A DNA stretch of 64,000 bases from an uncultured archaeon. Lineage in GTDB: Archaea; Thermoplasmatota; Penumbrarchaeia; JASLWR01. This document shows positions 1 to 64,000 of this stretch, piece by piece; within the stretch, counting starts at the first letter, position 1, and every line of letters starts with the position of its first letter. The notes under the pieces were generated by a model. The model had not been told where the DNA came from, searched no databases, and saw nothing but the letters and a program-made list of their open reading frames with translations. Location: positions 75,803-139,802 of the forward strand of contig CAYSHM010000006.1 of the NCBI GenBank assembly GCA_964430885.1. The letters run 5' to 3'. The translations under genes were made by a program, and so were the position numbers.

Positions 1-2439
1 ACGGCGGATACCTGGTATGTTGAGATAGTTGATGACGAAGGAACCAACGGCAAGTTCACCTCATTGGATCTGGATAACAACGGGAAACCCCATATCGCCT
101 ACCAGAAGACGGAAGGATTCGAGCTGAGATATGCTGACAAAACAGGTGCGGCTTGGGATACGGAAACCATAGAGGCGGGTGAAGCGTCCTATGGGTGGCA
201 TAACTCGATAGCGGTAGATTCTAACGGGAGACCTCATATCGCCTATTACGAGAATACCAACGGAATTCTGAAATATGCCCGCTGGACCGGTTCTCAGTGG
301 TCCATTGAACAGGTGGACCCTGCGGAATATGCAGGTAGTTACCCATCACTTGTTCTGGATGATTCCAACAATCCTCATATCTGCTATTACAGCTCCCGCT
401 GGAACTCCGATAACGGCCGGTTGAAATATGCCCATAAGACTGGTCAGGGATGGACATTGGAATTTCTGCATAATTCCACTGCCATGGGAAAACATCCTTC
501 TTTAGTGCTTGATGATGATGAGAGGCCTGTTGTGGCATATACCGATGCTGGTCAGGATGCACTCCGATTATTGAGATGGGATGATGAGGCCCCATCAGCA
601 AATGCAGGTACGGATATTGTGACCCTCCAGGGAGTGAATACAGATTTTAATGGGTCCGGATCAAGGGACAATTACGGTATTTCCAGCTACGATTGGACTT
701 TTGAATACAACGGCTACATGAAATATCTCACCGGAAAGACGCCCTACTACAAGTTCAATGATGTGGGGGTTTACACCATAACCCTCAATGTTACGGATAA
801 TGCAGGCAACTGGGATCAGGTTGTCTTCAATGTTACCGTTAATGATAATGAGCGACCTTACGCAGATGCCGGTGGCCCTTACAACGGCCCCCAGAACGAA
901 GCAGTTTATTTCAACGGCAATGTATCATATGATAATGTGGGCATAGACAGCTATACCTGGACATTGGACTACCAGGGAGCTGAAGAGGAGCTGTTTGGGA
1001 TAGATCCCTATTTTGTGTTCGGAGAAGCAGGTCAATACAACATTTCTCTCAATGTAACGGATTCAGCTGGGTTTTGGGATACTGACGCTGCTACAGTGAC
1101 CATATGGGATTCTGAGAATCCGGTGGCAGTTGCTGGGAATGACCGGACAATTGATCAAGGTGAAGGAATAACGTTTGATGGGCTTTCCAGCACTGATAAT
1201 ACGGAGATAACCGGTTATGAGTGGACCATATTCCTTGAAGGCATGGTAGTAGAGGTTTTCGGAGGAGCTACCCCCAAGTATGTTTTCAATAATGCCGGGG
1301 AATATGTGGTTTCTTTGAATGTTTCTGATTCCACCGGCAACTGGGATATTGATTCCATTACCGTGACGGTTCTGGATACCACCGACCCCACGGTTCAGGG
1401 CGAGGTTCCGGATTCGGTTCCTCAGGGGACCAGGGTGCTATTGAACGCTACGGCTAGTTCAGACAACGTGGGTATTGTGAAGTATAAATGGACCTTCAAT
1501 TACAATGGTATCTCCATGTCACTGAACACTGCTTTAGCCGAATTCACCTTTGAGATAATAGGTCTGTATGATATTGTTTTGAAAGTTGAGGATGCCGAGG
1601 GTAATTATGATACCCTGCATTTTTCATTGAACGTAACAGATACGATGTCCCCTGCAGTAGAGATCACTAGTGCCAGTCCAAAGGAGGTTAATGGCTCTCT
1701 CTATGTTTTCGATGCATCGGGCAGTTCAGATAATATGGATATTGTTCAGTATATCTGGAAGTTCAAAGACAGGGGAAATGATGTCACACTAACTGGAGAT
1801 GTTGTGGAGTATAATTTTACCAAGGGCGGAAAATACAATATCAGTCTCAGAGTATTGGATGCAGCTGGAAATGAGAACGTTTCATTTGTTGTCATATCTT
1901 ACGGGAAGGTTTCCCAGGGTGATGACGATTCTTCGTCGGATGACGATTCATCCGATGATGATGATTCAGTTTCGGGAGATAAGGGCAGTGGTGATGATGG
2001 ACCAAATTGGCTCTTGATAATAATATTATTAATGCTGGCAGCCATTATTATAGGTGTCGGAATAGTGGTAGCGGTTTATATGGTGAAGAAGAATAAAGAG
2101 GAGAAGGATGAACCGGATGATGATAGGGTAGAGGGTATTGAAGAAGCCTCTCAACCCCAATCACCCCAGGAGCTCTACGCCCAGCTTTATGGTTCTTCAC
2201 CTCCCAGGGGTCCGGGAGATTACGGAAATGAAGGAGTAGTACCTGGCCACTCAGGACCTCCTCCGGCAGAACGAAGGTCTCCTACTGCCGAACAAGCTAA
2301 GCAAAAAGCGGTTCAGCAAAAAGCAGCCGCGGAACCTGGAACTCCGCAGCAAAACCCGAATGCCGAAAAAATCGCTCCTGGTAAACCCCGATCACCTCAG
2401 GTTCCCGGCAGCAGTCCGCCTCGACCACCGAAACAATAG
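1..2439 (+). CDS. Surface protein with beta-propeller-like and PKD-like repeats, C-terminal TM anchor and acidic/Pro-rich tail; 5' end truncated by window edge
   Basis: Frame 1 is open from nt 1 into the ORF-track start at 64 (TTG). Repeated 'PHIAYY...LKYA..W' units and PKD-like 'YTITLNVTDNAGNWD' modules; Asp/Ser-rich stretch, then hydrophobic helix 'WLLIIILLMLAAIIIGVGIVVAVYMV', then charged/Pro-rich tail ending PPRPPKQ. Confidence 0.6.
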   Translation, partial: TADTWYVEIVDDEGTNGKFTSLDLDNNGKPHIAYQKTEGFELRYADKTGAAWDTETIEAGEASYGWHNSIAVDSNGRPHIAYYENTNGILKYARWTGSQWSIEQVDPAEYAGSYPSLVLDDSNNPHICYYSSRWNSDNGRLKYAHKTGQGWTLEFLHNSTAMGKHPSLVLDDDERPVVAYTDAGQDALRLLRWDDEAPSANAGTDIVTLQGVNTDFNGSGSRDNYGISSYDWTFEYNGYMKYLTGKTPYYKFNDVGVYTITLNVTDNAGNWDQVVFNVTVNDNERPYADAGGPYNGPQNEAVYFNGNVSYDNVGIDSYTWTLDYQGAEEELFGIDPYFVFGEAGQYNISLNVTDSAGFWDTDAATVTIWDSENPVAVAGNDRTIDQGEGITFDGLSSTDNTEITGYEWTIFLEGMVVEVFGGATPKYVFNNAGEYVVSLNVSDSTGNWDIDSITVTVLDTTDPTVQGEVPDSVPQGTRVLLNATASSDNVGIVKYKWTFNYNGISMSLNTALAEFTFEIIGLYDIVLKVEDAEGNYDTLHFSLNVTDTMSPAVEITSASPKEVNGSLYVFDASGSSDNMDIVQYIWKFKDRGNDVTLTGDVVEYNFTKGGKYNISLRVLDAAGNENVSFVVISYGKVSQGDDDSSSDDDSSDDDDSVSGDKGSGDDGPNWLLIIILLMLAAIIIGVGIVVAVYMVKKNKEEKDEPDDDRVEGIEEASQPQSPQELYAQLYGSSPPRGPGDYGNEGVVPGHSGPPPAERRSPTAEQAKQKAVQQKAAAEPGTPQQNPNAEKIAPGKPRSPQVPGSSPPRPPKQ

Positions 2440-2791
2440 CTGCTCCTTATCAATTTTAATGGTTTATTCTTCCCTAAATTCATAGTGCATAGAATGAAAT
2501 TTATTAGGAAGCGAATAAATTATATGTCCTTAAAAGGTAATGTCTTTCTATGAAATTTATCATTTGGTCTAGATGAAATGCATCCTTTATTCCATGCCCT
2601 CCAGGTTATTGAAATCAACATGATTTTATTTTCCCTGAAAATGGGTCCTATTTACTAATGGATCAGCAGTGTATGGAATGCTCATGCAGAATAGCATAAA
2701 AAGTAATAAATAAAAGAGCTGGCCATTGGGGCTTTATTACAATTTCAGGTTAAATGGATTGTAGCGTATTATTATAGGAGGTTGAAGGACT

Positions 2792-3421
2792 TTGTCAGAA
2801 GGATTACAGTTGAGGACATTTATATTCATCGATCAGATGCAGCCGCAATTTGCAGCATATCAGGCTACTGTCGGGAGAGGTTATCTGCCAGTATCAGGTA
2901 TGGCTGCAATATATATTGAAACTGCACCCGGAATGCCCATCAATCGGGTTACGGATCTGGCATTGAAATATACAAGTGTGAGACCGGCAGAACTAATAGT
3001 GGAGCGAGCTTTTGGAATGTTGGAATTCCATCATGAATCCCAGTCCGAGGTCAGAACAGCGGGAAAAGCCGTTCTAGATGGCCTAGGTTTGGAGGAGATG
3101 GACAGATATAAACCAAAGGTTGTGACCAATGAGATAATCAAGAAAATAGATGATTACCAGTCAATGATAATCAATCGTTCCTGGAGGGGTATGATGATCC
3201 TTCATGATCATTCTCTCTTCATTATGGAGACTCAGCCTGCCGCTTATATAACCTATGCCGCAAACGAGGCCGAAAAGGCAGCAGATATCAATATTGTCGG
3301 CATCAGGGCAGCCGGTGCCTTTGGCAGGCTGTACATCAGCGGTTGGGAATCCGATGTCAGGGCCGCAGCGGATGCCGCTACGACGGCCATAGAGGGTATT
3401 GACGGTAGGGATGATTGGTAG
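2792..3421 (+). CDS. BMC shell protein, tandem-domain BMC-T (EutL/PduB-like permuted type)
   Basis: Two BMC-like halves; second half 'AAYITYAANEAEKAADINIVGIRAAGAFGRLYISGWESDVRAAADAATTAIEGI' fits the BMC fold pattern. TTG start preceded by AGGAGG at 2776-2781. Call from recalled family motifs, not alignment. Confidence 0.55.
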   Translation: MSEGLQLRTFIFIDQMQPQFAAYQATVGRGYLPVSGMAAIYIETAPGMPINRVTDLALKYTSVRPAELIVERAFGMLEFHHESQSEVRTAGKAVLDGLGLEEMDRYKPKVVTNEIIKKIDDYQSMIINRSWRGMMILHDHSLFIMETQPAAYITYAANEAEKAADINIVGIRAAGAFGRLYISGWESDVRAAADAATTAIEGIDGRDDW

Positions 3422-4190
3422 TTCCGCCGACCTAGGTGTCTTTATGGATCCCGACCGTCTCAGGACCATCGTTCTGGAGCAGGTACGGAGATATTTTCAG
3501 AACGAGGGAATGGAGTTCATTCGATATGAAAAGGATTCCGAAGAAGGATCTAAAGGTATATTGATAGTGATAAACCGAACTGATCCATCAATGGACCTTT
3601 TATTCAGCCAGATAAACAATCTGGTATCTGCTGGTCATAACATCACATTGATGAGCACCTCCGAAGTGAGGGCAATATTGGGCCAGCAGGGCTATTGGTC
3701 ACTTGACCGGATCACCTACTTGTCTATTGATGATACCCGAAAGGTCAACATGAAAATTGACGAATATTGGTCCCTGCTATTTCCGGTTATAGGTTACTCC
3801 CTGGCCGGAGAGATATCAGCCTTAAAAGATACAAATCCATTGGCGGATTTGGCTTTGACGGCCCTGCGCAGTGGATTGGATGTCGGAGTGGCAGTGGATA
3901 CCCTTGAGACTGTAGGGAAGAAGGCTCGTAGGCCAAAGCTGATCTCCGAGTCCACCAGGATACAGAAGGGCTTATCGGGAATAGGCGTGAGATTGGTAAC
4001 CCTGGAAAATATGGTCAACGAGATGTCCTTTGACAAACGGAGGTTCACAGGCCGAGTGCTGACAGAGGATATAATAAACAGCTATATGTCCCGTGGCGTG
4101 TTCGATATCAATGTGGATGAAGATACTGTGATCACGCCTTTGGCAAGGGAAAGGGCAAGGGAGTTGAACATTCGAATAAATATCATTTAG
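3411..4190 (+). CDS. BMC-locus protein of unknown function; N-terminal amphipathic helix may be an encapsulation peptide
   Basis: ORF 3399..4190 with in-frame ATG at 3411 and 3444. N-terminus 'DPDRLRTIVLEQVRRYF' is amphipathic; C-terminal 'GRVLTEDIINS...VITPLARERARELNI' loosely resembles a segment of the N-terminal domain of the DeoC fusion at 11266. No family recognised. Confidence 0.45.
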   Translation: MIGSSADLGVFMDPDRLRTIVLEQVRRYFQNEGMEFIRYEKDSEEGSKGILIVINRTDPSMDLLFSQINNLVSAGHNITLMSTSEVRAILGQQGYWSLDRITYLSIDDTRKVNMKIDEYWSLLFPVIGYSLAGEISALKDTNPLADLALTALRSGLDVGVAVDTLETVGKKARRPKLISESTRIQKGLSGIGVRLVTLENMVNEMSFDKRRFTGRVLTEDIINSYMSRGVFDINVDEDTVITPLARERARELNIRINII

Positions 4191-4238
4191 AAATTGAATT
4201 AATAGGATCAGATATCATAGATCAAGGAGTGTAAGAAA

Positions 4239-4532
4239 ATGAAATTGTGCAGAGTGGTAGGAAATGTGGTAGCCACTGTCAAGGACCGAAACATCGAGTC
4301 CTTCAAGCTGATGATAGTACAACCGGTGGATTTCAAGGAACAGAAGCCCTATGGAGAGCCTCTAGTGGCAATAGATGCGGTTGGTGCCGGCCAAGATGAG
4401 CTGGTCCTGATAGTTCAGGGAAGTTCCGGCAGAATGACCGCTATAACTGACCAGAAACCGTCCGACTGTACGATAATGGCAATTGTGGATTTTGTGACCT
4501 TAAACGGTGAACAGACCTTTGCAAAACGGTGA
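4239..4532 (+). CDS. BMC vertex (pentamer) protein, EutN/PduN/CcmL family (BMC-P)
   Basis: 97 aa; 'MKLCRVVGNVVATVK...AIDAVGAGQDELVLIVQGSSGR...AIVDFVTLNG' matches the EutN/CcmL pattern. ATG at 4239 with AAGGAG upstream. Confidence 0.85.
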   Translation: MKLCRVVGNVVATVKDRNIESFKLMIVQPVDFKEQKPYGEPLVAIDAVGAGQDELVLIVQGSSGRMTAITDQKPSDCTIMAIVDFVTLNGEQTFAKR

Positions 4533-4550
4533 TCGAGGGAGGTTTTAATA

Positions 4551-5981
4551 ATGGAGATCAGGCAGGATCAGATAAATAATATTGTGGATGAGATAGTTAG
4601 AAGAGTGGAGCTGGATATGAGCTATGGGAAACCGAACATGGGGCCAGCCAAGCAGGGAGGCACTACAGGTATCTACAGCACTATTGACGAGTGTATTGAG
4701 AAGGCGAAGAAGGCAAGAAAGTTTTTGATGTCAATGTCATTGGATCAAAGGCAGAAGCTGATAGATGCCATGAAAGGGGAGATATTGCAGAACGCAGATC
4801 CTCTGGCCAAGCTTGCTGTTGAGGAGACTGGATTGGGTCGGTACAAGGACAAGGTGAATAAGAACATTCTGGCTGCGACAAAGACCCCTGGATGCGAGGA
4901 CCTGCAGACTGAAGCCCAGACGGGCGACGACGGTCTCACACTGTACGAGATGGGGCCCTTTGGAATTATAGCTTCCATAACACCTACTACCAATCCCACG
5001 TCAACGATCACATGCAACTCCATCGGCATGATCGCTGCTGGAAACGCTGTTGTGTTCAATCCCCATCCGAGGGCTACCAAGACCAGTCTGGAGACCATAA
5101 GACTGCTGAACCGGGGTATTCAGTCGGCAGGAGGTCCTACTGATCTTATAACAACGGTTAAAAAACCAACAATTGACACAAGCCAGGCTCTTATGAACCA
5201 TAAGGAGGTCAATCTACTCTGCGTAACCGGCGGTGAAGGAGTGGTGCATTACGGTCTTACCAGAGGGAAAAAATGCATTGCAGCAGGTCCGGGAAATCCT
5301 CCTGTTTTCGTGGACGATACCGCTGATCTGATACGGGCGGGCAGGGATATTGTGGACGGAGCCAGTTTTGACAACAATATCCTCTGTATAGCTGAAAAAG
5401 AGGTTCTGGTATTCGAAAATGTGGCAGATAGGCTAATCTCTGAGATGAGGAAACACGGTGCACATCTGGTCAGCGGAAAGGAGATAGACCGGCTGATAGA
5501 TTTGGTATTCAATGATCCCTCGGGAGAGATCCCCCTGGTGAACACCAAATGGGTGGGTCAGGATGCAGGTAAGATACTGCGGAACATAGGAATAACCGAT
5601 AAGTTCAATGCGCGATTGATCCTTGCCGAGGTTCCTCACGATCATCCATTCGTGCTGGCTGAAATGCTAATGCCAATACTGCCCATAGTTAGGGTGAAAT
5701 CCATAGATGAGGCCCTTAAAATTGGTCTGAGAGCCGAACATAGATTCAGACATACCGCAGCTATGCATTCCACAAATGTGGACAATATGACCAAGGTGGG
5801 ACGGGCAATGGAAACCACAATATTCGTTAAGAACGCTCCATCCTATGCAGGTCTGGGTTTTGGAGGTGAGGGATACTGCTCCCTTACAATAGCCGGACCA
5901 ACCGGTGAAGGAGTTACAAGGGCGAGGAATTTTGCCAGATTGAGAAGATGTACGCTCAAGGATTCATTCAGAATTGTGTGA
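4551..5981 (+). CDS. CoA-acylating aldehyde dehydrogenase (PduP/EutE-like) with N-terminal encapsulation-peptide-like helix
   Basis: 476 aa; catalytic-Cys region 'DNNILCIAEKE', 'GPFGIIASITPTTNPT'. N-terminal 'QDQINNIVDEIVRRVEL' amphipathic helix followed by linker. GAGGGAGG upstream. Confidence 0.85.
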   Translation: MEIRQDQINNIVDEIVRRVELDMSYGKPNMGPAKQGGTTGIYSTIDECIEKAKKARKFLMSMSLDQRQKLIDAMKGEILQNADPLAKLAVEETGLGRYKDKVNKNILAATKTPGCEDLQTEAQTGDDGLTLYEMGPFGIIASITPTTNPTSTITCNSIGMIAAGNAVVFNPHPRATKTSLETIRLLNRGIQSAGGPTDLITTVKKPTIDTSQALMNHKEVNLLCVTGGEGVVHYGLTRGKKCIAAGPGNPPVFVDDTADLIRAGRDIVDGASFDNNILCIAEKEVLVFENVADRLISEMRKHGAHLVSGKEIDRLIDLVFNDPSGEIPLVNTKWVGQDAGKILRNIGITDKFNARLILAEVPHDHPFVLAEMLMPILPIVRVKSIDEALKIGLRAEHRFRHTAAMHSTNVDNMTKVGRAMETTIFVKNAPSYAGLGFGGEGYCSLTIAGPTGEGVTRARNFARLRRCTLKDSFRIV

Positions 5982-6028
5982 ATAATAATCGATAATAAAT
6001 ATTTCAGTCCAGCAGATCAGGTGAAAAA

Positions 6029-7390
6029 ATGGCTTCATTGGGAACGGATATGGTAAGGAACTCGGGGATAATAGGTGCGGGTGGTGCAGGTTTTCCTACC
6101 CATGTCAAGCTGGCAGCTAAGGTTGATTGTGTAATAGCCAATGGTGCCGAATGTGAACCCCTTCTCAAGGCGGATAAGCAGCTCATGGAGCATTTCCCTG
6201 AAAAAATACTGGATGGTATGAAAGCAGCCATGGATATGACGGGAGCCCAGAAAGGTATAATAGCTCTAAAGAGAAAGTATGCGGATGCGGTGTCCTCCTT
6301 CAGAACTCGATTGGCGGATGCTGTGAACGGTAGATATGAAGGAATATCCATATTTGAACTTGAGAACTTCTATCCTGCAGGCGACGAACAGGTCATGGTC
6401 TATGAAGTGTTAGGACGGGTAATTCCCGAAGGCGCCATACCATTGTCAGCAGGTGTTGTTGTGGACAATGTGGGGACCCTGGCCCAAATATCGGAAGCCA
6501 TTGAAGGAAAAAATGTTACCCATCGGTGGGTAACGGTCACTGGTGAAGTGGCCTACCCAAAGACCCTTTACATCCCTATAGGTACTTCTATAGAAAAGAT
6601 GCTTGGATTGTGCGGGGGTCCGACAATAACCAATTACAGGATATTATCCGGAGGTCCCATGATGGGACGTCTAGTAAACCTTACCGATAGTGTTCTGAAA
6701 ACCACCTCGGGTATCATAGTTTTCCCGGCAGATCATTATGTTGTGAAGGCTAAAACCCGCCCGGTGGAAGTGAATGTTAGGTATACTTTAGCGGCATGCA
6801 TTCAGTGCAAAATGTGCACTGATGTATGTCCCAGATTCAATCTGGGTAAGTATGTATGTCCGGACAGTGTGATGAAAGGCATCGCTTACGGAATACTTTC
6901 AAAACCGGAGGATATGACCACCGCATTCCTCTGCGTTGAGTGCGGATTATGCACCCATTACGGATGCCCTATGGGTTTGGACCCCTGCGGTATGATGGGG
7001 AAGGTCAAATCCGAACTTATTTCCGAAGGTATGACGAACCCACATTCAAGGACGGATCTGTCTGCCAGGGAATACAGGCCTTTCAGAAAGGTTCCCCTAA
7101 AAAGATTGATGGCCAGGATGGATCTTTTGAGATATGATGTACCGGCACCCATGGAGCTGAAGGACCTATCGAAGGTTATTACAGAAGTGAATATCCCTCT
7201 TAAACAGCACATAGGCGCGCCTTCGAAACCTGTTGTGAAAGTGGGAGATCAAGTGAAGAAGGGTGAACTGATAGCAGATATTCCAAAAGGTTCTCTGGGG
7301 GCACGGTATCATTCCAGCATTAACGGTGAAGTAACAGGTGTGGATTCCTGCATCAGTATTAGAGCAAAGAAAATCGGAGGAATTGAATGA
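6029..7390 (+). CDS. PduS-like RnfC-family Fe-S flavoprotein (electron-transfer partner of PduT)
   Basis: 'GIIGAGGAGFPTHVKLAAKVDCVIANGAECEPLLKADKQLM' nucleotide-binding motif; two Cys clusters 'CIQCKMCTDVCP' and 'CVECGLCTHYGCP'; PduS-type C-terminus. Confidence 0.8.
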   Translation: MASLGTDMVRNSGIIGAGGAGFPTHVKLAAKVDCVIANGAECEPLLKADKQLMEHFPEKILDGMKAAMDMTGAQKGIIALKRKYADAVSSFRTRLADAVNGRYEGISIFELENFYPAGDEQVMVYEVLGRVIPEGAIPLSAGVVVDNVGTLAQISEAIEGKNVTHRWVTVTGEVAYPKTLYIPIGTSIEKMLGLCGGPTITNYRILSGGPMMGRLVNLTDSVLKTTSGIIVFPADHYVVKAKTRPVEVNVRYTLAACIQCKMCTDVCPRFNLGKYVCPDSVMKGIAYGILSKPEDMTTAFLCVECGLCTHYGCPMGLDPCGMMGKVKSELISEGMTNPHSRTDLSAREYRPFRKVPLKRLMARMDLLRYDVPAPMELKDLSKVITEVNIPLKQHIGAPSKPVVKVGDQVKKGELIADIPKGSLGARYHSSINGEVTGVDSCISIRAKKIGGIE

Positions 7391-7944
7391 GAGAGTCTAT
7401 AGGTCTCATGGAGTTCAACAGCATTGCAAAGGGTATTGAGGTGACGGATGTTCTTCTGAAGGCTTCCGAGGTGGAACTCATATTCTCATCGCCGGTGTGT
7501 CCTGGAAAGTATCTGATAATGATCTCTGGTGAGGTGGAGGCTGTTAAGAATTCACTGGGAAAAGGAGCCGACATATCGGATGGTTTCCTCATCGATCAAA
7601 GTGTAATACCTCAGGTTCATGAAAAGGTGTTCCCAGCCATAGCTGGGACCACACTGCCCGAGGTGATGGGGGCCATTGGTGTCATAGACTGCTATTCTTC
7701 GGTTTCGGCAGTAGTGGCAGCCGATAAAGCGGTGAAATCCGCCGATGTAGATCTGCTGGAGATTCGATTGGCCAGGGCGTTGGGAGGAAAGGCCTTTGTC
7801 ATAATAACAGGTGAGGTTGCCGATGTGAGGGCAGGTGTCGATAACGGAGTTGAGTCCATAAAGGAACACGGACTGCTGCTGGGCACAGTGGTAATTCCGT
7901 CCCCCCACCAGGACCTACTGGAAACGTTGATAGGATCGAGATGA
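7387..7944 (+). CDS. PduT-like tandem BMC-T shell protein with conserved Fe-S ligand Cys38
   Basis: 185 aa, two BMC domains; 'SIAKGIEVTDVLLKASEVELIFSSPVCPGKYLIM' parallels PduT '[34 protein letters not shown]' as recalled. Start ATG overlaps PduS stop (ATGA). Confidence 0.85.
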   Translation: MRESIGLMEFNSIAKGIEVTDVLLKASEVELIFSSPVCPGKYLIMISGEVEAVKNSLGKGADISDGFLIDQSVIPQVHEKVFPAIAGTTLPEVMGAIGVIDCYSSVSAVVAADKAVKSADVDLLEIRLARALGGKAFVIITGEVADVRAGVDNGVESIKEHGLLLGTVVIPSPHQDLLETLIGSR

Positions 7945-8041
7945 TCAGATCATAAATTCATATCACGATTAATTAAATTAATTAATTGATGAATAATTTG
8001 AAGAATATAATCAAGAAGATGAAAAATAGAAGTTGATTGAA

Positions 8042-8548
8042 ATGAGAATTTGCAGGGTAATAGGCAATCTGGTATCCACATGCAAGATACCTGATCACGA
8101 AGGTTTCAAGATACTGGCGGTTCGTGCTGTCGATCTTCACGGCAGAATGCATGGTGAGACCTTTCAGGCTATAGATTGCGCCCAGGCAGGTGTGGGTGAT
8201 TTTGTGCTCGTGATAGAGGAAGGAGGCTCCTGCAGTCAGGTGATGAGCGGAGTTAAGTCGCTAACCCCCAAGGGTGACCGGGTGGCAGTCAACAAGTCCA
8301 TTCTTGCTGTTGTGGATTATATTGAGGCTGATGGAGAGCTCAGAAGGCTGGAGCAGACAGCAGAGATGGAAGAGGATGGAGGAAAGAAAAAATTAAGAAG
8401 TACCAAGGTTAAAAGAAAGACCTCCAAGGCTACTGGAAAAAAGGGTAAAGAAAAAAAAAGTGAAAAAACGTCAGGAAAAAATTCCCGCAAACCTGCTAAA
8501 ACCTTGGCAACAAAGAAAGGCAAGGGCGGTAAGAAGAAGAAGGGTTGA
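8042..8548 (+). CDS. BMC vertex protein (EutN/CcmL family) with about 60-aa lysine-rich C-terminal extension
   Basis: 'MRICRVIGNLVSTCK...AIDCAQAGVGDFVLVIEEGG' BMC-P core, then tail 'GKKKLRSTKVKRKTSKATGKKGKEKKSEKTSGKNSRKPAKTLATKKGKGGKKKKG'. ORF-track start 8033 is TTG; first ATG at 8042. Confidence 0.8.
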   Translation: MRICRVIGNLVSTCKIPDHEGFKILAVRAVDLHGRMHGETFQAIDCAQAGVGDFVLVIEEGGSCSQVMSGVKSLTPKGDRVAVNKSILAVVDYIEADGELRRLEQTAEMEEDGGKKKLRSTKVKRKTSKATGKKGKEKKSEKTSGKNSRKPAKTLATKKGKGGKKKKG

Positions 8549-8554
8549 TAGATT

Positions 8555-9469
8555 ATGTCAGAAGACGAGCTCAGAAAGTTAGTAGAAAACATGGTTCGAT
8601 CCATGCTGGAATCCGGTTCTGTGGAGATACAGAAGGGAACTGCTCTAAGGACCCAGGGAGATATCTCAAGGCCTACCAACAATTATTTTAATGATCAGAT
8701 GGAGGGTAATGCCCGGTATGTGGTTGCAGCCAATTGGAAGATGAACATGACCACCATAGAGGCCAAGGAATTCGCTATGCAGATAAGGGCCTTAGGAGAG
8801 GAAATTTCCAATAGTAAAAGGGATGCAGTGGTCTGTCCTCCTATTTATTTGGCTCCTCTTCTGAAAACAGCGTTCATGGGGACGGGTATCCGGTTGGGCG
8901 GTCAGAATATGCACCATGAGACCAAGGGTGCTTATACCAGCGAGATATCGCCTCTAATGCTTAAGGATGCGGGTTGTCAATATGTGATAATTGGACATTC
9001 TGAAAGGAGACATATATTTGGTGAAAAGGACCATCATATCAATATGAAGGTGAGGTCAGCTTTCAATCATGGCCTTGTACCTCTTTTCTGCGTTGGCGAG
9101 ACCGAGAAGGAACGGGAGAGCAATGCTACCTTCAGGGTTGTCAGGAAACAATTGAAATTGGGCCTCTATAAGACAAGCTCCAAGCAATCCGGCAGGCTGA
9201 TAATCGGTTATGAACCGGTTTGGGCAATAGGCACTGGGAGAAATGCTACTCCGGCTGACGCCCAAAGGGTACATGCATTCATCAGGGAGGTTCTGACGGA
9301 GATCTACGATTTCCCCACGGCCAAGAATATCAGGATTCTCTACGGCGGAAGCGTTACACCTGATAATGCTTCAGGTCTTATAGCCAAAAAAGATATCGAC
9401 GGTTTCCTGGTGGGGGGTGCTTCTCTCACCGCTTCCAAGTTTATGAGCATAGCGGAGGTGTGCAAATGA
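8555..9469 (+). CDS. tpiA: Triosephosphate isomerase, bacterial type, with about 50-aa N-terminal extension (putative encapsulation peptide)
   Basis: 'AANWKMN', 'IGHSERR', 'YEPVWAIGTG', 'YGGSV' motifs. N-terminal 'EDELRKLVENMVRSMLE' amphipathic helix precedes the catalytic core. Confidence 0.85.
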   Translation: MSEDELRKLVENMVRSMLESGSVEIQKGTALRTQGDISRPTNNYFNDQMEGNARYVVAANWKMNMTTIEAKEFAMQIRALGEEISNSKRDAVVCPPIYLAPLLKTAFMGTGIRLGGQNMHHETKGAYTSEISPLMLKDAGCQYVIIGHSERRHIFGEKDHHINMKVRSAFNHGLVPLFCVGETEKERESNATFRVVRKQLKLGLYKTSSKQSGRLIIGYEPVWAIGTGRNATPADAQRVHAFIREVLTEIYDFPTAKNIRILYGGSVTPDNASGLIAKKDIDGFLVGGASLTASKFMSIAEVCK

Positions 9470-9945
9470 GCCAGGATATGAGGAAGATATTGATAGGTAG
9501 TGATCACGGGGGATTTGAGTTAAAGGAGATTATTAGACAGTTCCTCAAGGACCAGGGATACCGGGTTGTTGATTTTGGTTGCTATTCGCCGGACCCTGTT
9601 GACTATCCAGATATTGCCTTTTTGGTCTCTCAGGGGGTGTGTTCGAATCCTAATTCAATTGGTATAATGATAGATGGGGTAGGTGTTGCCAGTACAATGG
9701 TTGCAAACAAGATTCCCGGGATCAGGGCCGCCCTTTGCTGGAATCAGTTCAGCGCACACAATGCACGTGAGCACAACAATGCAAATATGCTCGTCCTAGG
9801 GGGTAGGGTAATCGGTGATATATTGGCCAGGAGCATTGTGAAGGAATTCCTGGAAACAGAATTTGCCGGCGGACGGCACGCACGGAGGGTAGACAAGATA
9901 ATGGCGATTGAAGCCAAATATCTGAGGTCTATTCAGGAAAAATGA
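9466..9945 (+). CDS. rpiB: Ribose-5-phosphate isomerase B (RpiB/LacAB family)
   Basis: 'KILIGSDHGGFELKE', 'MLVLGGRVIG', 'FAGGRHARRVDKI'. ATG at 9466 overlaps tpiA stop (ATGA); alternative ATG at 9478. Confidence 0.8.
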   Translation: MSQDMRKILIGSDHGGFELKEIIRQFLKDQGYRVVDFGCYSPDPVDYPDIAFLVSQGVCSNPNSIGIMIDGVGVASTMVANKIPGIRAALCWNQFSAHNAREHNNANMLVLGGRVIGDILARSIVKEFLETEFAGGRHARRVDKIMAIEAKYLRSIQEK

Positions 9946-10047
9946 GTTAAAAGTTAACAGAGTTAGGATAAATTTATTAGTTCAGTGTAATAATAATATA
10001 AAACTTAATAATATAGAGTTGAGAGACGAATCTTGAGGAGTGAACCA

Positions 10048-10335
10048 ATGTATATCGGTAAAGTAATGGGAACCGTGGTGGCCACAAGGAAGATAGATAC
10101 CCTTAAAGGGATCAAACTGCTCCTAATACAGCCCTTGGATGATGATATGAAACCCTCGGGAAGGTTACTGGTGGCCGGGGATGCCCAGGGAGATACAGGA
10201 GAAGGTGATGTGGTATATTTGGTCACCAAGAAGGAAGCCTGTTTCCCCTTCGGTGGTCTGACCCCCCTTGATCACGCTGTGGCGGGTTATATTGATGATT
10301 ATCATATTGAAGAATCTTTAAAAGAGGGGAAATAA
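10048..10335 (+). CDS. BMC vertex protein (EutN/PduN/CcmL family), third paralog
   Basis: 'MYIGKVMGTVVATRKIDTLKGIKLLLIQP...LVAGDAQGDTGEGDVVYLV'. ORF-track TTG start at 10033; first ATG at 10048 after GAGGAG. Confidence 0.8.
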   Translation: MYIGKVMGTVVATRKIDTLKGIKLLLIQPLDDDMKPSGRLLVAGDAQGDTGEGDVVYLVTKKEACFPFGGLTPLDHAVAGYIDDYHIEESLKEGK

Positions 10336-10640
10336 GCATAACATGGACACTGCGGACAACCATCCAAGGCTCTATTTACCTGGAAGAAATATTTGGACAG
10401 TAAATAATAATATAGGAATAAGGTAAGATTAGTGTGTTAATTTAATCCTGTTACCAGGATGTGAATTCATAATAGTATTGGATAGGGCATGGGTATGAGT
10501 AAAGGTAAAAAGCAATAGATGAAAAATTCGAAATCAGCTATTGAAATGTATAATCAATCAAAAATTATTGAGAAGTAGTAGTCAAGGATTATTACAATGG
10601 AGATACATTGAATCCAAAACAAATCAAGGAGGAAAAATAA

Positions 10641-10934
10641 ATGAGAGATCTACAGAAAATTGCATTGGGAATGATTGAGACAAAGGGAGAGATAGGAGCT
10701 ATAGAAGCTGCAGATGCCATGGTAAAGGCAGCCAAAGTGACCCTTATCGGAAAGGATTTCGTCGGCGGCGGCTATGTGTGCGTTATGGTCAGGGGAGAGG
10801 TTGGGGCTGTCAAGGCGGCAATAGACGCCGGTGGAGCCGCTGCAGCCAGGGTCGGAGAGCTTGTCTCAGTTCACGTTATTCCCAGGCCCCACGAGGAAGT
10901 AGAGGATGTTCTGCCTTCCATTGATAGGGATTAA
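10641..10934 (+). CDS. BMC hexamer shell protein (BMC-H, PduA/EutM/CcmK-like)
   Basis: '[26 protein letters not shown]...[33 protein letters not shown]' matches the canonical BMC-H pattern closely. AAGGAGG upstream. Confidence 0.9.
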
Positions 10935-11265
10935 AGTAATACTGCATTAAATTGTTATTTGCAGGGATGGGCTGAAATATTCGCCTGCTCCCTTAGAGAA
11001 CAGGATTTGCATTTGGAGATTTATCCTCAAAATAATAATGATATTCTTTTAGGAAGATCATCTGAATGTTTTATCCTGCAATTTACTCAATAGGATTAAA
11101 TCGAATTGATATCTATGGTGATCATGAAAGCAAAGGCCATATGTCAATTACTTCCAGATTGAAATGCGGGTAGTATTGTTACCTTTGATATCAAGATCCG
11201 GGATATGGAATGTATGGCCTAAACACCACGAAAAAATTCAAGAATAGTGATAATGAAGTGATACA

Positions 11266-12705
11266 ATGGAAAGGGAGGAAGCGATCAAAAGGATAACCGA
11301 AGAGGTTCTTGCAAGAATTAGGGGCGCATCTTCGGGTAATTCTTTGAATACCTCACAGGGATCTGCCGCGGATCAATCCGAAAAGGGACGGAGTGCACCT
11401 TATTTAGCCTCTGGGGGAAAATCCATTATTATGATACTCAGCGGAGACCGGACTATTGAGGATCTGAGAGAGGACATCAGTTCCATATGCAGTAGCCAGA
11501 AGGTTGAAATGATAGTGGTATCCGATTGGGCTCTTAGGTCCTTCAACATCTTTAAACTCAAGGGTTTAGCTCCTGGGATAAAACTGCTCCAGGAGGGGGA
11601 CATATTGGGCAGCAAGACAATATCAGACATCTTATCAGACGTTGACTCGGTCTATGTTCTCGACCTGGATATTCCCAGTGCTTCGCGTATTGCAGATTTT
11701 GCTCCAGTGCTGCCTGCTGAAAGGGTTATCACAGGGGCAATTATTTCCGGTAAAAGCGTTATCTGTTCACATGCACTTCTGAGCCCAATGGCAGGGGAGC
11801 TAACTCCTCCATGCGCCCGTGAGGCCATTTCCGCAGTTGAGAAGAAGCTCGTGGCCGTCGGTGTTGCCATGCTTGGTTCGGGGACTTCTTTCAGTGATAA
11901 TGAAGCAGTGGAACAGGCCCTAGCCCGCTGCCCGGCGGGTGAAGGAGAATGTATTGGATGCGGATTGTGCGTGAACCTGAACACAGCAGGCGTGGAGAAC
12001 ATCTTTTCAGCCGGAGCCCAGAGGATTAGTACGGCTACCGGATTGGATACCCCCAATCCAGATATGGCTCGTATGATAGATCACACGCTGCTGAAACCCG
12101 CTGCCACAGAGGATGATATCCGGGAGCTATGTGATGAGGCTAGAAGATACAATTTCGCTACGGTATGTGTTAATCCATCCCATGTAGCCCTTGCAGCAAG
12201 GGAGCTGAGAGGAACGGATGTTGGTATCACCACTGTCATCGGTTTCCCCCTGGGAGCAACAACCCATACCGCAAAGTCCATTGAGACCCGGGATGCAATA
12301 GCCAATGGCGCCAATGAGATAGATATGGTGGTTAACGTTGGCGCTCTGAAGGCTGGCAACGATGATCTGGTAAAAAGGGATATTGCGTCAGTGGTGAACG
12401 CTGCAGGCAATGATGCTATTGTCAAGGTGATTCTTGAGACCTCTCTGCTGAATGACGAGGAGAAGGTCAGGGGCTGCCTGCTCTCAAAGATGGCCGGGGC
12501 GGATTATGTGAAGACATCCACTGGTTTTGGTCCTGGCGGCGCTACCGTAGAGGATATCCGCTTAATGAGGCAGACTGTGGGCCCAGATATGGGGGTTAAG
12601 GCCTCTGGAGGGATCAGAAATACAGACGATGCCAATGCCATGCTTGAAGCAGGTGCTTCAAGGATAGGTGCTAGTGCTTCAGTTGCCATTGTTAAGGGCG
12701 CATGA
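11266..12705 (+). CDS. deoC: Deoxyribose-phosphate aldolase (DERA/DeoC) fused to about 265-aa N-terminal domain of unknown function with Cys cluster and encapsulation-peptide-like N-terminus
   Basis: C-terminal 'IDHTLLKP...VCVNP...[12 protein letters not shown]...VKASGGIR' are DeoC hallmarks. N-terminal '[15 protein letters not shown]' amphipathic helix; Cys cluster '[14 protein letters not shown]'. Confidence 0.85.
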
Positions 12706-12818
12706 GCCAAGGATCTCTTAAATATCCATTCCAGGTATACTAACTACCAAATGGAAGTCGCCTAGTTGCATGAAACTAGTGCAAGCTGTAGTAAATAATG
12801 CATGAAGGGATTGGATAA

Positions 12819-14678
12819 ATGAATGAAAAAGACCTCCAAAGGGACGATGGTCCCGCTACAGGGAATACCATGGAAAATGAAGAGGAGTTTTCATACACTT
12901 CCGGTGAAATAACCGGCAAATCTCCCATGGAGCAAACTCTGGATCAAGGTCTTCAATTTCTCGAATACCTCCAAAAGCGGAAGGAAACATACAGGGCGGT
13001 CAAACTATATTTTCATAATGACATGGACGGTTTTGCTTCCTCACTTCTTGTGAACCATCTCCTGACAAAGATCGGTTATGAAATTCCTCTGGAGAACATA
13101 CACCCCTTGGCTCATGTCAACCTGAATAATGTGGCAATAGATGAACAGCATCTATTTTTCTTTGTAGATATACGGCCCCCTAGCTCAGCTTTCAAAGAAT
13201 CAAGTCTGGCGGGAGAGGATAGACCTTTCATGGAAAATGTTTTCTGTGTGGATCATCACACAACCCTGGATTCACCCCTTTCACCCCATGCGAATTTCTT
13301 TCTTTACAACTATGAGATCGATGATATTCTTCCATCCACTGCCACCTTCCTGATGTATTATCTTGTAATGCTTGAGAAAGGGATCAGGGGAACCTACGGT
13401 GCCCTCATGAGGGAATGGATGACGAACCCCCCCATGAACACAAGATATCTTCTGCTACAGGCCACCATTGCTGATCATCTTCATCTTCTGTCGGAAAAGC
13501 TACCCAATAATCCCCTGAGGTATCTATCCAACCTGCTTATTGAGGATATGGATGCCTATGTGCTCCTATCAATAACCACCTCACTGCTGCTGGGAGGGGA
13601 CGGCGGACATATGGATATGTTCAGGCAACTATATTCCGAAGCCCTGGGGAATATCAATCAGGAATTAATGGCCCAGAAATTAGAGAACAATCTTTCTCAG
13701 GTACTTTCGCTTTTTGAATTCGTGGATATTCTCATGAAGAAGCGTAAGGAATTCATCGATGATATGGCCAAGGATATGGATGGGGAGATCCAGAGAACAG
13801 AAGCTGGGATCAGCGGAATGACGGATACCCTGAATAACTATAACACCGCAGCCGATAAGATCAAGGAGGAACTCTCATTCCAGAATATAGCTATGGGGAA
13901 ACTGAAGGATCTTCGAAATGATTACATGGGTATCAGGGAGCAGATGACGCGTTTAGAGAACCAGATAGGTATTGAGTTGGGAAGGCTTGAAAAACAGAAA
14001 GTTCTCAGATACCATCTTGTGGCTGAAGGAGACATCAATTTATCAGTTTTCCTGCCACCCCAGAACAATGATCAGGTTAGAGGCATACTGTCATCACTTC
14101 TATTTTATCACGGTAATAACAACATCATCATAGAGGAGAAGACATCCAAGGCCGTGTGGAGTTCAAGGGGTTATGAGGGAAAGGAATTGGAAAGCTTCCT
14201 GACAACAGTATCGGTGGACATGGAGAAATTGATGGAACTGAAGGAACATCAGGAGGCGGTGGAGGAATTTAAGGGAGATCCAACCATAATTGAGAAGCTT
14301 GAATTGGATGAGAGGTCCCCTCCTTTGATATCTGTGGAGAACCGATATATCGGACAGATGGGTGGCAGGAGTAGGATATTCGGCGGTATCATTACCAGCA
14401 ATGTCACCCTTGATGCTAGCACTTTGGTTCAAGACAGAGGAGGTAATGAACTACAGTCCATACTTACGGTTCCTCACCAGCGGTTCTGGATATCAACTAT
14501 ACAAGCAATAAAGGAAAAATTCAAGGAGAGCCAGTGGTTCACAGTACAGGTGGAAGGGGGTGCAAGCTTGGGCGAGATACTCTCAGACCAGTGGGAGCTG
14601 CTGCTGATGCATTTCATGGGCAATAGGATGTCATACAGGATTTTTGAACTGAAAAGCAATGGTCAAGATGGCATCTGA
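12819..14678 (+). CDS. DHH-family phosphoesterase-like protein with central coiled-coil
   Basis: 'HNDMDGFAS' and 'VDHHT' resemble DHH motifs I and III of RecJ/NrnA-type phosphoesterases; rest unassigned. Confidence 0.45.
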   Translation: MNEKDLQRDDGPATGNTMENEEEFSYTSGEITGKSPMEQTLDQGLQFLEYLQKRKETYRAVKLYFHNDMDGFASSLLVNHLLTKIGYEIPLENIHPLAHVNLNNVAIDEQHLFFFVDIRPPSSAFKESSLAGEDRPFMENVFCVDHHTTLDSPLSPHANFFLYNYEIDDILPSTATFLMYYLVMLEKGIRGTYGALMREWMTNPPMNTRYLLLQATIADHLHLLSEKLPNNPLRYLSNLLIEDMDAYVLLSITTSLLLGGDGGHMDMFRQLYSEALGNINQELMAQKLENNLSQVLSLFEFVDILMKKRKEFIDDMAKDMDGEIQRTEAGISGMTDTLNNYNTAADKIKEELSFQNIAMGKLKDLRNDYMGIREQMTRLENQIGIELGRLEKQKVLRYHLVAEGDINLSVFLPPQNNDQVRGILSSLLFYHGNNNIIIEEKTSKAVWSSRGYEGKELESFLTTVSVDMEKLMELKEHQEAVEEFKGDPTIIEKLELDERSPPLISVENRYIGQMGGRSRIFGGIITSNVTLDASTLVQDRGGNELQSILTVPHQRFWISTIQAIKEKFKESQWFTVQVEGGASLGEILSDQWELLLMHFMGNRMSYRIFELKSNGQDGI

Positions 14679-14939
14679 TTTTCTGCACCTGAAATATGAT
14701 CACTTCACTTCGATAGCCTATCATCCAATGATATATTCCAATGAAAAATTTTAAAAATGATACACCTTTTCCACTTACAGAACCGAATAGGAGTTTTTTC
14801 GGGGATAATATGAACTAAAAAATGTTATACTTGGTGTAACATAAACATGGATTCATAGTGTATTGGTTTGATCAATCAAAGTGCTAAGGGGATTGAATTG
14901 ATCTTGGTGATCTCCCGAGGAGATACAAGAGGTGGATAG

Positions 14940-15827
14940 ATGAACATTGAGAACAAGTTATGGTTTGGAATCATAGTAGGTGCAGTTGTTTTGCTGATAG
15001 TTTCAGTTATTCTTTATGCTACATTCAAAGAGGAAAACGTTGAGGAAGGAAAGACCTCCATTCCTGTAATTCTAGAGGGTTATGAGATAGAGTACAAATA
15101 TACGGTCCGAATCGGCGGACCTAACGGACCGGTATATGATTCCAATATGGACAATATCATAAACTCATCTCTGGTTGAGAAAACGGTTTTCTATAATAAC
15201 TATGCTCAATGGCCGGAACGTTTCATAGTTGGTGAGCACCCGGCCGATGCGGAATTACCTTCCTTCAGCGATCATTTCATTGGACATGAGGAAGGGGACC
15301 ATTTCAATTTCGTTCTTTCGGGGGTGAGCCGTCTAGAATATAACGACAGTAAAAGGGTGGAAATACCTGTGAAGGAGAAGATACCTCTCTATGAGACAGT
15401 GAACAAAGAGCAGTTCAAATCATCGTTAGGAGCTGTGGATTTGAAGGTTGGTATGATATATAATCATGGTTTTTGGGGATGGGAAATTGAGATTTTTGAA
15501 TTTATCGACGAGAATAATATGACAATTTATCACAGACCTGAGATAGGTTACGAAATAGATGTTCTTCCCTGGTCTTCCGAAGTGAAGGATGTATCATCTG
15601 AAACGGGTTTCATAACTCTGAATCATGATCTGACAGATAAAGATCTTCTAAAGGGCCAGTTCTACCCCTTTGAATACACGGATTATTCTGACCATTTTGA
15701 TAATATGAACAATCCGGGTTACATCCAACAGCTTGGTCCGAATTATATAGTGATCGAGTTCAATGATGAACGCGCAGGTGCGGATATTTATTTTGATATA
15801 GAGATAGTGAGGATTCTGAATTCCTGA
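14940..15827 (+). CDS. N-terminally membrane-anchored protein, function unknown (possibly FKBP-like)
   Basis: N-terminal TM helix 'LWFGIIVGAVVLLIVSVILYA'; ORF with ATG start. Confidence 0.4.
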   Translation: MNIENKLWFGIIVGAVVLLIVSVILYATFKEENVEEGKTSIPVILEGYEIEYKYTVRIGGPNGPVYDSNMDNIINSSLVEKTVFYNNYAQWPERFIVGEHPADAELPSFSDHFIGHEEGDHFNFVLSGVSRLEYNDSKRVEIPVKEKIPLYETVNKEQFKSSLGAVDLKVGMIYNHGFWGWEIEIFEFIDENNMTIYHRPEIGYEIDVLPWSSEVKDVSSETGFITLNHDLTDKDLLKGQFYPFEYTDYSDHFDNMNNPGYIQQLGPNYIVIEFNDERAGADIYFDIEIVRILNS

Positions 15828-15839
15828 TGAGGTGATGTA

Positions 15840-16766
15840 ATGGCAAGGAAAAGAAGCGTGGACGGATCAAAAAGAGGAAAACACGGCGGAGACGCATCCA
15901 TGTTCGATGATATCGATGAGTACAGTATAAGGGAAGAGGTGAGGGGTTCGGTCATGAAGGAGTCATCCCGCAGAAAAGCCTTAATGCCTTATGTGGTTCT
16001 GGTACTTGTAATATTAGCAATAATAGGAGGGTATTTTGCCTACATGTATCTTATAAAGGAAGACAAGGATACACCTGCTTCTGATTTCAATGAGGATAAT
16101 TCCTTCATTGCAGATGTGGAGATAAAGGTAGAGACCAAGACCGATGGTGATGGAAGCCACAGCCCTTTTGATTACAGTATGCACAAGGTTGATCCTTCTA
16201 GGGGAACCCAATACCTGCTTTTGATCAAGAACAAGGGTGAAGAAAAGGATTCTTTCCGATTGACTGCGGACAATCCCAGCGGTTGGTCAGTCACCTTCGA
16301 AGGTGGTAATGTCATGACGGACATGTCCCCGGGGTACTGGGATTACAAGATAATGACCATAAAGGTGACTGATTCAAGTGATTCCTATAGGGACATAAAG
16401 ATTACAGCTACTTCATTATCAGACCCGTTAGTAAAGGACAGTATTATCACCAAGAACACAGTGGAATCTCTTCCTCCTGGCGAAGCAGATCTGAACAATG
16501 ATCCGGCTAAGGTAGATTACAATTTGGTATATTACGGCGGAGGAACTTCCGGGGAGAAGGGCTGGTATCATAATCAGGGTAGCGAGTTCGAGGCCACAAA
16601 TGTTATTCAGGGGTTCAAGGAGGCCATCAAGGGAATGAGAGTAGGCCAGACCAAAGTAATAGAGGTTCCACCTGAAAAGGGATATGGTCCGGATGATGAG
16701 AAGCATGTTGGCGGCCGTCCCCTGGTCTTCGAGATCACAATGCTGGATGTCAACACCAATAATTAG
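15840..16766 (+). CDS. Membrane-anchored protein with C-terminal FKBP-type peptidyl-prolyl isomerase domain
   Basis: TM helix 'VVLVLVILAIIGGYFAYMYL'; C-terminal 'FKEAIKGMRVGQTKVIEVPPEKGYG' FKBP-like. Confidence 0.55.
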   Translation: MARKRSVDGSKRGKHGGDASMFDDIDEYSIREEVRGSVMKESSRRKALMPYVVLVLVILAIIGGYFAYMYLIKEDKDTPASDFNEDNSFIADVEIKVETKTDGDGSHSPFDYSMHKVDPSRGTQYLLLIKNKGEEKDSFRLTADNPSGWSVTFEGGNVMTDMSPGYWDYKIMTIKVTDSSDSYRDIKITATSLSDPLVKDSIITKNTVESLPPGEADLNNDPAKVDYNLVYYGGGTSGEKGWYHNQGSEFEATNVIQGFKEAIKGMRVGQTKVIEVPPEKGYGPDDEKHVGGRPLVFEITMLDVNTNN

Positions 16767-17009
16767 AACGATCAAGTTCGACCAGCTAAGTGCCGACCCA
16801 CAAAGCAAAAACTCAATCATCCCTCGTTTGGAAACAATGGGTTTGATTTGTAAGTTAATTATTAATAGGAGTTTGAGGAATAAGGGTCGGAAATGGAATC
16901 CTTTGGCATTTGGGTATAATAGTGTATATTGAATGACATGGGAACTCCGATTTAATCAATAACTATAGTTCACACTGATGAATATTAATGGATAAGGAGA
17001 GGTGTAAGG

Positions 17010-17288
17010 ATGAAGTTGCCAAGAAGGATAAAAACGTACTGTCCGTTCTGCAAGGTCCACACGGAGCATAAGGTGGAAAATGTGAAGAAGAAGAAGGCTT
17101 CTGAGCTGAAATGGGGACAGAGACGTTTCAGAAAGGTAATGAGAGGGTACAGGGGATTTCCCAGACCCAAACCCGAAGGCAGGGAAAAACCAACCAAAAG
17201 AATATATCTACGAAAAAGGTGCACCCAGTGCAATAAAGCTCATCAGAGCAAATGTTTCAGATCAGGGAAATTTGCGTTCAAGGATTGA
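17010..17288 (+). CDS. rpl44e: Ribosomal protein L44e (eL42)
   Basis: '[15 protein letters not shown]...KRCTQCNK' zinc-ribbon ribosomal protein pattern; archaeal/eukaryotic-specific. Confidence 0.85.
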
Positions 17289-17293
17289 TAATT

Positions 17294-17509
17294 ATGCATA
17301 TACAAAAACAGACCAAGTATTTGGATACACCTAACAGCAAATACTTAAAGGTGAAATGTCACGACTGCATGAACGAGCAGGTAATATTCAACAAGGCCAG
17401 TAATGTTGTGAAATGTTTGGTTTGCGGGGCTACTTTAGCAGAACCCACCGGCGGAATGGCCAAGGTAAAGAGTAAGATATTGGCCGTTGTTGACAGAAAG
17501 TACAGATGA
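17294..17509 (+). CDS. rps27e: Ribosomal protein S27e (eS27)
   Basis: '[36 protein letters not shown]' matches the S27e C4 zinc-finger pattern. Alternative ATG at 17252. Confidence 0.8.
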
Positions 17510-18297
17510 AGGTAGAGATTTATATGGCAAACCGATTCGAATGGCCTTTGGAAGATGAACTGGTTGTATGTACCGTAAAAAGGGTTCTTGATTATGGTGC
17601 TTTTGTTACCCTGGATGAATATCAGGATAAAGAAGGCTTCATCCATATTGCTGAGATCGCTTCCGGTTGGGTCAAATATATCGGCAACCATATTAGAGAA
17701 AAGGCCAAGGTTGTTACCAAGGTCCTTCGTGTGGATCCTCGAAGGGAGCATATAGATCTCTCCTTGAAGAGGGTCAATGACCACCAGAAGAGGGCAAAGA
17801 TACAGGAGTGGAGAAGAAATACCAAGATGCTGAAGCTCTTCGAACTTCTCTCAAAAAGAATAGAGAAAGAGCTGAAATTGTGTTATAGAGAGTTTGGTTT
17901 CTCACTGATGGAGAAATACGGCTCCCTTTATAACTCCTTTGAAGCGGTATCTATCAATAACAATGTCCTTGAAGAGGACGGTTTCCAGGGAGACTGGGTG
18001 GAGCATTTTGTTGATATTGCACGGACCAATATAACTCCCCCCTATGTATCCATTTCAGAGAAAATATACCTATTCTCTCCTGCTCCCAATGGAGTGGAAC
18101 ATGTTAAGGAAGCTATAGGTTCGGTGATCAAAAATTCCGAGGAAAACGTCAAGATCACCTATGTAGGGGCGCCGGAATACCGGATCTCCGTCATCGCCCG
18201 CGATTATAAAAATGCGGAATCAGTAATGGCTAATACTGCAGGAGATGTTATTGATAAGATAACATCAACGGGCGGTTATGGTTCATTCGATAGATAA
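17506..18297 (+). CDS. eif2a: Translation initiation factor 2 alpha subunit (aIF2-alpha)
   Basis: S1 domain '[41 protein letters not shown]'. ATG overlaps the S27e stop. Confidence 0.8.
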
Positions 18298-18323
18298 ATA
18301 ATTTTTTCAAGAGGGCATGGATC

Positions 18324-18503
18324 ATGAAGCATTTTTTATTCAAGTGTTCAGAATGTTCAGTCTATACTATGGACCAACAATGCCCAGAATGCGGTAATAC
18401 AGCTTGGGCTGTGGAACCCCCTCGTTTTTCACCACAGGACCGTTGGGGGAAATACCGCAGAAAGTTATTACTTAACTTGGAGAATGATGAGAATGATGGA
18501 TAG
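18324..18503 (+). CDS. nop10: H/ACA ribonucleoprotein component Nop10 (59 aa; absent from ORF track)
   Basis: Hand translation from ATG 18324: MKHFLFKCSECSVYTMDQQCPECGNTAWAVEPPRFSPQDRWGKYRRKLLLNLENDENDG, stop TAG 18501-18503. Zinc ribbon plus 'PPRFSP' motif; canonical position after aIF2-alpha. Confidence 0.7.
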   Translation: MKHFLFKCSECSVYTMDQQCPECGNTAWAVEPPRFSPQDRWGKYRRKLLLNLENDENDG

Positions 18504-19260
18504 TGTGATCTTCCAAAAGGAAAATGTTCCCGATTGCCAGAATGCGGTATTGATAGAGGGATTACCGGGAATAGGACGGGTAGGTCAGATAGCAGCAGAT
18601 TATTTGGTGGAAAAATTGAATTCGGAAAAATTTATCACAATTTATTCACCCTTCTTTCCTCCTCAGGTTATGGTTGATGATGAGGGTCTGGTTCATCCCA
18701 TGATTCAGGAAATGCATCACTGCATCACTAAATCAGGACGTCATTTACTGTTCTTAACCGGAGACTATCAGGGTTTGACTGGCGAAGCCCAGTATGCTCT
18801 CAGTCATGAAGTATTGAAACTCGCAAGCTCCATGGATGTGAAAGAGATCATAACTCTAGGTGGTTACGGTGTTAGAAAGATACTTGAAGAACCCAGGGTA
18901 CTCGGTGCTGCCACTTCAAATGAAATTGTCTCCAAAATGGAGGAATTTCAGGTTGTGTTCAAAAGCGAACACCCCACGGGCGGTATTGTAGGAGCATCCG
19001 GTATATTGCTTGGATTGGCTCCGCTGTTTGATCTTGAAGGGGTTTGCCTAATGGGTGAGACCCATGGTGCCTATCCAGATCATATTGCTGCAAAGATGAT
19101 ATTGAAGGTGCTGGATGCATATCTGGATCTGGATCTTGTTTATGATGATCTGGATGAACCCTCTCCCGCCCTGGAGGCCCTGAAGGCCCAGATAAAGGAA
19201 ATGGATCAGGAAGCAGAAAAAGGTTACAAGGAAGAACAAGAACTGAACTATTTTGTATGA
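18484..19260 (+). CDS. PAC2-family proteasome assembly chaperone
   Basis: 'NAVLIEGLPGIGRVGQIAADYLVEKL' N-terminal motif. Start uncertain (ATGs at 18484/18493/18496); overlaps nop10 3' end. Confidence 0.65.
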   Translation: MMRMMDSVIFQKENVPDCQNAVLIEGLPGIGRVGQIAADYLVEKLNSEKFITIYSPFFPPQVMVDDEGLVHPMIQEMHHCITKSGRHLLFLTGDYQGLTGEAQYALSHEVLKLASSMDVKEIITLGGYGVRKILEEPRVLGAATSNEIVSKMEEFQVVFKSEHPTGGIVGASGILLGLAPLFDLEGVCLMGETHGAYPDHIAAKMILKVLDAYLDLDLVYDDLDEPSPALEALKAQIKEMDQEAEKGYKEEQELNYFV

Positions 19261-19426
19261 TTTACCTTGATCTTTTATGAATTACCGATGATCTCTCACC
19301 GGACTCTATTTCTTTCTTTCCAGCAGCTCTCTTTCTGAAAAGGATTCCAAAAATATTATTAGATGTAAGTTCGATGTAGTGTAGCATAGTAATTTTTTCA
19401 AGCTGCATAAGTATGTACATAGGGTT

Positions 19427-22400
19427 ATGGGAGTTCATCATATGGCCGCAACTTTTTCAGGTAAGAAAGGTATCTATTCAGTTATTTTAATAATTATTAT
19501 TATTTTATGTGGTTACTCAGGTTTTATCCCATTGGTGTTGAGGAATGAAGACCAATTTATATGTTCCTTATTGCCGTCCGATCCAAATTCTGAGGACAAT
19601 GATGAGATTATAGATGGCAATATTGATAATGATATAATTACAAGAGGGAAAGGTTGGTTCTACCAAATGATCGACTTTCGGGACGAATCGGGTTTGGGGC
19701 AATCACCTTCTGCCAGATTTGACTCCATAGGGAATCTTCATGTAGGGTACGAGGATAGAGAAGCGGACCGCTTGAAATATACTTACTGGAACGGAAACCA
19801 ATGGGATATCCAAGTAATTGCCGGTTCAGATCCGGGGGATCCCATTGATACGGAAGGGCGTCCTTATATGGTGCTTGATGATATTGATAGTCCCCATTTT
19901 GCCTATATTGATGATGATGAACACCTCAAGCACACTTACTGGGACAACGACCATTGGGCCCATGAAATTGTGGATGGCATTTCCCAGTGCAAGGGTTATA
20001 CTCCTCTGGTAATAGATGGGAACGGCAGTATTCATGTGACGTATTATGATTCTATTATTACTGCCTTGAAGTATGCCTATTTCGATGGTAATTTCTGGAA
20101 TGCCACCGTTGTGGATTCATTCGGAGACGTGGGTGAGTATTGTTCAATAGCCGTGGATTCGGAGAACAATCCCCATATTAGCTATTTTAATGATTCGGCG
20201 GACGATCTTAAATATGCAACCTTTAACGGAATGTCCTGGAGCAACCAAACAGTTGATTCCACGGGTTTTGTAGGCCAATACACATCTATAGCAATCGGGA
20301 CTGATCAGCACCCTAGGATCAGTTACAGAGACGTGACCAACCGATTTCTGAAATTTGCGTTCTTCTTCAACGGGAACTGGACCATCGAATCCGCAGATTC
20401 AACACCCCAGGATGTTGGAAAGGACTGCAGTCTTTTTCTGGATTCATCGGATAATCCTCATATTTCATATTTTGATGATTCCTGGAATGACCTGAGGTAT
20501 GTTCATCATGACGGTGAGCAGTGGAACATGGGGATAATAGATTCCGATTCAACAGCTGGAGACTACACCTGTATTGCTCTAAATGGGACTGACAGTCCTC
20601 ACATTTTTTATCATAGGGAAAATGACGGCGAGCATACCTTGGAATATGCAAATCTGATAGAGGAGTACAGCAACCCTTTCCTAATTTCAGATGAGACTGC
20701 CGAGTATGGTACTACAGGTGAAAAGCTCCAGTTCAATATAAGCGCGGGCGATAATTTTGCAGTTAAGAATGTTAAGGTGAATTGGGAACACAACGGAACC
20801 AGCGAGAACCTTTCCCTTGTTGAGGGTAATTCATTTTGGATTGGAGAGGCCGAAATAGAGCACGATTTGGCTACTCTAAACTATACTATCTACATAGAGG
20901 ATTACTGTCAGAACCATTACAATAGCCATCAGTTCAGAGTAAATATCAGTGATGATGACCTTCCGGTGATTATTGGTGATTCAAGTCCGAATTTCGGAAC
21001 TACTGGTGATATTTTTAGATTTAATATAACTGCCTATGATAATATTGGACTGGATACTATAAAAGTCAACTGGACCCATGGGAATCTGGCTGGAAATACT
21101 ACATTGACCGAATCCATAGATGGCTATTGGAATTCCAGTATAATACTTGATCATAACCTTAGCGATATGAACTATACTATCTTCATAAATGATACATCAA
21201 ACAACAGCATAACAGTGCCGGGGGTACCAGTGAATATTTCAGATGATGATCTTCCGGTTCTCATAGAAGACATGTCCCCTCTATCAGGAACAACAGGTGA
21301 TGATTTCCTTATACAATTGTCACTGGATGATAATATAGGTGTTGAAGGTGCATTCGTGAACTGGAGTCACGGCGGTTTAGATGATAATATCTCCTTGGTG
21401 CTGCAAAGGGGTCGATGGACCAGGACAATACAGCTGGACCATAACCTTTCTGATTTGCAGTACTATGTATTCTTCAATGATACCTCTGGTAACAGCAATG
21501 CAACCCCGGTTCTCAATATAGAAGTTCACGACAATGACCTTCCCTATCTGGATGACATAAGCCCTGACAATGGCACCACAGGGGATCCGTTCGAGTTCAG
21601 AATCACTACTGGAGACAATATAGATGTCGGAAGTGTTAATATATCCTGGGAACATGGGAATCTGAGCGGTAATGCTCCTCTTGCTGAGGAAGGCCCCAAC
21701 CTTTGGATGGGCACCATCTTTCTCGACCATTCCATTGAACATCTATCCTATTATGTGCAGGTAAATGATACCGCAGGCAACAGTGTCAATCATCAGGGGC
21801 CAATGGTCCATGTAATGGATAACGATGATCCTTTTATTCAGAATGATAATTCCAGCGGCACAGGATCCACCGGTGATAATTACACGTTTTTGATACAGCC
21901 TTTGGATGATGTTTGGGTCAGCAGTGTGCTTGTCGACTGGAATCACGGTGAGGCCGATGGCAGGCTAGAACTGATCAAGAACAATACTGGATTCTGGGAG
22001 GGCATTGTTTCTCTAGTTGATGATATTGGTGATCTGGAATATACAGTACAGATAAACGATAGTTCGGGAAATTATCACATTAGTTCCAAGCGTTTCATTA
22101 TGATATTGGATAATGATATTCCTATGATTAGGGAGAACAACTGTCCGAATTTCGGGACCACTGGCGATGAATATATTTTCAGTATGGAACCATGGGATAA
22201 TATCGAGGTTGATAGTGTCAATGTGAGTTTTAATCATGGTCCGATGGATGAAAACATTGAGCTAGAAAAAGGACTTGGTGATTCCTGGTCTGCTAAGATT
22301 TACATGGCTCATTCTCTATCGAATCTCGAATATTCCTTTCAGGTAAATGATACTTCAGGTAATTTTTATCGAAATGAATTGACAAATGTCCAAGTATTCG

Positions 22401-24034
22401 ATAACGATGACCCCCAATTCATATCCAATCTTACCCTTGGGACCTCAACAACCGGGGGAAATATCATATTCAAAATCAATGCCAAGGACAATATTGGGAT
22501 ACAGAGCGTGAAAGTGCAGTACAGTTATGGTGAGCCCTGGGCCGAATTCACCTACTTGATTCCATATGTAGGCAATTTCACCTATGAAAAGACCATTGTG
22601 ACATATGATACCATTGATCCCCTGTTTTACCGATTCATTATTGAAGATAGCAATGGTAACTCTTTCACCACTGATTATTCACCCATACTGATATCGGATA
22701 ATGACGATCCGGTTATTATACATGATGATACCCCCCGGCGGGTATCTCTGCTGGAATTCCTGAATTTCCAAGTCAATACGGTAGATAATGTGGGGCTGGA
22801 CAATGTCAAGGTGTATTTTGGATACGGAGTAAATGTAAACCTTACAATTCTGGAACTGACTTCAAACGAGCAGATGGAAGAAAATTATACCGGTATTCTA
22901 GTCCTGGACATCAATGCAACAGCTGATCTTCTATATTTTATCCGGGCAGTTGATACAAGCGGCAACCAAGCAACTACAAAAATGAAAATGATCAATATAT
23001 CTGAACTCCATGAGGATTTTGACGGCGATGGAATAATAGATTTTAGGGATGAAGATGATGACAACGATACCATCCCGGATGACTGGGAGATCAATTTCGG
23101 TCTTAACCCTTACAACCGATCTGACAGTTCAAATGACATGGAAGGAGACGGACTTATGAACCTCTATGAATACCAGAATGGTTTGAATCCGACCTCCAAC
23201 GATACAGATAATGACGGAATGCCTGACGGTTGGGAGGTCATAAACAATTTGGATCCCTTGAAGAACGATGCGAATCTCGATCCAGATCGGGATAATCTGC
23301 CGAATACTGACGAATACCGAATTGGAAGTGATCCCCGAAATCATGATTCAGACGGTGATTACTGGACAGATGGTGATGAGGTTACAAGAGGCTCTGATCC
23401 CCTTGATATCAATTCTTTCCCTTCGGATCCGGGAGATGATGGAATACTCTTTAATCTGTTTGGAATTGGTATAGATATAAAGGATATATTGGGTATTACC
23501 GCGTCCCTGCTTTCCTTCCTTCTAGCATATCTACTGTTAACCAGAAGAAGACGAAAGTATCAGCATTATGTTTTGAAAATTGCCGAGATCAATGATCTTG
23601 ATAAGCTGGTTGAATATTATCGGGTGGAAATATTAACTGCCATCAAGAATGAGCAGATCACACCTCATCATGCAGTAATAATCAAAGAGGATTATACCAA
23701 ACGCAGGGAAGAATTACAGGATATGGATAATTCCGGGGACGGATCGAGAGAGGAAATCGCACATTCTTCAATTTCAAAAGAAGATGATGAACAGGATTCC
23801 GAAAGTGATGAAGCAGGTTTTTCAGCCCCAGTCCTTGACGAAGATCAACACCCGGAACAGAATGACCATGATGTCGATGAAATTCTAACCGATTCAGAAA
23901 AATCAGCCGATGATTTTGAGACCAGTCCTGATGATGATGAAGATGATGTTGATTTTGAGATCGATACTTCCTTTGATGAAGACGACAATGTAATAACTCC
24001 GGCTGATCTTTTTGAGGATAACTTCGATATGTAG
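19427..24034 (+). CDS. Giant (1535 aa) surface protein: N-terminal anchor, beta-propeller-like repeats, about ten 100-aa repeat modules, thrombospondin-type-3-like Asp-rich region, C-terminal TM helix and acidic tail
   Basis: Recurrent 'DNDLP...SP.FGTTGD.F.F.I...DNIG...V.VNW.HG...N..L...............LDH.LS...Y.....DTSGN' modules; 'DGDGIIDFRDEDDDNDTIPDDWE...DTDNDGMPDGWE' region; TM 'ITASLLSFLLAYLLL' followed by RRRRK. Confidence 0.6.
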   Translation: MGVHHMAATFSGKKGIYSVILIIIIILCGYSGFIPLVLRNEDQFICSLLPSDPNSEDNDEIIDGNIDNDIITRGKGWFYQMIDFRDESGLGQSPSARFDSIGNLHVGYEDREADRLKYTYWNGNQWDIQVIAGSDPGDPIDTEGRPYMVLDDIDSPHFAYIDDDEHLKHTYWDNDHWAHEIVDGISQCKGYTPLVIDGNGSIHVTYYDSIITALKYAYFDGNFWNATVVDSFGDVGEYCSIAVDSENNPHISYFNDSADDLKYATFNGMSWSNQTVDSTGFVGQYTSIAIGTDQHPRISYRDVTNRFLKFAFFFNGNWTIESADSTPQDVGKDCSLFLDSSDNPHISYFDDSWNDLRYVHHDGEQWNMGIIDSDSTAGDYTCIALNGTDSPHIFYHRENDGEHTLEYANLIEEYSNPFLISDETAEYGTTGEKLQFNISAGDNFAVKNVKVNWEHNGTSENLSLVEGNSFWIGEAEIEHDLATLNYTIYIEDYCQNHYNSHQFRVNISDDDLPVIIGDSSPNFGTTGDIFRFNITAYDNIGLDTIKVNWTHGNLAGNTTLTESIDGYWNSSIILDHNLSDMNYTIFINDTSNNSITVPGVPVNISDDDLPVLIEDMSPLSGTTGDDFLIQLSLDDNIGVEGAFVNWSHGGLDDNISLVLQRGRWTRTIQLDHNLSDLQYYVFFNDTSGNSNATPVLNIEVHDNDLPYLDDISPDNGTTGDPFEFRITTGDNIDVGSVNISWEHGNLSGNAPLAEEGPNLWMGTIFLDHSIEHLSYYVQVNDTAGNSVNHQGPMVHVMDNDDPFIQNDNSSGTGSTGDNYTFLIQPLDDVWVSSVLVDWNHGEADGRLELIKNNTGFWEGIVSLVDDIGDLEYTVQINDSSGNYHISSKRFIMILDNDIPMIRENNCPNFGTTGDEYIFSMEPWDNIEVDSVNVSFNHGPMDENIELEKGLGDSWSAKIYMAHSLSNLEYSFQVNDTSGNFYRNELTNVQVFDNDDPQFISNLTLGTSTTGGNIIFKINAKDNIGIQSVKVQYSYGEPWAEFTYLIPYVGNFTYEKTIVTYDTIDPLFYRFIIEDSNGNSFTTDYSPILISDNDDPVIIHDDTPRRVSLLEFLNFQVNTVDNVGLDNVKVYFGYGVNVNLTILELTSNEQMEENYTGILVLDINATADLLYFIRAVDTSGNQATTKMKMINISELHEDFDGDGIIDFRDEDDDNDTIPDDWEINFGLNPYNRSDSSNDMEGDGLMNLYEYQNGLNPTSNDTDNDGMPDGWEVINNLDPLKNDANLDPDRDNLPNTDEYRIGSDPRNHDSDGDYWTDGDEVTRGSDPLDINSFPSDPGDDGILFNLFGIGIDIKDILGITASLLSFLLAYLLLTRRRRKYQHYVLKIAEINDLDKLVEYYRVEILTAIKNEQITPHHAVIIKEDYTKRREELQDMDNSGDGSREEIAHSSISKEDDEQDSESDEAGFSAPVLDEDQHPEQNDHDVDEILTDSEKSADDFETSPDDDEDDVDFEIDTSFDEDDNVITPADLFEDNFDM

Positions 24035-24110
24035 AAAATGGGGGAAAATGAAAACTTGATGAGAATATGATGGTAAATTCAATATTTATTACCATTTTTA
24101 TGTTCAATGG

Positions 24111-25031
24111 GTGTTAAATTTGGATGGGACAGTCTCTAAAGAGTTCAGGAAGGATATCGTGAACAGTTATTCAGGTCTAGAGGAATTGCCGCGCTTTCCG
24201 ATTCTAGATAATCATTTGCATCTGGACCCCTCAGGTTGCGCCCCCCGAGTATTGAAGGATTTTGTTGATTTTGGAGGTACCCATATTGTAGTGGTTCACA
24301 AACCCTATCGGCAGAGACCCATTTTAAAAAAGGATGATTTCAATAAGAGCTTTGATATTACTGTAGGTCTTGCAGATAACATAGAGAACGATACTCCCCT
24401 CTCAGTAATCAAAATGATAGGTCCTTATCCGGTGAACCTTATTCATCTGGAAAAAAAACACGGACTTGAAAAAGCTGAGGATATAATGATCCAAGGTATG
24501 GAATTGGCTGGCAAGTATGTCGAAGAAGGGAAGGCTCAGGGCATAGGGGAGATAGGTCGGCCTCATTTTGATGTGCATCCCGAAATAATCGATGCATCCA
24601 ACCGAATACTAGAGCATGGCCTTTCAATTGCCAGTGATCTGGAGTGTCCGGTTCATCTTCATACAGAGTCGGGGAATTCCGAACTTTTTCTGGAGATATC
24701 ATATATGGCAAAAAGAGCCGGTTGTGATCTGGACAAGGTTGTGAAGCATTTCTCGGGACCAATGGTGGATCTTATTGAAAACCATGGTCTTTTTCCATCC
24801 GTTCTAGCAAGCAGCAGAAATGTGAAAACCGCAGTTGTCAAGAATACTAGATTTGTAATGGAAACAGATTATATGGATGATCCCAAAAGACCTGGGGCCG
24901 TGATGGTTCCCAAGACCATACCTAAAAGGACATTTGAATTGATATCCAAAGGTCTTTTGGATGAAAAGGGAGTATATGATATTCATTCATATTGGCCAGG
25001 CCGGATCTACAACATGGATTTTGATCTGTAG
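24111..25031 (+). CDS. TatD-related metal-dependent hydrolase (TIM-barrel)
   Basis: 'ILDNHLHLDP' and 'VHLHTE' His motifs; GTG start (no in-frame ATG near the 5' end). Confidence 0.45.
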   Translation: MLNLDGTVSKEFRKDIVNSYSGLEELPRFPILDNHLHLDPSGCAPRVLKDFVDFGGTHIVVVHKPYRQRPILKKDDFNKSFDITVGLADNIENDTPLSVIKMIGPYPVNLIHLEKKHGLEKAEDIMIQGMELAGKYVEEGKAQGIGEIGRPHFDVHPEIIDASNRILEHGLSIASDLECPVHLHTESGNSELFLEISYMAKRAGCDLDKVVKHFSGPMVDLIENHGLFPSVLASSRNVKTAVVKNTRFVMETDYMDDPKRPGAVMVPKTIPKRTFELISKGLLDEKGVYDIHSYWPGRIYNMDFDL

Positions 25032-25083
25032 TAATAATGGGCTGATATTGATCAATAGGATGTATGCTAGGCCCCTCTAAATC

Positions 25084-26034
25084 TCATTTTTTCTTCTTGC
25101 CCTTCTTATTTTCCTCGCCTAAATTGAGTTTGCCAGTATTTAGAAGTATTTTGAGGTCTTCAAGTCCCATCTTTTCGCTGTTATCAAGCTTCTTCTTGGC
25201 CACTGCTATCTTTTCTCTCTTGGAAAGCCTGATCCTGTCCCCCTTGAACCTGCTTTTCTTTCTCTTCAGATAAGAATGATCCTTTCGAATACGGTCCTTG
25301 GCCATTTTCACTGCCTGGGTAGTGAGGTTCAGATCATTCACCTCTCTTTTGAGATCCTCAATCTTTTTCTTGATGTCGTCAATGTTCTTGCTGACATTGT
25401 TCTTCTCCTTGAACTTGGCAATGGATTCAAAATGTGCATCCTGTGAGGTTTTTTTAATCTCATTTATTTCTTGAAGAATCGTATTCTTTTTCTTCTCGTT
25501 TTCCTTGAGCTGGTGATAGTTTTCTGTGATTTTCTGATGTTTCTCATCCGCTATTGCGGATATTTGTGTTCTCTTTCTTAGATCTATGAACATCGAATAA
25601 ATGCGTATCTCTTCCTTGAGGCTAATCTCTCTGGTCAATAAGGTCTTGAACTGCTCAATTAGTGAATTCTCAAGATAACCCAGGGTTCCTCTGGCTTCTT
25701 TGTTGAATTCGTTTCTTTCGCCCTTGAGTTCCTTTATATTTTCCGCATGTTTATCCATGTTCTTCTGGTATTTCTTGAAATCGTTCCACATTGGTTTGAG
25801 TTTTGTCTGAAGTGCATCCCTCTTTTTCTGGAGCTCCTTCCCTTCCTTTATCAGTTTTTTAACCAGTGCGATCTGTTCCCCTTTCTTCTTGTAGAGTTCA
25901 TCTATCTCATTTCTTTTCCGGTCTATTAACGTTATTGTATCACTAAGCTTTTTTTCCTTGGATTGGGAGAGCTTCTCCTTGCTTTGTATAGCTTTATCAA
26001 GTTCTTCCTTTGTCTCGAATATTTCCTGCGGCAT
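25084..26034 (-). CDS. Lys/Glu-rich coiled-coil protein
   Basis: Highly charged heptad-like sequence; probable start at internal Met (MPQEIF...) immediately after the upstream gene's stop. Confidence 0.45.
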   Translation of the reverse strand: MPQEIFETKEELDKAIQSKEKLSQSKEKKLSDTITLIDRKRNEIDELYKKKGEQIALVKKLIKEGKELQKKRDALQTKLKPMWNDFKKYQKNMDKHAENIKELKGERNEFNKEARGTLGYLENSLIEQFKTLLTREISLKEEIRIYSMFIDLRKRTQISAIADEKHQKITENYHQLKENEKKKNTILQEINEIKKTSQDAHFESIAKFKEKNNVSKNIDDIKKKIEDLKREVNDLNLTTQAVKMAKDRIRKDHSYLKRKKSRFKGDRIRLSKREKIAVAKKKLDNSEKMGLEDLKILLNTGKLNLGEENKKGKKKK

Positions 26035-26035
26035 A

Positions 26036-27193
26036 TTACTCCCCCCTATCTTCTGCTTTTTCGGGTGTTCCGTTTCCCTTTTTATCTTCCCCAGTTTCCT
26101 TCGGATCATTTTTTTCTTCAGGTTCTTCGATTAATTCGAACTCAATAATACTGCTCTGTTCTTCAAGTTTTTTGTCATCTGTTTCCTTTTGATCCTTATC
26201 CGTTTTCTTTTCATCTTCCTTGGTCTTGATCACCTTTTCCGGACGATCGGCGGACACTTCATTTATTTTTTCTTTGTTCTCAATAGAGGCACCCTGTGGT
26301 TCGGAAGTTTCTTGTTTTTCCTTAATTTCCTTTTCCACACCCGCTACATTTTCCGCCATTTTTCTCTTGGTCTCACCTTTAACCACAATAGGTTTGTCAT
26401 TTTTTGTTTTTATTTCCTTCTCTTTATAAACCGGTATTTCCCTGTTTGTCCAATATTCCAACGCTTCATCGTGCTTTATTATCCATCTCTTCATCCTTTC
26501 CAGTTCCCAGTTGTTTGTATTGAATTCCTTTTTAATTTTAACAAGTTCTTCATGATGGACGTTTCCTTCCTTGACAAGTTCAAGCATGGTACCATGAACC
26601 TTTTCCTTATCCACCATTGTTTGGAGGATCTCCTTTTCAAGCCGGGATATTTCATCCTCCCTTTCCTTATCCTTTTCAATACGTCTGTTGATCTTGTTGA
26701 TCTGGGCATAACACAGTTTTGCCTCTTCCATTAACCGCCTTTCGGTTTCAAGGTCGATACCTTCAGTCTCCAGTTTCCAATCTACATCTCTCAGTTGGGA
26801 TTGGTACATTCTCATTCGTTTGCTGTCATCGGATGATAATTTGGATTCATTTATCAGGGTCAGATAACGGTCTTTGTTTTCCTTGATTTTCCTGAAAAGA
26901 GAGGTACGTATTTCCTTCTTCTCCTGAACCATTTTATTATAATTATCCCTCTCTTTTTGGATAGTCTTGATCTTATCCTCAAGTCCGGGCAGGGTCTTTT
27001 CCAGTTCCAGGATTTTATCCTTGTAAGTACTAGCAAAAGTATCATGTTTCTGAATAACTAAGGATATCAACCGCTCCTCAGTTATGGTCTTCAAGTCTTC
27101 ATTCTGGATGATTCCCTCTGCATTCTGTATTATTTCCTTCAAAATAATCCCTCTAAAATTAAAAATATATTGGTTGTAAAAAGATTTCAACAA
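26036..27193 (-). CDS. Coiled-coil protein with Lys/Glu/Asp-rich C-terminal tail
   Basis: Long ORF, TTG start, coiled-coil-like composition; apparently co-transcribed with 25084..26034. Confidence 0.45.
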   Translation of the reverse strand: MLKSFYNQYIFNFRGIILKEIIQNAEGIIQNEDLKTITEERLISLVIQKHDTFASTYKDKILELEKTLPGLEDKIKTIQKERDNYNKMVQEKKEIRTSLFRKIKENKDRYLTLINESKLSSDDSKRMRMYQSQLRDVDWKLETEGIDLETERRLMEEAKLCYAQINKINRRIEKDKEREDEISRLEKEILQTMVDKEKVHGTMLELVKEGNVHHEELVKIKKEFNTNNWELERMKRWIIKHDEALEYWTNREIPVYKEKEIKTKNDKPIVVKGETKRKMAENVAGVEKEIKEKQETSEPQGASIENKEKINEVSADRPEKVIKTKEDEKKTDKDQKETDDKKLEEQSSIIEFELIEEPEEKNDPKETGEDKKGNGTPEKAEDRGE

Positions 27194-27333
27194 AAACCAT
27201 TATTGCAACATTTTATGGATAATAAAAGAAAGAAGGGGAGCCACGTTCCCCTTCCATGCATTTTTATTTTTCAATTACCGGATTGTTAGTTTGTTGTTTT
27301 TCAAAAAATGTTTGTTTCAAGTTTCATCCTTGA

Positions 27334-27897
27334 TTATCTAAGACGTCCTCTGGCACCGCAGTTAGAGCAGGTGATTTCAATGGGTCTCTCATCAGAGGTA
27401 ACTGTGATATTACTTCCGCACTTGGGACACTTGATCTTTGTTGCCTCCTTCTTCTCCTCTTCCTCTTCCTCTTCCTCTTCTTCTTCGCCCCATTGTTCTT
27501 CAGTTTCCTCTTCTTCCTCTTCCTCTTCCTCTTCTTCTACCTCTTCTTCCTCCTCCACTTCCTCTTCCTCTTCCACTTCCTCTTCCACTTTTTCTTCTAC
27601 TGGTTTGGATCCCCTGGAACTAAGATAATCGGAAAGTGCTGCACGAACTACATCACCAACGGAAACTTTTTCCTCACTCATTACTTTATTAACGCCCATA
27701 ACTATCTTCTCAGGTATAACAACATGGATCTCCTCTGCGCCGTCCAATTCCTCTTCCAGATTTTCCAGAGCTCCAGCCATTGTGCTGATCCTCATGTCGC
27801 CATTTGCCATTTTGTCCTGAATTCGGGCTACTATTTCTTCCTTGGTGAGCCATTCTCCTGATACCTGTATTGTACCTTCATCAAGATTGATTTTCAT
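27334..27897 (-). CDS. Small acidic protein with poly-Glu linker and C-terminal C4 zinc ribbon
   Basis: 'KCPKCGSN...CSNCG' zinc ribbon; roughly 60-residue Glu/Val-rich linker. Confidence 0.5.
   Translation of the reverse strand: MKINLDEGTIQVSGEWLTKEEIVARIQDKMANGDMRISTMAGALENLEEELDGAEEIHVVIPEKIVMGVNKVMSEEKVSVGDVVRAALSDYLSSRGSKPVEEKVEEEVEEEEEVEEEEEVEEEEEEEEEEETEEQWGEEEEEEEEEEEKKEATKIKCPKCGSNITVTSDERPIEITCSNCGARGRLR
27440..27600. repeat. CTT/CTC-rich simple-sequence tract (GAA/GAG on coding strand) encoding poly-Glu
   Basis: Visible run 'cttcttctcctcttcctcttcctcttcctcttc...' spanning about 160 bp. Confidence 0.8.
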
Positions 27898-28166
27898 TGT
27901 ATAATTCCCCCTTTGTAAGGTTGCTTATAATATCATATCGACACATTATCATATTATTCAGTGCGTTCTATTTAGATATGAATTGTGCTATATATTATTT
28001 CTCTTGTATTTATTTATTCCGCTGTTACTCTATTACTGTACACCACCATGGTTTATGAATAATAATCAGTTTTTTTTTATTCCTTCAATGGTCTATTGTT
28101 GAATGCAATTATTCAGATGTGATTGGTAAACCACATAGGAGCTAACGATTTCAGTTTCAATTGGTT

Positions 28167-31100
28167 CTATTGGCGAGGCGGACGGGGAGGTAAATTATCA
28201 CTGCTGTTTTCAGTAGGCTCTTCTTCATTGGCCAGATCGCCCGTGAGCTCCTCCTCTTCGGATGACGGCCCATTCTCTTCTCCGTCGGTCCCTTCAGCAG
28301 TCCCTTCCTGGTTATCCATACTGCTCCTGTTATCATCAAATTCATCCTCTGCTTCGAATTCATCCTCTGCTTCGAATTCATCCTCTTGAAGCACTTCTTC
28401 CTCCAACATCCTATCCTCGGTTTTCCCCTTGTCCTCCTTTTTGGTTTTCATTATGTAAATGGCCATGGCGGTCCCTACTCCTAGAATGAGAATCACTAAA
28501 GCTATCAATATAATCCAGAGAGTAGTATTTCCCGAACCGGGATCCTTGTCCGAATCGTCATCGTCATCATCTGATGCAGAACCGAAATATGATGTTGGAA
28601 AGGAATCAATATTGTGCTTCCATGTCTTTGTTTTTCCGTCATACTCGGCAGTTATCTCGGTTCCATCTGGTATGCCGGTATATCCAATTAGGCTGAATGT
28701 AACCTTTCCATCCTTACCAGTGGTACCAGCATAGTCCCGATTTCCCAAACTGAACGTAACGATGACACCCTCAAGCGGTTTGCTTCCATCCATGAAAGGT
28801 CCCATTTTAACATCGGCGCCTGATATATCAAGATACATGTCTCCCAGATCCACATCTGCACCTTCTATCTTGAAGGATATTGTTTTGTCATCATAACCAT
28901 CAGCAGATAGGACAAGATCATATGAACCGTTGGGTAGTGATGCAGTGAACACACCATTGGTATCAAGGGTGATATTGATTCTATCCTGACCTTTTGTTAT
29001 ATAACCCTGGGCATTGACTGGGGCAACCTTTCCGCCAACGGAATACTTGGTCAAGGCGGTTGTAGTGAATTGGAATGTGAGGTCACTGTCCAATTCTTGA
29101 CCGTCAATGTCTTTTACACCTTGGAGGTCTATCTGATAGATAGTATCCTCTTCGAAACCATCTTTTGGTGTGAAGGTGAAATTGTATTTATCGATCCATG
29201 TGCTTCCTTGGATGAAGGGAGTGATAATGACGGTGTCACCCAGAGTGAAAGAAGTGTAATCCATCATTTTAGTGAATTCGACTATTATGGTAGAATTGAG
29301 CGGTATGTCGACACTTCCGTCCAATGGGTAAGTTGTAACAACCATTGGCAGCTCTAATTCCACAACAGATAGAGCGTATTCAGAATCAATGGTATAGGTT
29401 GAGGAACCGTCATCCACAAGTACCTGAAGGTAGTATCTCCCGATCTCCAGATCCGATGTGTTCCACGAATAACTTTCCTCGAATGGATCAAGATATGACA
29501 GTAAGAACAAAGTTGTGTTATCTCTCTCTTCATAATAATAAAGGGTAAGGTTTGTATCAGAAATTGGACCCGGATCTCCGCCTATATTCAAATGGACAAT
29601 GAATTTCTCCTTTCCTTCATATATGGTAAAATTTTCATCTTTTAATGAATCGAATTGGAAGGTGAATGGCACCGGCGGAGCAGTTACCTCTCCGGGACTC
29701 ACAGCTCCTATCTTCCAGTCATCCTTTGAATTGGTGTCGAGATAATTCACTCCCGCTCCTCCGGTCAATCTGCTGAGGCTCTGTCCCTGGGAAATGTTGG
29801 TCACATTGATACATGACGAAGTTAGATTGTTATCCCAGTCGGCCCCGTCTCTCAGTGAACTGATATCCAATATTTCATGGGCGGTCAAGGTTCCCTCCGA
29901 CTGCCAGGCTACAGCATCATGAACCAAATCTTCGGTATCTGCCAATATCACTTGGTCTCCGCCGGTACTTAGCACTCCATTGCTTGCGCTTGTATATATG
30001 TCGATTATGCCGTCGCCATTCCCTTCCATGCTGCCGTTTTCGCTCGCCATGGTATCATTGTTAAAGTGTATGAGCAGATATTCATCACTAGCAATGACAG
30101 TTCCATCGAAGAAATGGTCGGTATTCCCATCAATGTCATCTATCCACCATCCTGTTATATCCGCACCATCCCCCAGATTTCCATCATCCACGCAGAAAAT
30201 CTCAACCCAATTATCACCTGTTTCCGGTTTGAACATGACCTCCGTTATAAGCAGGATAGGTTCAGGTGCTGGCTCGGCAATCGTTATTGTAAACAAACTG
30301 CTGAATCTTGGCTGATTTGTTCCATCCTCGGCAGCAATCCTGAACTTAATAACACTTCCCAATGCCTGCCCGGGGATACTTGCACACCAGTTATTATCTC
30401 CTGCTATTTCATCTATCCCCGTTCCATCATCCTTCATAATTATTTCATTTTGGTCAGCATCATTGAGGGTCCAGTTGATCACAGCCCTTGTCACACTCAC
30501 ATCGTCAGTGATCCTTGCTGAGATGTTCAGATCTGTCATTGGGGCAAGTGTATGATTGTCGGGTAAAGGATCAAGAATAATATCAGTTATCAATGGCAGC
30601 TCATCGGCCAGGTCTCTGAAGATTCCGGGTTCGGGAATTTCAAGTATATGCCAGTCGTTTCTGGAGTTTGAGTCTGTTTCTCCTCTGCTCCTGGTTATAC
30701 TGAAACCCGCGGATATATTATCCGAATCCACGCAGGCACCTGTGTTGTTGGCATCCCACTGGCCCTTAGCAACAGTATAATTCAGGTCGTCCTTTTCACC
30801 TGCTGAGAGAGTATCATTATAAGCCCAGCACACAGCGTCCATTAGGAATCCGTCCTGATCAAAAAGTATTACTTGATCCCCCTGATAGCTAAGGCGGGTA
30901 TTGCTCCCTTCAGTATATGTGTCCAGGATATTATCGCTGTTTCCGTCATCTACAGAAATCTCGTCTTCCATATCCGGGGAGTTGTAATGCATTAAGAGGA
31001 TATCGCCTGTGTGAACCAAGGCATTGCCGAATGTTTTATCCCTGCTTCCGTCTTCATCATCAAGACCCCATCCAAGAATGGAATTCCCATTTCCGCTATT

Positions 31101-32378
31101 ACCGTCATCTACAACGTAGAGTTCTACCCAGTCATTTTCTCCCGAGTCTGCGTTGAAATAAACTTCTGTTATATTGATGGATGGCTTGGTGCCAGGTAGA
31201 TAGTAGTAGGTGAAATTCTCCGTTGTTACTGAGTTGCCCTGATCGTCCACTGCAGTCATGTTGTATTGGATAGGTACACCTATACCCATCTGTCCTGCAT
31301 CATAATCAATGGTATATGAATAATTGTCACCGGCAGAAAAGCTCATCAGGTTTACAGAAGGGTTTCCATTATTGATCACTACTGTTATGTTCACATGGTC
31401 TATGCTTCCGTCATCGGTGACATTTACCTCTACATCCACATCTGTACCTGGCTCAGGATTGCCAACGGGGTCCTGGCTTATAGAGTTGAATGTTGGAATG
31501 GATTGTGTAGGCTGGCTGATAACGGGATCTGCAGGGTTGTTCGATTCCCAGCTTGTGGTGAGGTTCTCGGTTGTTTCATCATGTCCGGTGATTCCGTTTC
31601 CATTGTTGCCTACCTCCTCAGGTTCCGCTGGAATATTTACCCTTTTATATGATTTTCCAAGATCATGTACAGATGTGTTTATCCGGATAGATGTGTTCCC
31701 ATCAGCATTATAGGCCGAGGGATTACCATCGCCATCGGTATCGCTGTCTATACTCACTCCGGTCTTGTCAATTTTATAACCTTCATCATCACCCCACCAT
31801 ACAATGTCTACATCGCTTACAAGATCGCTAATCCCGTCCCAGTAGAACATAACCACGGTCTCGTGATCATTTGTCAGACCGGCCGTTCCTCCTATGTCAA
31901 CATCAATCATATTAGGTACCCCGCTAGAATCAATCATCTCATAATTGGGATTCTTTCCGAATTCTGCTAGGAAATCACTGCCGTCGAAAGCTACCACCAT
32001 ATAATCCCCGACTCCAATGCTGGTTCCTTGGGGGAACCGGCATATGAAATCGTAACCGCCCGCGTTTGCTGAATTATCTACAATTCCATAGTAATCCACG
32101 ATGTCAGCCAGATAGTAATTGGATAGGTCAATTGGGCCGCCTGTGGGATTATGGATCTCAATGAACTCCTTGACAGTTGGAGTGACGCATACCTCGGAAA
32201 GTACCAGATGGTCTGCATTTATTCTCGATCCTCCGCCTTCAGCCTGGACTCCGTATGGCCCCAATAGGGACAAGAACGGAGCACTCAGAAGGGTACAGAA
32301 TAATAATAATACAGGGAGTTTCCGAAATCTATTCTTCCTGTTATTTTTTGAATTATTTCTTTTTAACATATTGAACAC
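28167..32378 (-). CDS. Giant (1403 aa) surface protein with multiple lamin-tail-domain (LTD)-like modules, Ig-like regions, C-terminal TM anchor and acidic tail
   Basis: Signal peptide; LTD-like 'LVLSEVCVTP..EFIEIHNPTGGPIDLSNYYLAD', 'INITEVYFNADSGENDWVELYVVDDG', 'LLITEVMFKPETGDNWVEIFCVDDG'; TM 'LWIILIALVILILGVGTAMAIYIM'; tail ends PPRPPRQ. Confidence 0.65.
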   Translation of the reverse strand: MFNMLKRNNSKNNRKNRFRKLPVLLLFCTLLSAPFLSLLGPYGVQAEGGGSRINADHLVLSEVCVTPTVKEFIEIHNPTGGPIDLSNYYLADIVDYYGIVDNSANAGGYDFICRFPQGTSIGVGDYMVVAFDGSDFLAEFGKNPNYEMIDSSGVPNMIDVDIGGTAGLTNDHETVVMFYWDGISDLVSDVDIVWWGDDEGYKIDKTGVSIDSDTDGDGNPSAYNADGNTSIRINTSVHDLGKSYKRVNIPAEPEEVGNNGNGITGHDETTENLTTSWESNNPADPVISQPTQSIPTFNSISQDPVGNPEPGTDVDVEVNVTDDGSIDHVNITVVINNGNPSVNLMSFSAGDNYSYTIDYDAGQMGIGVPIQYNMTAVDDQGNSVTTENFTYYYLPGTKPSINITEVYFNADSGENDWVELYVVDDGNSGNGNSILGWGLDDEDGSRDKTFGNALVHTGDILLMHYNSPDMEDEISVDDGNSDNILDTYTEGSNTRLSYQGDQVILFDQDGFLMDAVCWAYNDTLSAGEKDDLNYTVAKGQWDANNTGACVDSDNISAGFSITRSRGETDSNSRNDWHILEIPEPGIFRDLADELPLITDIILDPLPDNHTLAPMTDLNISARITDDVSVTRAVINWTLNDADQNEIIMKDDGTGIDEIAGDNNWCASIPGQALGSVIKFRIAAEDGTNQPRFSSLFTITIAEPAPEPILLITEVMFKPETGDNWVEIFCVDDGNLGDGADITGWWIDDIDGNTDHFFDGTVIASDEYLLIHFNNDTMASENGSMEGNGDGIIDIYTSASNGVLSTGGDQVILADTEDLVHDAVAWQSEGTLTAHEILDISSLRDGADWDNNLTSSCINVTNISQGQSLSRLTGGAGVNYLDTNSKDDWKIGAVSPGEVTAPPVPFTFQFDSLKDENFTIYEGKEKFIVHLNIGGDPGPISDTNLTLYYYEERDNTTLFLLSYLDPFEESYSWNTSDLEIGRYYLQVLVDDGSSTYTIDSEYALSVVELELPMVVTTYPLDGSVDIPLNSTIIVEFTKMMDYTSFTLGDTVIITPFIQGSTWIDKYNFTFTPKDGFEEDTIYQIDLQGVKDIDGQELDSDLTFQFTTTALTKYSVGGKVAPVNAQGYITKGQDRINITLDTNGVFTASLPNGSYDLVLSADGYDDKTISFKIEGADVDLGDMYLDISGADVKMGPFMDGSKPLEGVIVTFSLGNRDYAGTTGKDGKVTFSLIGYTGIPDGTEITAEYDGKTKTWKHNIDSFPTSYFGSASDDDDDDSDKDPGSGNTTLWIILIALVILILGVGTAMAIYIMKTKKEDKGKTEDRMLEEEVLQEDEFEAEDEFEAEDEFDDNRSSMDNQEGTAEGTDGEENGPSSEEEELTGDLANEEEPTENSSDNLPPRPPRQ
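28341..28388. repeat. 18-bp direct tandem repeat (about 2.7 copies) inside the tail-coding region of the 28167..32378 gene
   Basis: 'ttcatcctctgcttcgaa' repeated in tandem; encodes EDEFEA repeats on the minus strand. Confidence 0.75.
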
Positions 32379-32545
32379 CTGATAGAAATTACTAGAATCA
32401 CATTTAAATTGTTTTGGTGGGTAAATAACAGCTTTATGAAAAAACCTTTCCTAAAAAATGGGTATATATAGATAAAAAGTTTGAAAAGATCCGAGCAGCG
32501 CAATCAGTGTATAGTGATAAATAGATAAATATGGCAATTCAGCGA

Positions 32546-35500
32546 TTAAGCCGGAATCAGAGTAGGCATGGAGGGTATTGCTTCTTCGTCATTTACATCA
32601 TCGATTTTCTCACCTTCCGTTTTACCGCCCTTTTTTCCCTCATCCTCTTCATCTGCCGGCTTCACATCCTCTCCTGATTCCTCACCGTCCATACCTTCTT
32701 CACCATCCTTTTCTGACCCGCTATCTCCTGCCCTTTCTTCGGTGACTGCTTCCCTGTTTTCATCCCCTCCTTTCTTATCTTCAGCCTCTTCTTCTCCTTG
32801 ATCACCTATCTCTACTTTTTCAGGTTCTGCTTCATCCTCCTTTTTGGACTTGACAGCATAGATTACCATTGCCAAAGCAACAATAATGATCAGCGCCATC
32901 AGAATGATCAAAATGGTCCAGAGGGTCTTGTTACCCTCTTTGTTTCCCGATGCTTCCCGATTTTCAAATGCATCATAGGGATTTTCATTCCCCCAGGTCC
33001 ATTCCACCTTATCCTCTTCATATCTGCCGTATATTTTCACACCGTCGGGCAAGCTTTCCATTTCAAGCCAGAAGACAGCTTTCCCATCATTACCGGAGGT
33101 ATTTTCATAATAGGTGTCATTCAGTGTGAACCATACCCTTACGCCCTTTAGGGATTCACCATCCATTAGGAAAGGACCGATCTCTACTTTGAATTTCTTG
33201 GGCGGCTTAACAGTTTTCTGAAGAACGATATCGTCTAATATCATATCCAGTCCGTTTACAAAAAAGGTATCCACATGTGTTGTGTATCCCGGAGAACTGA
33301 TCACTATATCGTGGGACCCGTTCACGAGACGTATCTCGAAAGTATCCTTGTCAACATCTATTTCCTCTCCGTCTATCTCAACTGTGGAAGTTTCGGGAGA
33401 AATGCTGCCTTTCACATTGAATGTCGGCTGCACCTCGGTTTTGAACGTGAAGTGGTATTCATCTAAAAGCAACCGTCCCTTATTGCTCTCGACATCCTTG
33501 ATAGTAATACTGTAAAGGGTATCATAATCCAGGTTATTACTTGGGTCGAATATCACCTTAACATCATCTTCCAGAGAGAAGCTCCCTTGGACAGTGGGGG
33601 TTATGATGAAAGTAGTCCCGAGGATAAATGAATCCCGATCTATAGCCCTGTCAAACTCAACGGCAATATCCACGTTCACCGGTAATCTGTTTCCTCCATC
33701 AGCAGGCCAGCTGCTGACAATCTCAGGGGGATAGACTGGAACATGAACAATGACCAGGGGATGATCTGTAATCTTCTCTATCTGGCAATAGCTGGAATAG
33801 TTCACTTTTCCAATTAGGAAATAACTGCCGTTCACCACCTCGGCGGTATTCCAAAGGTAATTCTGCTCCTCGGGGATCGCGTCAGCGATCTTAACAGGGG
33901 TTGAATTACCCTTTCGGTAGAACAGTTCAAATGATAGTTGATCATTTACCCTTGGGGCTTTCCATTCCCAATTAATACGGTAGGACTTATCCGCGTTATC
34001 GCTTGAATTGGTAAGTACTGTGAAGTTGAAATCAGGGGGCGGGGAATGTCCGCCCATTCCCGGGGAAGGTATGTTGTCCAGATACCAGTCGTCCTTTGTG
34101 TCGGTATCTATGAATAAATTCTGCGAATGATGATATCTTCTAGCGACCGATATACCGTCATCAATACCGGTAAGATTGAAACATCCTGTGATTACTGAGG
34201 AGTTCCAGGCATTTTCATGTTTAAGCTCTTCCATATCCGTTATTTCACCAGATTTTAATGTCCCATCCCTCTGCCAAGCTATGGCATCCATTATGATATC
34301 ATCCTCATTGTATAAGACAAGCTGGTCCCCGGTAGTCGCCATTATTCCGCTGGATGCGTCAGTATAAAGATCGATTATTCCATCATCGTTCCCACCAGTA
34401 GCGTTTCCTTCATCCACACTCACATCATCATCGAAATGGATCAGTAAATAATCGCCGGTTCTCACCAGAGTTGCGCCAAATTCATACCTCGTACTTTCCA
34501 TATCCGTCAATTCCCAATCCAAAAGGATATTGCCGTCTCCGCTGTTTGCATCATTGGCACAGTAGAGCTCCACCCAATCCTCTCCTGCTTCGGGTTCAAG
34601 CATGATTTCAGTAATAATTATCTCCGGGTATTGGAAGAATAGGTAGTTGTAATCATTGGAAAAGGTGATCTGACCGCCGATATCCCTGGCCATCAATTTG
34701 AAGATGATAGATGTTCCCAATTCCTTTCCAGGAATGACGCATGTCCAGATATTATCATCCGCGGATATGTCCGCACCAGCGCCATTGTTCTCAAGGAGAA
34801 TGTTAGGTTGATTAATACCTTCAAGAGACCAAATCAGTTCAGCGCTATCCAGTTCCAGTTCATCGGTAATATTTACCTCTAGAGTGATATTTGTATTGGG
34901 TTTCAATATTCCCATCTCCGCTTCAGGAGTCAATATCACCTCACCGATAAAAGGCGCCAGGTCGGATTTATTGAAAGGCGTACCGGGATTGGGTCTATCC
35001 ATTATGTACCAATCATTTTTGGTATTCGAATCCTGCTCATCCACGCTCCTGGAAATACTTTTACCGTCTTCCACCGATTCCGAATCAACACAATCCTGAT
35101 AATTTTTTGAATCCCAATGTCCCAGATCGAAAGTTACATTCAGGTCTTCCTCTTCGCTTCCTTCCAGCTCACCGGGCCCCGCCCAGCAAACCGCATCTAA
35201 GACCATTCCATCTGGATCGTACAACAGAAGCTGATCCTCAGAGTCGTCCAGCCTGGTGTTGGTAGCTTCAGAGTAAGTATCAAGTATCATATCATTGTTT
35301 CCGTCAGTGGCGTTCCACTCGTCCATTGAATCACTGTTAAAATGAACCAGAACACTTTCACCTGTTCTAACCAGTATATTCCCGAAAACCTTATCCATTT
35401 CACCCTCGAGGTCATTGGTTCCCCAATTCATTAAGGTATTGCCAAGTCCCAAGTTGTTATCATCCAAACATAGAAGCTCTACCCAGCAGTCTGTAAGTTT

Positions 35501-36757
35501 CCATCCGCTGGCCTCATTATCAGGTTTGAACATTACTTCATGTATAAGCATATCGGGGTAAACAGCAGGTAGATAATAGTAAACCATATCTCCGCTCCGG
35601 GTCACATTGCCATGGTCATCTTCTGCTGATATATTATATTTCACTGAAGTTGCCCGTTCCATGATCGCTTCATTCCATACCAGGACATATCCGTAGGTGG
35701 CATTCTCTATGAATATCATTGGATATGATTGATAAGGTTTTCCGTCAATGGATATGTTGATCTCCACGCCGGTGACACTTCCTTCATCAATAACGGTGGC
35801 CAGAAATGTCACATTTTCGCCCAGACCCGGATTATCTCCAACAGGTGTTTTTTTCAGGGATGTCATGATAGGGGGCCCCCCCACGGGACTGGTTACAGTC
35901 GGATTTGCCGTGATGTTTCTCCAGAAAGAAATGGTGAGGTTCTCAGTTGTCTCATCATGTCCAGTCTTTCCATTGCCGCCGGCAGGTATCTCTTCAGCCT
36001 CCTCCATGGGGGCTATTCTAGTGAAGGAATTATCCTCTGGATGGGCCGATGTGTGAATGGGAGGAAAGGTTGAAGCATCGTTGGCATAGGTACTTTCGTC
36101 AAGATCCCCGTCAAGGTCAGAATCGATGCTTACTCCGCTCTTGTCAACCTTGTAATCCTCATCATTCCCCCACCAAACTATATCTACATCCCTTACAAGG
36201 TCCATGACACCGTCCCAATAAAATAGTACAAGGGTTTCACCCGAATCGGTTAGGGATGCACTTCCGCCTATAAATCCCCGTGTTTCATTCATTCTAGGGC
36301 TGAAACCTTCCTGAAGTATATAATTCGGCCTTATGCTGTAGGCATCTATGAAGCCCACCTCGTCGAAGGCGATTATCTGATGCTCCCAAGGGGATATGGT
36401 ACTATCCGTGGGAAATGACGCTATGAAATCCGTGGCCAATTGCTGGTTGAATCCCAGGAGCAAGTTGGTGATGTTGTAATAATCGGTAATGTCCGCGATA
36501 TAATAATTGTCTAAGGAAATTGTATTATCAGTGGGATTCATTATCTCTATGAATTCCAAATTCCCGGGTTTCACCTTTACTTCGTTGATCACCAGGTGGT
36601 CCATCAAGGCCCTTGCATCGTTCTTTGCTTCTCCGTTCCTCTCTGAAAAAGCGACATTGGACGCGGAAAAACAATTCACCAGCAGAAATAATGTCATCAG
36701 CATTATTGCACTTCTTGTTGGGCGAATACCTATATTTTTTACAGATGGACTTTTCAT
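32546..36757 (-). CDS. Giant (1403 aa) LTD-repeat surface protein, tandem paralog of 28167..32378
   Basis: Same length and architecture: signal peptide, LTD-like 'LVINEVKVKPGNLEFIEIMNPTDNTISLDNYYIAD', 'MLIHEVMFKPDNEASGW', 'IIITEIMLEPEAGEDWVELYC'; TM 'LWTILIILMALIIIVALAMVIYAV'; Glu/Asp/Gly-rich tail. Confidence 0.65.
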   Translation of the reverse strand: MKSPSVKNIGIRPTRSAIMLMTLFLLVNCFSASNVAFSERNGEAKNDARALMDHLVINEVKVKPGNLEFIEIMNPTDNTISLDNYYIADITDYYNITNLLLGFNQQLATDFIASFPTDSTISPWEHQIIAFDEVGFIDAYSIRPNYILQEGFSPRMNETRGFIGGSASLTDSGETLVLFYWDGVMDLVRDVDIVWWGNDEDYKVDKSGVSIDSDLDGDLDESTYANDASTFPPIHTSAHPEDNSFTRIAPMEEAEEIPAGGNGKTGHDETTENLTISFWRNITANPTVTSPVGGPPIMTSLKKTPVGDNPGLGENVTFLATVIDEGSVTGVEINISIDGKPYQSYPMIFIENATYGYVLVWNEAIMERATSVKYNISAEDDHGNVTRSGDMVYYYLPAVYPDMLIHEVMFKPDNEASGWKLTDCWVELLCLDDNNLGLGNTLMNWGTNDLEGEMDKVFGNILVRTGESVLVHFNSDSMDEWNATDGNNDMILDTYSEATNTRLDDSEDQLLLYDPDGMVLDAVCWAGPGELEGSEEEDLNVTFDLGHWDSKNYQDCVDSESVEDGKSISRSVDEQDSNTKNDWYIMDRPNPGTPFNKSDLAPFIGEVILTPEAEMGILKPNTNITLEVNITDELELDSAELIWSLEGINQPNILLENNGAGADISADDNIWTCVIPGKELGTSIIFKLMARDIGGQITFSNDYNYLFFQYPEIIITEIMLEPEAGEDWVELYCANDANSGDGNILLDWELTDMESTRYEFGATLVRTGDYLLIHFDDDVSVDEGNATGGNDDGIIDLYTDASSGIMATTGDQLVLYNEDDIIMDAIAWQRDGTLKSGEITDMEELKHENAWNSSVITGCFNLTGIDDGISVARRYHHSQNLFIDTDTKDDWYLDNIPSPGMGGHSPPPDFNFTVLTNSSDNADKSYRINWEWKAPRVNDQLSFELFYRKGNSTPVKIADAIPEEQNYLWNTAEVVNGSYFLIGKVNYSSYCQIEKITDHPLVIVHVPVYPPEIVSSWPADGGNRLPVNVDIAVEFDRAIDRDSFILGTTFIITPTVQGSFSLEDDVKVIFDPSNNLDYDTLYSITIKDVESNKGRLLLDEYHFTFKTEVQPTFNVKGSISPETSTVEIDGEEIDVDKDTFEIRLVNGSHDIVISSPGYTTHVDTFFVNGLDMILDDIVLQKTVKPPKKFKVEIGPFLMDGESLKGVRVWFTLNDTYYENTSGNDGKAVFWLEMESLPDGVKIYGRYEEDKVEWTWGNENPYDAFENREASGNKEGNKTLWTILIILMALIIIVALAMVIYAVKSKKEDEAEPEKVEIGDQGEEEAEDKKGGDENREAVTEERAGDSGSEKDGEEGMDGEESGEDVKPADEEDEGKKGGKTEGEKIDDVNDEEAIPSMPTLIPA

Positions 36758-36993
36758 GCTAACAGACTCCTATTTCATATAGTGAATTAATAATTACATA
36801 ATTCTATGATTACAATAAGTATCGAATTATTCGCAATTATCTATTCCATATTCATTATATTTCAACATAATTCAAAGTATGAAATAGATATAAAACACTT
36901 TTTGGATTAAAATCAATAAATTATTTGATAGATCATCAACAGGAAATACTGATAATGGTCCGGAGGCAATCCCGTCTGGATGGTTATTATACA

Positions 36994-38319
36994 TCAGCAA
37001 TTATTCTGGACAAAATCACCAATAATGGTTTCCAGAGGCACACCGCTGACCTGGACAAGCTCATAGTTGATCTTGACGACCTTTTTCTTTATATCCAATA
37101 TTTTTCCAAGGTCCAGTGGGGTTCCCTGAATAACAACATCAGCATCAGAGAAATTGATAGTATCCTCAAGTTCCTTCCTCTGGACATCGCTGTATCCCAT
37201 AGCAGGCAGTATCTGTTCCAGGTGCGGAAACTTCTCAAATGTAGCCTTAATCGAACCGACAGCGAATTTTCGGGGATCTATCAATTCACCCACACCCATC
37301 CTCTTTGCATAGATGAACCCGGCACCGAAGGGCATGTTACCGTGTGTAACGCTTGGTCCGTCCTCTACAACAAGAACCCTCTTGTTCAGCAGGCTTTCCA
37401 TCTTTTCGGACCCTACTGATGAGGCAGCCTCTATCACCAGGGCTTTGGGATTGATCTTTCTGATATTGTCCCTGACCCTTTCGATATCCTCAAGATCAGC
37501 AGAAACCACCTTGTTGATAATCACAATGTCAGCAAGCCTTAGGGATATCTCTCCTGGATAGTGACCCACTTCATCTCCGGCTCTCAGCGGATCAAGCACT
37601 GTCATATACAGGTCAGCATGGTAGAACGAAAAATCATTGTTCCCTCCGTCCCAGATGACAATATCCGCTTCTTTTTCCGCCTGCCTGAGAATGGCCTCAT
37701 AGTCAACCCCTGCATACACTATGGTATTGTTCTCAATATGGGGTTCATATTCCTCCCTTTCCTCAAAGGTGCAATCGTGATCCTCAAGATCCTGATATGT
37801 TTCGAATCTTTGAACCCGCATTGCTTCAAGATCACCATATGGCATGGGATGGCGGATGACCGCTACCTTCTTGCCCAATCCTCTCAGTATATTCACGATT
37901 GTTCTGGAAGTCTGGCTCTTGCCGCATCCCGTCCTAGTGGCACAGATGGCGATTAAGGGTTTCAGGGATTTCACCATTGTGTTCTTGGTTCCCATGAGTT
38001 TGAAATCCGCTCCGGCGGTATTGACGATGGAGGCAATTCTGATGACTTCTGCTGCCGGCAGGTCGCTGTAGGCAAGTATACATTCATCGATATCATTTTC
38101 CCCGATTAACTCCGGCAGGTTTTCCTCGGGCACGATAGGTACCCCGTTTGGATATAGCTCACCTGACATTGATGCCGGAAACATCTTATCGTCGATGAAG
38201 GGTATCTGTGTGGCTGTGAATGCAACCACCTCGTAATCTCTATTATCCTTGAAATGCGTCAGGAAATTATGAAAATCCCTTCCAGCGGCTCCCAGTATGA
38301 TTACCTTTTTTCGTACCAT
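36994..38319 (-). CDS. COG2403-like P-loop protein (cyclic 2,3-diphosphoglycerate synthetase-like / predicted GTPase)
   Basis: 'ICATRTGCGKSQTSRTIVNILRGLGKKVAVIRHP' P-loop-like motif; recalled family resemblance only. Confidence 0.45.
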   Translation of the reverse strand: MVRKKVIILGAAGRDFHNFLTHFKDNRDYEVVAFTATQIPFIDDKMFPASMSGELYPNGVPIVPEENLPELIGENDIDECILAYSDLPAAEVIRIASIVNTAGADFKLMGTKNTMVKSLKPLIAICATRTGCGKSQTSRTIVNILRGLGKKVAVIRHPMPYGDLEAMRVQRFETYQDLEDHDCTFEEREEYEPHIENNTIVYAGVDYEAILRQAEKEADIVIWDGGNNDFSFYHADLYMTVLDPLRAGDEVGHYPGEISLRLADIVIINKVVSADLEDIERVRDNIRKINPKALVIEAASSVGSEKMESLLNKRVLVVEDGPSVTHGNMPFGAGFIYAKRMGVGELIDPRKFAVGSIKATFEKFPHLEQILPAMGYSDVQRKELEDTINFSDADVVIQGTPLDLGKILDIKKKVVKINYELVQVSGVPLETIIGDFVQNNC

Positions 38320-38545
38320 AATATCAGTCTCTCTATTTTTTAAAATTATTTGCTTCAGGGTGACTCGGTTAGATCAGGCATTAATACAAAAATAAAAAAA
38401 TTTTATTGTATTCCCCTTCGGTTTGTCTTTTGGGAAATGGTTAATCATATAACAAATTAATCCCGAATTTGATTCATTAAAAAAAGGGGATATTACTAAG
38501 AGAACTTATTGAGCGATTCGAAGACGAAGGTATAGAAGTGAAATA

Positions 38546-40609
38546 TTATCCATCCTCTGCCAATTTTGATTCCAATATGAATTCGATCTTCATCTCCAAA
38601 TGAATTGAAGAGAACATCTCTGGATAGGTTAATGAGCGGGCGTTTATGATCACAAGTACCGTGGTGCTGTTAATCGTATCTGCAGGTGATTGGATTCTCA
38701 TAACCATTACAGTTTGATTTCTACTTTCAAGATATGCTGATGAGCTTTCCCTGAACCATATGTCCAAACCGCGGTAAGGTCCCATTGTTCTCATATCTAT
38801 CACAGAGGTATTAAATACATAGGTGTCATTGGTAATACCCTTGTTGGTAACGGTGATTTCAACACTGTCAATACTTGGTTCATTTCCTACTACTCTCATA
38901 AGTCTTTCGTCGGTTTCAGTGCTCATTTCTATATAGGAAACCTGGGCTCCTACAAGCACATGGTCCACAATTCTGTTTTTACCGCTCTCAATAGCGCTGA
39001 AGTTGATCTTTAACTGCGAACCTAATGGTGTATCGCCCGCACATTTAAACGTGATATTTACTCTGCCTACAGTATCTCCCGGCATTGAAACTTGGATTCT
39101 CTCAAGTTCGTTCCCAACCAATCCATTCATTGGTATCAGATAGGATTTCCCCTTCTGATCCTCACGGATCTTATAGTCCACAGTAATGTTCCATTTATCA
39201 AGCAGATCCGGTCTCAGTTCTCTGAAATCATGATAGGATAATGAGAAGGTCAGAGAATAATCACCCTCGCCTTCGCCGGTATTGTTCAGATATAGCTGAA
39301 TTGAGACACTGCCATTGGGAGACAGGGACCTGATCGGGTCGTTGTAGTGGATATGGATGTCAGGCAGTGTTTGTTTCTCATCCATTATCTCCAGAGGTGC
39401 AGGTATGAAGCATAGGACTAGAATTGCCACGGAAACAACTCCAATAATCTTTTCTTTTGACCTCAGGGGTGTGATGTCGTTTAAAGGCGGAGGATGTTTG
39501 ATACCTAGAAGTATAATAAGCAGTGAAAAGAGGAGCCATCCAGAGAAGAAGAAGTAGCCCATTACCAGAAGGGCCCCCACAGTGATAAAGGACAAGTATT
39601 TCGCTTTCTCACCCAGAAGTCCTCTCCATATATGTCCCCCATCCAGCTGTCCTGCGGGAAGCAGGTTGAATGCGGTAATAAGGAGCCCCACCCAACCGGC
39701 AAAAGCAGTGGGATGGAGCAGATCAAAACTTCCCGTATTAATAAAATTTGAAATGAACATGAACAGAAGAGGCTCTCCTAGGACCATAGTACTTTCTGCA
39801 GAAGCGTCCATTACACCGGGGAATTCCTGGGTAAGAAAGAATCCTATGATGGTAACGGGTATTGCAACAATAAAACCGGCGATCGGTCCAGCTGCACCTA
39901 TTTGGATCAGGGTTTTCTTCGAGGGAATGGGTTCTTTGATCTTAATGAACGCTCCGAATGTTCCCAAGAAACCTATGAATGGAGGGATGGGGATGAAGTA
40001 TGGGAAAGTAGCACTGACCTTATTTCGTACGCTAGCAAGATAATGTGCAGATTCATGGGTTCCCAGAATCAAGAGGAGAGGAAGGGCGAATGATAGGCTT
40101 CCGTAAAGGAGGAGCTTCGGAACAGTAAGCACCTCAAAAATGGATAAGAAGGCACCCCAATCACCGCCGAAATTGGATTCCCAACCTGTGTAGGAAGCCC
40201 AAAGCATGGAACCTGCCCAAATAGTTGTAATCAAGGTTAGTATGAAGAGAATGACGTTCCATTTGGTTATTCTCTTTTCTTCCGGGGGCGCTCTAAATAT
40301 ATATATCTCCGCCCGTCCCATCTTTATTTGGATCTTTGCAAGAAATCCCATATCCTTTAATTGGGTTCGGAAGTTCTCGTATTCCCTGTTCAAAATCTGC
40401 TTGAATTCCTCTCCTGCTGAATTGGGATATTTGGATATATTATAGATTATATAGCCCTTGGTCCTATGAGAACCATCTATCTTGAAATATCGGTTCAGAA
40501 GTGAAGTGATGGATTCATATTCCAAATCGGTGAAGAAATCATTGGGGATTCCTTTGTTTTCAAGATCCCTTCTACCGGTCACCCTGTCAAAGAATCCCTT
40601 TCTTACCAC
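38546..40609 (-). CDS. Site-2 protease family (M50) membrane metalloprotease with large extracytoplasmic C-terminal domain
   Basis: Intramembrane 'HESAHYLAS' HExxH motif flanked by multiple TM helices. Confidence 0.6.
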   Translation of the reverse strand: MVRKGFFDRVTGRRDLENKGIPNDFFTDLEYESITSLLNRYFKIDGSHRTKGYIIYNISKYPNSAGEEFKQILNREYENFRTQLKDMGFLAKIQIKMGRAEIYIFRAPPEEKRITKWNVILFILTLITTIWAGSMLWASYTGWESNFGGDWGAFLSIFEVLTVPKLLLYGSLSFALPLLLILGTHESAHYLASVRNKVSATFPYFIPIPPFIGFLGTFGAFIKIKEPIPSKKTLIQIGAAGPIAGFIVAIPVTIIGFFLTQEFPGVMDASAESTMVLGEPLLFMFISNFINTGSFDLLHPTAFAGWVGLLITAFNLLPAGQLDGGHIWRGLLGEKAKYLSFITVGALLVMGYFFFSGWLLFSLLIILLGIKHPPPLNDITPLRSKEKIIGVVSVAILVLCFIPAPLEIMDEKQTLPDIHIHYNDPIRSLSPNGSVSIQLYLNNTGEGEGDYSLTFSLSYHDFRELRPDLLDKWNITVDYKIREDQKGKSYLIPMNGLVGNELERIQVSMPGDTVGRVNITFKCAGDTPLGSQLKINFSAIESGKNRIVDHVLVGAQVSYIEMSTETDERLMRVVGNEPSIDSVEITVTNKGITNDTYVFNTSVIDMRTMGPYRGLDIWFRESSSAYLESRNQTVMVMRIQSPADTINSTTVLVIINARSLTYPEMFSSIHLEMKIEFILESKLAEDG

Positions 40610-40743
40610 TTATAATCCCTTCAACGCTGTTGAACTAGGTAATCTGGCCCAGATAAAATATAGAAATGAATAGGTATGGAATAACATTTACCAGTTCTAC
40701 CTATCGGCATATAAATATATTTATTATTGTTTTTACTGGAACC

Positions 40744-41070
40744 CTACATCTCCCAGGCTTGTCTACTGATCCCATCCTCGGACCATTTTTTCTTTGTTCT
40801 TTTGATCCGTTTCTTGGGTTTATCGTCCTTCAATCTGATCCTTCCCGGGAAATATTTTAATATCACTACCTCACCGATTGAGTTCACCCATCTGAAGGGA
40901 ACCGATACATCCAATCCTGCATCTATGAGCATGGGATTAGTATTTGTCAAAAGAAGTTGATCGATGTTCTCGTTCACCATATCGATTATCAGGTTGCTCA
41001 CAACTCCAAGGTACTTTCCTTTGGGGGTGTACACATCCAATGAGATTATTTCAGTGTATTCAACTAGCAT
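40744..41070 (-). CDS. PRC-barrel domain protein
   Basis: 108 aa; 'DVYTPKGKYLGVVSNLIID...' typical of small archaeal PRC-barrel proteins; Lys-rich C-terminus. Confidence 0.55.
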   Translation of the reverse strand: MLVEYTEIISLDVYTPKGKYLGVVSNLIIDMVNENIDQLLLTNTNPMLIDAGLDVSVPFRWVNSIGEVVILKYFPGRIRLKDDKPKKRIKRTKKKWSEDGISRQAWEM

Positions 41071-41350
41071 TTATAATACTCCCTCTATAATGTTTAATAG
41101 ATGATGGTCCTGCATGGGAAATCAGACTGATTTCCCTTTATTACATGAACAGTTCCAAGCATATCAGTCAATTGATAAGCACATAATAGCGCTCACCTTA
41201 ATAAAAGTTATCGGAGTATTGCTTTTCAATTATAGCCCAAAATGGTCAATATGATGATATTGAAGGTTAGGTCGATCCATAAGCGTTTATATCCCTAATT
41301 TTAGTGGATTATTAGAGAGCAGGTGGGGAAATTGAAAAGGATGAATGGGG

Positions 41351-42799
41351 TCATTTACTGTTGATTACAATAGTCCTTCCCATAATGTCGCCTATCCTTT
41401 GAGAAAGGGAATTCCTTCTGATGAACAGGATGTTCACCAGGAATAGTCCGCAACATAGTTCGATAAATCGTCCCACGGTTCTGGCGAATATTTTGTCCAG
41501 GGAAGGTGGATCACCATTAACATCCACGATCCTAATGCTAGTTATGATCTTACCGGGGGTCCTTTTGGTTGCATATTCCAAAATAACGAAATAGAAGAAA
41601 AGAACAATCCCCCATGAGGAAACCAATATGTATAAATCTATGACAAAGCCCAGATTGGGGTCGAAGTTCAGCCATAAACTGAAAAGTATTATGGTCAGTA
41701 TCAGAATTATTACCTGATCAATCATGAACGCACCAATCCTCCTTCTCAAGCTTGCCAATCTGTTTGCTTTCGTATCTTCCAATAGATTGAGTAAAAAACC
41801 GCATGTTATCAAACATCTTCTGGATATCTCACTATCTACCTGAGAATTCCTTGAATATTCCCTAAGTAGCCGGTAGTCCCTTTTAGCTTCGGAGTGTATA
41901 AGACTTTCATAATTACCTATATTTTTCACTTTGCCCTTATGGTCTGTTCTAAGGATTGCGTTTATCTGGCCAATTTTTTCCCGAACACTTTTTTCTGCAT
42001 ATCTTACCGCTGATAGGTCTTCACCTTTTTCAAATAGCTCGTGGGCCCTTGCGTGATACAGATCGATTCGATCGGGTTCTGCAAATTCAGGGCTTTTGTC
42101 ATTTTGTATTTGAACAGTAGTCCCAGGCTCAAATGGTTCATTTGATTCCTTGGGGAACATTTTTATTAGCAGCTGATAATAAGGAAATGTTAGTATCAGA
42201 GTGAGCAAAGGAATTATTACCAGAAGGTCCAGGGTATGCGCGCCTCCAATTATACCGACACCCCCTACATCATAACCTAGATAGTCCACCCTAACAAGGT
42301 CCGCACCTATCAACACTCCTAAAGCGCTGATGCAGAAAGCCGATGGTATCATTTTTTCCCATGTACTGAAAGTGGAATACAGCGCGGCAAATACAGTACT
42401 GGCTACAACAGGCAGCAGGTAATCAGGAAACCTTGAAATGATGCCTAATCCCGGTTCAATACTGCTCGATATGAAGGTAAGTCCCGCAACCACAGAGGTA
42501 CCCAATATTATCCATATAGGATTCAGCTTATTGGTATACCAAAAATAGAAGGAAAGGAACATTGGGAACAGCCCTCCTGATAGTTCTATGCCTATCCAGG
42601 ATTTCTGTGTAATAAGAATTGGGAATGAGCCTATACAAAAAAGTATGCCCAAGGCGAATCCCAGAACGACCTCCCTTCTCAGATGGATGTTGCGGGCCAA
42701 TCTTGGAAATTCGCAGTTGATTATATAGAGCAAATTCAAACCAATGAAAGGTGCTAGGATCAATGTCAGACTTCCGATTATATTGATGATCAGACTCAT
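41351..42799 (-). CDS. Polytopic membrane protein with C-terminal RDD-like domain
   Basis: Multiple hydrophobic helices; C-terminal 'IGAFMIDQVIILI...YATKRTPGKIITSIRIVDVNGDPPS...IGDIMGRTIVI' RDD-like. Confidence 0.45.
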   Translation of the reverse strand: MSLIINIIGSLTLILAPFIGLNLLYIINCEFPRLARNIHLRREVVLGFALGILFCIGSFPILITQKSWIGIELSGGLFPMFLSFYFWYTNKLNPIWIILGTSVVAGLTFISSSIEPGLGIISRFPDYLLPVVASTVFAALYSTFSTWEKMIPSAFCISALGVLIGADLVRVDYLGYDVGGVGIIGGAHTLDLLVIIPLLTLILTFPYYQLLIKMFPKESNEPFEPGTTVQIQNDKSPEFAEPDRIDLYHARAHELFEKGEDLSAVRYAEKSVREKIGQINAILRTDHKGKVKNIGNYESLIHSEAKRDYRLLREYSRNSQVDSEISRRCLITCGFLLNLLEDTKANRLASLRRRIGAFMIDQVIILILTIILFSLWLNFDPNLGFVIDLYILVSSWGIVLFFYFVILEYATKRTPGKIITSIRIVDVNGDPPSLDKIFARTVGRFIELCCGLFLVNILFIRRNSLSQRIGDIMGRTIVINSK

Positions 42800-43165
42800 G
42801 CTGTATCAGCTCAAAAACGGGTAATAATAATAATATTGGTTTAATATTACTTGAAATCGATTGTTTGTATTATTTTGTAGGGATTGGCCCCTGCGATGCT
42901 CCATTTCAATATTCTCAAGGATGATTTCTGATAAAAAATGGAACCTAGCTCGACACTTTCAAATATATTTCATCTCAACATGACTTTTACAGAAATTTTA
43001 ATTAACCCTATACTATCTTATTCTCAATAATCAAAAAGAACGGCCCTGAAAATGGCTTTGAGGTCAATCCTCTTCAGTTCGTGAATGTTCCATCCGGGGT
43101 AGTTGATGAATAATGTTGTCGGACAATACTATTCTTGAAAGGTTTCCTTCTAAAACCAGAAGTGT

Positions 43166-45535
43166 GTGAACATGGACAATAGGAATTTGCCCATTAAATT
43201 GGAAGACCAACTTGTTCTTCACCTCTTGAATTTCGGAGGTTTTGAAGAGGAGTACAAGGTTCCTTTCCCCATATCCCAGTTAGGTATCGCACGCATTCTG
43301 AATGCAACCAGGTCTCATATCTCCTACTATATTAAGAAAATGAAGAGAAAAGGGATCATTGTTGAGAGATTAGGCCGGATCATTGATCTCCCCAGAAAAA
43401 GAAAGGTATATTTTCTCACCGATGAAGGACGAGAATATGGCCGGGAACTTGCAGAAAAGATCATGAGAGAAGGTCTGGAAATAGATTTTCGTGGTACAGT
43501 TATAACCATCACTCTGGATAGAGGAATATTTGAGAAAAAAATGACATCGGCGCTTGCTTTGATTCTGGAAAAGGTTGTAAGGGAATTCCCTCAAATTCCG
43601 ACTGCAGTTCAGGATGAAGAGGAAGATTATCTGATCAATCTACCAGGTCAATTGGTCCATCCTGCTTATGGTGAATTGATCACTCCAGAGATGCTGGAAC
43701 TGGTAGAAGAGGCCATTGATAAAGGCCGGAATATTGTCTTGGATTCACCTGCAGAACCTGAACTATCCTTTACATGTCTGGAAGCGTTGGCTCTTAAGAT
43801 TCAGGAATTCTGCAATGTGTTCATTTGGGATTTCAACCGACTCACAACGAGAAACGAGATACACACTCAGCTTCTGAACTTCATAGGAAGGATGGGTGAT
43901 CATTCCCTTCAGTCATGGGGATATGACGAAATAGAGACTGAGGAATTTACAGAGAAGTACAGGGACATAATCACCGGCCTCCCCCTAGTTATTTTGGTAA
44001 GGATCAACTTTTCTTCTGGAAATCTTCTTACCATGGAATCGAAGGAGCACCTTTTGGAAATTGCCTCCAAGGGTAAAATACCTATTATCATGGGGAACAG
44101 TTGCGGTCTAGCGGAAGATGATCCGATATTATCCCGGATCTATGGTGATGAAGCATCCCTATTGAAGTTGGCATTGTCACCGCCCGGGAAGGATGATTTG
44201 CTACTCATCGCGAAAAAAATAAGAGGTGCTCGGGAGGATGAATTGAACCAATTGGAGCAGGGCTTCAAAGAAATGTGCACCCTATGTTCCCAAGCTCCCT
44301 TGATATTGGCGAATATTCTGGTCAGTCCCGGGGAATTTAAAAGGGATCACCTTATTCAGACCTTGGGTTTTTCATCTGAATTACTAGATGCTTTGGAATT
44401 GGATGAACTTTCCATTCTCCATGCAATGTGTGGACTTTCCCACCCTATTGGAAAGGAGCAGCTAAATGAGAAGACCCTTGCAAAATTGGATGAACTCAAT
44501 TCAAAGCTGTTGGTCTATAAGACCGAGGTAGGGTATTGGCTTGGTCCAAAAATAAGGCGTTTGGTTTGCGGAAATTCCACAGATAAAGAAATTGCAACGA
44601 ACTTGCTGGAATTTTACAGGGGGACCCATTATCTGAATGAACATCAGGTTCTGGATACCATAACCCTGTTATTTGAAGCCGCAAATTATCTGAAAAGCCT
44701 CGTTTGGGCAGTTGATTGGAGCAGACTTTATCTCGAAAATCCTTCATTCATTGTAGATATGGATAAACTGCATTTACTGTACGAAGAAATTGATGAAATC
44801 AATCTATCCAGAGAAGTAAATGGTTTACTCATATTACTGCGTGTTTGTCTTCAGATATTCAAGGGCAATCTGGATGAGGCTGAAACCCTGGCAAATGAAG
44901 TTCTGCTCACTGGGGAACAGATGAAAAATGTCACAATTCTGACCAGGGCCAACTATCTTCTGGGAAAGATATATCTCAAGAGGGGGGATCTCCAGGGTTC
45001 TTTAGAAAGGTTTGTGGTTTCCTATAACCTTTCAATAACTAAGGATGAACAGCTGAGTTCCTCTCTTGCTGCACTCTCGATATCTGCGATCTACGGAGGG
45101 ATGGGGGAGTTGAACCGGGCCTTGGCCTATATAGATATGGCTGCAGGAGCTGATAAAGGCATGTTTTTCTCACCTCTGGTTACAACCGTTTATGCAGCCC
45201 AGGCCAGGTTATATAAGGAAAAGGATATTTTGACAAGGGTGGTCTCGGGTTTGACCAAGGCTGGGGACATGGCCATGAGGACTGGTCGGCCAGACGAGGG
45301 TTTCAAGTATATGATGGCCAAGGCCGAGGCGCTTTCCGAAGCGGGTCATGACAAAGAGGCGGCCTATATTCTGGAAAGTGTGGCAAGAAGGGCGGAGGAG
45401 AAGGGTGATGGTCATATAATGCTTCTTGCCTTCAACAGCCTATGGGAAAGATGTTATGCCGATGGAACCCTGTTTCATCAGATATACAAGCAGAAATCCC
45501 AGCATCTTTCAGCCATGCTCAAAAGAAATCATTAG
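43166..45535 (+). CDS. Large winged-helix DNA-binding protein with C-terminal helical repeat (TPR-like) region; putative regulator
   Basis: N-terminal 'ISQLGIARILNATRSHISYYIKKMKRKGIIVER' HTH-like; no Walker A motif seen. Confidence 0.4.
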   Translation: MNMDNRNLPIKLEDQLVLHLLNFGGFEEEYKVPFPISQLGIARILNATRSHISYYIKKMKRKGIIVERLGRIIDLPRKRKVYFLTDEGREYGRELAEKIMREGLEIDFRGTVITITLDRGIFEKKMTSALALILEKVVREFPQIPTAVQDEEEDYLINLPGQLVHPAYGELITPEMLELVEEAIDKGRNIVLDSPAEPELSFTCLEALALKIQEFCNVFIWDFNRLTTRNEIHTQLLNFIGRMGDHSLQSWGYDEIETEEFTEKYRDIITGLPLVILVRINFSSGNLLTMESKEHLLEIASKGKIPIIMGNSCGLAEDDPILSRIYGDEASLLKLALSPPGKDDLLLIAKKIRGAREDELNQLEQGFKEMCTLCSQAPLILANILVSPGEFKRDHLIQTLGFSSELLDALELDELSILHAMCGLSHPIGKEQLNEKTLAKLDELNSKLLVYKTEVGYWLGPKIRRLVCGNSTDKEIATNLLEFYRGTHYLNEHQVLDTITLLFEAANYLKSLVWAVDWSRLYLENPSFIVDMDKLHLLYEEIDEINLSREVNGLLILLRVCLQIFKGNLDEAETLANEVLLTGEQMKNVTILTRANYLLGKIYLKRGDLQGSLERFVVSYNLSITKDEQLSSSLAALSISAIYGGMGELNRALAYIDMAAGADKGMFFSPLVTTVYAAQARLYKEKDILTRVVSGLTKAGDMAMRTGRPDEGFKYMMAKAEALSEAGHDKEAAYILESVARRAEEKGDGHIMLLAFNSLWERCYADGTLFHQIYKQKSQHLSAMLKRNH

Positions 45536-45631
45536 GCTATACCCATACCTTATCTTCGGGATCAGAAAGCAGTTGTTTGTTTTATAATATCTATATTCTG
45601 AAAACTGAACTAGCGCTAGTATAGTAATTCA

Positions 45632-45925
45632 TCATTGCCAATGATTGATATAAAGGAAGATCAGGCCTGCGATATATCCGAGGTTGATCAGGAATATAAG
45701 GATTGTTATAAGATAAAAGCTCTTCTTATTGGTCTTATGGCGAAACAACAACATTGCTGATACCGCACCATATACGCCAGCGAGAAGTGCGAGAATATGA
45801 AGTGTTTTTTCGGGAATTCTATATGCTTTCTTCTTTGCTTTCCGCTTATCGATCCAGTATATAAAAAAAGTGATAAAATTGAACAATAGGACGCCTGCAA
45901 GGATCCACAATATAAAATTTTCCAT
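45632..45925 (-). CDS. Small membrane protein (DUF1294-like)
   Basis: Two or three TM helices; 'WIDKRKAKKKAYRIPEKTL' motif; start taken at internal Met. Confidence 0.4.
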   Translation of the reverse strand: MENFILWILAGVLLFNFITFFIYWIDKRKAKKKAYRIPEKTLHILALLAGVYGAVSAMLLFRHKTNKKSFYLITILIFLINLGYIAGLIFLYINHWQ

Positions 45926-45975
45926 GTGGCTTTCACCGTGAAAGGTATATACCAATTCTATTATGTAAAAATGGA

Positions 45976-47166
45976 TTATTCATGATAGGACAGACTGATT
46001 GCCCAGTCGCCCTTTGACAATTTCGTTGAATTCTTGAAGTTCAATATGGGTTTGCCCTTCTTGTATATTGTGATCACCTTGTCACCGGGTCCGATGGGGA
46101 TTTCCTTAACAAGCATAGGTTTATCGACAACATGCTGGTTTATATCTAATCCTTCAGTTTCCTGACATACGTCAACTATGAAATCCACCACATGTTTCTC
46201 GTCAACGGAGTTGGCCAGAAGTAATCCGTTGACCTTTGAGCTCGGGACCATAGACTTCACACCCGCATGTTCAATAACGTCCATATTCTCTTCATCCTTG
46301 ACAGCAAGGATTACCTTGATATTTTTGTTCAATCTCTTGGCCTTGAGGCTCATCATTACATTGTTCTCATCATTGAGTATGGGAAGAATAATGGTCTTGG
46401 CAGTATCTATATCTGCCTTCCCCAAAACTTCAGTATCGAGAGCGCTTCCGGGGATGAGCTGGATTCCCTTATCTTTCATCTCTATGAAATCCTGGTTTTC
46501 ATCAATAACAACACATTTAAGACCCCTGGAGGTCAATTCCTCGTAAGTTACCTTGCTGGTGGAGTTCCACCCCACAAGTATTACATGATCCTTTAACTTT
46601 TTCTTTTTCAGTCCGCGCATCTTCATAAAGCTGACCTCCACTAATCGAGAGCCCAGTTCCCCGATAACAAGACCAATAGTACTTATACCGAGCATACCTA
46701 CGGCATAGTATAGTATCCTGCCCCAGGTGGTAACAGGGGAAAAATCTCCGAAACCAACCGTTGTAACTGTGGTAAATGTCCAGTAGAAGGATGTATGGTA
46801 ATCATACAGTTCACCTAGTTCAACATTTACCTCGGCTATAGCCCGATTGGTTTTATTGTCCTTTAAATTGTTATCATCCAAGTATTGCTGTATTGCGGTT
46901 TTGTTATCATTTTCGATACCCTGGTTCTCAAAATATCTGAAACCAAATGTTCCCAGGCCGAATGTTATGAGTACCAAAAAGAATATGATCTGAAGATTCC
47001 GGTTCTTCAGTACCGCAAAAATCGTCCGAAAGAATTTGGATAGAACAACGAACATCAAAGAGCCTATGAACAAATGAATAAATATCTTTTCCCTTATTTT
47101 ATCGGGTTTTGGCGAATAATATGTGATCCAAGTACCAGACCTGATGATGTGGCTCAAGTTGTCCAT
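45976..47166 (-). CDS. Potassium channel with C-terminal RCK/TrkA-N domain (MthK-like)
   Basis: Selectivity filter 'TTVGFGD'; Rossmann-like 'HVILVGWNSTSK'. Confidence 0.75.
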   Translation of the reverse strand: MDNLSHIIRSGTWITYYSPKPDKIREKIFIHLFIGSLMFVVLSKFFRTIFAVLKNRNLQIIFFLVLITFGLGTFGFRYFENQGIENDNKTAIQQYLDDNNLKDNKTNRAIAEVNVELGELYDYHTSFYWTFTTVTTVGFGDFSPVTTWGRILYYAVGMLGISTIGLVIGELGSRLVEVSFMKMRGLKKKKLKDHVILVGWNSTSKVTYEELTSRGLKCVVIDENQDFIEMKDKGIQLIPGSALDTEVLGKADIDTAKTIILPILNDENNVMMSLKAKRLNKNIKVILAVKDEENMDVIEHAGVKSMVPSSKVNGLLLANSVDEKHVVDFIVDVCQETEGLDINQHVVDKPMLVKEIPIGPGDKVITIYKKGKPILNFKNSTKLSKGDWAISLSYHE

Positions 47167-48174
47167 CTATTTATGTTTCCACATACTAGGATAGGTATAT
47201 TTCTTCATAATGACCTTTTTAGTAACAACTGCTATACCGTTTCCTGCTTCCAGAACCGCATTTGCGGAAAGTGTGCTTTTACCCAATCCAATGATCTCCC
47301 CTTTTCGGCTCATAATGGCGACACGCTCACCGGAATTGAGGTCCTTCTGTACCTGAAGTATTCCCGTAACCGCCAGATCGGCCCCGTGGCAAACGGCATC
47401 AACAGCGGTATCCTTGGCGATAACCCGGGGTAAACCCCCCACCATTTTCTCCAATGGGTTCAGGATTTCCCTTAATAGTGTTCCATTACCAGATCCTTCA
47501 TATATTTCCCAGCCGTCCTTCAGGGAATGAAGAGTATGGATATTCTCCTCGTCGAAGGGACCCACCTTGGTTCTCCTAAGGGCCTTCAACTGTCCGCCCA
47601 CTCCCAAAGCATCTCCGATATCCACAGCAAGGGTCCGAATATAGGTGCCCCCTTGACAACCGACCCTTATTAGGATGTCCCGTCCTTTGATCTCCAGAAG
47701 ATTCAGGTAATATATTGTTCTTATGCGGAGCCTTCTTTTTACAGCGCTTTTCCTGGGCGGAAACTGGTAGATGTCTCCTGTGAAATCCTCAAAGACCTTC
47801 CTGATCCGTTTCTCGCTGCAATCCCTGTGAAGATGTATTATTCCCACGTACTCTTTTCCGGCATCCTTTAATGCATCCACGATGCGTGTGGCTCTCCCCA
47901 CGGCCACAGGAAGAACTCCAGTTACCTGCGGGTCCAATGTGCCGCAATGTCCTGTCTTCTTGACCTTCAGGATGTCCCTTACCCATGATGAAACCTGATG
48001 ACTGGTAGGGCCGGCCGGTTTATCCAGGAGAATTAGTCCTCCTTCAATAATTTCAGGTATTGTCCTTTCATCCGGTTTCTTACCTGAATCGAACATAATT
48101 ATGTCTTTTTCCTTTATGAGGAATTGACGTTTTTTTTTCCTGATTTCCACGGGTAATTGACCTTTTTCGTCCAT
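47167..48174 (-). CDS. cbf5: tRNA/rRNA pseudouridine synthase Cbf5 (H/ACA RNP catalytic subunit, TruB family with PUA domain)
   Basis: 'LLDKPAGPTSHQV', 'KTGHCGTLDPQVTGVLPVAVGRATR' TruB catalytic motif; C-terminal PUA-like region. Confidence 0.85.
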   Translation of the reverse strand: MDEKGQLPVEIRKKKRQFLIKEKDIIMFDSGKKPDERTIPEIIEGGLILLDKPAGPTSHQVSSWVRDILKVKKTGHCGTLDPQVTGVLPVAVGRATRIVDALKDAGKEYVGIIHLHRDCSEKRIRKVFEDFTGDIYQFPPRKSAVKRRLRIRTIYYLNLLEIKGRDILIRVGCQGGTYIRTLAVDIGDALGVGGQLKALRRTKVGPFDEENIHTLHSLKDGWEIYEGSGNGTLLREILNPLEKMVGGLPRVIAKDTAVDAVCHGADLAVTGILQVQKDLNSGERVAIMSRKGEIIGLGKSTLSANAVLEAGNGIAVVTKKVIMKKYTYPSMWKHK

Positions 48175-48196
48175 AGCTTATTCACCGTTGCAGTCA

Positions 48197-50029
48197 TCAA
48201 TCCACAGTAAGCGTCTTGCTGAGGTTTTTAGGGTAATCTGGATCGATTCCCTTGAATTTGGACCAGTAATATGCCAGCAGCTGGAGGGGTATTACATTGA
48301 TTAGGGGTGCCAGGTTCGGCCCGGCCCTCTGGGTTGCCAGGAAATGAGTGGCATTTTCCCGTAGGGGTCTGGAATCCTCGCTTATGACAATGACCTTTCC
48401 CTTTCTGCATGACACCTCGTTCATATGGGATATTATCATATAGGTGTCCTCCGGGGTTGTTACATATATCACGGGATAGCCCTTCTCCACAATGGATAAG
48501 GGCCCATGCTTGAACTCGCTGGAGTACATCCCTTCGCAATGAGCGTATGTGATCTCTTTGATCTTCAGCGCGCCTTCCATTGCAATGCCGTGACATGTAC
48601 TGTATCCCAGGCAATAACAATCCTCGACGTTGATCATCTTCTTTGCCATTCCCCTGCATTTGGTATCTACCTTTGTTATTGTGCGTGAAAGCAGGTTCGG
48701 GAGTGTGAACAGTTCTTTCAGCAGTTTGCGGTATTTCTTTTCAGAGAGAGTTCGGTTCCTCCATCCCAGTCTTAAGGCAAGGTAATAGAACATGACCAGC
48801 TGGTTAACAAAAGTTTTTGTTGCAGGTACACTTATTTCCAGATCACACACAAGGGGTAGGTATATGTCCGTGTTCAGCATCAATGTTGATCCCAGAACAT
48901 TCAGTATTCCGAGGACTTTGCCCTTCTCCGTCTTTCTAAGGAAGTTCAATCCGTTGATAATGTCCTTTGTTTCCCCGGATTGCGAAACGAAAATGACACA
49001 ATCATCATCCTGAATTGAGTAGCCGTATGCGTCAATGAACTGACCTGCGATTACAGGGATCACCGGTTTTGCGGCAAATTTGTTGAAGAAGTATGAACCG
49101 GTTACCGTGGCATTATATGATGAACCGCATGCTACGATATACAATCGGTTTGATTCCTTGATTGCGGTTATGAAATCTTCAGTAAAGGCGGAGGCCTCAA
49201 GATTGTCAAGAAGCATGGCCGCCCGTTTTGGCTGATCGTGGATCTCCTTCAGCATGAAGTGTTCGAAACCTCCCTTGGTTGCATTCTCAGGATCGAGATC
49301 GCTTTCCTTTGCCTCTCTTTCAATGCGTTCCCCGGTTTCCAGGGAGAAAATCTCATAGTCCTGATGATCATATCTTATCACTTCTCCGTCGTACAGGCTG
49401 AGTATCCTGTTTGTCAGAGGCAATATCGATGGCAGATCGCTTGAACAGCAGATAAAACCATCTCCAATACCCATATACAGGCTGCTTCCCTTTTTGACAG
49501 CATATATCTCGTTCTTTTTTTCAGAGGTGATCAAATATGCATAGTCGCCCACGAGGTCCTCATTACTCCGCATAATAGCTTCCTTCATGTTCTTATAATT
49601 GTTATCCAGATATTTCTCTACTGTGTGGACCACCATTTCCCCATCGTTCCAGCCTCTAACATTGTGGCCTTCTTTGATATAGAGTTCCTTCAATTGGGTG
49701 CAGTTAACGATATTTCCATTATGGGCGCCAACCATTTTACCGGAACAGTCAAGATGCGGCTGTGCGTTCCTTTTGGATGGTCTGCCGAATGTTGCCCATC
49801 TAAGCTGTATGATCCCTCTTGATCCCTTCATGTTCTCAAGTTCATAGTTCTCGGCGACCTGCTCAATGGTCCCGGCGTCCTTTCTGAGATCGATTTGTCC
49901 CTTTTCATCAACAGTGGCGATTCCAACAGAGTCATATCCCCTGTAAACCAGCTTTTTTCCAGCCTCGAGAATTATCTTACCGAGTTCAGGATTGTTCCTG
50001 TCAAATACAATACCGAATATTCCACACAT
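48197..50029 (-). CDS. glmS: Glutamine--fructose-6-phosphate aminotransferase (isomerizing)
   Basis: N-terminal 'MCGIFG' class-II amidotransferase Cys; SIS motifs 'ACGSSYNA', 'SQSGETKD'. Confidence 0.9.
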   Translation of the reverse strand: MCGIFGIVFDRNNPELGKIILEAGKKLVYRGYDSVGIATVDEKGQIDLRKDAGTIEQVAENYELENMKGSRGIIQLRWATFGRPSKRNAQPHLDCSGKMVGAHNGNIVNCTQLKELYIKEGHNVRGWNDGEMVVHTVEKYLDNNYKNMKEAIMRSNEDLVGDYAYLITSEKKNEIYAVKKGSSLYMGIGDGFICCSSDLPSILPLTNRILSLYDGEVIRYDHQDYEIFSLETGERIEREAKESDLDPENATKGGFEHFMLKEIHDQPKRAAMLLDNLEASAFTEDFITAIKESNRLYIVACGSSYNATVTGSYFFNKFAAKPVIPVIAGQFIDAYGYSIQDDDCVIFVSQSGETKDIINGLNFLRKTEKGKVLGILNVLGSTLMLNTDIYLPLVCDLEISVPATKTFVNQLVMFYYLALRLGWRNRTLSEKKYRKLLKELFTLPNLLSRTITKVDTKCRGMAKKMINVEDCYCLGYSTCHGIAMEGALKIKEITYAHCEGMYSSEFKHGPLSIVEKGYPVIYVTTPEDTYMIISHMNEVSCRKGKVIVISEDSRPLRENATHFLATQRAGPNLAPLINVIPLQLLAYYWSKFKGIDPDYPKNLSKTLTVD

Positions 50030-50139
50030 ATCTTCAGGCTATGGAATGGATTTTATTTAAGCTCACGGCCTAGAGTTTAATTTTTAAGAACCATTTTAGA
50101 GAAATACTCGAAACCCGTCTACTGGGCATTTTAGTTTCT

Positions 50140-51657
50140 CTATTTGTTGATCTTCAGTAAAGGCGGAATATATTTCTTCTTGAGGGAGGACCCGCTGAAT
50201 AGAGCTAGAACTGTGAATATCTCCAGTCTGCCGATCCACATCAATAGGGCAAGAATGATCTTGCTGGCATCAGGAAGGAATGCGAAATCCTTGGTAGGTC
50301 CTACCTGGTACAAACCCGGACCGACATTTCCAATACATGCCGCAGTGGCCGATGCGCCGGATATTATATCCAATCCCAATCCTATTACAGCGCCCGTTCC
50401 CAGCAGGAATAGCAGCAGATAGATCAGGAAAAAGGATGTGATATTGTCTATAAGGGATTCAGAGATGGCTTTTCCGCCTAAGGTGACGGGTATGACCCTT
50501 CTGCTTCTCCCCAGTTTACGGAACTTGCGTAGAATGACCTTCAGAAGGATAACTATCCGGATATTCTTGATGCCTCCCCCAGTAGATCCGGCCGAACCGC
50601 CCACGAACATTAGCATCAATAGAATGAAACGGGCCATCTCTGGCCACGCATTAAAATCGGCAGTAGCATAACCTGTTGTACTGATTATGGAAGCGGTTTG
50701 GAAGAATGACAATCTCAGACTGTCACCAGCATTTGAATTGGCATCATGTATGAAGAAGGCGATTATCACCGATGACATTAGAAATATGGTGATATAGCAT
50801 CTGAATTCCGCATCCCTCAGCATCTCCTTGACATTCCCTCTGAAGGCATAATATATTAGAGCGAAGTTCACGCCGCAGATGACCATGAAAACGGTTATTG
50901 TCCATTGAATGGCAGGTGAAAATGCGGCGATGGAATCCACAGTGGATGAGAAACCTCCTGTTGCCATTGTTGTGAATGTGTGGTAAAGAGCATTATAGGG
51001 GTTCATTCCCAGTAAAAATAAAGCGGTGAACTCTACTATGGAAAAACCAAGATATAATAGCCACATGACCTTTGCCGTGTGGGTGACCCGGGGTTTAAGC
51101 CTGGTGATGGTAGGACCCGGGGATTCAGCCTTGATCAGTTTTATACCTCCCCTGGTGAACTTGGATAAAATAGCGACCGACAGGACTATAACTCCCATTC
51201 CGCCCAACCACTGTATCAATGCCCTCCAGAGCATTATGCTGTGGGCATAATTATCAAGATAATCACCTGTTTCCACATGGAGAACCGTGGCCCCCGTGGT
51301 TGTGAGTCCGGACATGGATTCGAAGAAAGCGTCCACGAAGCTTGGAAGGGTATTGCTCAGCATGAAAGGAGTAGTGCTGATAAGGGCAATGATAAGCCAG
51401 CTTAGAGCGACAATGGCAAAGGCTTCCACATCCAGAAAATCATAGGGTCTCCCCAGTCTTTCCAATAACAGTCCGAGGGTAATTGTGAACAGTATGAGAA
51501 AAAGGAAATAGAATGCATTGGCAGGATATATGCCGCCTATCAGGGGTTTTTCCCAGTAAATCAATGATACCACAAGGGGGATGAGCATGAAGAAGGAGAA
51601 GAACTTCAATAATGTTCCAATGTTACCCAGAATGACTCGCCATCTCATTCGTGGCAC
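50140..51657 (-). CDS. trkH: Trk/Ktr-family potassium transporter membrane subunit (TrkH)
   Basis: Polytopic; pore-loop-like 'SGLTTTGATV', 'STTGYATADF', 'GGSAGSTGGGIK'. Confidence 0.85.
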   Translation of the reverse strand: MPRMRWRVILGNIGTLLKFFSFFMLIPLVVSLIYWEKPLIGGIYPANAFYFLFLILFTITLGLLLERLGRPYDFLDVEAFAIVALSWLIIALISTTPFMLSNTLPSFVDAFFESMSGLTTTGATVLHVETGDYLDNYAHSIMLWRALIQWLGGMGVIVLSVAILSKFTRGGIKLIKAESPGPTITRLKPRVTHTAKVMWLLYLGFSIVEFTALFLLGMNPYNALYHTFTTMATGGFSSTVDSIAAFSPAIQWTITVFMVICGVNFALIYYAFRGNVKEMLRDAEFRCYITIFLMSSVIIAFFIHDANSNAGDSLRLSFFQTASIISTTGYATADFNAWPEMARFILLMLMFVGGSAGSTGGGIKNIRIVILLKVILRKFRKLGRSRRVIPVTLGGKAISESLIDNITSFFLIYLLLFLLGTGAVIGLGLDIISGASATAACIGNVGPGLYQVGPTKDFAFLPDASKIILALLMWIGRLEIFTVLALFSGSSLKKKYIPPLLKINK

Positions 51658-51658
51658 C

Positions 51659-53020
51659 TCAAATGATCAATCCTTTTCCCTTGAAGTAGCGGTCCATCTG
51701 TTCCATCATTTCCTGGTAGCAGAATAGGAGGACTCTATCTCTCTTCTCCAGTTTGAAATCTCCTCCAGGTATAACTGTATTTCCGCCTCTCAATACCCCA
51801 ATAATCAAAACACCCCTGGGCAGTTTAATTTTGTTAATCTTCTTGCCCTTTACCGAGGACCTCTTTCCCACCTTTGTCTCGAATACTATCACATCGCCTC
51901 CGTACAGGGGAATGGTCTTGAGAATTCCGAGATATCCTATCTCCCTTAGCAAAGCTTCCACGGTGAGGTTGTCTATGGAAAGAGCCAGGTCAATACCTAT
52001 GGTCTCAAGAGTTCCTTTCATGGAGGTCTTGTTTATGAGGGATATGACCTTTGGTATTTTATAAACCTTTGCAAGGAGGGATACCAGGACATTGATACCT
52101 TCCTTCCGGGTCATAGCAACAACGGCATCCATCTCTTTCAATCCTTCCTCGAGAATCAATTTTTTATCCGTGGGATCTCCGTTGATGACCACACTGTCCT
52201 TCAGTATGGATGCTGCACGTTTGCACCTTTTGATATTATCAGAGATAAGTGTAACATTGATGTTCTTCCTTTCCAAACGCCTGGCGAGATGAATGGCCAT
52301 ATCTCCTACGCCAATTATCATCACATCATCGGTTCTGTCGCCCTTATTTCCCTCGACACGGCCTACAAGTTTTCTGATATTATGGATCTTGTCCGGAGAG
52401 TCAAGAACTAGAAGCAGCCGGTCTCCCTTTTTTATCCGGGTCTTTCCCTCGGGTATGATCACCTTTATGCCCCTGAATATGCCTCCAACTAATATTCCCT
52501 TGGGTAGGTTGATCTCTCCTAATTTCTTGCGGCACATGGAGGATGAATGGTCTATCTTCGCCTCTAAGAGCATCATTTTTCCCTTGGCCATTGCAGTTCG
52601 GTTCATTAGAGCAGGTATGGATATGATGTTCATTATCTTTTCAACAACCAATAGTTTAGGACAAACCGCAATGTCAATACCGATGGAGGAGAACTTCATT
52701 GATACAGGTTCATTGATATAGCTCAGGTTGTTCAATCTAGCTATGGTCTTGACACCCCTTGATTTGGCAATCACGCATCCCAGCATGTTTGCTTCATCAT
52801 CATTCGTGACGCCGAAATAGAATTCCGCCATGTCGATCTGTGCCGAATCAAGGACCTCCATTTTCCCTCCGTCCCCATGATAAATCCTGACATCCAAGGC
52901 GCGGGCTCTATCTACATTTACTTTCTTCTTTTCAATGATAGTAATATCATGACCAACCCTGGTGAGGGATTCGGCAATGCTCAGACCCACGTCACCGGCA
53001 CCGGAAATAATTATGTACAT
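51659..53020 (-). CDS. trkA: Trk system NAD-binding subunit TrkA (tandem RCK domains)
   Basis: 'MYIIISGAGDVGLSIAESL' and 'IIGVGDMAIHLARRL' Rossmann motifs; adjacent to trkH. Confidence 0.85.
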   Translation of the reverse strand: MYIIISGAGDVGLSIAESLTRVGHDITIIEKKKVNVDRARALDVRIYHGDGGKMEVLDSAQIDMAEFYFGVTNDDEANMLGCVIAKSRGVKTIARLNNLSYINEPVSMKFSSIGIDIAVCPKLLVVEKIMNIISIPALMNRTAMAKGKMMLLEAKIDHSSSMCRKKLGEINLPKGILVGGIFRGIKVIIPEGKTRIKKGDRLLLVLDSPDKIHNIRKLVGRVEGNKGDRTDDVMIIGVGDMAIHLARRLERKNINVTLISDNIKRCKRAASILKDSVVINGDPTDKKLILEEGLKEMDAVVAMTRKEGINVLVSLLAKVYKIPKVISLINKTSMKGTLETIGIDLALSIDNLTVEALLREIGYLGILKTIPLYGGDVIVFETKVGKRSSVKGKKINKIKLPRGVLIIGVLRGGNTVIPGGDFKLEKRDRVLLFCYQEMMEQMDRYFKGKGLII

Positions 53021-53219
53021 GCCTTGGGCACCTCTACGATCAAAGCTCTAGGGAACGATAATTGTTAAACCCTGATTTGTCTTAATGAAGGATATCAAAT
53101 AAATTCCTAGAGATAATATATAATGAATCATACAATGAAATAGGGACATTCAGATGGCAGGTTCAGGATATGAATGTTATGCTATAAGTAATTACAGATG
53201 GTATATTCCCAGGGTCCCC

Positions 53220-54431
53220 TTAATGATTCAGGACCTTCTTCACCCGTTCAAGAATGAAATCAATATTTTCCCTGGAAATTATCAGAGGCGGAGCGAATCT
53301 GATGGTCTGACCGTGGGTATCCTTGGCTAGAACACCCATCTCCATTAGACGCTGACAGTACGGCCGGGCGCCGCCATATTCCCTTTTAAGTTCCACACCG
53401 ATAAGAAGTCCCTTTCCGCGTATTTCCTTGATGAGCGGACTTTCAAGGGACTTCAGTCCTTCTTTGAAATATTTACCCATTTCGGTTGCCCTGTGGGGAA
53501 GATTTTCTTCAAGAATAATATCAATAGCCTCAGAAGCAATAGCACTGCCGAGGGGATTACCTCCAAATGTACTGCCGTGCTCGCCGGGACCGATAACATC
53601 CAGTATATTCCAGGTGGTAATTATGCCGGATACTGGAAAAACACCTCCACCCAAAGCCTTGCCTACTATCAAAATGTCAGGTTTTGCATCCTCATACATA
53701 TGTGCGAAGAGCTTACCAGTCCTGCCGAGACCGGTCTGTATCTCGTCGAATATCAGAAGAACATTATGTTCCGTGCATATTTTTCTCACCTTTTTCAGAT
53801 AACCCTCCGGAGGAACAATGACACCGCCTTCCCCCTGTATGGGTTCAACAAGGAAAGCCGCTGTATCGGGAGTGATGACTCTCTCCAACGCTTCCGGATC
53901 GCCGAAAGGAATGCTCTTGAATCCCGGTGTGAAAGGCCCGAATCCCTTTCGGTTCACCTCATCGGAAGAGAATCCTACAATTGTAGTGGTACGCCCATGA
54001 AAATTGTTATCGCATACTATGATCTGTGCTTTGTCGGCCTTGACCTTCTTCTTCATATATCCCCATTTCCGAGCTGTCTTAATTGCCGTTTCCACAGCTT
54101 CGGCACCTGTGTTCATAGGTAGAACAGCTTCCATTTGAGCGCATTTTGCCAATTTCTCCAAGAAATGGGGCAGCTTATCATTATGAAAGGCCCTGCTGGT
54201 CAGAGTAACTCTTTGGGATTGTTCCATCAGGACATTCATTATCCTCGGGTGCACATGACCATGATTCACCGCACTGTACGAGGAAAGACAATCCAGATAT
54301 TTTTTTCCTTCAACATCCCATACCCATACACCTTGGGCCCGGGATATGACCACAGGTATCGGTTTGTAATTATGTGCTCCGTATTTTTGCTCAAGTTCAA
54401 TATATTCATTAGAAGACTGCATTTTTACCAC
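53220..54431 (-). CDS. rocD: Ornithine aminotransferase (class III PLP aminotransferase)
   Basis: 'YGAHNYKPIPVVISRAQGVWVWDVEGKKYLDCLSSYSAVNHGHVHP' and 'LLIFDEIQTGLGRTG'. Confidence 0.8.
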   Translation of the reverse strand: MVKMQSSNEYIELEQKYGAHNYKPIPVVISRAQGVWVWDVEGKKYLDCLSSYSAVNHGHVHPRIMNVLMEQSQRVTLTSRAFHNDKLPHFLEKLAKCAQMEAVLPMNTGAEAVETAIKTARKWGYMKKKVKADKAQIIVCDNNFHGRTTTIVGFSSDEVNRKGFGPFTPGFKSIPFGDPEALERVITPDTAAFLVEPIQGEGGVIVPPEGYLKKVRKICTEHNVLLIFDEIQTGLGRTGKLFAHMYEDAKPDILIVGKALGGGVFPVSGIITTWNILDVIGPGEHGSTFGGNPLGSAIASEAIDIILEENLPHRATEMGKYFKEGLKSLESPLIKEIRGKGLLIGVELKREYGGARPYCQRLMEMGVLAKDTHGQTIRFAPPLIISRENIDFILERVKKVLNH

Positions 54432-54609
54432 CTTTAAGCTACTGCCGATAGGATTATTGGTTGTTAGATCATGCTTTCAGTTACAGAGTCATCAGAAGTA
54501 TGAAAAGCAGACAGGTAATTTGCTAATGAGATATTTAAAACTTGAAGTGATAAAGCTCTAAAGGCTGAAAAAATGACTAGGATTCAGTGTTAAATCTCGG
54601 ACTATTGCT

Positions 54610-57600
54610 TCAGCTTTTCTCGGCTTTGAGGGATGAACGGAGCTGATTAAGGGTGGATAGAACATCCTCGTAATCTTCATTTCCTGCAGTAGGTCCATTT
54701 GTCCTTTTGTCTCCGTGGTTTGCCGGTGGAGGAGGAGGGTTTTGGGTTTCAGATACTGATGCAGGGGGTTTAGGGGGTATAGGTTCATGAGGTGTTTCCA
54801 TTAGGGAAGGAACTTCATTCGGTGAAGGGATTGGTTTAGAATCAGGTTGAGGTTTCTCAGCAGCAGTCCTGTTGGATTCTAATGTTTGAGTAGGCTTTCC
54901 CGATAGTTTCTCCATTAACTCTTTTCTCTGTGAATCAAGATTTTCCAGTTTGATCTGTAACGGAGCGGTCTCTAATTCTGGGGCATTCCTAGCCTGAAGG
55001 TCCGCCAGCTGTTGGGTGATATTGATCTTGAAGCGGTCCAGGGTTTGCAGAAGTTCCTTTGTCTCTCCCATATCCTTCTGGTTTTGTTCATCCTCCCCTC
55101 CTTGCTTTGTTATTTCCTTTTCTCCAGCTGTAACCTTCTGAACCGCTCTCGGCGGTCTGGCTTTAGGCGGCTGAGCTTTTGCTTTTTCACCTTGGGAAGC
55201 TGTTTCTCTTCGTTTTTTCTGGTTTCTAGCTCCTTGTGCAAAGGAAGGCGGTCGGGAAGGTACTGCTCCAGTCTGCTGTTGAGGAGCGGGGCCTACCTGT
55301 GCCTGAGTTTGGTTCGGCCCCCCAGCTGCTCCTGGCTGCGGCCCGCCGTATCCTTGGGGAGAACCTGCACCTGATTGATATCCCTGGGATGGTATTCCAC
55401 CATACACCGGTCCCATGTTGGACTGTCCCATTCCCATTGCCAGAAGGTCCATTGAAGCGTCCTGGGGTTCTGATTCTCTGTCATCCACGTCCTTCTTTTT
55501 CTTCCAGATGAACAGAGCAATACCCAATCCAAGACCGAGAACTATAATAATGATCAGTATGAACCACACCCAGGAAGCACCTGATCCCCCGTTTCCTTCA
55601 GAAGATGATTCCCTTTCAGATTTCTCAAATGGAATCGATTGGGAGATGTCCGTATCCGCTGAGACCGCTTTCACAAAGAACTTTGAAGCCATGAGGTCCA
55701 AATCGGGCCAATGAACAGTTAGTTTAATATCCCTATCGTCCTTTGGATGGAGCAGAAATGAATCATGTTCGAGTTGGGTAAAGCTGTCGAAGGCACCAAG
55801 AACCGTCAATGTGATCTCTTCAGGTACATTTCCATCATTGCTGACGGTGACATTGAATGTTGTGGTGTACCCTTCCTTCAGCTGTGTCAATTGGATAGTA
55901 TCAAATTCTATTGAGATATCATGTTCAGGTTCAAAATCCAGATCGACCTTGAACGAACGAATATTACTCCTAAATGTACTGTACACACCGAAGAAGGAGA
56001 CCTCCACCATCCAGTAATATGTCATGCCGTCGATAAGTTCTTCAGTGGTATATGAATTCGCTATAATTCCCTCCCTTACAGGAGATATTTGATCAGGGAA
56101 CAATCCCATATGAACGGCGTATGAAGGGGAGCGTTCGGTATAATTTATATCCCACTTCAATTCCGGTGTATTATCGGACAGAGTGATCTGATCCAATGGG
56201 TATGTCTGGAATATCCCTACATCAGGGCATTCGGTCCAGTCATGGATGTTGACAAAAATGCTCTTATCTCTTCTATCACCGTCCTTATCCTTTACAGTGA
56301 GAGCTATGGAGAACTCCCCCACTGAAAGCATGGACACCGGGGTTATGTTCAGTATATTATTGTTTTTTACAGTAGCGCTTATGAAGTTGGTCTTTGCTGT
56401 TTTGATACTCCAAACCAGTTCCTCTTTGGGGTCTTCGGTGTCCCAGGCTAGGTCCCACAGGGAGAACTCCCTGCTTCGGTGGCTGTAAAGATGGAACACT
56501 GTGAATTCCTCGAAGATCTCAGGCGGATTGTTCATCAGCTCAAGTGTACTGTTGTAATAGTACCAGGGAGCCATACCGTGGTCCCGGTCTTCCAGGGAAA
56601 CCCTGATTCTGTACTGTCCTAGTTCATGATCCAAAGTAGTATTGAAACATACGCTGAAATTGATGCCGTCCTCATTGTGGTTCACTGGGAGAGGAGTCCA
56701 GTCTGAAGTGCTGTTTTTTACCTCGACCCGGGCATCCAAAATGTCCGATCCGTCCTCAAGATCTACAGGATCTATCCAGATCACCCCGCATTCCCCTCGA
56801 TGGAAAACAGAGGGTGATAGGGTCAGGTTAGCAACACTCGGTAGATTGTTGTGGAGATTGATCTGATGGTTCATATCGTACCAATCCGATACCGACCCAT
56901 CTTTATCTTCAGCTCTTATTCTGATATCATAAAGGCCGGGTTTGGATGTTTTTGGAAATGTGAGGTCGAAACCCCATTTACCCTCATTGTCATCGAAGAT
57001 GGGTTCCGTGAAAATATCGGACCGCCAGGTAATTGTTTCTTCATCAGAAAGCGAGTATTGGGCTGCTACAGCCAATTCGTCCTCGTAATCCTCCTCGTCT
57101 GAAACTGCCACGTACATTGTGGATGTTTCCGTTCTGAAAAGTGATACAGGCCCTAGAATATTTTCGATGACAGGTTTATTGTTGATCACTCTGAGGCCCT
57201 GGGCTTTTGTTTCCCAGTTACTGTATAGTCCGTTAGGGTCCTGGAACCTCACCCTGATGTCGTAATAACCGGTCTCAGTATCCAGTTCAGGCTCGAAGTC
57301 AACGTACCACCAATTGCCCTGGGAAACTGGATTTGTGAACATGGAGTCACTCCATGGATTACCTCCTGGGTTGCGAAGTTTATATTGGAATTCAGCGGTT
57401 AATTGGTCAGGTAGTGAGAAATAGCTTTCAGTTCTACCGTAAACTCTGGTGGTATTTCCACGTTTAACCGATGTTTTGGGAATATTTATTTCCGGCTGGA
57501 TCGGGGGAGCTGTGAGTAGCCAAACATCAATGGTACCATCCCTTGAGGCGGATGCGATCATCTCGTCATCCGGAGACCAGTCAACAGATGATACTGCCTG

Positions 57601-58524
57601 TGTATGACCCGTGAAATTGACATAGGTATACCCGGTGTCCGGATCCCATACCTTAACATCCCGATCAGCCGAACCGGTTACGATCTTGGAACTGTCCAAT
57701 GACCAGTCCACACATAGAACATCATCTATATGCTCCTCATAGACAAAAAGCTCAGCACCGGTGTCTGCATTCCAGATTTTCACAGTATTGTCCGATGATG
57801 CAGTTGCTAACTTAGTACCGTCTTGAGACCAGGCAACGTCGTTGACAGTATCCGAATGACTGGTCAATTCCTGATCCACATTACCGTTCTGAGGGTTCCA
57901 AATGAATACCTTGGAATCATTACCTCCCGAAGCTATCTCATCTCCCCCGGGCGACCAATCCACACACCGAACCTGATCTGTATGCTGGGTGAAGGATAGT
58001 ATTTCCATATCGTCAGGATTTGCCACATTCCAGTACCAGATAAGTATCTCACCGTCCTCTGAACAGGATACCACCTTGTCGCTGTTCGGGGACCATGAAA
58101 TATCTGTGACCCTATTGTCAGGAACACCGTCATAGTGACCCAGAAAAGTAGCTTCAGAATTACCGGTTATGGTGCTCCATACCTTTGCTTTTCCTGAAGC
58201 ACTACTACTGGCAATGTGCATTTCATTAGGCGACCATTCTGCTGAAAGGACATCGTCAGAATGCATCGCATAACGTATCCTCTCGTCAGTTTCGTTCCAT
58301 TTCCATATCATAGCGTCGCCGTCGGAATCGCAGCTGACCAGCTCTGTACTGTTGGGGGCCCATGATACACAATTAACGAAACCGTCATGGTTCCTGAAGG
58401 AGTTGTCAGAGAGATAATCATCTATTGTGGCATTGGTGTTGATCACGAAGGGAAATGACGCACCGATCAGGATCAAAATTATTAGAAAATTCAGGATTGT
58501 ATTTCTCATTATGTTCGTTTTCAA
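54610..58524 (-). CDS. Giant (1304 aa) WD40 beta-propeller surface protein with TM anchor and long Pro/Gln/Gly-rich cytoplasmic tail
   Basis: Signal peptide; repeated WD40 units ('VSCDSDGDAMIWKW', 'VKIWNADTG', 'VKVWDPDTG'); TM 'WVWFILIIIIVLGLGLGIALFIW'; tail rich in P/Q/G/A. Confidence 0.6.
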   Translation of the reverse strand: MKTNIMRNTILNFLIILILIGASFPFVINTNATIDDYLSDNSFRNHDGFVNCVSWAPNSTELVSCDSDGDAMIWKWNETDERIRYAMHSDDVLSAEWSPNEMHIASSSASGKAKVWSTITGNSEATFLGHYDGVPDNRVTDISWSPNSDKVVSCSEDGEILIWYWNVANPDDMEILSFTQHTDQVRCVDWSPGGDEIASGGNDSKVFIWNPQNGNVDQELTSHSDTVNDVAWSQDGTKLATASSDNTVKIWNADTGAELFVYEEHIDDVLCVDWSLDSSKIVTGSADRDVKVWDPDTGYTYVNFTGHTQAVSSVDWSPDDEMIASASRDGTIDVWLLTAPPIQPEINIPKTSVKRGNTTRVYGRTESYFSLPDQLTAEFQYKLRNPGGNPWSDSMFTNPVSQGNWWYVDFEPELDTETGYYDIRVRFQDPNGLYSNWETKAQGLRVINNKPVIENILGPVSLFRTETSTMYVAVSDEEDYEDELAVAAQYSLSDEETITWRSDIFTEPIFDDNEGKWGFDLTFPKTSKPGLYDIRIRAEDKDGSVSDWYDMNHQINLHNNLPSVANLTLSPSVFHRGECGVIWIDPVDLEDGSDILDARVEVKNSTSDWTPLPVNHNEDGINFSVCFNTTLDHELGQYRIRVSLEDRDHGMAPWYYYNSTLELMNNPPEIFEEFTVFHLYSHRSREFSLWDLAWDTEDPKEELVWSIKTAKTNFISATVKNNNILNITPVSMLSVGEFSIALTVKDKDGDRRDKSIFVNIHDWTECPDVGIFQTYPLDQITLSDNTPELKWDINYTERSPSYAVHMGLFPDQISPVREGIIANSYTTEELIDGMTYYWMVEVSFFGVYSTFRSNIRSFKVDLDFEPEHDISIEFDTIQLTQLKEGYTTTFNVTVSNDGNVPEEITLTVLGAFDSFTQLEHDSFLLHPKDDRDIKLTVHWPDLDLMASKFFVKAVSADTDISQSIPFEKSERESSSEGNGGSGASWVWFILIIIIVLGLGLGIALFIWKKKKDVDDRESEPQDASMDLLAMGMGQSNMGPVYGGIPSQGYQSGAGSPQGYGGPQPGAAGGPNQTQAQVGPAPQQQTGAVPSRPPSFAQGARNQKKRRETASQGEKAKAQPPKARPPRAVQKVTAGEKEITKQGGEDEQNQKDMGETKELLQTLDRFKINITQQLADLQARNAPELETAPLQIKLENLDSQRKELMEKLSGKPTQTLESNRTAAEKPQPDSKPIPSPNEVPSLMETPHEPIPPKPPASVSETQNPPPPPANHGDKRTNGPTAGNEDYEDVLSTLNQLRSSLKAEKS

Positions 58525-58694
58525 AATGGCCTACCCCCATTTATCAATTTAGCCTGATGAATTTGGATTAAAAATTGAATTTATTTATTATTCAAGATAT
58601 TATATATATATTTATACCTGTAACTATTTCATATTCAGTGTTGGTATCATAACCTGAACGGTAATTAAAATTGAGATTTTACAGGTGTGTACGG

Positions 58695-60323
58695 ATGAAC
58701 GAGGCTTTGGATATTGCCATAATCAATCTGTGTCAAGTTGTCTGTGTAGGGAAGGATCAGCCCTTTAAGAAGGGACCTGATCTCCATAACCTTAACCTCA
58801 TTGAGACGGGGGATATAGGTATAAAGAACGGGCGGATAGTCTTTGTAGGTAAAGGTCTTCCGGAAAAAGGAAGGATAGATGATACCACTCGAATAATAGA
58901 CGGCCGGGGATGCATTGCTCTGCCGGGTTTTGTTGACCCGCATACGCATTTAATTTTCTCTGGTACCCGTGAGCATGAACTGGAGATGAAGCTCCTGGGT
59001 CACAGCTATATGGAAATACTGAAAGCCGGCGGAGGGATATTATACACTGTCAAAAGGACCCGTAATGCATCTTTGGATGACCTTATGGATGAAGCTAGCC
59101 AAAGGCTGGACCGCATGCTCCTTCACGGAACCACAACCGCTGAGGCCAAAAGCGGTTACGGTTTGGATACTGAAACGGAACTCAGGTCACTTAAGGTCAT
59201 ATCACTCCTGAACAGTTCACACCCCGTCGATCTGATACCCACATTTCTGGGGGCTCATGCTCTTCCTCCGGAGTATAATAGTCATGAGGATTATGTGGAC
59301 CATGTGATAACCGATATGCTCCCCAGGATAGTCAGGGAAGGTTTGGCCCACTACTGCGATGTTTTTCTTGAAAAAGGAGTGTTCGAGGTGAATGAATCCC
59401 GAAGATTGCTGTCTGCAGCCAGGGACCTTGGCCTTCTGCTGAAACTTCATGTTGACGAGATAGAAAACCTAGGGGGAACTGATCTGGCTTGCGAACTCGG
59501 TGCGGTTTCTGCGGAGCATCTGGTAAAGACCACGTCCCGTCAGATCCGTGAATTAGCGGAGAACAGGATCGCCTGCATATTCCTTCCGGGAACTCCTTTC
59601 TCATTGATGGACGGTCATTATCCGGCGGCAAAGGAGTTCATAGATGAAGGATGCATAGTCTCATTGGCCACAGACCTGAACCCGAATTGTATGTGTGTGA
59701 ATATCCAGTTCATTTTGAGTCTGGCAGTTTATAATATGGGTATGACCCCTGCTCAGGTGATAAGCGCTTCAACTCTGAATGCAGCATTTTCCATAGGAAA
59801 GCAGGATGAGATAGGATCAATAGAGGTTGGGAAGAGAGCCGACATATCAGTTCTCGATCTTGATGATTATCGGAAATTACCCTACCAATTCGGTGTGAAT
59901 CATATCAGACATGTCATTAAGAATGGAAATATCGAGGTTTTCAATGGGAAATTGGTGAACCGTGAGAGGTCGGTCTACATCTATGCCTTCAAAGACGATT
60001 GCCTTTTACTGGTAAAGAGCAGAAAGCGGAAGGGATGGGAGGTTCCTGGCGGAAAAATGAAACCCGGAGAATCAATTGAGGAAACGGCTCTGAGAGAGTT
60101 CATGGAGGAAACTGGTCATGATCTTCAGATAGTGAAGACTGCTGGTAAAGTGGTCTACGGCAGGGTTGGAAAGATGAAGGGTGATTTCGATAAAGAAGAG
60201 ATCGAGAAAATAGGCTTATTCCACAAGCTCCCTGATGCCCTAAATTTTCCCAAGTCTGAATTTATTGCTTTTATTAAAGCGTCCCCAAAGGATATAACCC
60301 CTGATTGGATATATGGTAGGTGA
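58695..60323 (+). CDS. Imidazolonepropionase-like amidohydrolase fused to C-terminal Nudix hydrolase domain
   Basis: 'PGFVDPHTHLIFSGTRE', 'GTTTAEAKSGYGLD' HutI-like; C-terminal Nudix box 'GGKMKPGESIEETALREFMEETG'. ATG at 58695 (ORF-track TTG at 58671). Confidence 0.65.
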   Translation: MNEALDIAIINLCQVVCVGKDQPFKKGPDLHNLNLIETGDIGIKNGRIVFVGKGLPEKGRIDDTTRIIDGRGCIALPGFVDPHTHLIFSGTREHELEMKLLGHSYMEILKAGGGILYTVKRTRNASLDDLMDEASQRLDRMLLHGTTTAEAKSGYGLDTETELRSLKVISLLNSSHPVDLIPTFLGAHALPPEYNSHEDYVDHVITDMLPRIVREGLAHYCDVFLEKGVFEVNESRRLLSAARDLGLLLKLHVDEIENLGGTDLACELGAVSAEHLVKTTSRQIRELAENRIACIFLPGTPFSLMDGHYPAAKEFIDEGCIVSLATDLNPNCMCVNIQFILSLAVYNMGMTPAQVISASTLNAAFSIGKQDEIGSIEVGKRADISVLDLDDYRKLPYQFGVNHIRHVIKNGNIEVFNGKLVNRERSVYIYAFKDDCLLLVKSRKRKGWEVPGGKMKPGESIEETALREFMEETGHDLQIVKTAGKVVYGRVGKMKGDFDKEEIEKIGLFHKLPDALNFPKSEFIAFIKASPKDITPDWIYGR

Positions 60324-60327
60324 TAGA

Positions 60328-60894
60328 ATGTCTAGCCGAGCTTTACTGATAATTGATGTTCAGAACGACCTTTGTCCCGGAGGTAGTATGGCGATCGAGG
60401 GTGGTGAAAATATATTAAGAACCCTCAACAGATACATACAGCGTTTAAAGGTCCACTTTTTTGCATCTCGAGACTGGCATCCAGCTAAAACCAACCATTT
60501 CACGCCTTATGGAGGTGAATATCCCCCCCATTGTGTTCGGGATACTTTCGGTGCGATGTTCCCCACAAATCTGAAATTGCCCGCCTCAACGATTGTCATC
60601 AGCAAGGGAATGGGACCCAGAGAGGAAGGTGTTTCTGCATTCAATGGTTATGATAATAAGGGAAGAAGTTTCGATGTTATTCTGGACGACATGGGAATAG
60701 GCTCCCTTTACGTATGCGGTCTTGGAACTGAACTTGGTGTGAAGGAGACGGTGATAGATGCCCTCGAACGTGGATATGTAGTCAAGCTTCTGACCGATGC
60801 TATCGGCGGTGTTGATGCTGGTGGGGCACGGTTGGCAATGGAAGAGATGGAGGCCTTAGGTGCGGATATGATCAACCTGCGGGATCTTGGCTGA
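60328..60894 (+). CDS. pncA: Nicotinamidase / isochorismatase-family hydrolase
   Basis: 'ALLIIDVQNDLCPGG' and 'YVCGLGTELGV' (catalytic Cys). Alternative start 60313. Confidence 0.7.
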   Translation: MSSRALLIIDVQNDLCPGGSMAIEGGENILRTLNRYIQRLKVHFFASRDWHPAKTNHFTPYGGEYPPHCVRDTFGAMFPTNLKLPASTIVISKGMGPREEGVSAFNGYDNKGRSFDVILDDMGIGSLYVCGLGTELGVKETVIDALERGYVVKLLTDAIGGVDAGGARLAMEEMEALGADMINLRDLG

Positions 60895-60926
60895 AATGAA
60901 TTATCGGTCATCCAAGGTATCAAAGA

Positions 60927-61340
60927 CTATTTCCTTCTTCTGTCCCGCTCGTCATCCTCCTGCTGAATCTCCCTTTTAAGCAGCTCATGGTGCCATTTCT
61001 CCACAATAAAACTGTCCGACCAAGGACAATATGTGTCCTTTATGGCACAGCCACGGTCAGGATCGAATATTACGGGATACAGCTGGCAACCCAAAGGTCT
61101 TATATCGTATATGGAGCAATTACCGCGGTCAAGAAAAAAACAATTTCCGTCCACATTCTTCAGCTGGATGTATCCGTCGACCTTAATGGTGAAATTACTG
61201 AACCCCGCCTTTCTAATGGCACGTAGGTCCTTAAGGGATAAGGTCATTTCGGTATTCTGACAGCAACGGTAGCAACTGTGCACCCTGCAGGGCGATATTC
61301 CTCCTGAAACCGGAGGTCTGAGCTCAGTCATAATTACCAC
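60927..61340 (-). CDS. Cys-rich YkgJ-family putative Fe/Zn-binding protein
   Basis: 'CRVHSCYRCCQ' CxxCxxCC motif plus additional Cys. Confidence 0.45.
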   Translation of the reverse strand: MVIMTELRPPVSGGISPCRVHSCYRCCQNTEMTLSLKDLRAIRKAGFSNFTIKVDGYIQLKNVDGNCFFLDRGNCSIYDIRPLGCQLYPVIFDPDRGCAIKDTYCPWSDSFIVEKWHHELLKREIQQEDDERDRRRK

Positions 61341-61852
61341 TGGTCTTTCTTTATGGGATTCAGGGTTATACCTGACTGACCCATGTAGTTTCCGCTCTTC
61401 TCTTCGTATAGAGATGAAGGAATGCTAGTCAGACGCTGGATCACCAGTTGGACAATCCTCTCACCTGGCTTCAGAATGATGTCTGAATGAGAGCAGTTAA
61501 GAAAACTCAGGGTCAGAGTTCCCTCGAATCCCGCATCGATCTTGCCGAAAGCGGGTAGAAATCCCTTTCTGGCGAATGTTGTCCGTATCCAGCATTCTCC
61601 AACTAGATTAGGTCCGAACCTGAGCTTTTCCTGAGTAGATATTATGAAACGGGATTTGGATGGTATAAGGGTCATTTCATTGGTCACGGTTTTCATCAGT
61701 TCGGGTATCAAAATTTCGCCTATTCTAAGGTCGTATCCGTTTGGCGTCAGGTCCTTTTCCCTGAAGGGTTGTATGGACAGTTCGTTATGCTCAATGGCTG
61801 AAATTATATCTACATCGCTGAGAATCGAGATTATATCACTTCCAATTATCAT
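61334..61852 (-). CDS. dcd: dCTP deaminase / dUTPase-family protein
   Basis: 172 aa; 'LTPNGYDLRIGE', 'GKIDAGFEGTLTL', 'GERIVQLVI' beta-barrel dUTPase-fold motifs. Confidence 0.65.
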   Translation of the reverse strand: MIIGSDIISILSDVDIISAIEHNELSIQPFREKDLTPNGYDLRIGEILIPELMKTVTNEMTLIPSKSRFIISTQEKLRFGPNLVGECWIRTTFARKGFLPAFGKIDAGFEGTLTLSFLNCSHSDIILKPGERIVQLVIQRLTSIPSSLYEEKSGNYMGQSGITLNPIKKDQW

Positions 61853-62124
61853 TTTAATAAATGCTATCGATATGAAAATTATTATTTATACAGGTATTGA
61901 TAATACAGCCAATTATATTTTGCTTGAAAATTTCTATTTCCTATAGCTGAACATATCTAGATTATCTCATATGTTTCCGCTTTACAGACAATATTAAGAA
62001 CCAACTAGCTTTAAATATTTTTTGAACCAAAACCTAGATCTATACAATATTGATAAAATGAGCAATTGGATATCAGGATAACGATCATAAAAGAATTATA
62101 TATTTTCACTGCTATAGCTGTTTC

Positions 62125-63129
62125 GTGAACAAAGCGGTCAAAGTAAAGGGATTGGTGAAATTCTTCCCGGAAAAAAGATCATTATTTCAGAATTTCGGAA
62201 GATCCGCAAATAAAAATGATTCTCCAAAGGGTATCTATGCCCTCAAAGGACTGAATCTCACGGTAGGGGTGAACCAGATATTCGGACTTCTAGGACCCAA
62301 TGGTGCTGGTAAGACCACCCTAATTAAGACACTTAACTGCCTCATCCCTCCTACTAGAGGATCCGTTGAGGTATTGGGTATGGATCTATCAAAGGACCGA
62401 GAGAACATTCTGTCAAAGGTCGGTTATATGCCTGAGATCCCTTCATTTTATTCTGGAGTCACTACGGAAAAAATTGTGGAGTATTATTCCAAGCTTTATG
62501 GTTATCAAGGGGAGGAAGGTTCCCAAAGGGTAGACACTGTATTGGAAATGGTTGATATGGAAGCAAACCGTAAAAAGAAAACAGACGACCTGTCATTTGG
62601 AATGAAGAAGCGTCTCTCCCTGGCTGTTTCGGTGATCAATGATCCTGAGCTCCTGATACTTGACGAACCTACAGGCGGTTTGGACCCCAAGGGTAAGAAG
62701 GATTTTCAGGAGATGATAAGGGAACTATGCACAAGAGGGCGTACGGTGATCATGTCCTCACACATCCTTCCTGAGGTCCAGCAGATGTGCAGTCATGCAG
62801 GTATAATATTGAAAGGAAAACTGATCAGCTCCGGTTCAATGAGTTCACTCCAGAAAACCATGCTGGGAGGTGAGACCGTAAAGATCCGAATAAGGATATC
62901 AGGCGAGGGAGAATCACCTAGAGAAGATATCAGCGCATTGGAGGGAGTGAAGAGGTTGGAAATGGTTGATGAGGAATTGATCATTTTTGCTTTGGACGGC
63001 GAACTAAGCGTAAAGGTGAATGAAATACTGGCAAATAAAGGTTGGAAGGTAAGTTCTCTTGTCATCGAGGAGCCGGAGCTTGAAGATATCTTCATGCATC
63101 ATACTGAGGGTCGGAGTAGGAAGGGTTAA
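62125..63129 (+). CDS. ABC transporter ATP-binding protein
   Basis: Walker A 'GLLGPNGAGKTT', signature 'LSFGMKKRLSLA', Walker B 'LILDEPTGGLD'. GTG start. Confidence 0.8.
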   Translation: MNKAVKVKGLVKFFPEKRSLFQNFGRSANKNDSPKGIYALKGLNLTVGVNQIFGLLGPNGAGKTTLIKTLNCLIPPTRGSVEVLGMDLSKDRENILSKVGYMPEIPSFYSGVTTEKIVEYYSKLYGYQGEEGSQRVDTVLEMVDMEANRKKKTDDLSFGMKKRLSLAVSVINDPELLILDEPTGGLDPKGKKDFQEMIRELCTRGRTVIMSSHILPEVQQMCSHAGIILKGKLISSGSMSSLQKTMLGGETVKIRIRISGEGESPREDISALEGVKRLEMVDEELIIFALDGELSVKVNEILANKGWKVSSLVIEEPELEDIFMHHTEGRSRKG

Positions 63130-63196
63130 TCTTAATGATTCTTTTAGAATTTATAAAATTTATCTTAATCCAATATTGATAGAATTTGGGGCGTTT

Positions 63197-63991
63197 TCAT
63201 TCCAGTGTAAGCATTAATTCATTCAAACCTTCAATTTCGATTTCGTCCCCGGCCCAGTTGGAAATGATATCGCCGAAATCAGTTGATAACCTATTGACAA
63301 TTTCCTTCATTTTGCTGATGGCAGGTTCAACATCCTCTCCCTTTCCAATGACAATAAGATAAAACCCTATACCCTCTTCTATCAGTATGTTATGGTCCCC
63401 TTTCTTGATATTCTTCAGGTTTCCCTCAACGGATAATGAATCGGATATGAACATCTTAACAGCAGTGAACATCCCGCCAAATGTATCATCATCCAAGTTC
63501 AGGTCCTCTCTAACGGTTTTTTTATACATCACTAGACCACCTTCTTTCAAAAGCATTACATAGGTAGTTGTAAATGTATCGAACTTTGTCAAGGATCTCT
63601 TCTTTGTAATAGCGTTTTCAACTGCACCAAAGAGCTTCTTGCTTTTTACAGGTTTAACAATAAAATCCAGAGCGCCCTTTTTAATTGCATCCACACCTGT
63701 TGTTATATCATCAACGGCACTTATCATGATGACCTGAACATTGGGGTCCTTATTTTTGATCAAGGACAAACATTCCAGACCGCTCATTTGGGGCATATTG
63801 ATGTCTAGAAGGACCACAGAAGGTTCCACCTTTTCCATCATTTCGAGGGCTCTAATGCCGTTATCGGCAGTAAATACAGGATAATTCCTTTTTTCCAGAA
63901 GCCTGCTGAAAGTAACCCTTATGAAACTCTCATCATCCACAATCAGTATCTTTTCCTCTGAAACATCTATCCCGTCAAGATCGTTTTCCAT
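63197..63991 (-). CDS. Response regulator (CheY-like receiver domain plus C-terminal domain of unknown function)
   Basis: 'ILIVDDESFIR...VLLDINMPQMSG...VIMISA...GALDFIVKP' receiver motifs. Confidence 0.7.
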   Translation of the reverse strand: MENDLDGIDVSEEKILIVDDESFIRVTFSRLLEKRNYPVFTADNGIRALEMMEKVEPSVVLLDINMPQMSGLECLSLIKNKDPNVQVIMISAVDDITTGVDAIKKGALDFIVKPVKSKKLFGAVENAITKKRSLTKFDTFTTTYVMLLKEGGLVMYKKTVREDLNLDDDTFGGMFTAVKMFISDSLSVEGNLKNIKKGDHNILIEEGIGFYLIVIGKGEDVEPAISKMKEIVNRLSTDFGDIISNWAGDEIEIEGLNELMLTLE

Positions 63992-64000
63992 TGAACAGCC

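Follow-up and report, generated by a model that had tools for sequence, protein, structure and literature searches.

Long predicted cytoplasmic tails of giant type-I surface proteins in a marine Thermoplasmatota archaeon, two of which share the C-terminal heptad PPRPP[KR]Q

Five very large proteins (P1-P5), encoded in a 64-kb window of a marine Thermoplasmatota archaeon (the whole stretch of DNA analysed here), have in common a style of anchoring that is typical of archaeal members of these families. Two of them, P1 and P3, have unrelated ectodomains and yet end in the nearly identical heptads PPRPPKQ and PPRPPRQ, as a preliminary description of the window had claimed, and this sharing is non-random and conserved at the protein level only. 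Sequence features support a type-I, single-pass topology for all five (N-terminus out, C-terminus in) with cytoplasmic tails, and a putative docking role of the terminal heptad is plausible.

The ORF list of the window contains all five of the very large reading frames that had been described, at the positions given in Table 1; for P2, P3 and P5, the start codons set by gene callers lie 3-5 codons downstream of the longest-ORF start. Hydrophobic segments mark an N-terminal signal or anchor in P2-P5 and in full-length P1, and the signal of P3 has the classical n-h-c arrangement (KNRFRK / LPVLLLFCTLLSAPFLSLLG / PYGVQA). The ectodomains are large and sequon-rich. Towards the C-terminus of every protein lies a single, strongly hydrophobic helix (Kyte-Doolittle 2.2-3.4), which is directly followed by a basic cluster (KKNK in P1, RRRRK in P2, KTKK in P3, KSKK in P4 and KKKK in P5) and then by a tail of 117, 163, 93, 101 and 297 aa, respectively, so that the proposed order of one TM helix and a long charged or Pro-rich tail holds throughout. 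Three of the five tails are strongly acidic (net charge -37, -27 and -25) and the other two are rich in Pro, Gln and Gly; no recognisable domain was found in any of them. The acidic or Ser/Asp-rich stretch said to precede each helix is clear in P1 (13 D and 10 S per 40 aa), P3 (DDDDDDSDKD) and P2, but weak in P4 and P5; the residues that precede the helix are GPNW, DIKD, NTTLW, NKTLW and GASW from P1 to P5. A D/T-rich stalk is likewise seen in the P1 orthologues P0110 and P0119 (41-43% identity). The reported absence of a PGF-CTERM archaeosortase signal was confirmed, as neither PGF-CTERM nor any other of the NCBIfam sorting-domain models matched P1-P5 at E ≤ 1.

Table 1. Positions of P1-P5, their main features and one context gene in the window (the second line refers to locus L004)
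Feature	Position (nt)	Strand	Description
P1	1..2439	+	last 812 of the 1023 aa of a surface protein, N-terminus left of window; beta-propeller repeats, 5 PKD domains, D/S-rich stalk, TM, Pro/Gln-rich tail
P1, full length	L004:4818-7889		with N-terminal signal/anchor
P1 juxtamembrane stalk	1921..1968	+	Asp/Ser-rich, DDDSSSDDDSSDDDDS
P1 C-terminal TM helix	2005..2085	+	Kyte-Doolittle 3.37
P1 conserved tail block	2170..2199	+	ELYAQLYGSS, aligned to EEYYAKLYGSS (P0110) and EDYYKQLYGST (P0119)
P1 terminal heptad	2416..2436	+	PPRPPKQ; stop codon 2437-2439
P2	19427..24034	+	signal/anchor, P1-type propeller module, ~8 unannotated Ig-like repeats, TSP3-type Ca-binding repeats, TM, very acidic tail ending ADLFEDNFDM
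P2 TM helix	23486..23542	+	
Poly-Glu protein	27334..27897	-	small, C-terminal zinc ribbon; context gene
P3	28167..32378	-	signal peptide, 3 LTD modules, Big_5, CarboxypepD_reg-like domain, acidic stalk, TM, acidic tail
P3 terminal heptad	28170..28190	-	PPRPPRQ; stop codon 28167-28169
P3 tail tandem repeat	28339..28386	-	perfect 18-bp repeat, 2.7 copies, encoding (EAEDEF)n (TRF, 100% matches)
P3 TM helix	28449..28526	-	AF2 helix, pLDDT ~90
P4	32546..36757	-	tandem paralogue of P3, same domains
P4 TM	32852-32926	-	acidic tail ending IPSMPTLIPA, without heptad
P5	54610..58524	-	signal/anchor, 7-blade WD40 propeller, Ig-like repeats, TM, tail
P5 tail PPKPP	54763..54777	-	besides the two heptads, the only PP[RK]PP in any of the six frames of the window
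P5 tail helical block	54994..55065	-	coiled-coil-like, kept in orthologues
P5 TM	55504-55581	-	

The five proteins had been regarded as a single family, a view that we abandon, since their ectodomains belong to three unrelated lineages. P1 and P2 have only an N-terminal beta-propeller module in common (E = 2e-28), P3 and P4 are LTD paralogues with 37% identity, and the WD40 ectodomain of P5 is related to neither pair. In Pfam searches PKD_4 matched five stretches of P1 (E = 4.8e-52, 174 bits against a gathering score of 27), and LTD (PF00932) matched three stretches of P3 and two of P4 with 79.4 and 72.3 bits against a cut-off of 34.3 (E = 3.2e-22 for P3, in which Big_5 was also found with E = 1.3e-12). 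WD40 (PF00400) matched seven stretches of P5 (E = 1.7e-57), and its position after the signal/anchor sequence predicts an extracellular propeller. Fourteen Thermoplasmatota homologues of P3 were found at 40-44% identity, and P5 has the orthologues P0254-P0257.

The tails were predicted to be cytoplasmic, as the earlier proposal of a cytoplasmic signal demanded, from positive-inside charge, sequon depletion and intracellular modules in the tails of relatives. In 25 proteins, K and R within 15 aa of the TM helix numbered 44 upstream versus 109 downstream. N-x-S/T sequons were depleted in tails (5/783) relative to ectodomains (130/5782; p = 0.0012). Moreover, relatives that are built in the same way have two wHTH domains (L006, E = 2.5e-22), DUF4129 (L018, E = 1e-10) or CxxC zinc ribbons in the tail.

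Tails are kept in Thermoplasmatota orthologues, at 50-141 aa in the LTD family, 87-118 aa in the P1 family and 107-615 aa in the P5 family, and by comparison of these sequences they are fast-evolving and yet retain clade-specific short blocks. The ending ...SD[DE][DE]LLDE-COOH is common to five LTD proteins whose overall identity is only 44-72%, and SSQQ.T...NEID..V is shared by three LTD proteins. The P1 family keeps the block E.YY..LYGS[ST], and the P5 family keeps a coiled coil and a KRVKR basic patch, with LLK(V/T)LEQHKE inside the helical region of P0254-P0257. Conservation in orthologues amid divergent surroundings, which we took as the mark of a short linear motif, was thus found for LLDE-COOH, LYGSS and the P5 coiled coil, and was not found for PPRPP[KR]Q. 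In single-sequence AF2 models, P3 showed the TM helix only, with a tail pLDDT of 52-58, and the P5 tail showed two helices (residues 183-219 and 228-248, pLDDT ~80) flanked by ~125 and ~75 aa of coil. Fast evolution combined with clade-specific short blocks makes the tails look like disordered regions with short linear motifs, and we infer that most of their length is disordered and carries such motifs.

In six-frame translation of the window, PPRPP occurred only twice, each time in a terminal heptad. The chance of such a terminal 7-mer is ~3e-10 per protein with the composition of the proteome, and 7e-7 (P1) and 2e-9 (P3) with that of the protein's own tail. Between P1 and P3 six of the seven residues are identical, whereas six of the seven codons differ; a blastn comparison of the 3' ends (the final 400 nt and the 200 nt that follow) found only chance 9-10-mers, out of register, as DNA similarity, and the two tails are otherwise unalignable. 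The acidic tail of P3 has six prolines, four of them clustered in isolation inside the heptad. The exact heptad was absent from all 20 orthologues (14 of P3/P4, 2 of P1 and 4 of P5) and from other proteins within the ~85 kb of contig examined. Among 54 long-tailed proteins, PP[RK]PP was found five times per 9,633 tail residues, for which shuffles expect 0.55, versus zero times per 73,917 ectodomain residues; without the window's own genome this tail enrichment was not significant (2 observed versus 0.51 expected, P = 0.09). A scan of database DNA with the pattern gave at least 120 matches, mostly bacterial background, and among the matches listed was one Thermoplasmata type-I protein that ends in PPRPPQQ; as a profile query, the heptad has E ~5e5 at database size. 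By inspection, PPRPPK and PPRPPR match PxxPx[KR], which is the class II SH3-ligand consensus, and neither an SH3/WW/GYF/profilin-like reader nor another candidate partner is encoded in the ~85 kb examined. In genomes that have an LLDE-ending LTD paralogue, the neighbouring type-I proteins are without that ending; hence, the sharing of a terminal motif by unrelated proteins is so far unique to this window, with two instances.

The model that we put forward tentatively, and hold at somewhat less than even confidence, is one of surface proteins with disordered, motif-bearing cytoplasmic tails, in which PPRPP[KR]Q is read by a cytoplasmic partner. P1-P5 would be exported by Sec and N-glycosylated, with ectodomains of an adhesin or ligand-capture type, and the C-terminal stop-transfer helix would retain each protein in the cytoplasmic membrane. 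The long cytoplasmic tail beyond it, mostly intrinsically disordered, would change by composition-driven drift and tandem-repeat expansion, while short clade-specific blocks would be kept. In this lineage PPRPP[KR]Q-COOH would have arisen or become fixed twice independently, once at the end of P1 and once at that of P3, with the related PPKPP in the P5 tail, and a cytoplasmic proline-motif reader would most probably bind it and so tie unrelated surface proteins to a common intracellular partner, the existence of which we infer. In a bolder version, which we consider unlikely, PPRPP[KR]Q-COOH and comparable clade-specific endings like ...SDEELLDE-COOH would be ligands of cytoplasmic adaptor or cytoskeletal proteins, by which wall-less marine Thermoplasmatota use the disordered tails to couple diverse adhesins to the interior, both physically and informationally (an integrin/cadherin-like outside-in linkage evolved in archaea), and some family members, the wHTH-tailed relatives, would signal directly to DNA.

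The heptad may instead be a functionless coincidence of low-complexity tail evolution, the P3 end having been reached by drift or slippage and the tails being generic charged spacers or topology determinants. This is rather doubtful, though its chance is far from small: repeat expansion does alter the tails, P1 orthologues are Pro-rich at the end without the exact motif (...PPPRGPPGQ in P0119, ...MPPNQPN in P0110), no orthologue keeps it, and its enrichment outside this genome is not significant. However, so isolated a proline cluster in an acidic tail and its low chance there, the identical position in the last seven residues despite unrelated codons, and the conservation of their own terminal blocks in other clades, by which tail ends can be under selection, all argue against coincidence. 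A shared ending could also stem from a 3' cassette that was recombined or duplicated and so moved among surface-protein genes, and the tandem P3/P4 paralogues and the abundance of large repetitive genes in the region would suit it; this origin is disfavoured and extremely improbable in view of the differing codons, the chance-level blastn matches and the unalignable tails.

Two further readings would give the heptad a function other than docking. Consecutive prolines are ribosome-pausing sequences, relieved by EF-P/aIF5A, and two Pro-Pro pairs with rare codons before the stop might slow elongation or termination and so keep the nascent chain ribosome-bound while the anchor ~95-120 residues upstream integrates into the membrane. 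The three Arg codons in these motifs all belong to the rare CGN class (AGR makes up 517/775 in the genome), Gln is encoded both times by the minor CAA (140 against 307 CAG), and TAG is the stop codon of both genes; but this codon-rarity argument is post hoc and concerns seven codons, the motif is lacking in P2, P4, P5 and all orthologues, and anchoring needs no such pause in a neighbouring 1443-aa surface protein with a 4-aa tail, so that a translational role seems quite unlikely. It is very unlikely that the heptad controls how fast P1 and P3 are turned over, as a degradation or processing tag for a cytoplasmic protease or unfoldase: C-degrons, and carboxy-terminal recognition motifs in general, typically sit strictly at the free C-terminus, as the heptad does, and the genome has proteasome-related genes such as PAC2 (18484-19260), but there is no associated protease gene, we know of no Pro-rich C-degron from archaea as a precedent, and the observations fit a docking motif equally well.

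Discussion of archaeal surface proteins usually stops at their outside parts and anchors, whereas unrelated giant surface proteins of this uncultured marine lineage consistently bear long cytoplasmic tails. Their conserved short blocks and coiled coils, together with the DNA-binding domains of relatives, suggest a role inside too (scaffolding, sorting or signalling). If PPRPP[KR]Q has a reader, it would exemplify, in a non-Asgard archaeon, protein interactions that work through short motifs; if not, the tails make a descriptive point on how these archaea anchor surface proteins.

In comparison with archaeal surface and S-layer glycoproteins that have a C-terminal TM, P1-P5 are alike in the signal peptide, the sequon-rich ectodomain of Ig-like or propeller type, the acidic or Ser/Thr-rich stalk and the single TM with basic residues. 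Classical members anchored in this way have tails of few residues, unlike those of P1-P5 (93-297 aa, up to 615 aa in orthologues), which have conserved internal and terminal blocks. The short tail of the neighbouring 1443-aa protein ends in ...SRER. Substrates of PGF-CTERM/archaeosortase A are glycoproteins of the archaeal surface too and have a hydrophobic segment at the C-terminus, where the TIGR04126-type model expects a PGF motif, a TM and a short basic tail at the very end; P1-P5 are without the PGF motif and their TM lies 93-297 residues before the end. Eukaryotic type-I adhesion receptors (integrin beta, cadherins, CD2-type) follow the same logic of a modular ectodomain, one TM and a disordered tail with short linear motifs; there is no homology to them or to SH3 ligands, and the archaeal motif occurs strictly at the C-terminus, always with Gln as the last residue, in two instances in one genome. 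In the manner of membrane-tethered one-component regulators, a related Thermoplasmatota protein (L006:3527-6940) combines a DUF2341/PKD ectodomain, one TM and two cytoplasmic wHTH domains, which shows that cytoplasmic output modules can be part of the tail in proteins of this class; the tails of P1-P5 have no recognisable domain. Bacterial secreted LTD proteins (extracellular nucleases, T9SS cargo) match P3 and P4 in the LTD with E down to 1e-160, but have T9SS-type C-terminal domains, PEP-CTERM-like helices with 3-aa tails or no anchor, and their nuclease domains are absent from P3 and P4. The poly-Glu/zinc-ribbon gene directly follows the LTD pair in other genomes too, and L006 has the same order and a near-identical zinc ribbon.

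Five giant surface proteins, P1–P5, are encoded in the window as the preliminary description had it, and translations of all five agree. The same description called them a family, which does not hold, as they fall into three ectodomain lineages (P1/P2, P3/P4 and P5) and have in common an anchoring style. P1 and P2 share a propeller module (31% identity over 263 aa, E=2e-28), P3 and P4 are 37% identical, and sequence comparison found no relationship of P5 to the other four. In each protein there is a single strong hydrophobic helix (TM) towards the C-terminus, which is directly followed by KKNK, RRRRK, KTKK, KSKK and KKKK, and then by tails of 117, 163, 93, 101 and 297 aa, in P1, P2, P3, P4 and P5, respectively. 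Neither the PGF-CTERM signal, already reported as absent, nor any other sorting model matched at E<=1. In a population-variant look-up, the 90% sequence cluster of P1 was a singleton, and no entry was found for the called P3 sequence in the same clustered collection.

Positions of the five proteins, their terminal motifs and the other features discussed (window coordinates unless a locus is named; L004 and L005 lie just left and right of the window, L006 and L008 are loci from other genomes)
Feature	Position	Strand	Description
P1	1-2439		last 812 residues of a 1023-aa protein; BNR-like propeller repeats, five PKD domains
P1, full length	L004:4818-7889		N-terminus with signal/anchor sequence just left of window
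P2	19427-24034		P1-type propeller module, ~8 unannotated Ig-like repeats, TSP3-type repeats
P3	28167-32378	-	tandem paralogue of P4; three lamin-tail domain (LTD) modules, Big_5, CarboxypepD_reg-like domain
P4	32546-36757	-	tandem paralogue of P3; three LTD modules, Big_5, CarboxypepD_reg-like domain
P5	54610-58524	-	signal/anchor sequence, seven-blade WD40 propeller, Ig-like repeats
PPRPPKQ-stop, P1	2416-2439
PPRPPRQ-stop, P3	28167-28190
PPKPP, P5 tail	54763-54777		third PP[RK]PP of window
LLDE-ending LTD-1 orthologues	L006:10001-14320, L008:10001-14356		P0003, P0005, P0006, P0011, P0014
Winged-helix-tailed proteins	L006:3527-6940, L006:1-2602	-	signal peptide, DUF2341/PKD ectodomain, one TM, two cytoplasmic winged-helix domains
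Short-tailed surface protein	L004:311-4642		1443 aa, FG-GAP / transglutaminase core, C-terminal TM, 4-residue tail (...SRER-stop)
Zinc-ribbon protein	27334-27897	-	N-terminal domain, very long poly-Glu linker, C-terminal zinc ribbon KCPKCG...C..CGARGRLR
Zinc-ribbon protein, other genome	L006:18429-19106
Two K/E-rich DUF7121 proteins	25084-27193		after the zinc-ribbon gene
Two adjacent N-terminally anchored proteins	14940-16766	+	second with FKBP-type peptidyl-prolyl isomerase domain after TM
M50 site-2 protease	38546-40609
Microcompartment operon, shell genes	2792-12705	+	CsoS1D_N/BMC protein, tandem-BMC shell, single-domain BMC shell, three EutN pentamer proteins
Microcompartment operon, enzyme genes	2792-12705	+	aldehyde dehydrogenase, RnfC/Nuo51-like flavoprotein, triosephosphate isomerase, RpiB, DeoC/DERA
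aIF2-alpha	17506-18297		archaeal gene
PAC2 proteasome chaperone	18484-19260		archaeal gene
Cbf5	47167-48174		archaeal gene, DKCLD and PUA domains
TatD-family DNase	24111-25031
Type IV pilus-like locus	L005:1-9807		T2SSE ATPase, two T2SSF membrane proteins, 1718-aa Pilin_N protein

Three independent lines of evidence, i.e. charge bias, depletion of N-glycosylation sequons and cytoplasmic-type modules in relatives, place the tails inside the cell (N-out/C-in), in agreement with the preliminary description. In P1–P5 and 20 orthologues, 109 Lys or Arg residues lie within 15 residues after the TM versus 44 before it. The ectodomains have 130 N-x-S/T sequons over 5782 residues and the tails 5 over 783 (Fisher p=0.0012), compared with 23 over 4105 residues in cytoplasmic control proteins of the window. 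Among relatives of the same architecture, L006:3527-6940 has two winged-helix domains of the DNA-binding type after its TM (HTH_24, E=2.5e-22), a protein of another genome, L018, has DUF4129 there (E=1e-10), and five PKD/propeller proteins have CxxC...CxxC zinc ribbons. The architecture and topology of P1–P5 are considered solid, and we hold them with high confidence. In known archaeal surface proteins only a few residues follow the C-terminal anchor, whereas the tails here have 93-297 aa; P1–P5 are therefore regarded as a long-tailed variant of such proteins and not a new system, a finding which is descriptively useful and open to experiment. Since the protein just left of the window has a tail of four residues, short- and long-tail anchoring coexist in one genome. 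The two Thermoplasmatota surface proteins with winged helices in their tails (NCBI GCA_964342815.1) look like membrane-tethered one-component regulators with a giant extracellular sensor/adhesin part. The M50 protease was set aside as a tail-releasing enzyme, because substrates of site-2 proteases are N-in/C-out helices, opposite in orientation to those of P1–P5.

No Pfam domain was found in the tails of P1–P5, also when those of P1, P2 and P5 were scanned alone. For P3, the TM was the one helix that single-sequence AlphaFold2 predicted, and the tail had pLDDT of 52-58. In the P5 prediction, the TM is followed by a coil of ~125 aa, a pair of long helices (pLDDT ~80, coinciding with a block conserved in orthologues), another ~75 aa of coil which contains PPKPP, and a terminal helix. 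In the P3 tail, (EAEDEF)n is encoded by 2.7 copies of a perfect 18-bp repeat, which points to recent expansion. Because of these features and of conserved blocks specific to single clades, the tails are well supported as fast-evolving disordered regions carrying short conserved linear motifs. In the P3/P4 family, all 14 full-length relatives (40-45% identity) retain the TM and a tail of 50-141 aa; these tails are barely alignable, and sub-clades retain their own ends. The ending ...VF..S......[ST]D[DE][DE]LLDE-COOH is common to five LTD proteins only 44-72% identical overall, whose acidic tails otherwise diverge, an SSQQ.T...NEID..V block occurs in three LTD-family tails and SSIENN.. in two. 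Gene order in other genomes is LTD-1, LTD-2 (the tandem LTD paralogues) and a small poly-Glu zinc-ribbon protein, which identifies P4 as LTD-1 and P3 as LTD-2. The zinc-ribbon protein lies directly downstream of the LTD gene pair both in the window and in L006, with near-identical C-terminal zinc ribbons. Bacterial LTD proteins differ from P3/P4 in that they end in T9SS-type or PEP-CTERM-like signals or without anchor; a metagenome scan with the LTD alignment matched almost only such bacterial proteins and serves as a contrast for anchoring style only.

For P1, exhaustive search gave two full-length orthologues, P0110 and P0119 (41-43% identity), which match it in the D/T-rich stalk, the TM and the Pro/Gln-rich tail, with a conserved block inside the tails (ELYAQLYGSS / EYYAKLYGSS / DYYKQLYGST). 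The P0119 tail has PPPRPPS inside and PPPRGPPGQ at its end, and that of P0110 ends in MPPNQPN; thus a Pro-rich, PxxP-type end is a trait of the P1 family and the exact heptad PPRPP[KR]Q is not. In four P5 orthologues (33-37% identity) the tail is 107-615 aa long, and conserved in it are EP(T/S)QFVMPPP, a coiled-coil segment and the basic stretch KRVKRV...KRKVKR. Of the best 150 matches of P1, the tail after the TM exceeds 40 aa in 30 and is shorter in 48, and 72 lack a C-terminal TM. The TM and tail of P1 (185 aa) gave no match as a homology query even at E<=10; divergence or low complexity puts the tails out of reach of searches by sequence. Several unrelated long tails have acidic-hydrophobic ends (for example DLEDM, DDFEMG, LAEMGF, LEIFED; ADLFEDNFDM in P2). 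No publication dealing with the cytoplasmic tails of surface proteins in Thermoplasmata-type archaea (Thermoplasmatota) came up in a literature search.

The near-identical ending of P1 and P3 noticed earlier is real and is not due to chance. Across all six reading frames of the window, PPRPP appears two times, in each case immediately before a stop codon, and PP[RK]PP three times, always in the tails of P1, P3 or P5. The probability of such an ending per protein is about 3e-10 from proteome composition, and that of the terminal 7-mer from each tail's own composition is 7e-7 (P1) and 2e-9 (P3). Six of the seven codons differ (with stop, CCG CCT CGA CCA CCG AAA CAA TAG in P1; CCT CCC CGT CCG CCT CGC CAA TAG in P3), and the 3′ ends and downstream DNA have only chance 9-10-mers in common, so the identity is at the protein level and a recombined or shared cassette was rejected as its origin.

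That this heptad is a docking or sorting signal, as first proposed, is a reasonable hypothesis which we hold tentatively, and its main rival, convergence without function, is judged somewhat less probable still. Non-randomness and convergence at the protein level favour docking. In its favour, too, other terminal blocks are conserved among proteins of this class, and in P3 the heptad is an isolated group of prolines while the rest of the tail is acidic. PPRPP[KR] also fits the class II SH3-ligand consensus, PxxPx[KR]. In 54 long-tailed proteins, PP[RK]PP was found 0 times in 73,917 ectodomain residues versus 5 times in 9,633 tail residues, the five all lying at most 50 residues from the C-terminus. 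Shuffles that keep the composition gave 0.55 expected in tails, and 0 of 2000 of them reached 5; three of the five observed matches come from the window's genome, which prompted the finding, and without it 2 were observed versus 0.51 expected (P=0.09). Against docking, the heptad was found in none of the 14 P3/P4 relatives nor in orthologues of P1 and P5, nor in other proteins of the ~85 kb of contig read, and the same ~85 kb (window and flanking contig) encodes no candidate proline-motif reader near P1–P5. Also against it, neighbouring unrelated type-I proteins in genomes with the ...LLDE ending are without that ending.

Its strict placement at the C-terminus of P1 and P3 favours docking too; a C-terminal degron is a minor rival. 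A translational pausing element is another minor one: all three Arg codons of the two heptads belong to the rare CGN class (AGR makes up 67% of Arg codons here), Gln is the minor CAA in both, and both stops are TAG, which could be coincidence or slow decoding at extreme gene ends. In a local test, a perfect match to the heptad profile scored only E~5e5 at a database size of 5.8 billion proteins. A DNA pattern encoding PPRPP[KR]Q and a stop codon, restricted to CGN/TAR, gave at least 120 matches, those listed being mostly high-GC bacterial background, with the window's own genome absent among them. Also among the matches listed was one further Thermoplasmata type-I surface protein, ending ...GPPRPPQQ-stop (L018); this is suggestive but weak, because its DUF4129-containing tail is Pro/Gly-rich. 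The FKBP-region proteins were rejected as proline readers, since their N-terminal anchor followed by the FKBP domain makes them probably extracytoplasmic; they are probably foldases for large surface proteins.

The window belongs to a contig of 151 kb from a marine metagenome (JGI 3300007511 Ga0105000_1000087), which is also in ENA (ERZ23498639 scaffold_150), in Logan assemblies and at NCBI, and the named closest homologues are labelled 'Candidatus Thermoplasmatota archaeon'. The whole 64 kb is archaeal DNA; besides the archaeal genes in the table, a TFIIB-type zinc ribbon is encoded. The archaeal microcompartment operon is complete and of the sugar-phosphate type, and probably belongs to the set of a 2025 preprint (10.1101/2025.11.08.687404), because 'archaeal microcompartments' are described there from Hodarchaeales and the Thermoplasmatota order JASLWR01. 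Judging from domain architectures of homologues and paper titles, LTD modules are otherwise found typically in extracellular nucleases and in secreted proteins that bind DNA; with the LTD proteins (28167-36757), the TatD DNase and the deoxyribose-phosphate microcompartment, there are hints that the organism may capture and catabolise extracellular DNA. Just right of the window, in the archaeal type IV pilus-like locus, the protein matching Pfam Pilin_N comes after the T2SSE and T2SSF genes.

Follow-up and report, generated by a model that had tools for sequence, protein, structure and literature searches.

The Pdu/Eut metabolosome set comprises PduP/EutE, PduS-PduT and PduL. The locus described here, located in a 64-kb stretch of DNA (the window), resembles this paradigm in coupling an aldehyde-generating enzyme to an acylating aldehyde dehydrogenase in a BMC-H/T/P shell, and in pairing a PduS-like flavo-iron-sulfur protein with a PduT-like BMC-T that carries a pore cysteine. 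In contrast, the place of a B12 or glycyl-radical signature enzyme is taken by a deoxyribose-phosphate aldolase, and alcohol dehydrogenase and PduL are missing from the locus, whereas two sugar-phosphate isomerases are present. The preliminary description treated microcompartments as exclusively bacterial, a belief that is outdated. A preprint of November 2025 (PMC12747264) reports archaeal microcompartments, Thermoplasmatota included, and the archaeal microcompartment as a kind is not new. The main subject of that report is the 66 loci of the Hodarchaeales, for whose proteins shell assembly and DNA binding by a K/R-rich tail on the P2 pentamer were shown; its main text presents the tail as a Hodarchaeales innovation. 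It also proposes the same metabolic scheme as outlined below, and it describes, in the JASLWR01 order of Thermoplasmatota, a variant with an extra BMC-Tdp and one BMC-H that lacks phosphotransacylase (PTAC) and citrate synthase.

Twelve co-directional genes at positions 2792-12705, rather than the ten to eleven counted previously, encode six shell proteins together with enzymes of a sugar-phosphate-utilization (SPU) metabolosome (Table 1). The shell set consists of one BMC-H, one CsoS1D/CcmP-type BMC-T, one PduT-type BMC-T with a CPGK iron-sulfur motif, and three BMC-P. Profile search of the open reading frames placed every shell gene named in the preliminary description above the Pfam gathering score, in agreement with its claim of a full set.

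Table 1 Coordinates of the locus genes and of archaeal genes in the window.
Feature	Position	Strand	Support
BMC-Tdp shell protein (CsoS1D/CcmP type, tandem BMC domains, double-stacking gated-pore class)	2792..3421	+	Pfam BMC 32.7 bits
248-aa accessory 'DUF' protein	3444..4190	+	gene callers: start ATG 3444
BMC-P vertex pentamer P1	4239..4532	+	Pfam EutN_CcmL 96.1 bits
CoA-acylating aldehyde dehydrogenase, N-terminal encapsulation-peptide-like helix	4551..5981	+	Pfam Aldedh
PduS-like metabolosome NADH dehydrogenase (MNdh)	6029..7390	+	Pfam Complex1_51K, SLBB, Fer4_17, RnfC_N
BMC-Ts shell protein (PduT type), pore cysteine motif PVCPGKY	7387..7944	+	Pfam 2 x BMC, 146.6 bits
BMC-P vertex pentamer P2, C-terminal lysine-rich disordered tail	8042..8548 (alternative start 8033)	+	Pfam EutN_CcmL 52.2 bits, residues 4-95
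Bacterial-type triosephosphate isomerase (TPI)	8555..9469	+	Pfam TIM 296.5 bits, residues 56-302
RpiB-family sugar-phosphate isomerase (RPI)	9466..9945	+	Pfam LacAB_rpiB 182 bits
BMC-P vertex pentamer P3	10048..10335 (alternative start 10033)	+	Pfam EutN_CcmL 65.6 bits
BMC-H hexamer, sole canonical BMC-H of the locus	10641..10934	+	Pfam BMC 93.2 bits
Flavoprotein-aldolase fusion: encapsulation helix, linker, EpiD-like flavoprotein-fold domain, four-Cys motif, class I deoxyribose-phosphate aldolase	11266..12705	+	
Conserved archaeal neighbours: 619-aa DHH/RecJ-like protein, 295-aa protein, FKBP protein	12819..16766	+	
L44e-S27e-aIF2alpha-Nop10-PAC2 archaeal marker cluster	17010..19260	+	Pfam, all above gathering scores
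L44e	17010-17288	+	
S27e	17294-17509	+	
aIF2alpha	17506-18297	+	
Nop10	18324-18503	+	
PAC2	18484-19260	+	
Cbf5, DKCLD + PUA domains	47167-48174	-	

The closest counterpart is the JASLWR01 variant of PMC12747264. The two share an archaeal host, the flavoprotein-aldolase fusion, the acylating aldehyde dehydrogenase, MNdh, RPI and the DUF protein; a shell of three BMC-P, a CPGK BMC-Ts, an added BMC-Tdp and a single BMC-H; the lack of PTAC; and an affinity to Myxococcota-type bacterial loci. With the Hodarchaeales loci (AMC types I/II) the window locus has in common the enzyme core, the flavoprotein-aldolase fusion and a pentamer, encoded after BMC-Ts, that bears a K-rich tail; TPI is shared with type II as well. 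Unlike the window locus, however, the Hodarchaeales loci contain two or three BMC-H, PTAC and citrate synthase, no BMC-Tdp and, in type II, a class II aldolase. No gene for PTAC, citrate synthase or class II aldolase was found within the 64-kb window. Among bacterial SPU loci, L006 ('Deltaproteobacteria bacterium' MAG AB_03_Bin_195) and L008 (Meg22_46_Bin_104) exhibit the identical order DUF-P1-AldDH-MNdh-Ts-P2-TPI-RPI-P3-H-FlavDERA, and their flavoprotein-aldolases align over the full length with 44-46% identity. They differ in that a PduL-type PTAC comes first, BMC-Tdp is absent within 10 kb and P2 has no tail; L006 in addition ends with a class II aldolase.

The first BMC-T had been labelled EutL/PduB-like. 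It is instead of the CsoS1D/CcmP type (precomputed Pfam assignment CsoS1D_N + BMC), with full-length matches to the double-stacking, gated-pore trimers HO-5816 of Haliangium ochraceum (E 3e-67), CcmP (2.6e-62) and CsoS1D (3.6e-57); the score of 256 bits against NCBIfam CcmP lies under the equivalog cut-off of 340. In contrast to the setting of those proteins, the archaeal BMC-Tdp heads a catabolic SPU operon, at the place where related bacterial loci have PTAC. The PduT-like label of the second BMC-T stands: its PDB matches are 3nwg (E 2.9e-47), with which the PVCPGKY motif is identical in the alignment, and PduT itself (3n79, E 2.2e-38). The BMC-H gene lies between non-coding gaps of 305 bp and 331 bp, and its product is 81-83% identical to those of the archaeal relatives and 70-74% to those of the 'Deltaproteobacteria' MAG loci.

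The aldehyde dehydrogenase scores 655 bits against NCBIfam PRK15398 (cut-off 403), and its N-terminal helix has the highest hydrophobic moment of the whole protein. The closest PDB chains are 5jfl (E 1e-139) and 4c3s (E 8e-134), which we take to be microcompartment-associated acylating aldehyde dehydrogenases. The PduS-like protein contains an FMN site, two 4Fe-4S motifs and a C-terminal RnfC-type barrel domain, with the motifs GAGGAGFP, CIQCKMCTDVCP and CVECGLCTHYGCP read from its sequence; RnfC chains are the top PDB matches, and the NCBIfam rnfC score is 249.6 bits (cut-off 245.95). TPI carries an N-terminal extension of 55 aa with an amphipathic helix, and its top PDB matches are TIM chains of ~250 aa (e.g. 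1b9b, 1btm). The aldolase domain shares 63-66% identity with characterised deoxyribose-phosphate aldolases, exceeds the deoC equivalog cut-off and retains an intact KTSTGF motif, presumably the Schiff-base lysine site. Both the aldolase and TPI are bacterial-type.

To our knowledge, the substrate of an SPU compartment has never been directly shown. The predicted archaeal compartment probably burns deoxyribose phosphate. BMC-H, BMC-Ts and BMC-Tdp would tile the facets and P1-P3 would cap the vertices, while N-terminal amphipathic helices would recruit the aldolase, the aldehyde dehydrogenase, TPI and the 248-aa protein. Deoxyribose 5-phosphate from nucleoside breakdown would enter and be cleaved by the aldolase to glyceraldehyde 3-phosphate and acetaldehyde; the trapped acetaldehyde would be converted to acetyl-CoA and NADH by the acylating dehydrogenase; and NADH would be reoxidised by the PduS-like flavo-iron-sulfur protein, the electrons leaving through the BMC-Ts pore by way of its iron-sulfur centre. 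Since there is no phosphotransacylase, recycling of CoA probably uses the gated pore of BMC-Tdp, across which acetyl-CoA and CoA would be exchanged with a cytosolic enzyme; this last part of the scheme is speculative.

It is rather unlikely that a real compartment acts on another substrate or in another direction, either on a different sugar phosphate by means of the unusual RpiB homolog and TPI or by condensing acetaldehyde with glyceraldehyde 3-phosphate, instead of breaking down DNA-derived deoxyribose 5-phosphate. RpiB passes the NCBIfam rpiB cut-off (160.7 bits, cut-off 138.65), and alignment to 3he8 shows its catalytic Cys replaced by Asp (IDGVG vs ICGTG), as in all 16 of the 16 SPU-locus RpiB sequences compared. 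This substitution was not found in the main text of PMC12747264, which itself calls the role of RPI unexplored. The simple scheme assigns nothing to two flavoprotein-fold domains and the four-Cys motif, and a CoA-recycling enzyme is missing from the window. Against these points, the aldolase and dehydrogenase relationships given above favour catabolism of deoxyribose phosphate, and an aldehyde-trapping shell agrees with that direction.

The second flavoprotein-fold domain belongs to the 248-aa protein, which matches no family in Pfam or NCBIfam. It comprises an N-terminal amphipathic helix, a flavoprotein-fold-like domain and a C-terminal ITPLAR-E-A-ELGI motif. By profile comparison it is paralogous to the flavoprotein-fold portion of the aldolase fusion (hhalign probability 99.5%, E 8.6e-23), a relationship not found in the main text of PMC12747264. 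Homologs occupy the equivalent position in archaeal and bacterial SPU loci; that of L091 gives a weak match to TIGR02536 'eut_hyp' (E 6e-10). The protein is fast-evolving (31-36% identity among archaeal lineages), and its AF2 model is of low confidence (pLDDT 44).

The host domain is Archaea because of the L44e-S27e-aIF2alpha-Nop10-PAC2 cluster; these markers and Cbf5, on which the archaeal assignment had been based, were all confirmed. The top named Cbf5 match (59% identity) is labelled 'Candidatus Therm...' and the next named ones are mostly 'Thermoplasmata archaeon', a ranking that below the top match (~50% identity) discriminates phyla weakly. The 90% cluster of the aldolase of a relative, L093, includes a fragment labelled 'Candidatus Thermoplasmatota archaeon'. 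The host is an uncultured marine archaeon whose closest named relatives, by these labels, are Candidatus Thermoplasmatota.

A chimera of assembly or binning, in which a bacterial microcompartment operon was wrongly joined to archaeal DNA, would fit the bacterial type of the operon and the greater frequency of Shine-Dalgarno-like motifs upstream of its genes (10/12 vs 7/31 flank genes). It is nevertheless exceedingly improbable. The identical locus-flank junction occurs in independent assemblies from differing samples and assemblers (Logan SRR8062321, 51.9 kb; JGI 3300007511, 151 kb; JGI 3300007510, 99.7 kb). Three relatives, L086, L090 and L093, whose aldolases are 53-60% identical, have kept both the locus and the archaeal genes downstream of it: the 619-aa, 295-aa and FKBP genes in identical order in all three, and the marker cluster further downstream in L086 and L093. 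The quartet topologies of locus and flank agree (453/500 and 365/500, respectively), and in codon and tetranucleotide usage the locus cannot be told apart from the remainder of the window (both r = 0.90). Of the earlier statement that composition and start signals resemble the flanks, the first half is borne out and the second only partly; the Shine-Dalgarno excess may reflect the long operon.

The recurrent junction, the three relatives and the quartets support the proposal of an archaeon with a complete, anciently acquired locus. A neighbour-joining tree built on 1212 columns recovers the four archaeal loci as a monophyletic group (200/200 bootstraps) and places them with L091 and, likewise at 200/200, the two 'Deltaproteobacteria' loci. 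The gene order shared with the latter supports an old bacterial origin, and together with the bacterial-type enzymes, the flank-like composition and the shared quartets it upholds the suggested old, ameliorated transfer. Very probably, then, this is a genuine, vertically inherited SPU operon on an archaeal chromosome, nearest among named groups to Candidatus Thermoplasmatota, derived from an old transfer of a bacterial locus of L006/L008 type.

An inherited remnant, one that has stopped forming compartments or whose products now serve another purpose, might be suspected from the single canonical BMC-H (the relative L090 retains a second) and from the loss of PTAC and class II aldolase relative to bacterial loci. 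This is very unlikely: each of the four diverged lineages (the window, L086, L090 and L093) has the twelve reading frames unbroken, the CPGK, FMN, Fe-S and KTSTGF motifs read from the window sequence are intact, and the shell proteins (63-85% identity) are better conserved than neighbouring housekeeping proteins (53-82%). Across the archaeal lineages, identity is 53-85% for shell and enzyme proteins, the 248-aa protein excluded, and 33-82% for proteins of the flank. The 619-aa, 295-aa and FKBP genes mark a conserved genomic site and are candidate members of the system only; the 619-aa protein gives weak matches to DHH (E 6e-4) and archaeal RecJ (E 4e-7, under cut-off).

The 66-aa tail of P2 (about 8348-8545) contains 23 K and 3 R, with a net charge of +19 and a pI of 10.6. 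P2 lacks it in the three relatives and in the bacterial loci compared, and this tail was not found in the main text of PMC12747264. Such a tail and a flavoprotein-fused aldolase, both stressed there for Hodarchaeales, might suggest a Hodarchaeales (Asgard) host, which would make the window one of the 66 published loci. That origin is highly improbable given the Thermoplasmatota and Thermoplasmata labels of the closest named relatives, a composition (BMC-Tdp, one BMC-H, neither PTAC nor citrate synthase) that matches JASLWR01 and not Hodarchaeales, and the absence of any Asgard-typical eukaryote-signature domain gene among the ORFs scanned. For the Thermoplasmatota-affiliated host, the tail differs from the published account in occurring outside Hodarchaeales, in one lineage whose three relatives are without it. 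Its probable role, judged from the Hodarchaeales P2 tails examined in PMC12747264, is to bind nucleic acid at the shell vertices. The 168-aa P2 product is identical in all independent assemblies.

The microcompartment locus comprises twelve consecutive genes, not ten to eleven as first counted, whose products were assigned with Pfam and NCBIfam. PF00936 and PF03319 matches bear out the full shell set interleaved with enzymes that the preliminary description had proposed, and the shell complement consists of one BMC-H, one PduT-type BMC-T (BMC-Ts), one double-stacking BMC-T (BMC-Tdp) and three BMC-P (P1-P3). The first BMC-T had been considered EutL/PduB-like. Its full-length matches in the PDB to HO-5816 of Haliangium ochraceum, CcmP and CsoS1D (E 3e-67 to 4e-57) place it instead in the double-stacking BMC-Tdp class. 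The second BMC-T was correctly recognized as PduT-like, as it aligns with 3nwg and PduT and retains the pore-cysteine motif PVCPGKY.

Genes of the microcompartment locus (2792-12705, forward strand)
Product	Coordinates	Strand	Basis of assignment
Tandem-domain BMC-T (Tdp)	2792-3421	+	Pfam PF00936 32.7 bits; PDB matches
248-aa protein (DUF)	3444-4190	+	no family name
BMC-P (P1)	4239-4532	+	PF03319 96.1 bits
CoA-acylating aldehyde dehydrogenase (AldDH)	4551-5981	+	PRK15398 655 bits, cut-off 403
PduS/RnfC-like flavo-iron-sulfur protein	6029-7390	+	Complex1_51K, SLBB, Fer4, RnfC_N domains
PduT-like BMC-T (Ts)	7387-7944	+	PF00936 146.6 bits
BMC-P (P2)	8042-8548	+	PF03319 52.2 bits
Triosephosphate isomerase (TPI)	8555-9469	+	Pfam/NCBIfam assignment
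RpiB	9466-9945	+	rpiB equivalog 160.7 bits, cut-off 138.65
BMC-P (P3)	10048-10335	+	PF03319 65.6 bits
BMC-H	10641-10934	+	PF00936 93.2 bits
479-aa protein, C-terminal half deoxyribose-phosphate aldolase	11266-12705	+	deoC equivalog 287 bits, cut-off 117

Unusually long non-coding gaps of 305 bp (10336-10640) and 331 bp (10935-11265) lie on either side of the BMC-H gene. In three diverged archaeal relatives that carry the same locus (L086, L090 and L093), the gap 5' of BMC-H is much shorter, 58-96 bp, and the 3' gap measures 102-294 bp. An Rfam search of both gaps returned no match, and Rfam, tRNA and sigma-70/terminator scans gave no informative result. They may harbour a promoter or terminator internal to the operon, through which BMC-H dosage is set.

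The locus exhibits the hallmarks of the sugar-phosphate-utilization (SPU) metabolosome: deoxyribose-phosphate aldolase (DERA, PF01791), AldDH, an RpiB-family isomerase, and a PduS-like NADH dehydrogenase (MNdh) paired with an Fe-S BMC-Ts. The nearest PDB chains of AldDH are 5jfl (E 1e-139) and 4c3s (E 8e-134), both acylating aldehyde dehydrogenases associated with microcompartments. The enzymes are bacterial in type: the aldolase domain shares 63-66% identity with the solved DERA of Geobacillus, Streptococcus suis and Bacillus halodurans and 37% with that of Aeropyrum pernix, and TPI matches the bacterial/eukaryotic form of ~250 residues. In the PduS-like protein, GAGGAGFP forms the FMN motif, and two further motifs are of the CxxCxxCxxxCP type. 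N-terminal amphipathic helices followed by linkers are predicted for AldDH, TPI and the aldolase fusion, each within the top 1% of its protein by hydrophobic moment; for the fusion, the AF2 model (mean pLDDT 80) has helix 3-21 preceding a disordered linker, 22-49.

Four cysteines of the fusion are invariant (C222, C229, C232 and C235), and the N-terminal domain of the fusion is a paralog of the 248-aa protein (hhalign probability 99.5%, E 8.6e-23). This kinship is visible by profile-profile comparison only, as BLASTP between the aldolase N-terminus and the 248-aa protein found no match. In 4 of 32 homologs, the Pfam Flavoprotein family was weakly detectable, and a profile of the flavoprotein-like domains matched no PDB sequence. 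The AF2 model of the 248-aa protein, built from three sequences with a pLDDT of 44, was left out of the fold search.

The archaeal nature of the contig is supported by marker genes that all score above the Pfam gathering thresholds, in agreement with the preliminary description: L44e, S27e, aIF2alpha, Nop10 and PAC2 occur 4.3 kb past the 3' end of the locus, and Cbf5, with DKCLD and PUA domains, at 47167-48174. By exact-sequence look-up, the locus and the markers share a contig in assemblies made independently (Logan SRR8062321, 51.9 kb; JGI 3300007511, 151 kb; JGI 3300007510, 99.7 kb). A bacterial contig was considered and rejected. The three relatives have the same locus in the same gene order, with aldolase fusions 53-60% identical to that of the window. 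As in the window, the locus is followed in all three by a ~600-aa DHH-like protein, a ~300-aa protein and an FKBP protein; S27e-aIF2alpha-PAC2 comes next in two of the three, and in one L44e and a TBP gene as well. Across the archaeal lineages, the shell and enzyme proteins are 53-85% identical (leaving aside the fast-evolving 248-aa protein, 31-36%), the flank proteins 33-82% and the housekeeping neighbours 53-82%. Quartet analysis yielded one topology for both the locus (453/500 bootstraps) and the flank (365/500).

Composition points the same way, as had been described from the sequence: relative synonymous codon usage of locus and flank correlates at 0.90, and tetranucleotide usage of the locus likewise at 0.90, within the 0.86-0.96 of other 5-kb pieces of the window. 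The accompanying statement that start signals resemble those of the flanks holds in part. Shine-Dalgarno-like motifs precede 10 of the 12 locus genes versus 7 of 31 flank genes, an excess that could reflect operon-internal starts instead of foreign origin. Thus, the recurrent junction, the conserved relatives, the congruent quartets and the composition exclude, for practical purposes, a recent transfer or a chimeric contig, the latter being contradicted by the independent assemblies, the three relatives with the same junction and the matching composition. A decayed relic was also considered and rejected. On these comparisons the locus was present before the four archaeal lineages split, and the proposed old, ameliorated transfer into an archaeon is supported by a site and gene order shared among relatives and a composition equal to that of the flanks.

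With moderate confidence, the host is assigned to a Thermoplasmatota lineage on the basis of database labels of relatives rather than a marker phylogeny. The best named Cbf5 match (59% identity) is labelled 'Candidatus Therm...' (MDP6155588.1, MDP7265881.1), and 'Thermoplasmata archaeon' predominates among the next, at ~50-53%. An NCBI fragment named 'deoxyribose-phosphate aldolase [Candidatus Thermoplasmatota archaeon]' (MDP6156688.1, MDP7266400.1) falls into the 90%-identity cluster of the L093 aldolase; the accession numbers of the Cbf5 and aldolase entries lie in shared blocks, pointing to one pair of genomes as their source. A Hodarchaeales host was rejected because the nearest named relatives of both proteins carry Thermoplasmatota or Thermoplasmata labels.

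To our knowledge, microcompartments were held to be exclusively bacterial before a 2025 preprint. Du et al. (bioRxiv, November 2025; PMC12747264) described SPU-type 'archaeal microcompartments' (AMCs) in 66 of 111 Hodarchaeales genomes, assembled their shell proteins in vitro and in E. coli, and placed their origin in uncultured Myxococcota. They also noted such operons in two other groups, the Thermoplasmatota order JASLWR01 and the SpSt-1190 lineage, both with an additional BMC-Tdp and no phosphotransacylase of the PduL type (PTAC), and in JASLWR01 minus one BMC-H. The composition found here (archaeal host, extra BMC-Tdp, one BMC-H, no PTAC) is precisely that of the JASLWR01 variant. In contrast, Hodarchaeales AMC types I and II contain two or three BMC-H, PTAC and citrate synthase and no BMC-Tdp, the opposite of the window on each count, although the K/R-rich disordered P2 tail and the flavoprotein-aldolase fusion are common to both. 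Closed shells have been shown for the Hodarchaeales homologs only (PMC12747264). The archaeal microcompartment as a kind is therefore already described, briefly and in a preprint, and the version of this lineage very probably is too; a full-text literature search found one directly relevant paper, PMC12747264, and nothing further on JASLWR01. What goes beyond the main text of that preprint is the Thermoplasmatota P2 tail, the paralogy of the 248-aa protein and the aldolase fusion, a Cys-to-Asp exchange in RpiB and the start-signal counts.

Bacterial SPU comparators came from a genome-collection scan with an aldolase-fusion profile. The listed matches were mostly ordinary aldolases and included no archaeal genome; full-length fusions among them (44-46% identity) occur in two metagenome-assembled genomes, the 'Deltaproteobacteria bacterium' AB_03_Bin_195 (L006) and Meg22_46_Bin_104 (L008). 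Their gene order is PTAC-DUF-P1-AldDH-MNdh-Ts-(H)-P2-TPI-RPI-P3-H-FlavDERA, where FlavDERA is the aldolase fusion, followed in L006 by a class II aldolase. From DUF to the fusion, the order in the window is exactly the same, whereas the archaeal loci have a BMC-Tdp gene in the place of PTAC and have no class II aldolase. The nearest BMC-Tdp genes among the loci compared belong to Chloroflexota SPU loci (44-52% identity). In a neighbour-joining tree of 1212 concatenated columns, the four archaeal loci are monophyletic (200/200) and group with L006, L008 and a further locus, L091 (200/200), apart from the SPU loci of Chloroflexota, Elusimicrobia and Halanaerobiales. L091 (GCA_041890195.1, JBEEQD010000007.1, 1604-11404; 47-75% identity) is closer to the archaeal loci than L006 and L008 are, and contains PTAC and four BMC-H and no BMC-Tdp. 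Should L091 prove archaeal, it would be relevant to a possible archaeon-to-archaeon origin of the Thermoplasmatota locus.

RpiB differs from its characterised homologs in all SPU loci compared, archaeal and bacterial (including L006, L008, L091 and another locus, L010): IDG(V/A/F/I)G stands where characterised enzymes have ICGTG, the Thr position being Val, Ala, Ile or Phe, and the window protein reads IDGVG. The cysteine of ICGTG is the catalytic base of RpiB enzymes, and the substitution thus replaces it with Asp. The SPU-locus subfamily may catalyse a reaction other than ribose-5-phosphate isomerisation.

No PduL family (PF06130) match was found by Pfam in the locus, tblastn with three PduL proteins or with class II aldolase queries gave no match in the window or in the loci of the relatives, and citrate synthase was not found in the operon. 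The parts list is observed; from the Pdu/Eut paradigm and the scheme of the preprint, we infer how it might work. BMC-H, BMC-Ts and BMC-Tdp would form the facets and P1-P3 the vertices, with cargo recruited via the N-terminal amphipathic helices. The aldolase would cleave deoxyribose 5-phosphate to glyceraldehyde 3-phosphate and acetaldehyde, and the dehydrogenase would convert acetaldehyde, CoA and NAD+ to acetyl-CoA and NADH. NADH would be reoxidised by the PduS-like protein, with electrons passing to the Fe-S centre in the BMC-Ts pore. Since PTAC and citrate synthase are both missing, CoA recycling is the open step of the scheme. Acetyl-CoA and CoA might exchange with the cytosol via the gated BMC-Tdp pore, a speculation prompted solely by BMC-Tdp occupying the place of PTAC in bacterial loci; through this pore, acetyl-CoA could reach an ADP-forming acetyl-CoA synthetase in the cytosol, an enzyme typical of archaea.

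The window P2 ends in a tail of 66 residues with 23 Lys and 3 Arg (net charge +19). In the three relatives and the bacterial loci, P2 stops right after the core, and the closest P2 representative in a library of 1.8 billion proteins (64% identical) is also tailless; an unrelated BMC-P (P0347) has a comparable tail. PMC12747264 reported that the Hodarchaeales tail binds DNA and RNA, and regarded K/R-rich P2 tails as a Hodarchaeales innovation not seen in BMCs. The tail in the window would most simply be an independent gain. Around SLTPKGDR, the four archaeal P2 proteins (8042-8347 in the window) also have in common eight inserted residues that none of the compared bacterial P2 homologs has, a lineage signature of the archaeal clade.

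The window provides independent, assembly-level confirmation that a complete microcompartment resides stably in archaeal chromosomes outside the Asgard group, and documents its long vertical inheritance there. In PMC12747264, the non-Asgard case is mentioned briefly, and the evolutionary argument is built on Hodarchaeales-specific features, notably the DNA-binding vertex tail. With such a tail present in a Thermoplasmatota-affiliated genome, the case for its being special to eukaryote ancestors is weaker, and the idea of a tie between these compartments and nucleic-acid scavenging gains support. Tentatively, and with somewhat less than an even chance in our judgement, the Thermoplasmatota compartment could have been re-engineered independently as an archaeal organelle and not copied from that of Hodarchaeales. 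Entry before at least four lineages diverged, with one chromosomal site kept, would support this reading, as would an exchange of internal PduL CoA recycling for a gated BMC-Tdp pore and the separate evolution, in the species of the window, of a lysine-rich tail that binds nucleic acid and sits on the vertex paralog that also bears it in Hodarchaeales. If the last were true, shell DNA capture would be a recurrent archaeal adaptation and not a Hodarchaeales peculiarity tied to eukaryogenesis. The tail, the missing PTAC, the added BMC-Tdp, the paired flavoprotein-fold domains and the Cys-to-Asp RpiB offer handles on SPU biochemistry.

Directly 3' of the locus, a 619-aa protein (12819-14678, +) shows weak DHH/archaeal RecJ similarity (Pfam E 6e-4; NCBIfam E 4e-7, below cut-off). 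In all four archaeal lineages, this protein, a 295-aa protein (14940-15827) and the FKBP protein (15840-16766) come after the locus, at 33-60% identity. A nuclease beside a deoxyribose-phosphate compartment would be suggestive. An amidohydrolase-NUDIX fusion (58671-60323, +) and a dCTP deaminase/dUTPase-like gene (61334-61852, -), 46-49 kb from the locus, could feed deoxynucleotide breakdown. Elsewhere in the window, the gene at 63197-63991 (-) encodes a response-regulator receiver domain followed by a weak longin-domain match (E 0.005), and that at 54610-58524 (-) a 1304-aa protein, of a size unusual for an archaeon, with an N-terminal multi-bladed WD40 propeller. Two tandem paralogs of 1403 aa each (28167-32378, - and 32546-36757, -), 37% identical over their full length, each combine lamin-tail domains and a Big_5 domain with a C-terminal, acidic-tailed membrane anchor, and are probably surface proteins.

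What the first reader, a model, noticed from the sequence alone, without database searches (positions are those of the whole stretch)
4551..12705. Cargo set predicts a deoxyribose/sugar-phosphate (DERA-type) metabolosome
Cargo comprises DeoC (deoxyribose-5-P to acetaldehyde plus glyceraldehyde-3-P), a CoA-acylating aldehyde dehydrogenase (acetaldehyde to acetyl-CoA), triosephosphate isomerase and RpiB, with a PduS/PduT redox pair. This resembles the sugar-phosphate-utilising BMC class known from uncultured anaerobic bacteria. No phosphotransacylase (PduL/Pta), acetate kinase or alcohol dehydrogenase is present in the locus, so CoA/NAD recycling is unexplained unless PduS/PduT or the unknown proteins at 3411 and 11266 take that role.
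Basis: partly seen in the sequence, partly recalled or inferred. Interest (0 to 1): 0.8.

Follow-up and report, generated by a model that had tools for sequence, protein, structure and literature searches.

The report
Archaeal deoxyribose-phosphate microcompartment gene cluster
This is a complete gene cluster for a protein-shelled organelle that breaks down the sugar of DNA (deoxyribose-5-phosphate), of a type well known in bacteria. The unusual point is that it sits natively in an archaeal (Thermoplasmatota-like) genome, and a 2025 preprint has already reported that.

Summary
Window 2792-12705 (+ strand) is one 12-gene microcompartment operon.
- **Shell (6 genes):** one BMC-H, one PduT-like BMC-T, one CcmP-like double-stacking BMC-T (Tdp), and three BMC-P.
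- **Cargo (6 genes):** CoA-acylating aldehyde dehydrogenase, PduS-type NADH dehydrogenase, triosephosphate isomerase, an SPU-type RpiB variant, a DERA fusion protein, and a 248-aa unknown protein.

Catalytic residues of DERA (D353/K416/K445) and of the aldehyde dehydrogenase (C279) are conserved. The reading as a sugar-phosphate-utilising (SPU) metabolosome is supported.

- The "unknown at 11266" is the N-terminal half of the DeoC gene itself: an encapsulation helix, a flavoprotein-fold domain and an invariant 4-Cys motif.
- The "unknown at 3411" is a Cys-less paralogue of that module.
- The operon starts at 2792, not 4551.

The host is archaeal. The L44e-S27e-aIF2alpha-Nop10-PAC2 genes lie 4 kb downstream. 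The same junction recurs in independent assemblies and in three diverged relatives, and codon usage is native.

No PTAC, acetate kinase or alcohol dehydrogenase is present. Tdp occupies the slot that PTAC holds in the Myxococcota and Hodarchaeota relatives. NAD+ recycling by PduS-PduT and CoA exchange through Tdp are published hypotheses.

Archaeal loci with this composition (Tdp present, no PTAC, one H) were described for Thermoplasmatota order JASLWR01 in a November 2025 preprint, so this is already known.

The parts
2792..3421 (+). BMC-Tdp shell protein: permuted tandem BMC domains, of the double-stacking trimer type with a large gated pore. First gene of the operon.
   Evidence: NCBIfam CcmP 256 bits. 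Precomputed Pfam hits CsoS1D_N + BMC. Best PDB matches are Haliangium HO-5816 BMC-T (229 bits), CcmP (213) and CsoS1D (196). It occupies the slot held by PTAC in Myxococcota and Hodarchaeota relatives. Its closest relatives in fetched loci are Chloroflexi SPU loci, at 46-52% identity.
3444..4190 (+). 248-aa conserved unknown, the 'DUF' of the literature. It has an N-terminal amphipathic helix (putative encapsulation peptide), a flavoprotein-fold-like domain and a ~50-aa C-terminal module. It has no Cys. The mechanical ORF starts at TTG 3399; the called start is ATG 3444.
   Evidence: No Pfam family. Its profile matches the N-terminal module of Flav-DERA proteins (hmmsearch; hhalign probability 99.5%, E 3.8e-23). 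Orthologues sit in the same position in archaeal, Myxococcota and Hodarchaeota loci.
4239..4532 (+). BMC-P pentamer (P1)
   Evidence: PF03319, E 1.8e-27
4551..5981 (+). CoA-acylating aldehyde dehydrogenase with an N-terminal amphipathic helix (residues ~1-22; putative encapsulation peptide) and catalytic Cys279.
   Evidence: PRK15398 655 bits; EutE and AdhE-type models are the next best. Best PDB match is 5jfl/5jfn at 469 bits. The Cys of DNNILCIAEKE aligns to the modified catalytic residue of 5jfn. Position.
6029..7390 (+). PduS-type metabolosome NADH dehydrogenase, with an FMN/NADH domain and two 4Fe-4S motifs.
   Evidence: Complex1_51K, SLBB, Fer4_17 and RnfC_N. CIQCKMCTDVC at residue 257. 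A second motif, CVECGLCTHYGC, is read in the sequence. The gene overlaps the Ts gene by 4 nt.
7387..7944 (+). BMC-Ts (PduT-like tandem-domain trimer) with the CPGK cluster-ligand motif, Cys38.
   Evidence: TIGR02526 PduT, E 1.6e-42. CPGK at residue 38.
8033..8548 (+). BMC-P (P2) with a ~75-residue Lys-rich disordered C-terminal tail. The likely start is ATG 8042.
   Evidence: PF03319 over residues 4-95. The tail has 28 K/R in 77 residues, and is absent from the three archaeal relatives. The analogous K/R-rich tails of Hodarchaeales P2 bind DNA/RNA (PMC12747264).
8555..9469 (+). Bacterial-type triosephosphate isomerase with a ~55-aa N-terminal extension that begins with an amphipathic helix.
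   Evidence: PF00121, E 2e-88, over residues 56-302. Bacterial TIM models score 175-309 bits, whereas the archaeal-type model NF003302 scores only 37 bits.
9460..9945 (+). SPU-type RpiB-family protein. The catalytic Cys66 (E. coli numbering) is replaced by Asp, and His99 is kept. There is no terminal extension.
   Evidence: PF02502, E 7e-54. The alignment to E. coli RpiB shows ILICGTG against IMIDGVG. The same substitution is reported for all SPU RPIs, and the SPU6 RPI that was assayed was inactive on ribose-5-P (PMC11585597).
10033..10335 (+). BMC-P (P3). The likely start is ATG 10048.
   Evidence: PF03319, E 5.9e-18
10641..10934 (+). BMC-H hexamer, the only one in the window.
   Evidence: PF00936, E 9.4e-27. 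tblastn finds no other H gene.
11266..12705 (+). Signature enzyme, a Flav-DERA fusion. It comprises an encapsulation-type helix (1-20), a disordered linker, an HFCD/flavoprotein-fold domain (~52-220), an invariant Cys4 motif (C222, C229, C232, C235) and a DERA TIM barrel (267-479) with D353, K416 and K445.
   Evidence: TIGR00126 287 bits. AF2 model mean pLDDT 82. The DERA barrel matches Geobacillus and B. halodurans DERA at TM 0.96 and 63-66% identity. The N-terminal domain matches MrsD/EpiD/UbiX (Foldseek E 7e-6, TM up to 0.74). PF02441 is found in 3 of 12 homologues. The mapping to E. coli D102/K167/K201 is.
12819..14678 (+). 619-aa protein with a weak DHH/RecJ-like N-terminus. It lies immediately downstream of DERA in all four archaeal lineages. 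Whether it belongs to the system is uncertain.
   Evidence: DHH E 6e-4 and archaeal RecJ model E 4e-7, both below their cut-offs. Conserved in position at 33-34% identity. No informative PDB match.

Best explanation
Window 2792-12705 encodes a sugar-phosphate-utilising (SPU, DERA-signature) metabolosome that is a native, vertically inherited part of an archaeal genome, most likely a deep-branching Thermoplasmatota.

**Proposed mechanism**
1. Deoxyribose-5-phosphate from nucleic-acid breakdown enters a shell built from one BMC-H, a PduT-like BMC-T, a CcmP-like BMC-Tdp and three BMC-P.
2. The Flav-DERA fusion cleaves it to glyceraldehyde-3-P and acetaldehyde.
3. The encapsulated acylating aldehyde dehydrogenase converts the volatile, toxic acetaldehyde, with CoA and NAD+, to acetyl-CoA and NADH.
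4. NADH is re-oxidised inside the shell by the PduS-type flavo-iron-sulfur protein. This passes electrons to the [4Fe-4S] site of the PduT-like trimer and so out of the shell.
5. TPI interconverts glyceraldehyde-3-P and DHAP.
6. There is no PTAC, so acetyl-CoA is not turned over inside. Acetyl-CoA and CoA are exchanged with the cytosol through the large gated pore of Tdp, whose gene sits where the PTAC gene sits in the closest bacterial and Hodarchaeota loci.
7. The Lys-rich tail on P2 probably tethers nucleic acid to the shell.

**Shown here:** gene content, domain identities, catalytic and cluster-ligand residues, putative encapsulation-type N-terminal helices on four cargo proteins, archaeal context, synteny and co-divergence.

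**Inferred:** the substrate, the direction of flux, the electron route, CoA exchange via Tdp, DNA binding by the tail, and any role of the flavoprotein-fold/Cys4 module and its paralogue.
For: - **Composition and significance of all 12 genes:**
- **DERA:** 287 bits to the deoC equivalog. D353, K416 and K445 are invariant in 30 homologues and align to E. coli D102, K167 and K201. The barrel superposes on solved DERAs at 0.7-0.8 A.
- **Aldehyde dehydrogenase:** 469 bits to 5jfl, with the catalytic Cys aligned.
- **PduT and PduS:** PduT CPGK Cys38 and PduS Fe-S motifs.
- **SPU hallmarks:** as defined in PMC11585597, all seen here.
- **PTAC/Tdp link:** PTAC-less SPU loci typically encode Tdp. Here, Myxococcota loci L003, L004 and L006 and Hodarchaeota L010 have PTAC (or CS+PTAC) immediately upstream of the DUF gene, exactly where Tdp lies in the window.
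- **Archaeal host:** L44e, S27e, aIF2alpha, Nop10 and PAC2 lie 4-6 kb downstream, and Cbf5 lies at 47 kb.
- **Not an assembly artefact:** the same junction occurs in Logan and JGI assemblies, and the proteins are also on record in NCBI and ENA assemblies, with contigs up to 151 kb.
- **Vertical inheritance:** three relatives with 53-59% identical DERA have the same operon next to the same host genes. BMC proteins are 31-83% identical and host proteins 55-82% identical between these lineages. RSCU correlation between the locus and host genes is 0.963, against 0.969 between host halves.
- **Taxon:** a >=90%-identical relative of P0010 is labelled Candidatus Thermoplasmatota archaeon. The nearest labelled Cbf5 hits are Thermoplasmatota/Thermoplasmata.
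- **Prior description:** the composition matches the JASLWR01 (Thermoplasmatota) archaeal microcompartments described in PMC12747264.
Against: - Nothing here is biochemical. No shell, activity or transcript was observed for this organism.
- The SPU-type RpiB has no assigned reaction, so part of the pathway is unexplained.
- CoA exchange through Tdp is a hypothesis in the literature, not a demonstrated transport.
- A PTAC or another CoA-releasing enzyme with an encapsulation peptide could be encoded outside the 64-kb window.
- The enzymes that would make deoxyribose-5-P (nucleoside phosphorylase, phosphopentomutase) are not in the window.
- The order-level host assignment rests on database labels of relatives, not on a phylogeny.
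- The flavoprotein-fold domain gives no significant PF02441 hit in the window protein itself, so flavin binding is uncertain.
Confidence: 0.75

Rival explanations
1. The locus is bacterial DNA joined to an archaeal contig by mis-assembly or mis-binning, so there is no archaeal microcompartment.
For: The cargo genes are bacterial in type. TPI matches bacterial rather than archaeal TIM models. DERA is 63-66% identical to Bacillota DERAs. The nearest loci in reference genomes are from Myxococcota.
Against: - The operon-to-host junction is identical in assemblies made by different pipelines from different samples.
- It is conserved in three lineages whose proteins have diverged to 31-83% identity.
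- Synonymous codon usage of the locus is indistinguishable from that of the host genes.
- GC content shows no step at the borders.
- An independent preprint reports such loci in archaea.
Confidence: 0.02
2. The shell and enzymes are real, but the physiological role is not deoxyribose-5-P catabolism. Alternatives are that DERA runs in the synthetic direction, or that the compartment handles another sugar phosphate routed through the RpiB-like protein and TPI, with acetaldehyde or another aldehyde as the confined intermediate.
For: The RpiB-like protein and TPI have no necessary role in the simple DERA-plus-AldDH scheme. The SPU RPI was inactive on ribose-5-P, and its substrate is unknown. DERA is reversible (established enzymology). 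No deoxynucleoside-salvage genes are in the window.
Against: - DERA active-site residues and fold are canonical.
- The one SPU DERA tested cleaves deoxyribose-5-P, with a reported Km value of 0.104.
- An acylating aldehyde dehydrogenase plus an NADH-oxidising PduS fits oxidative catabolism.
- A Lys-rich nucleic-acid-type tail on P2 fits a DNA-derived substrate.
Confidence: 0.13
3. CoA is recycled enzymatically after all. This could be by a PTAC or another CoA-releasing enzyme encoded elsewhere in the genome and targeted to the shell. It could also be, by the unknown 248-aa protein or the N-terminal module of the DERA fusion.
For: Only 64 kb of the genome is visible. Both unknown modules carry encapsulation-type N-terminal helices and are conserved across phyla, so they do something inside the shell.
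Against: - The DUF and the Flav-DERA module co-occur with PTAC in the Myxococcota and Hodarchaeota loci, so they do not substitute for it there.
- They have an HFCD flavoprotein fold, not an acyltransferase fold.
- They give no hit to PF06130 or to any CoA-utilising family.
- PTAC loss correlates with Tdp presence across SPU subtypes and positionally here.
Confidence: 0.1

Closest known systems
Archaeal microcompartments of Thermoplasmatota order JASLWR01 (and DPANN SpSt-1190), described in Du et al., bioRxiv November 2025 (PMC12747264)
   Same: Archaeal host. SPU-type cargo (Flav-DERA, AldDH, PduS/MNdh, RPI, DUF). An extra Tdp gene, no PTAC, and only one BMC-H, exactly as stated there for JASLWR01. 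The host's nearest labelled relatives are Thermoplasmatota.
   Different: I could not confirm that this contig belongs to order JASLWR01. It does not report the conserved junction with the L44e-aIF2alpha block, the PTAC-to-Tdp positional swap, or a Lys-rich P2 tail in this group. Its main text does not mention the Cys4 motif or the paralogy between DUF and the Flav module.
Hodarchaeales (Asgard) archaeal microcompartments, types I and II (PMC12747264)
   Same: Same core gene order from DUF to Flav-DERA. Same PduS-Ts pair with CPGK and three BMC-P genes. TPI is present, as in type II. A K/R-rich disordered tail sits on P2.
   Different: The Hodarchaeales loci have PTAC or a citrate synthase-PTAC fusion, and L010 has acetate kinase just downstream of DERA. 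They also have two or three H genes and no Tdp, and type II has a class II aldolase. Protein identity to the window is only 24-66%.
Bacterial SPU metabolosomes (Axen 2014, PMC4207490; Dwyer, Sutter & Kerfeld 2024, PMC11585597), especially the Myxococcota loci
   Same: DERA signature enzyme with an N-terminal extension. Acylating AldDH. RPI with Cys66 replaced by Asp. A BMC-P triplet and at least one Ts. PduS as an NAD+-recycling option. Tdp present where PTAC is absent. Gene order is collinear with Myxococcota L003, L004 and L006.
   Different: The host domain differs. Composition is mixed relative to the published subtypes. The core is most like the PTAC-positive, Tdp-negative, TPI-positive Myxococcota type, but the locus has a CcmP-like Tdp whose nearest relatives are in Chloroflexi loci. 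The subtype (SPU1-7) could not be assigned with these tools.
Pdu/Eut/GRM metabolosomes
   Same: Common metabolosome logic. An aldehyde is generated and consumed inside a BMC-H/T/P shell by a PduP/EutE-type dehydrogenase, with a PduS-PduT electron conduit.
   Different: The signature enzyme is an aldolase, not a B12 or glycyl-radical enzyme. There is no PTAC (PduL) or alcohol dehydrogenase, so two of the three canonical core enzymes are missing from the locus.

Membership tests
Bacterial microcompartment (BMC) locus | Genes for BMC-H/BMC-T (PF00936) and BMC-P (PF03319) shell proteins clustered with enzymes | tested here: met
   One H, one Ts, one Tdp and three P genes are interleaved with six cargo genes in 9.9 kb on one strand.
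Bacterial microcompartment (BMC) locus | Shell proteins assemble into a closed polyhedral shell | not testable with these tools
   This needs expression and electron microscopy. Homologous Hodarchaeales proteins do assemble (PMC12747264).
Metabolosome core | CoA-acylating aldehyde dehydrogenase with a catalytic Cys | tested here: met
   PRK15398 655 bits against a cut-off of 403. Cys279 aligns to the modified catalytic residue of 5jfn.
Metabolosome core | Phosphotransacylase (PF06130) for CoA recycling | tested here: not met
   Absent from the locus and from the window ORFs scanned against Pfam. Present in Myxococcota and Hodarchaeota relatives. The rest of the genome is not visible.
Metabolosome core | NAD+ regeneration by an alcohol dehydrogenase or a PduS-type NADH dehydrogenase with a PduT partner | tested here: met
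   There is no alcohol dehydrogenase. PduS (FMN domain plus two Fe-S motifs) overlaps the PduT-like Ts gene, which carries CPGK. Electron transfer itself was not tested.
SPU (sugar-phosphate-utilising) BMC | DERA (PF01791) as signature enzyme with the catalytic Asp/Lys/Lys | tested here: met
   TIGR00126 287 bits. D353, K416 and K445 correspond to E. coli D102, K167 and K201. Fold TM 0.96.
SPU (sugar-phosphate-utilising) BMC | N-terminal extension on DERA that is absent from non-BMC DERAs | tested here: met
   A 266-residue extension that includes an amphipathic helix at residues 1-20. DERAs at loci without shell genes, such as Enterococcus, have no extension.
SPU (sugar-phosphate-utilising) BMC | RpiB-family protein with the catalytic Cys66 replaced by Asp | tested here: met
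   IMIDGVG against E. coli ILICGTG, with His99 kept. Criterion from PMC11585597.
SPU (sugar-phosphate-utilising) BMC | At least a triplet of BMC-P genes and at least one BMC-Ts | tested here: met
   Criterion.
SPU subtype SPU1-SPU7 | Clustering with one subtype by shell-protein clades and enzyme set | tested here: inconclusive
   The enzyme set (PduS, TPI, RPI, no PTAC) plus a CcmP-like Tdp does not match any single description. The catalogue's own profiles are not available here.
JASLWR01-type archaeal microcompartment (PMC12747264) | Tdp present, PTAC absent, a single BMC-H | tested here: met
   set against the description. One relative lineage (P0004) has a second H gene.
JASLWR01-type archaeal microcompartment (PMC12747264) | Host belongs to Thermoplasmatota order JASLWR01 | tested here: inconclusive
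   The archaeal host is certain. The nearest labelled relatives are Candidatus Thermoplasmatota/Thermoplasmata. Order-level placement needs a marker phylogeny.
Hodarchaeales type II archaeal microcompartment | TPI plus class II aldolase plus PTAC/CS, with two or three H genes | tested here: not met
   TPI is present. Class II aldolase, PTAC and citrate synthase are absent, and there is only one H gene.

The most novel reading that the evidence does not exclude
The HFCD-flavoprotein-fold domain with an invariant ferredoxin-like Cys4 motif fused to DERA, together with its Cys-less encapsulated paralogue (the 'DUF'), forms a so far unrecognised redox or cofactor-handling module of SPU metabolosomes. 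One possibility is an internal Fe-S/flavin relay that couples the signature enzyme to the PduS-PduT conduit, or that senses redox state. In this reading, the swap of PTAC for Tdp in the Thermoplasmatota lineage marks an adaptation of a bacterial organelle to archaeal acetyl-CoA metabolism, with acetyl-CoA exported to a cytosolic ADP-forming acetyl-CoA synthetase.
Probability: 0.15. Interest if true: 0.7.

Novelty: already known. Interest (0 to 1): 0.42.

Why it matters
Microcompartments were long taken to be exclusively bacterial (for example PMC6620236). This window gives independent, sequence-level confirmation of the recent preprint claim that archaea carry them.

It also adds three points for the Thermoplasmatota group:
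- The operon is fixed at one chromosomal position next to the L44e-S27e-aIF2alpha block.
- It has co-diverged with the host.
- It is codon-adapted to the host.

So it is an old, functional acquisition rather than a recent transfer or contamination.

The PTAC-to-Tdp positional replacement is a natural experiment. It bears on an open question in the field, namely how metabolosomes that lack a phosphotransacylase recycle CoA.

As a finding in its own right, it is a correct identification of a known system.

Tried and rejected
- **tRNA and Rfam scans of the window:** nothing found.
- **Source of the samples:** paper searches for sample and run accessions (SRR8062321, SAMN10231893, 3300007511, Ga0105000) gave no relevant hit.
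- **GTDB r220 representative genomes:** the scan did not return the window's own lineage. The best match was 46% identity, in Myxococcota-type MAGs, so taxonomy had to be inferred indirectly.
- **Fold search with the full-length Flav-DERA model:** the result list was saturated by DERA structures and said nothing about the N-terminal domain. A second model of residues 1-262 was needed.
- **BLASTP between the DUF and the Flav module:** found nothing. Only profile methods showed the paralogy.
- **Uncontrolled iterative profile search from the DUF:** it drifted through fusion proteins into DERA, RPI and TPI, and was discarded.
- **Profile of the Flav module against PDB sequences:** only insignificant hits, including L7Ae at E 0.02.
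- **DHH-like neighbour:** no informative family or PDB match.
- **Supplementary tables of the preprint:** not available, so I could not check whether this contig is in its dataset.
- **Assembly chimera and recent HGT:** considered and rejected (see the rival explanations).

Full report
**1. What is in the sequence**

ORF listing and profile searches show an uninterrupted run of twelve + strand genes from 2792 to 12705:

| Coordinates | Product |
|---|---|
| 2792-3421 | CcmP/CsoS1D-like double-stacking BMC-T (Tdp) |
| 3444-4190 | 248-aa protein without a family |
| 4239-4532 | BMC-P |
| 4551-5981 | aldehyde dehydrogenase |
| 6029-7390 | PduS-like flavo-iron-sulfur protein |
| 7387-7944 | PduT-like BMC-T |
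| 8033-8548 | BMC-P with a long tail |
| 8555-9469 | triosephosphate isomerase |
| 9460-9945 | RpiB-family protein |
| 10033-10335 | BMC-P |
| 10641-10934 | BMC-H |
| 11266-12705 | 479-aa protein whose C-terminal 210 residues are DeoC |

- E-values run from 1e-14 to 1e-197, so chance is not an issue.
- Gene calls made on an independent assembly agree.
- No phosphotransacylase, acetate kinase or alcohol dehydrogenase is in the locus or in the window ORFs scanned against Pfam.
- No further shell genes exist in the window.

The 'unknown at 11266' is the DeoC gene itself, and the operon starts 1.8 kb upstream of the stated start.

**2.

- *DERA domain.* It scores 287 bits on the deoC equivalog model against a cut-off of 117. 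It superposes on solved DERAs at 0.7-0.8 A with 63-66% identity. D353, K416 and K445 are invariant in 30 homologues and align to E. coli D102, K167 (the Schiff-base lysine) and K201.
- *Aldehyde dehydrogenase.* It falls in the PduP/EutE acylating subfamily, scoring 655 bits on PRK15398. Its best solved relatives are the chains 5jfl/5jfn and 4c3s, which I recall, from memory, to be microcompartment-associated acylating dehydrogenases. Cys279, in DNNILCIAEKE, aligns to the covalently modified catalytic residue of 5jfn.

Neither refutation criterion is met.

**3. It is an SPU metabolosome**

Dwyer, Sutter and Kerfeld (PMC11585597) define SPU loci by five features:
- DERA with an N-terminal extension;
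- an acylating AldDH;
- an RPI in which E. coli Cys66 is replaced by Asp;
- a triplet of BMC-P genes;
- at least one BMC-Ts.

PduS, TPI, PTAC and Tdp are variably present. All the defining features are present here. The window RPI reads IMIDGVG where E. coli reads ILICGTG, and it keeps His99. It is therefore the SPU-type variant, whose assayed SPU6 member was inactive on ribose-5-P, and not a canonical RpiB.

Amphipathic N-terminal helices of the encapsulation-peptide kind are present on four cargo proteins:
- AldDH: MEIRQDQINNIVDEIVRRV
- TPI: MSEDELRKLVENMVRSML
- Flav-DERA: [20 protein letters not shown]. This one is predicted helical, and I10, E13 and V14 are nearly invariant.
- The 248-aa protein: MDPDRLRTIVLEQVRRYF

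**4. The two 'unknowns'**

*The first 266 residues of the DERA protein* consist of:
- the helix described above;
- a disordered linker;
- a confidently modelled alpha/beta domain (pLDDT about 90). It matches FMN/FAD-binding HFCD proteins (MrsD, EpiD, UbiX, PPC decarboxylase) at Foldseek E 7e-6 and TM up to 0.74;
- a C-x6-C-x2-C-x2-C motif ([14 protein letters not shown]). It is invariant in all 30 full-length homologues and gives sub-threshold 4Fe-4S ferredoxin hits.

Three of twelve homologues reach PF02441 Flavoprotein, which agrees with the 'Flav+DERA' label of the preprint.

*The 248-aa protein* is a paralogue of this module (hmmsearch; hhalign 99.5%, E 3.8e-23 over 225 columns), but it has no cysteines. 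Its C-terminal ~50 residues form a small conserved unit. That unit also occurs as ~90-aa ORFs just downstream of DERA in Elusimicrobia and Caldiserica loci, and inside the N-terminal extension of Chloroflexi SPU RPIs.

Neither module resembles PTAC or any CoA-dependent family. Both coexist with PTAC in related loci.

**5. Cofactor recycling**

*NAD+.* The PduS gene has an FMN/NADH domain and two Fe-S motifs. It overlaps the gene for a PduT-like trimer that carries the CPGK cluster ligand. This is the MNdh-BMC-T electron conduit invoked in both papers.

*CoA.* Dwyer et al. note that SPU loci without PTAC typically encode a Tdp, whose large gated pore could pass acetyl-CoA. The comparison made here sharpens this point.
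- Myxococcota-type loci (L003, L004, L006) have the order PTAC - DUF - P - AldDH - PduS - Ts - P - TPI - RPI - P - H - Flav-DERA - class II aldolase.
- Hodarchaeota L010 starts with a citrate synthase-PTAC fusion and ends with acetate kinase.
- The window is collinear from DUF to Flav-DERA, but has Tdp exactly where PTAC lies. Its Tdp is most similar to those of Chloroflexi SPU loci, at 46-52% identity.

From general knowledge, most archaea make acetate from acetyl-CoA with a cytosolic ADP-forming acetyl-CoA synthetase rather than with Pta-Ack. Exporting acetyl-CoA would fit the host, but this is inference.

**6. The host is an archaeon and the locus is native**

*Archaeal markers.*
- Ribosomal proteins L44e and S27e, aIF2alpha, Nop10 and a PAC2 protein follow within 4-6 kb.
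- Cbf5, with its DKCLD and PUA domains, lies at 47 kb.
- A relative's contig also carries TBP.

*Not an assembly artefact.*
- The same operon-host junction is present in Logan and JGI assemblies, and the proteins are also on record in NCBI and ENA assemblies, with contigs up to 151 kb.
- Three relatives whose DERA is only 53-59% identical have the same operon. It is followed by the same 600-aa DHH-like gene, a 300-aa gene, FKBP, then L44e/S27e, aIF2alpha, PAC2 and TatD.

*Co-divergence and codon adaptation.*
- Between these lineages the microcompartment proteins are 31-83% identical (H 83%, DUF 31%).
- The host proteins are 55-82% identical (L44e 82%, PAC2 55%).
- Relative synonymous codon usage of the locus correlates with host genes at 0.963, against 0.969 between two halves of the host set.

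This is co-divergence after an old acquisition, not a chimera or a recent transfer.

*Bacterial origin.* The bacterial character of the parts points to a bacterial origin: a bacterial-type TIM, RpiB, and Myxococcota as the nearest reference genomes.

*Taxon.*
- A >=90% identical relative of P0010 is deposited as Candidatus Thermoplasmatota archaeon.
- The nearest labelled Cbf5 homologues are a 'Candidatus Therm...' label (truncated in the output; 59%) and Thermoplasmata (50-53%).

**7. Comparison with what is known**

Du et al. (bioRxiv, November 2025, PMC12747264) report archaeal microcompartments of the SPU type. They are found mainly in Hodarchaeales, and also in Thermoplasmatota order JASLWR01 and in DPANN SpSt-1190. 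The last two groups have an additional Tdp and no PTAC, and JASLWR01 has lost one BMC-H.

The window matches that description feature for feature, and its host affinity fits. The kind is therefore known, and this group has already been noted, if briefly.

The following are not in the preprint's main text, nor in Dwyer et al. as far as term searches show:
- the fixed chromosomal context and co-divergence in the Thermoplasmatota group;
- the positional PTAC-to-Tdp swap;
- a Lys-rich P2 tail in this lineage only (28 K/R in 77 residues; absent from the three relatives);
- the Cys4 motif, which in the same or another 4-Cys pattern marks most SPU DERA extensions but is absent from the SPU6-like Chloroflexi enzymes and from Paenibacillus;
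- the paralogy between the DUF and the Flav module.

**8. Verdict**

- The system is an SPU-type metabolosome in an archaeal (Thermoplasmatota-like) genome, already known from a 2025 preprint.
- Confidence in the identification is high. Confidence in the mechanistic details (substrate, electron export, CoA exchange via Tdp) is moderate, because none of them was tested biochemically for this organism.

Noticed in passing
window 11929-11970 (residues 222-235 of the 11266-12705 protein); also loci L003-L092: There is an invariant C-x6-C-x2-C-x2-C motif (CIGCGLC, ferredoxin-like) between the flavoprotein-fold domain and the DERA barrel. The same or another 4-Cys pattern occurs in most SPU DERA N-terminal extensions across phyla. 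It is missing from SPU6-like Chloroflexi, from Paenibacillus and from non-BMC DERAs. Neither paper mentions it in the text I could search. It suggests an Fe-S or Zn site on the signature enzyme.
   Followed up: partly
window 3444-4190; L012:11276-11566, L019:10953-11219, L079:1259-2104 and others: The C-terminal ~50 residues of the 248-aa DUF (LTE..V....G...I.V....VITPLA...A.ELGI.I) recur in two other settings. One is as stand-alone ~90-aa ORFs just downstream of DERA in Elusimicrobia and Caldiserica loci. The other is inside the N-terminal extension of Chloroflexi SPU RPIs. There are weak, sub-threshold resemblances to the E3-binding domain and to TIGR02536. It may be a docking module.
   Followed up: partly
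window 12819-16766: A 619-aa protein with a weak DHH/RecJ-like N-terminus, a 295-aa membrane-anchored unknown and an FKBP-domain protein follow the DERA gene in the same order in all four archaeal lineages. Whether the nuclease-like protein feeds the DNA-sugar pathway or is simply a syntenic host gene is open.
   Followed up: partly
window 8318-8548: The Lys-rich disordered tail on the second BMC-P (28 K/R in 77 residues) is present only in the window's lineage among the four archaeal relatives. It resembles the DNA-binding tails reported for Hodarchaeales P2.
   Followed up: partly
relatives of window 11266-12705 in NCBI nr (MDP6156688.1, MDP7266400.1): Public annotation lists 213-aa DERA-only proteins for a close relative of the Flav-DERA gene, about the length of the DERA domain. 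These may be annotation truncations that drop the N-terminal 260 residues. Dwyer et al. warn of this start-site problem for SPU enzymes.
   Followed up: no
window 10336-10640 and 10935-11265: Unusually long non-coding gaps (305 and 331 nt) flank the single BMC-H gene. The same gaps are 59-294 nt in relatives. There is no Rfam match and no shell-gene remnant by tblastn.
   Followed up: partly
window 28167-32378 and 32546-36757 (- strand): Two tandem 1403-aa paralogues carry Lamin-tail and Big_5 domains. Together with the PKD-repeat protein at 64-2439 (cut by the window start) and the 1535-aa protein at 19427-24034, they make a set of giant surface-type proteins.
   Followed up: no
window 54610-58524 (- strand): A 1304-aa protein with an N-terminal seven-bladed WD40 propeller, unusual in size for an archaeon.
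   Followed up: no
window 58671-61852: A nucleotide-related cluster: an amidohydrolase-NUDIX fusion (550 aa), an isochorismatase-family hydrolase and a dCTP deaminase/dUTPase-like protein. It is possibly relevant to the supply of deoxynucleotide-derived substrate, but it lies 46 kb from the operon.
   Followed up: no
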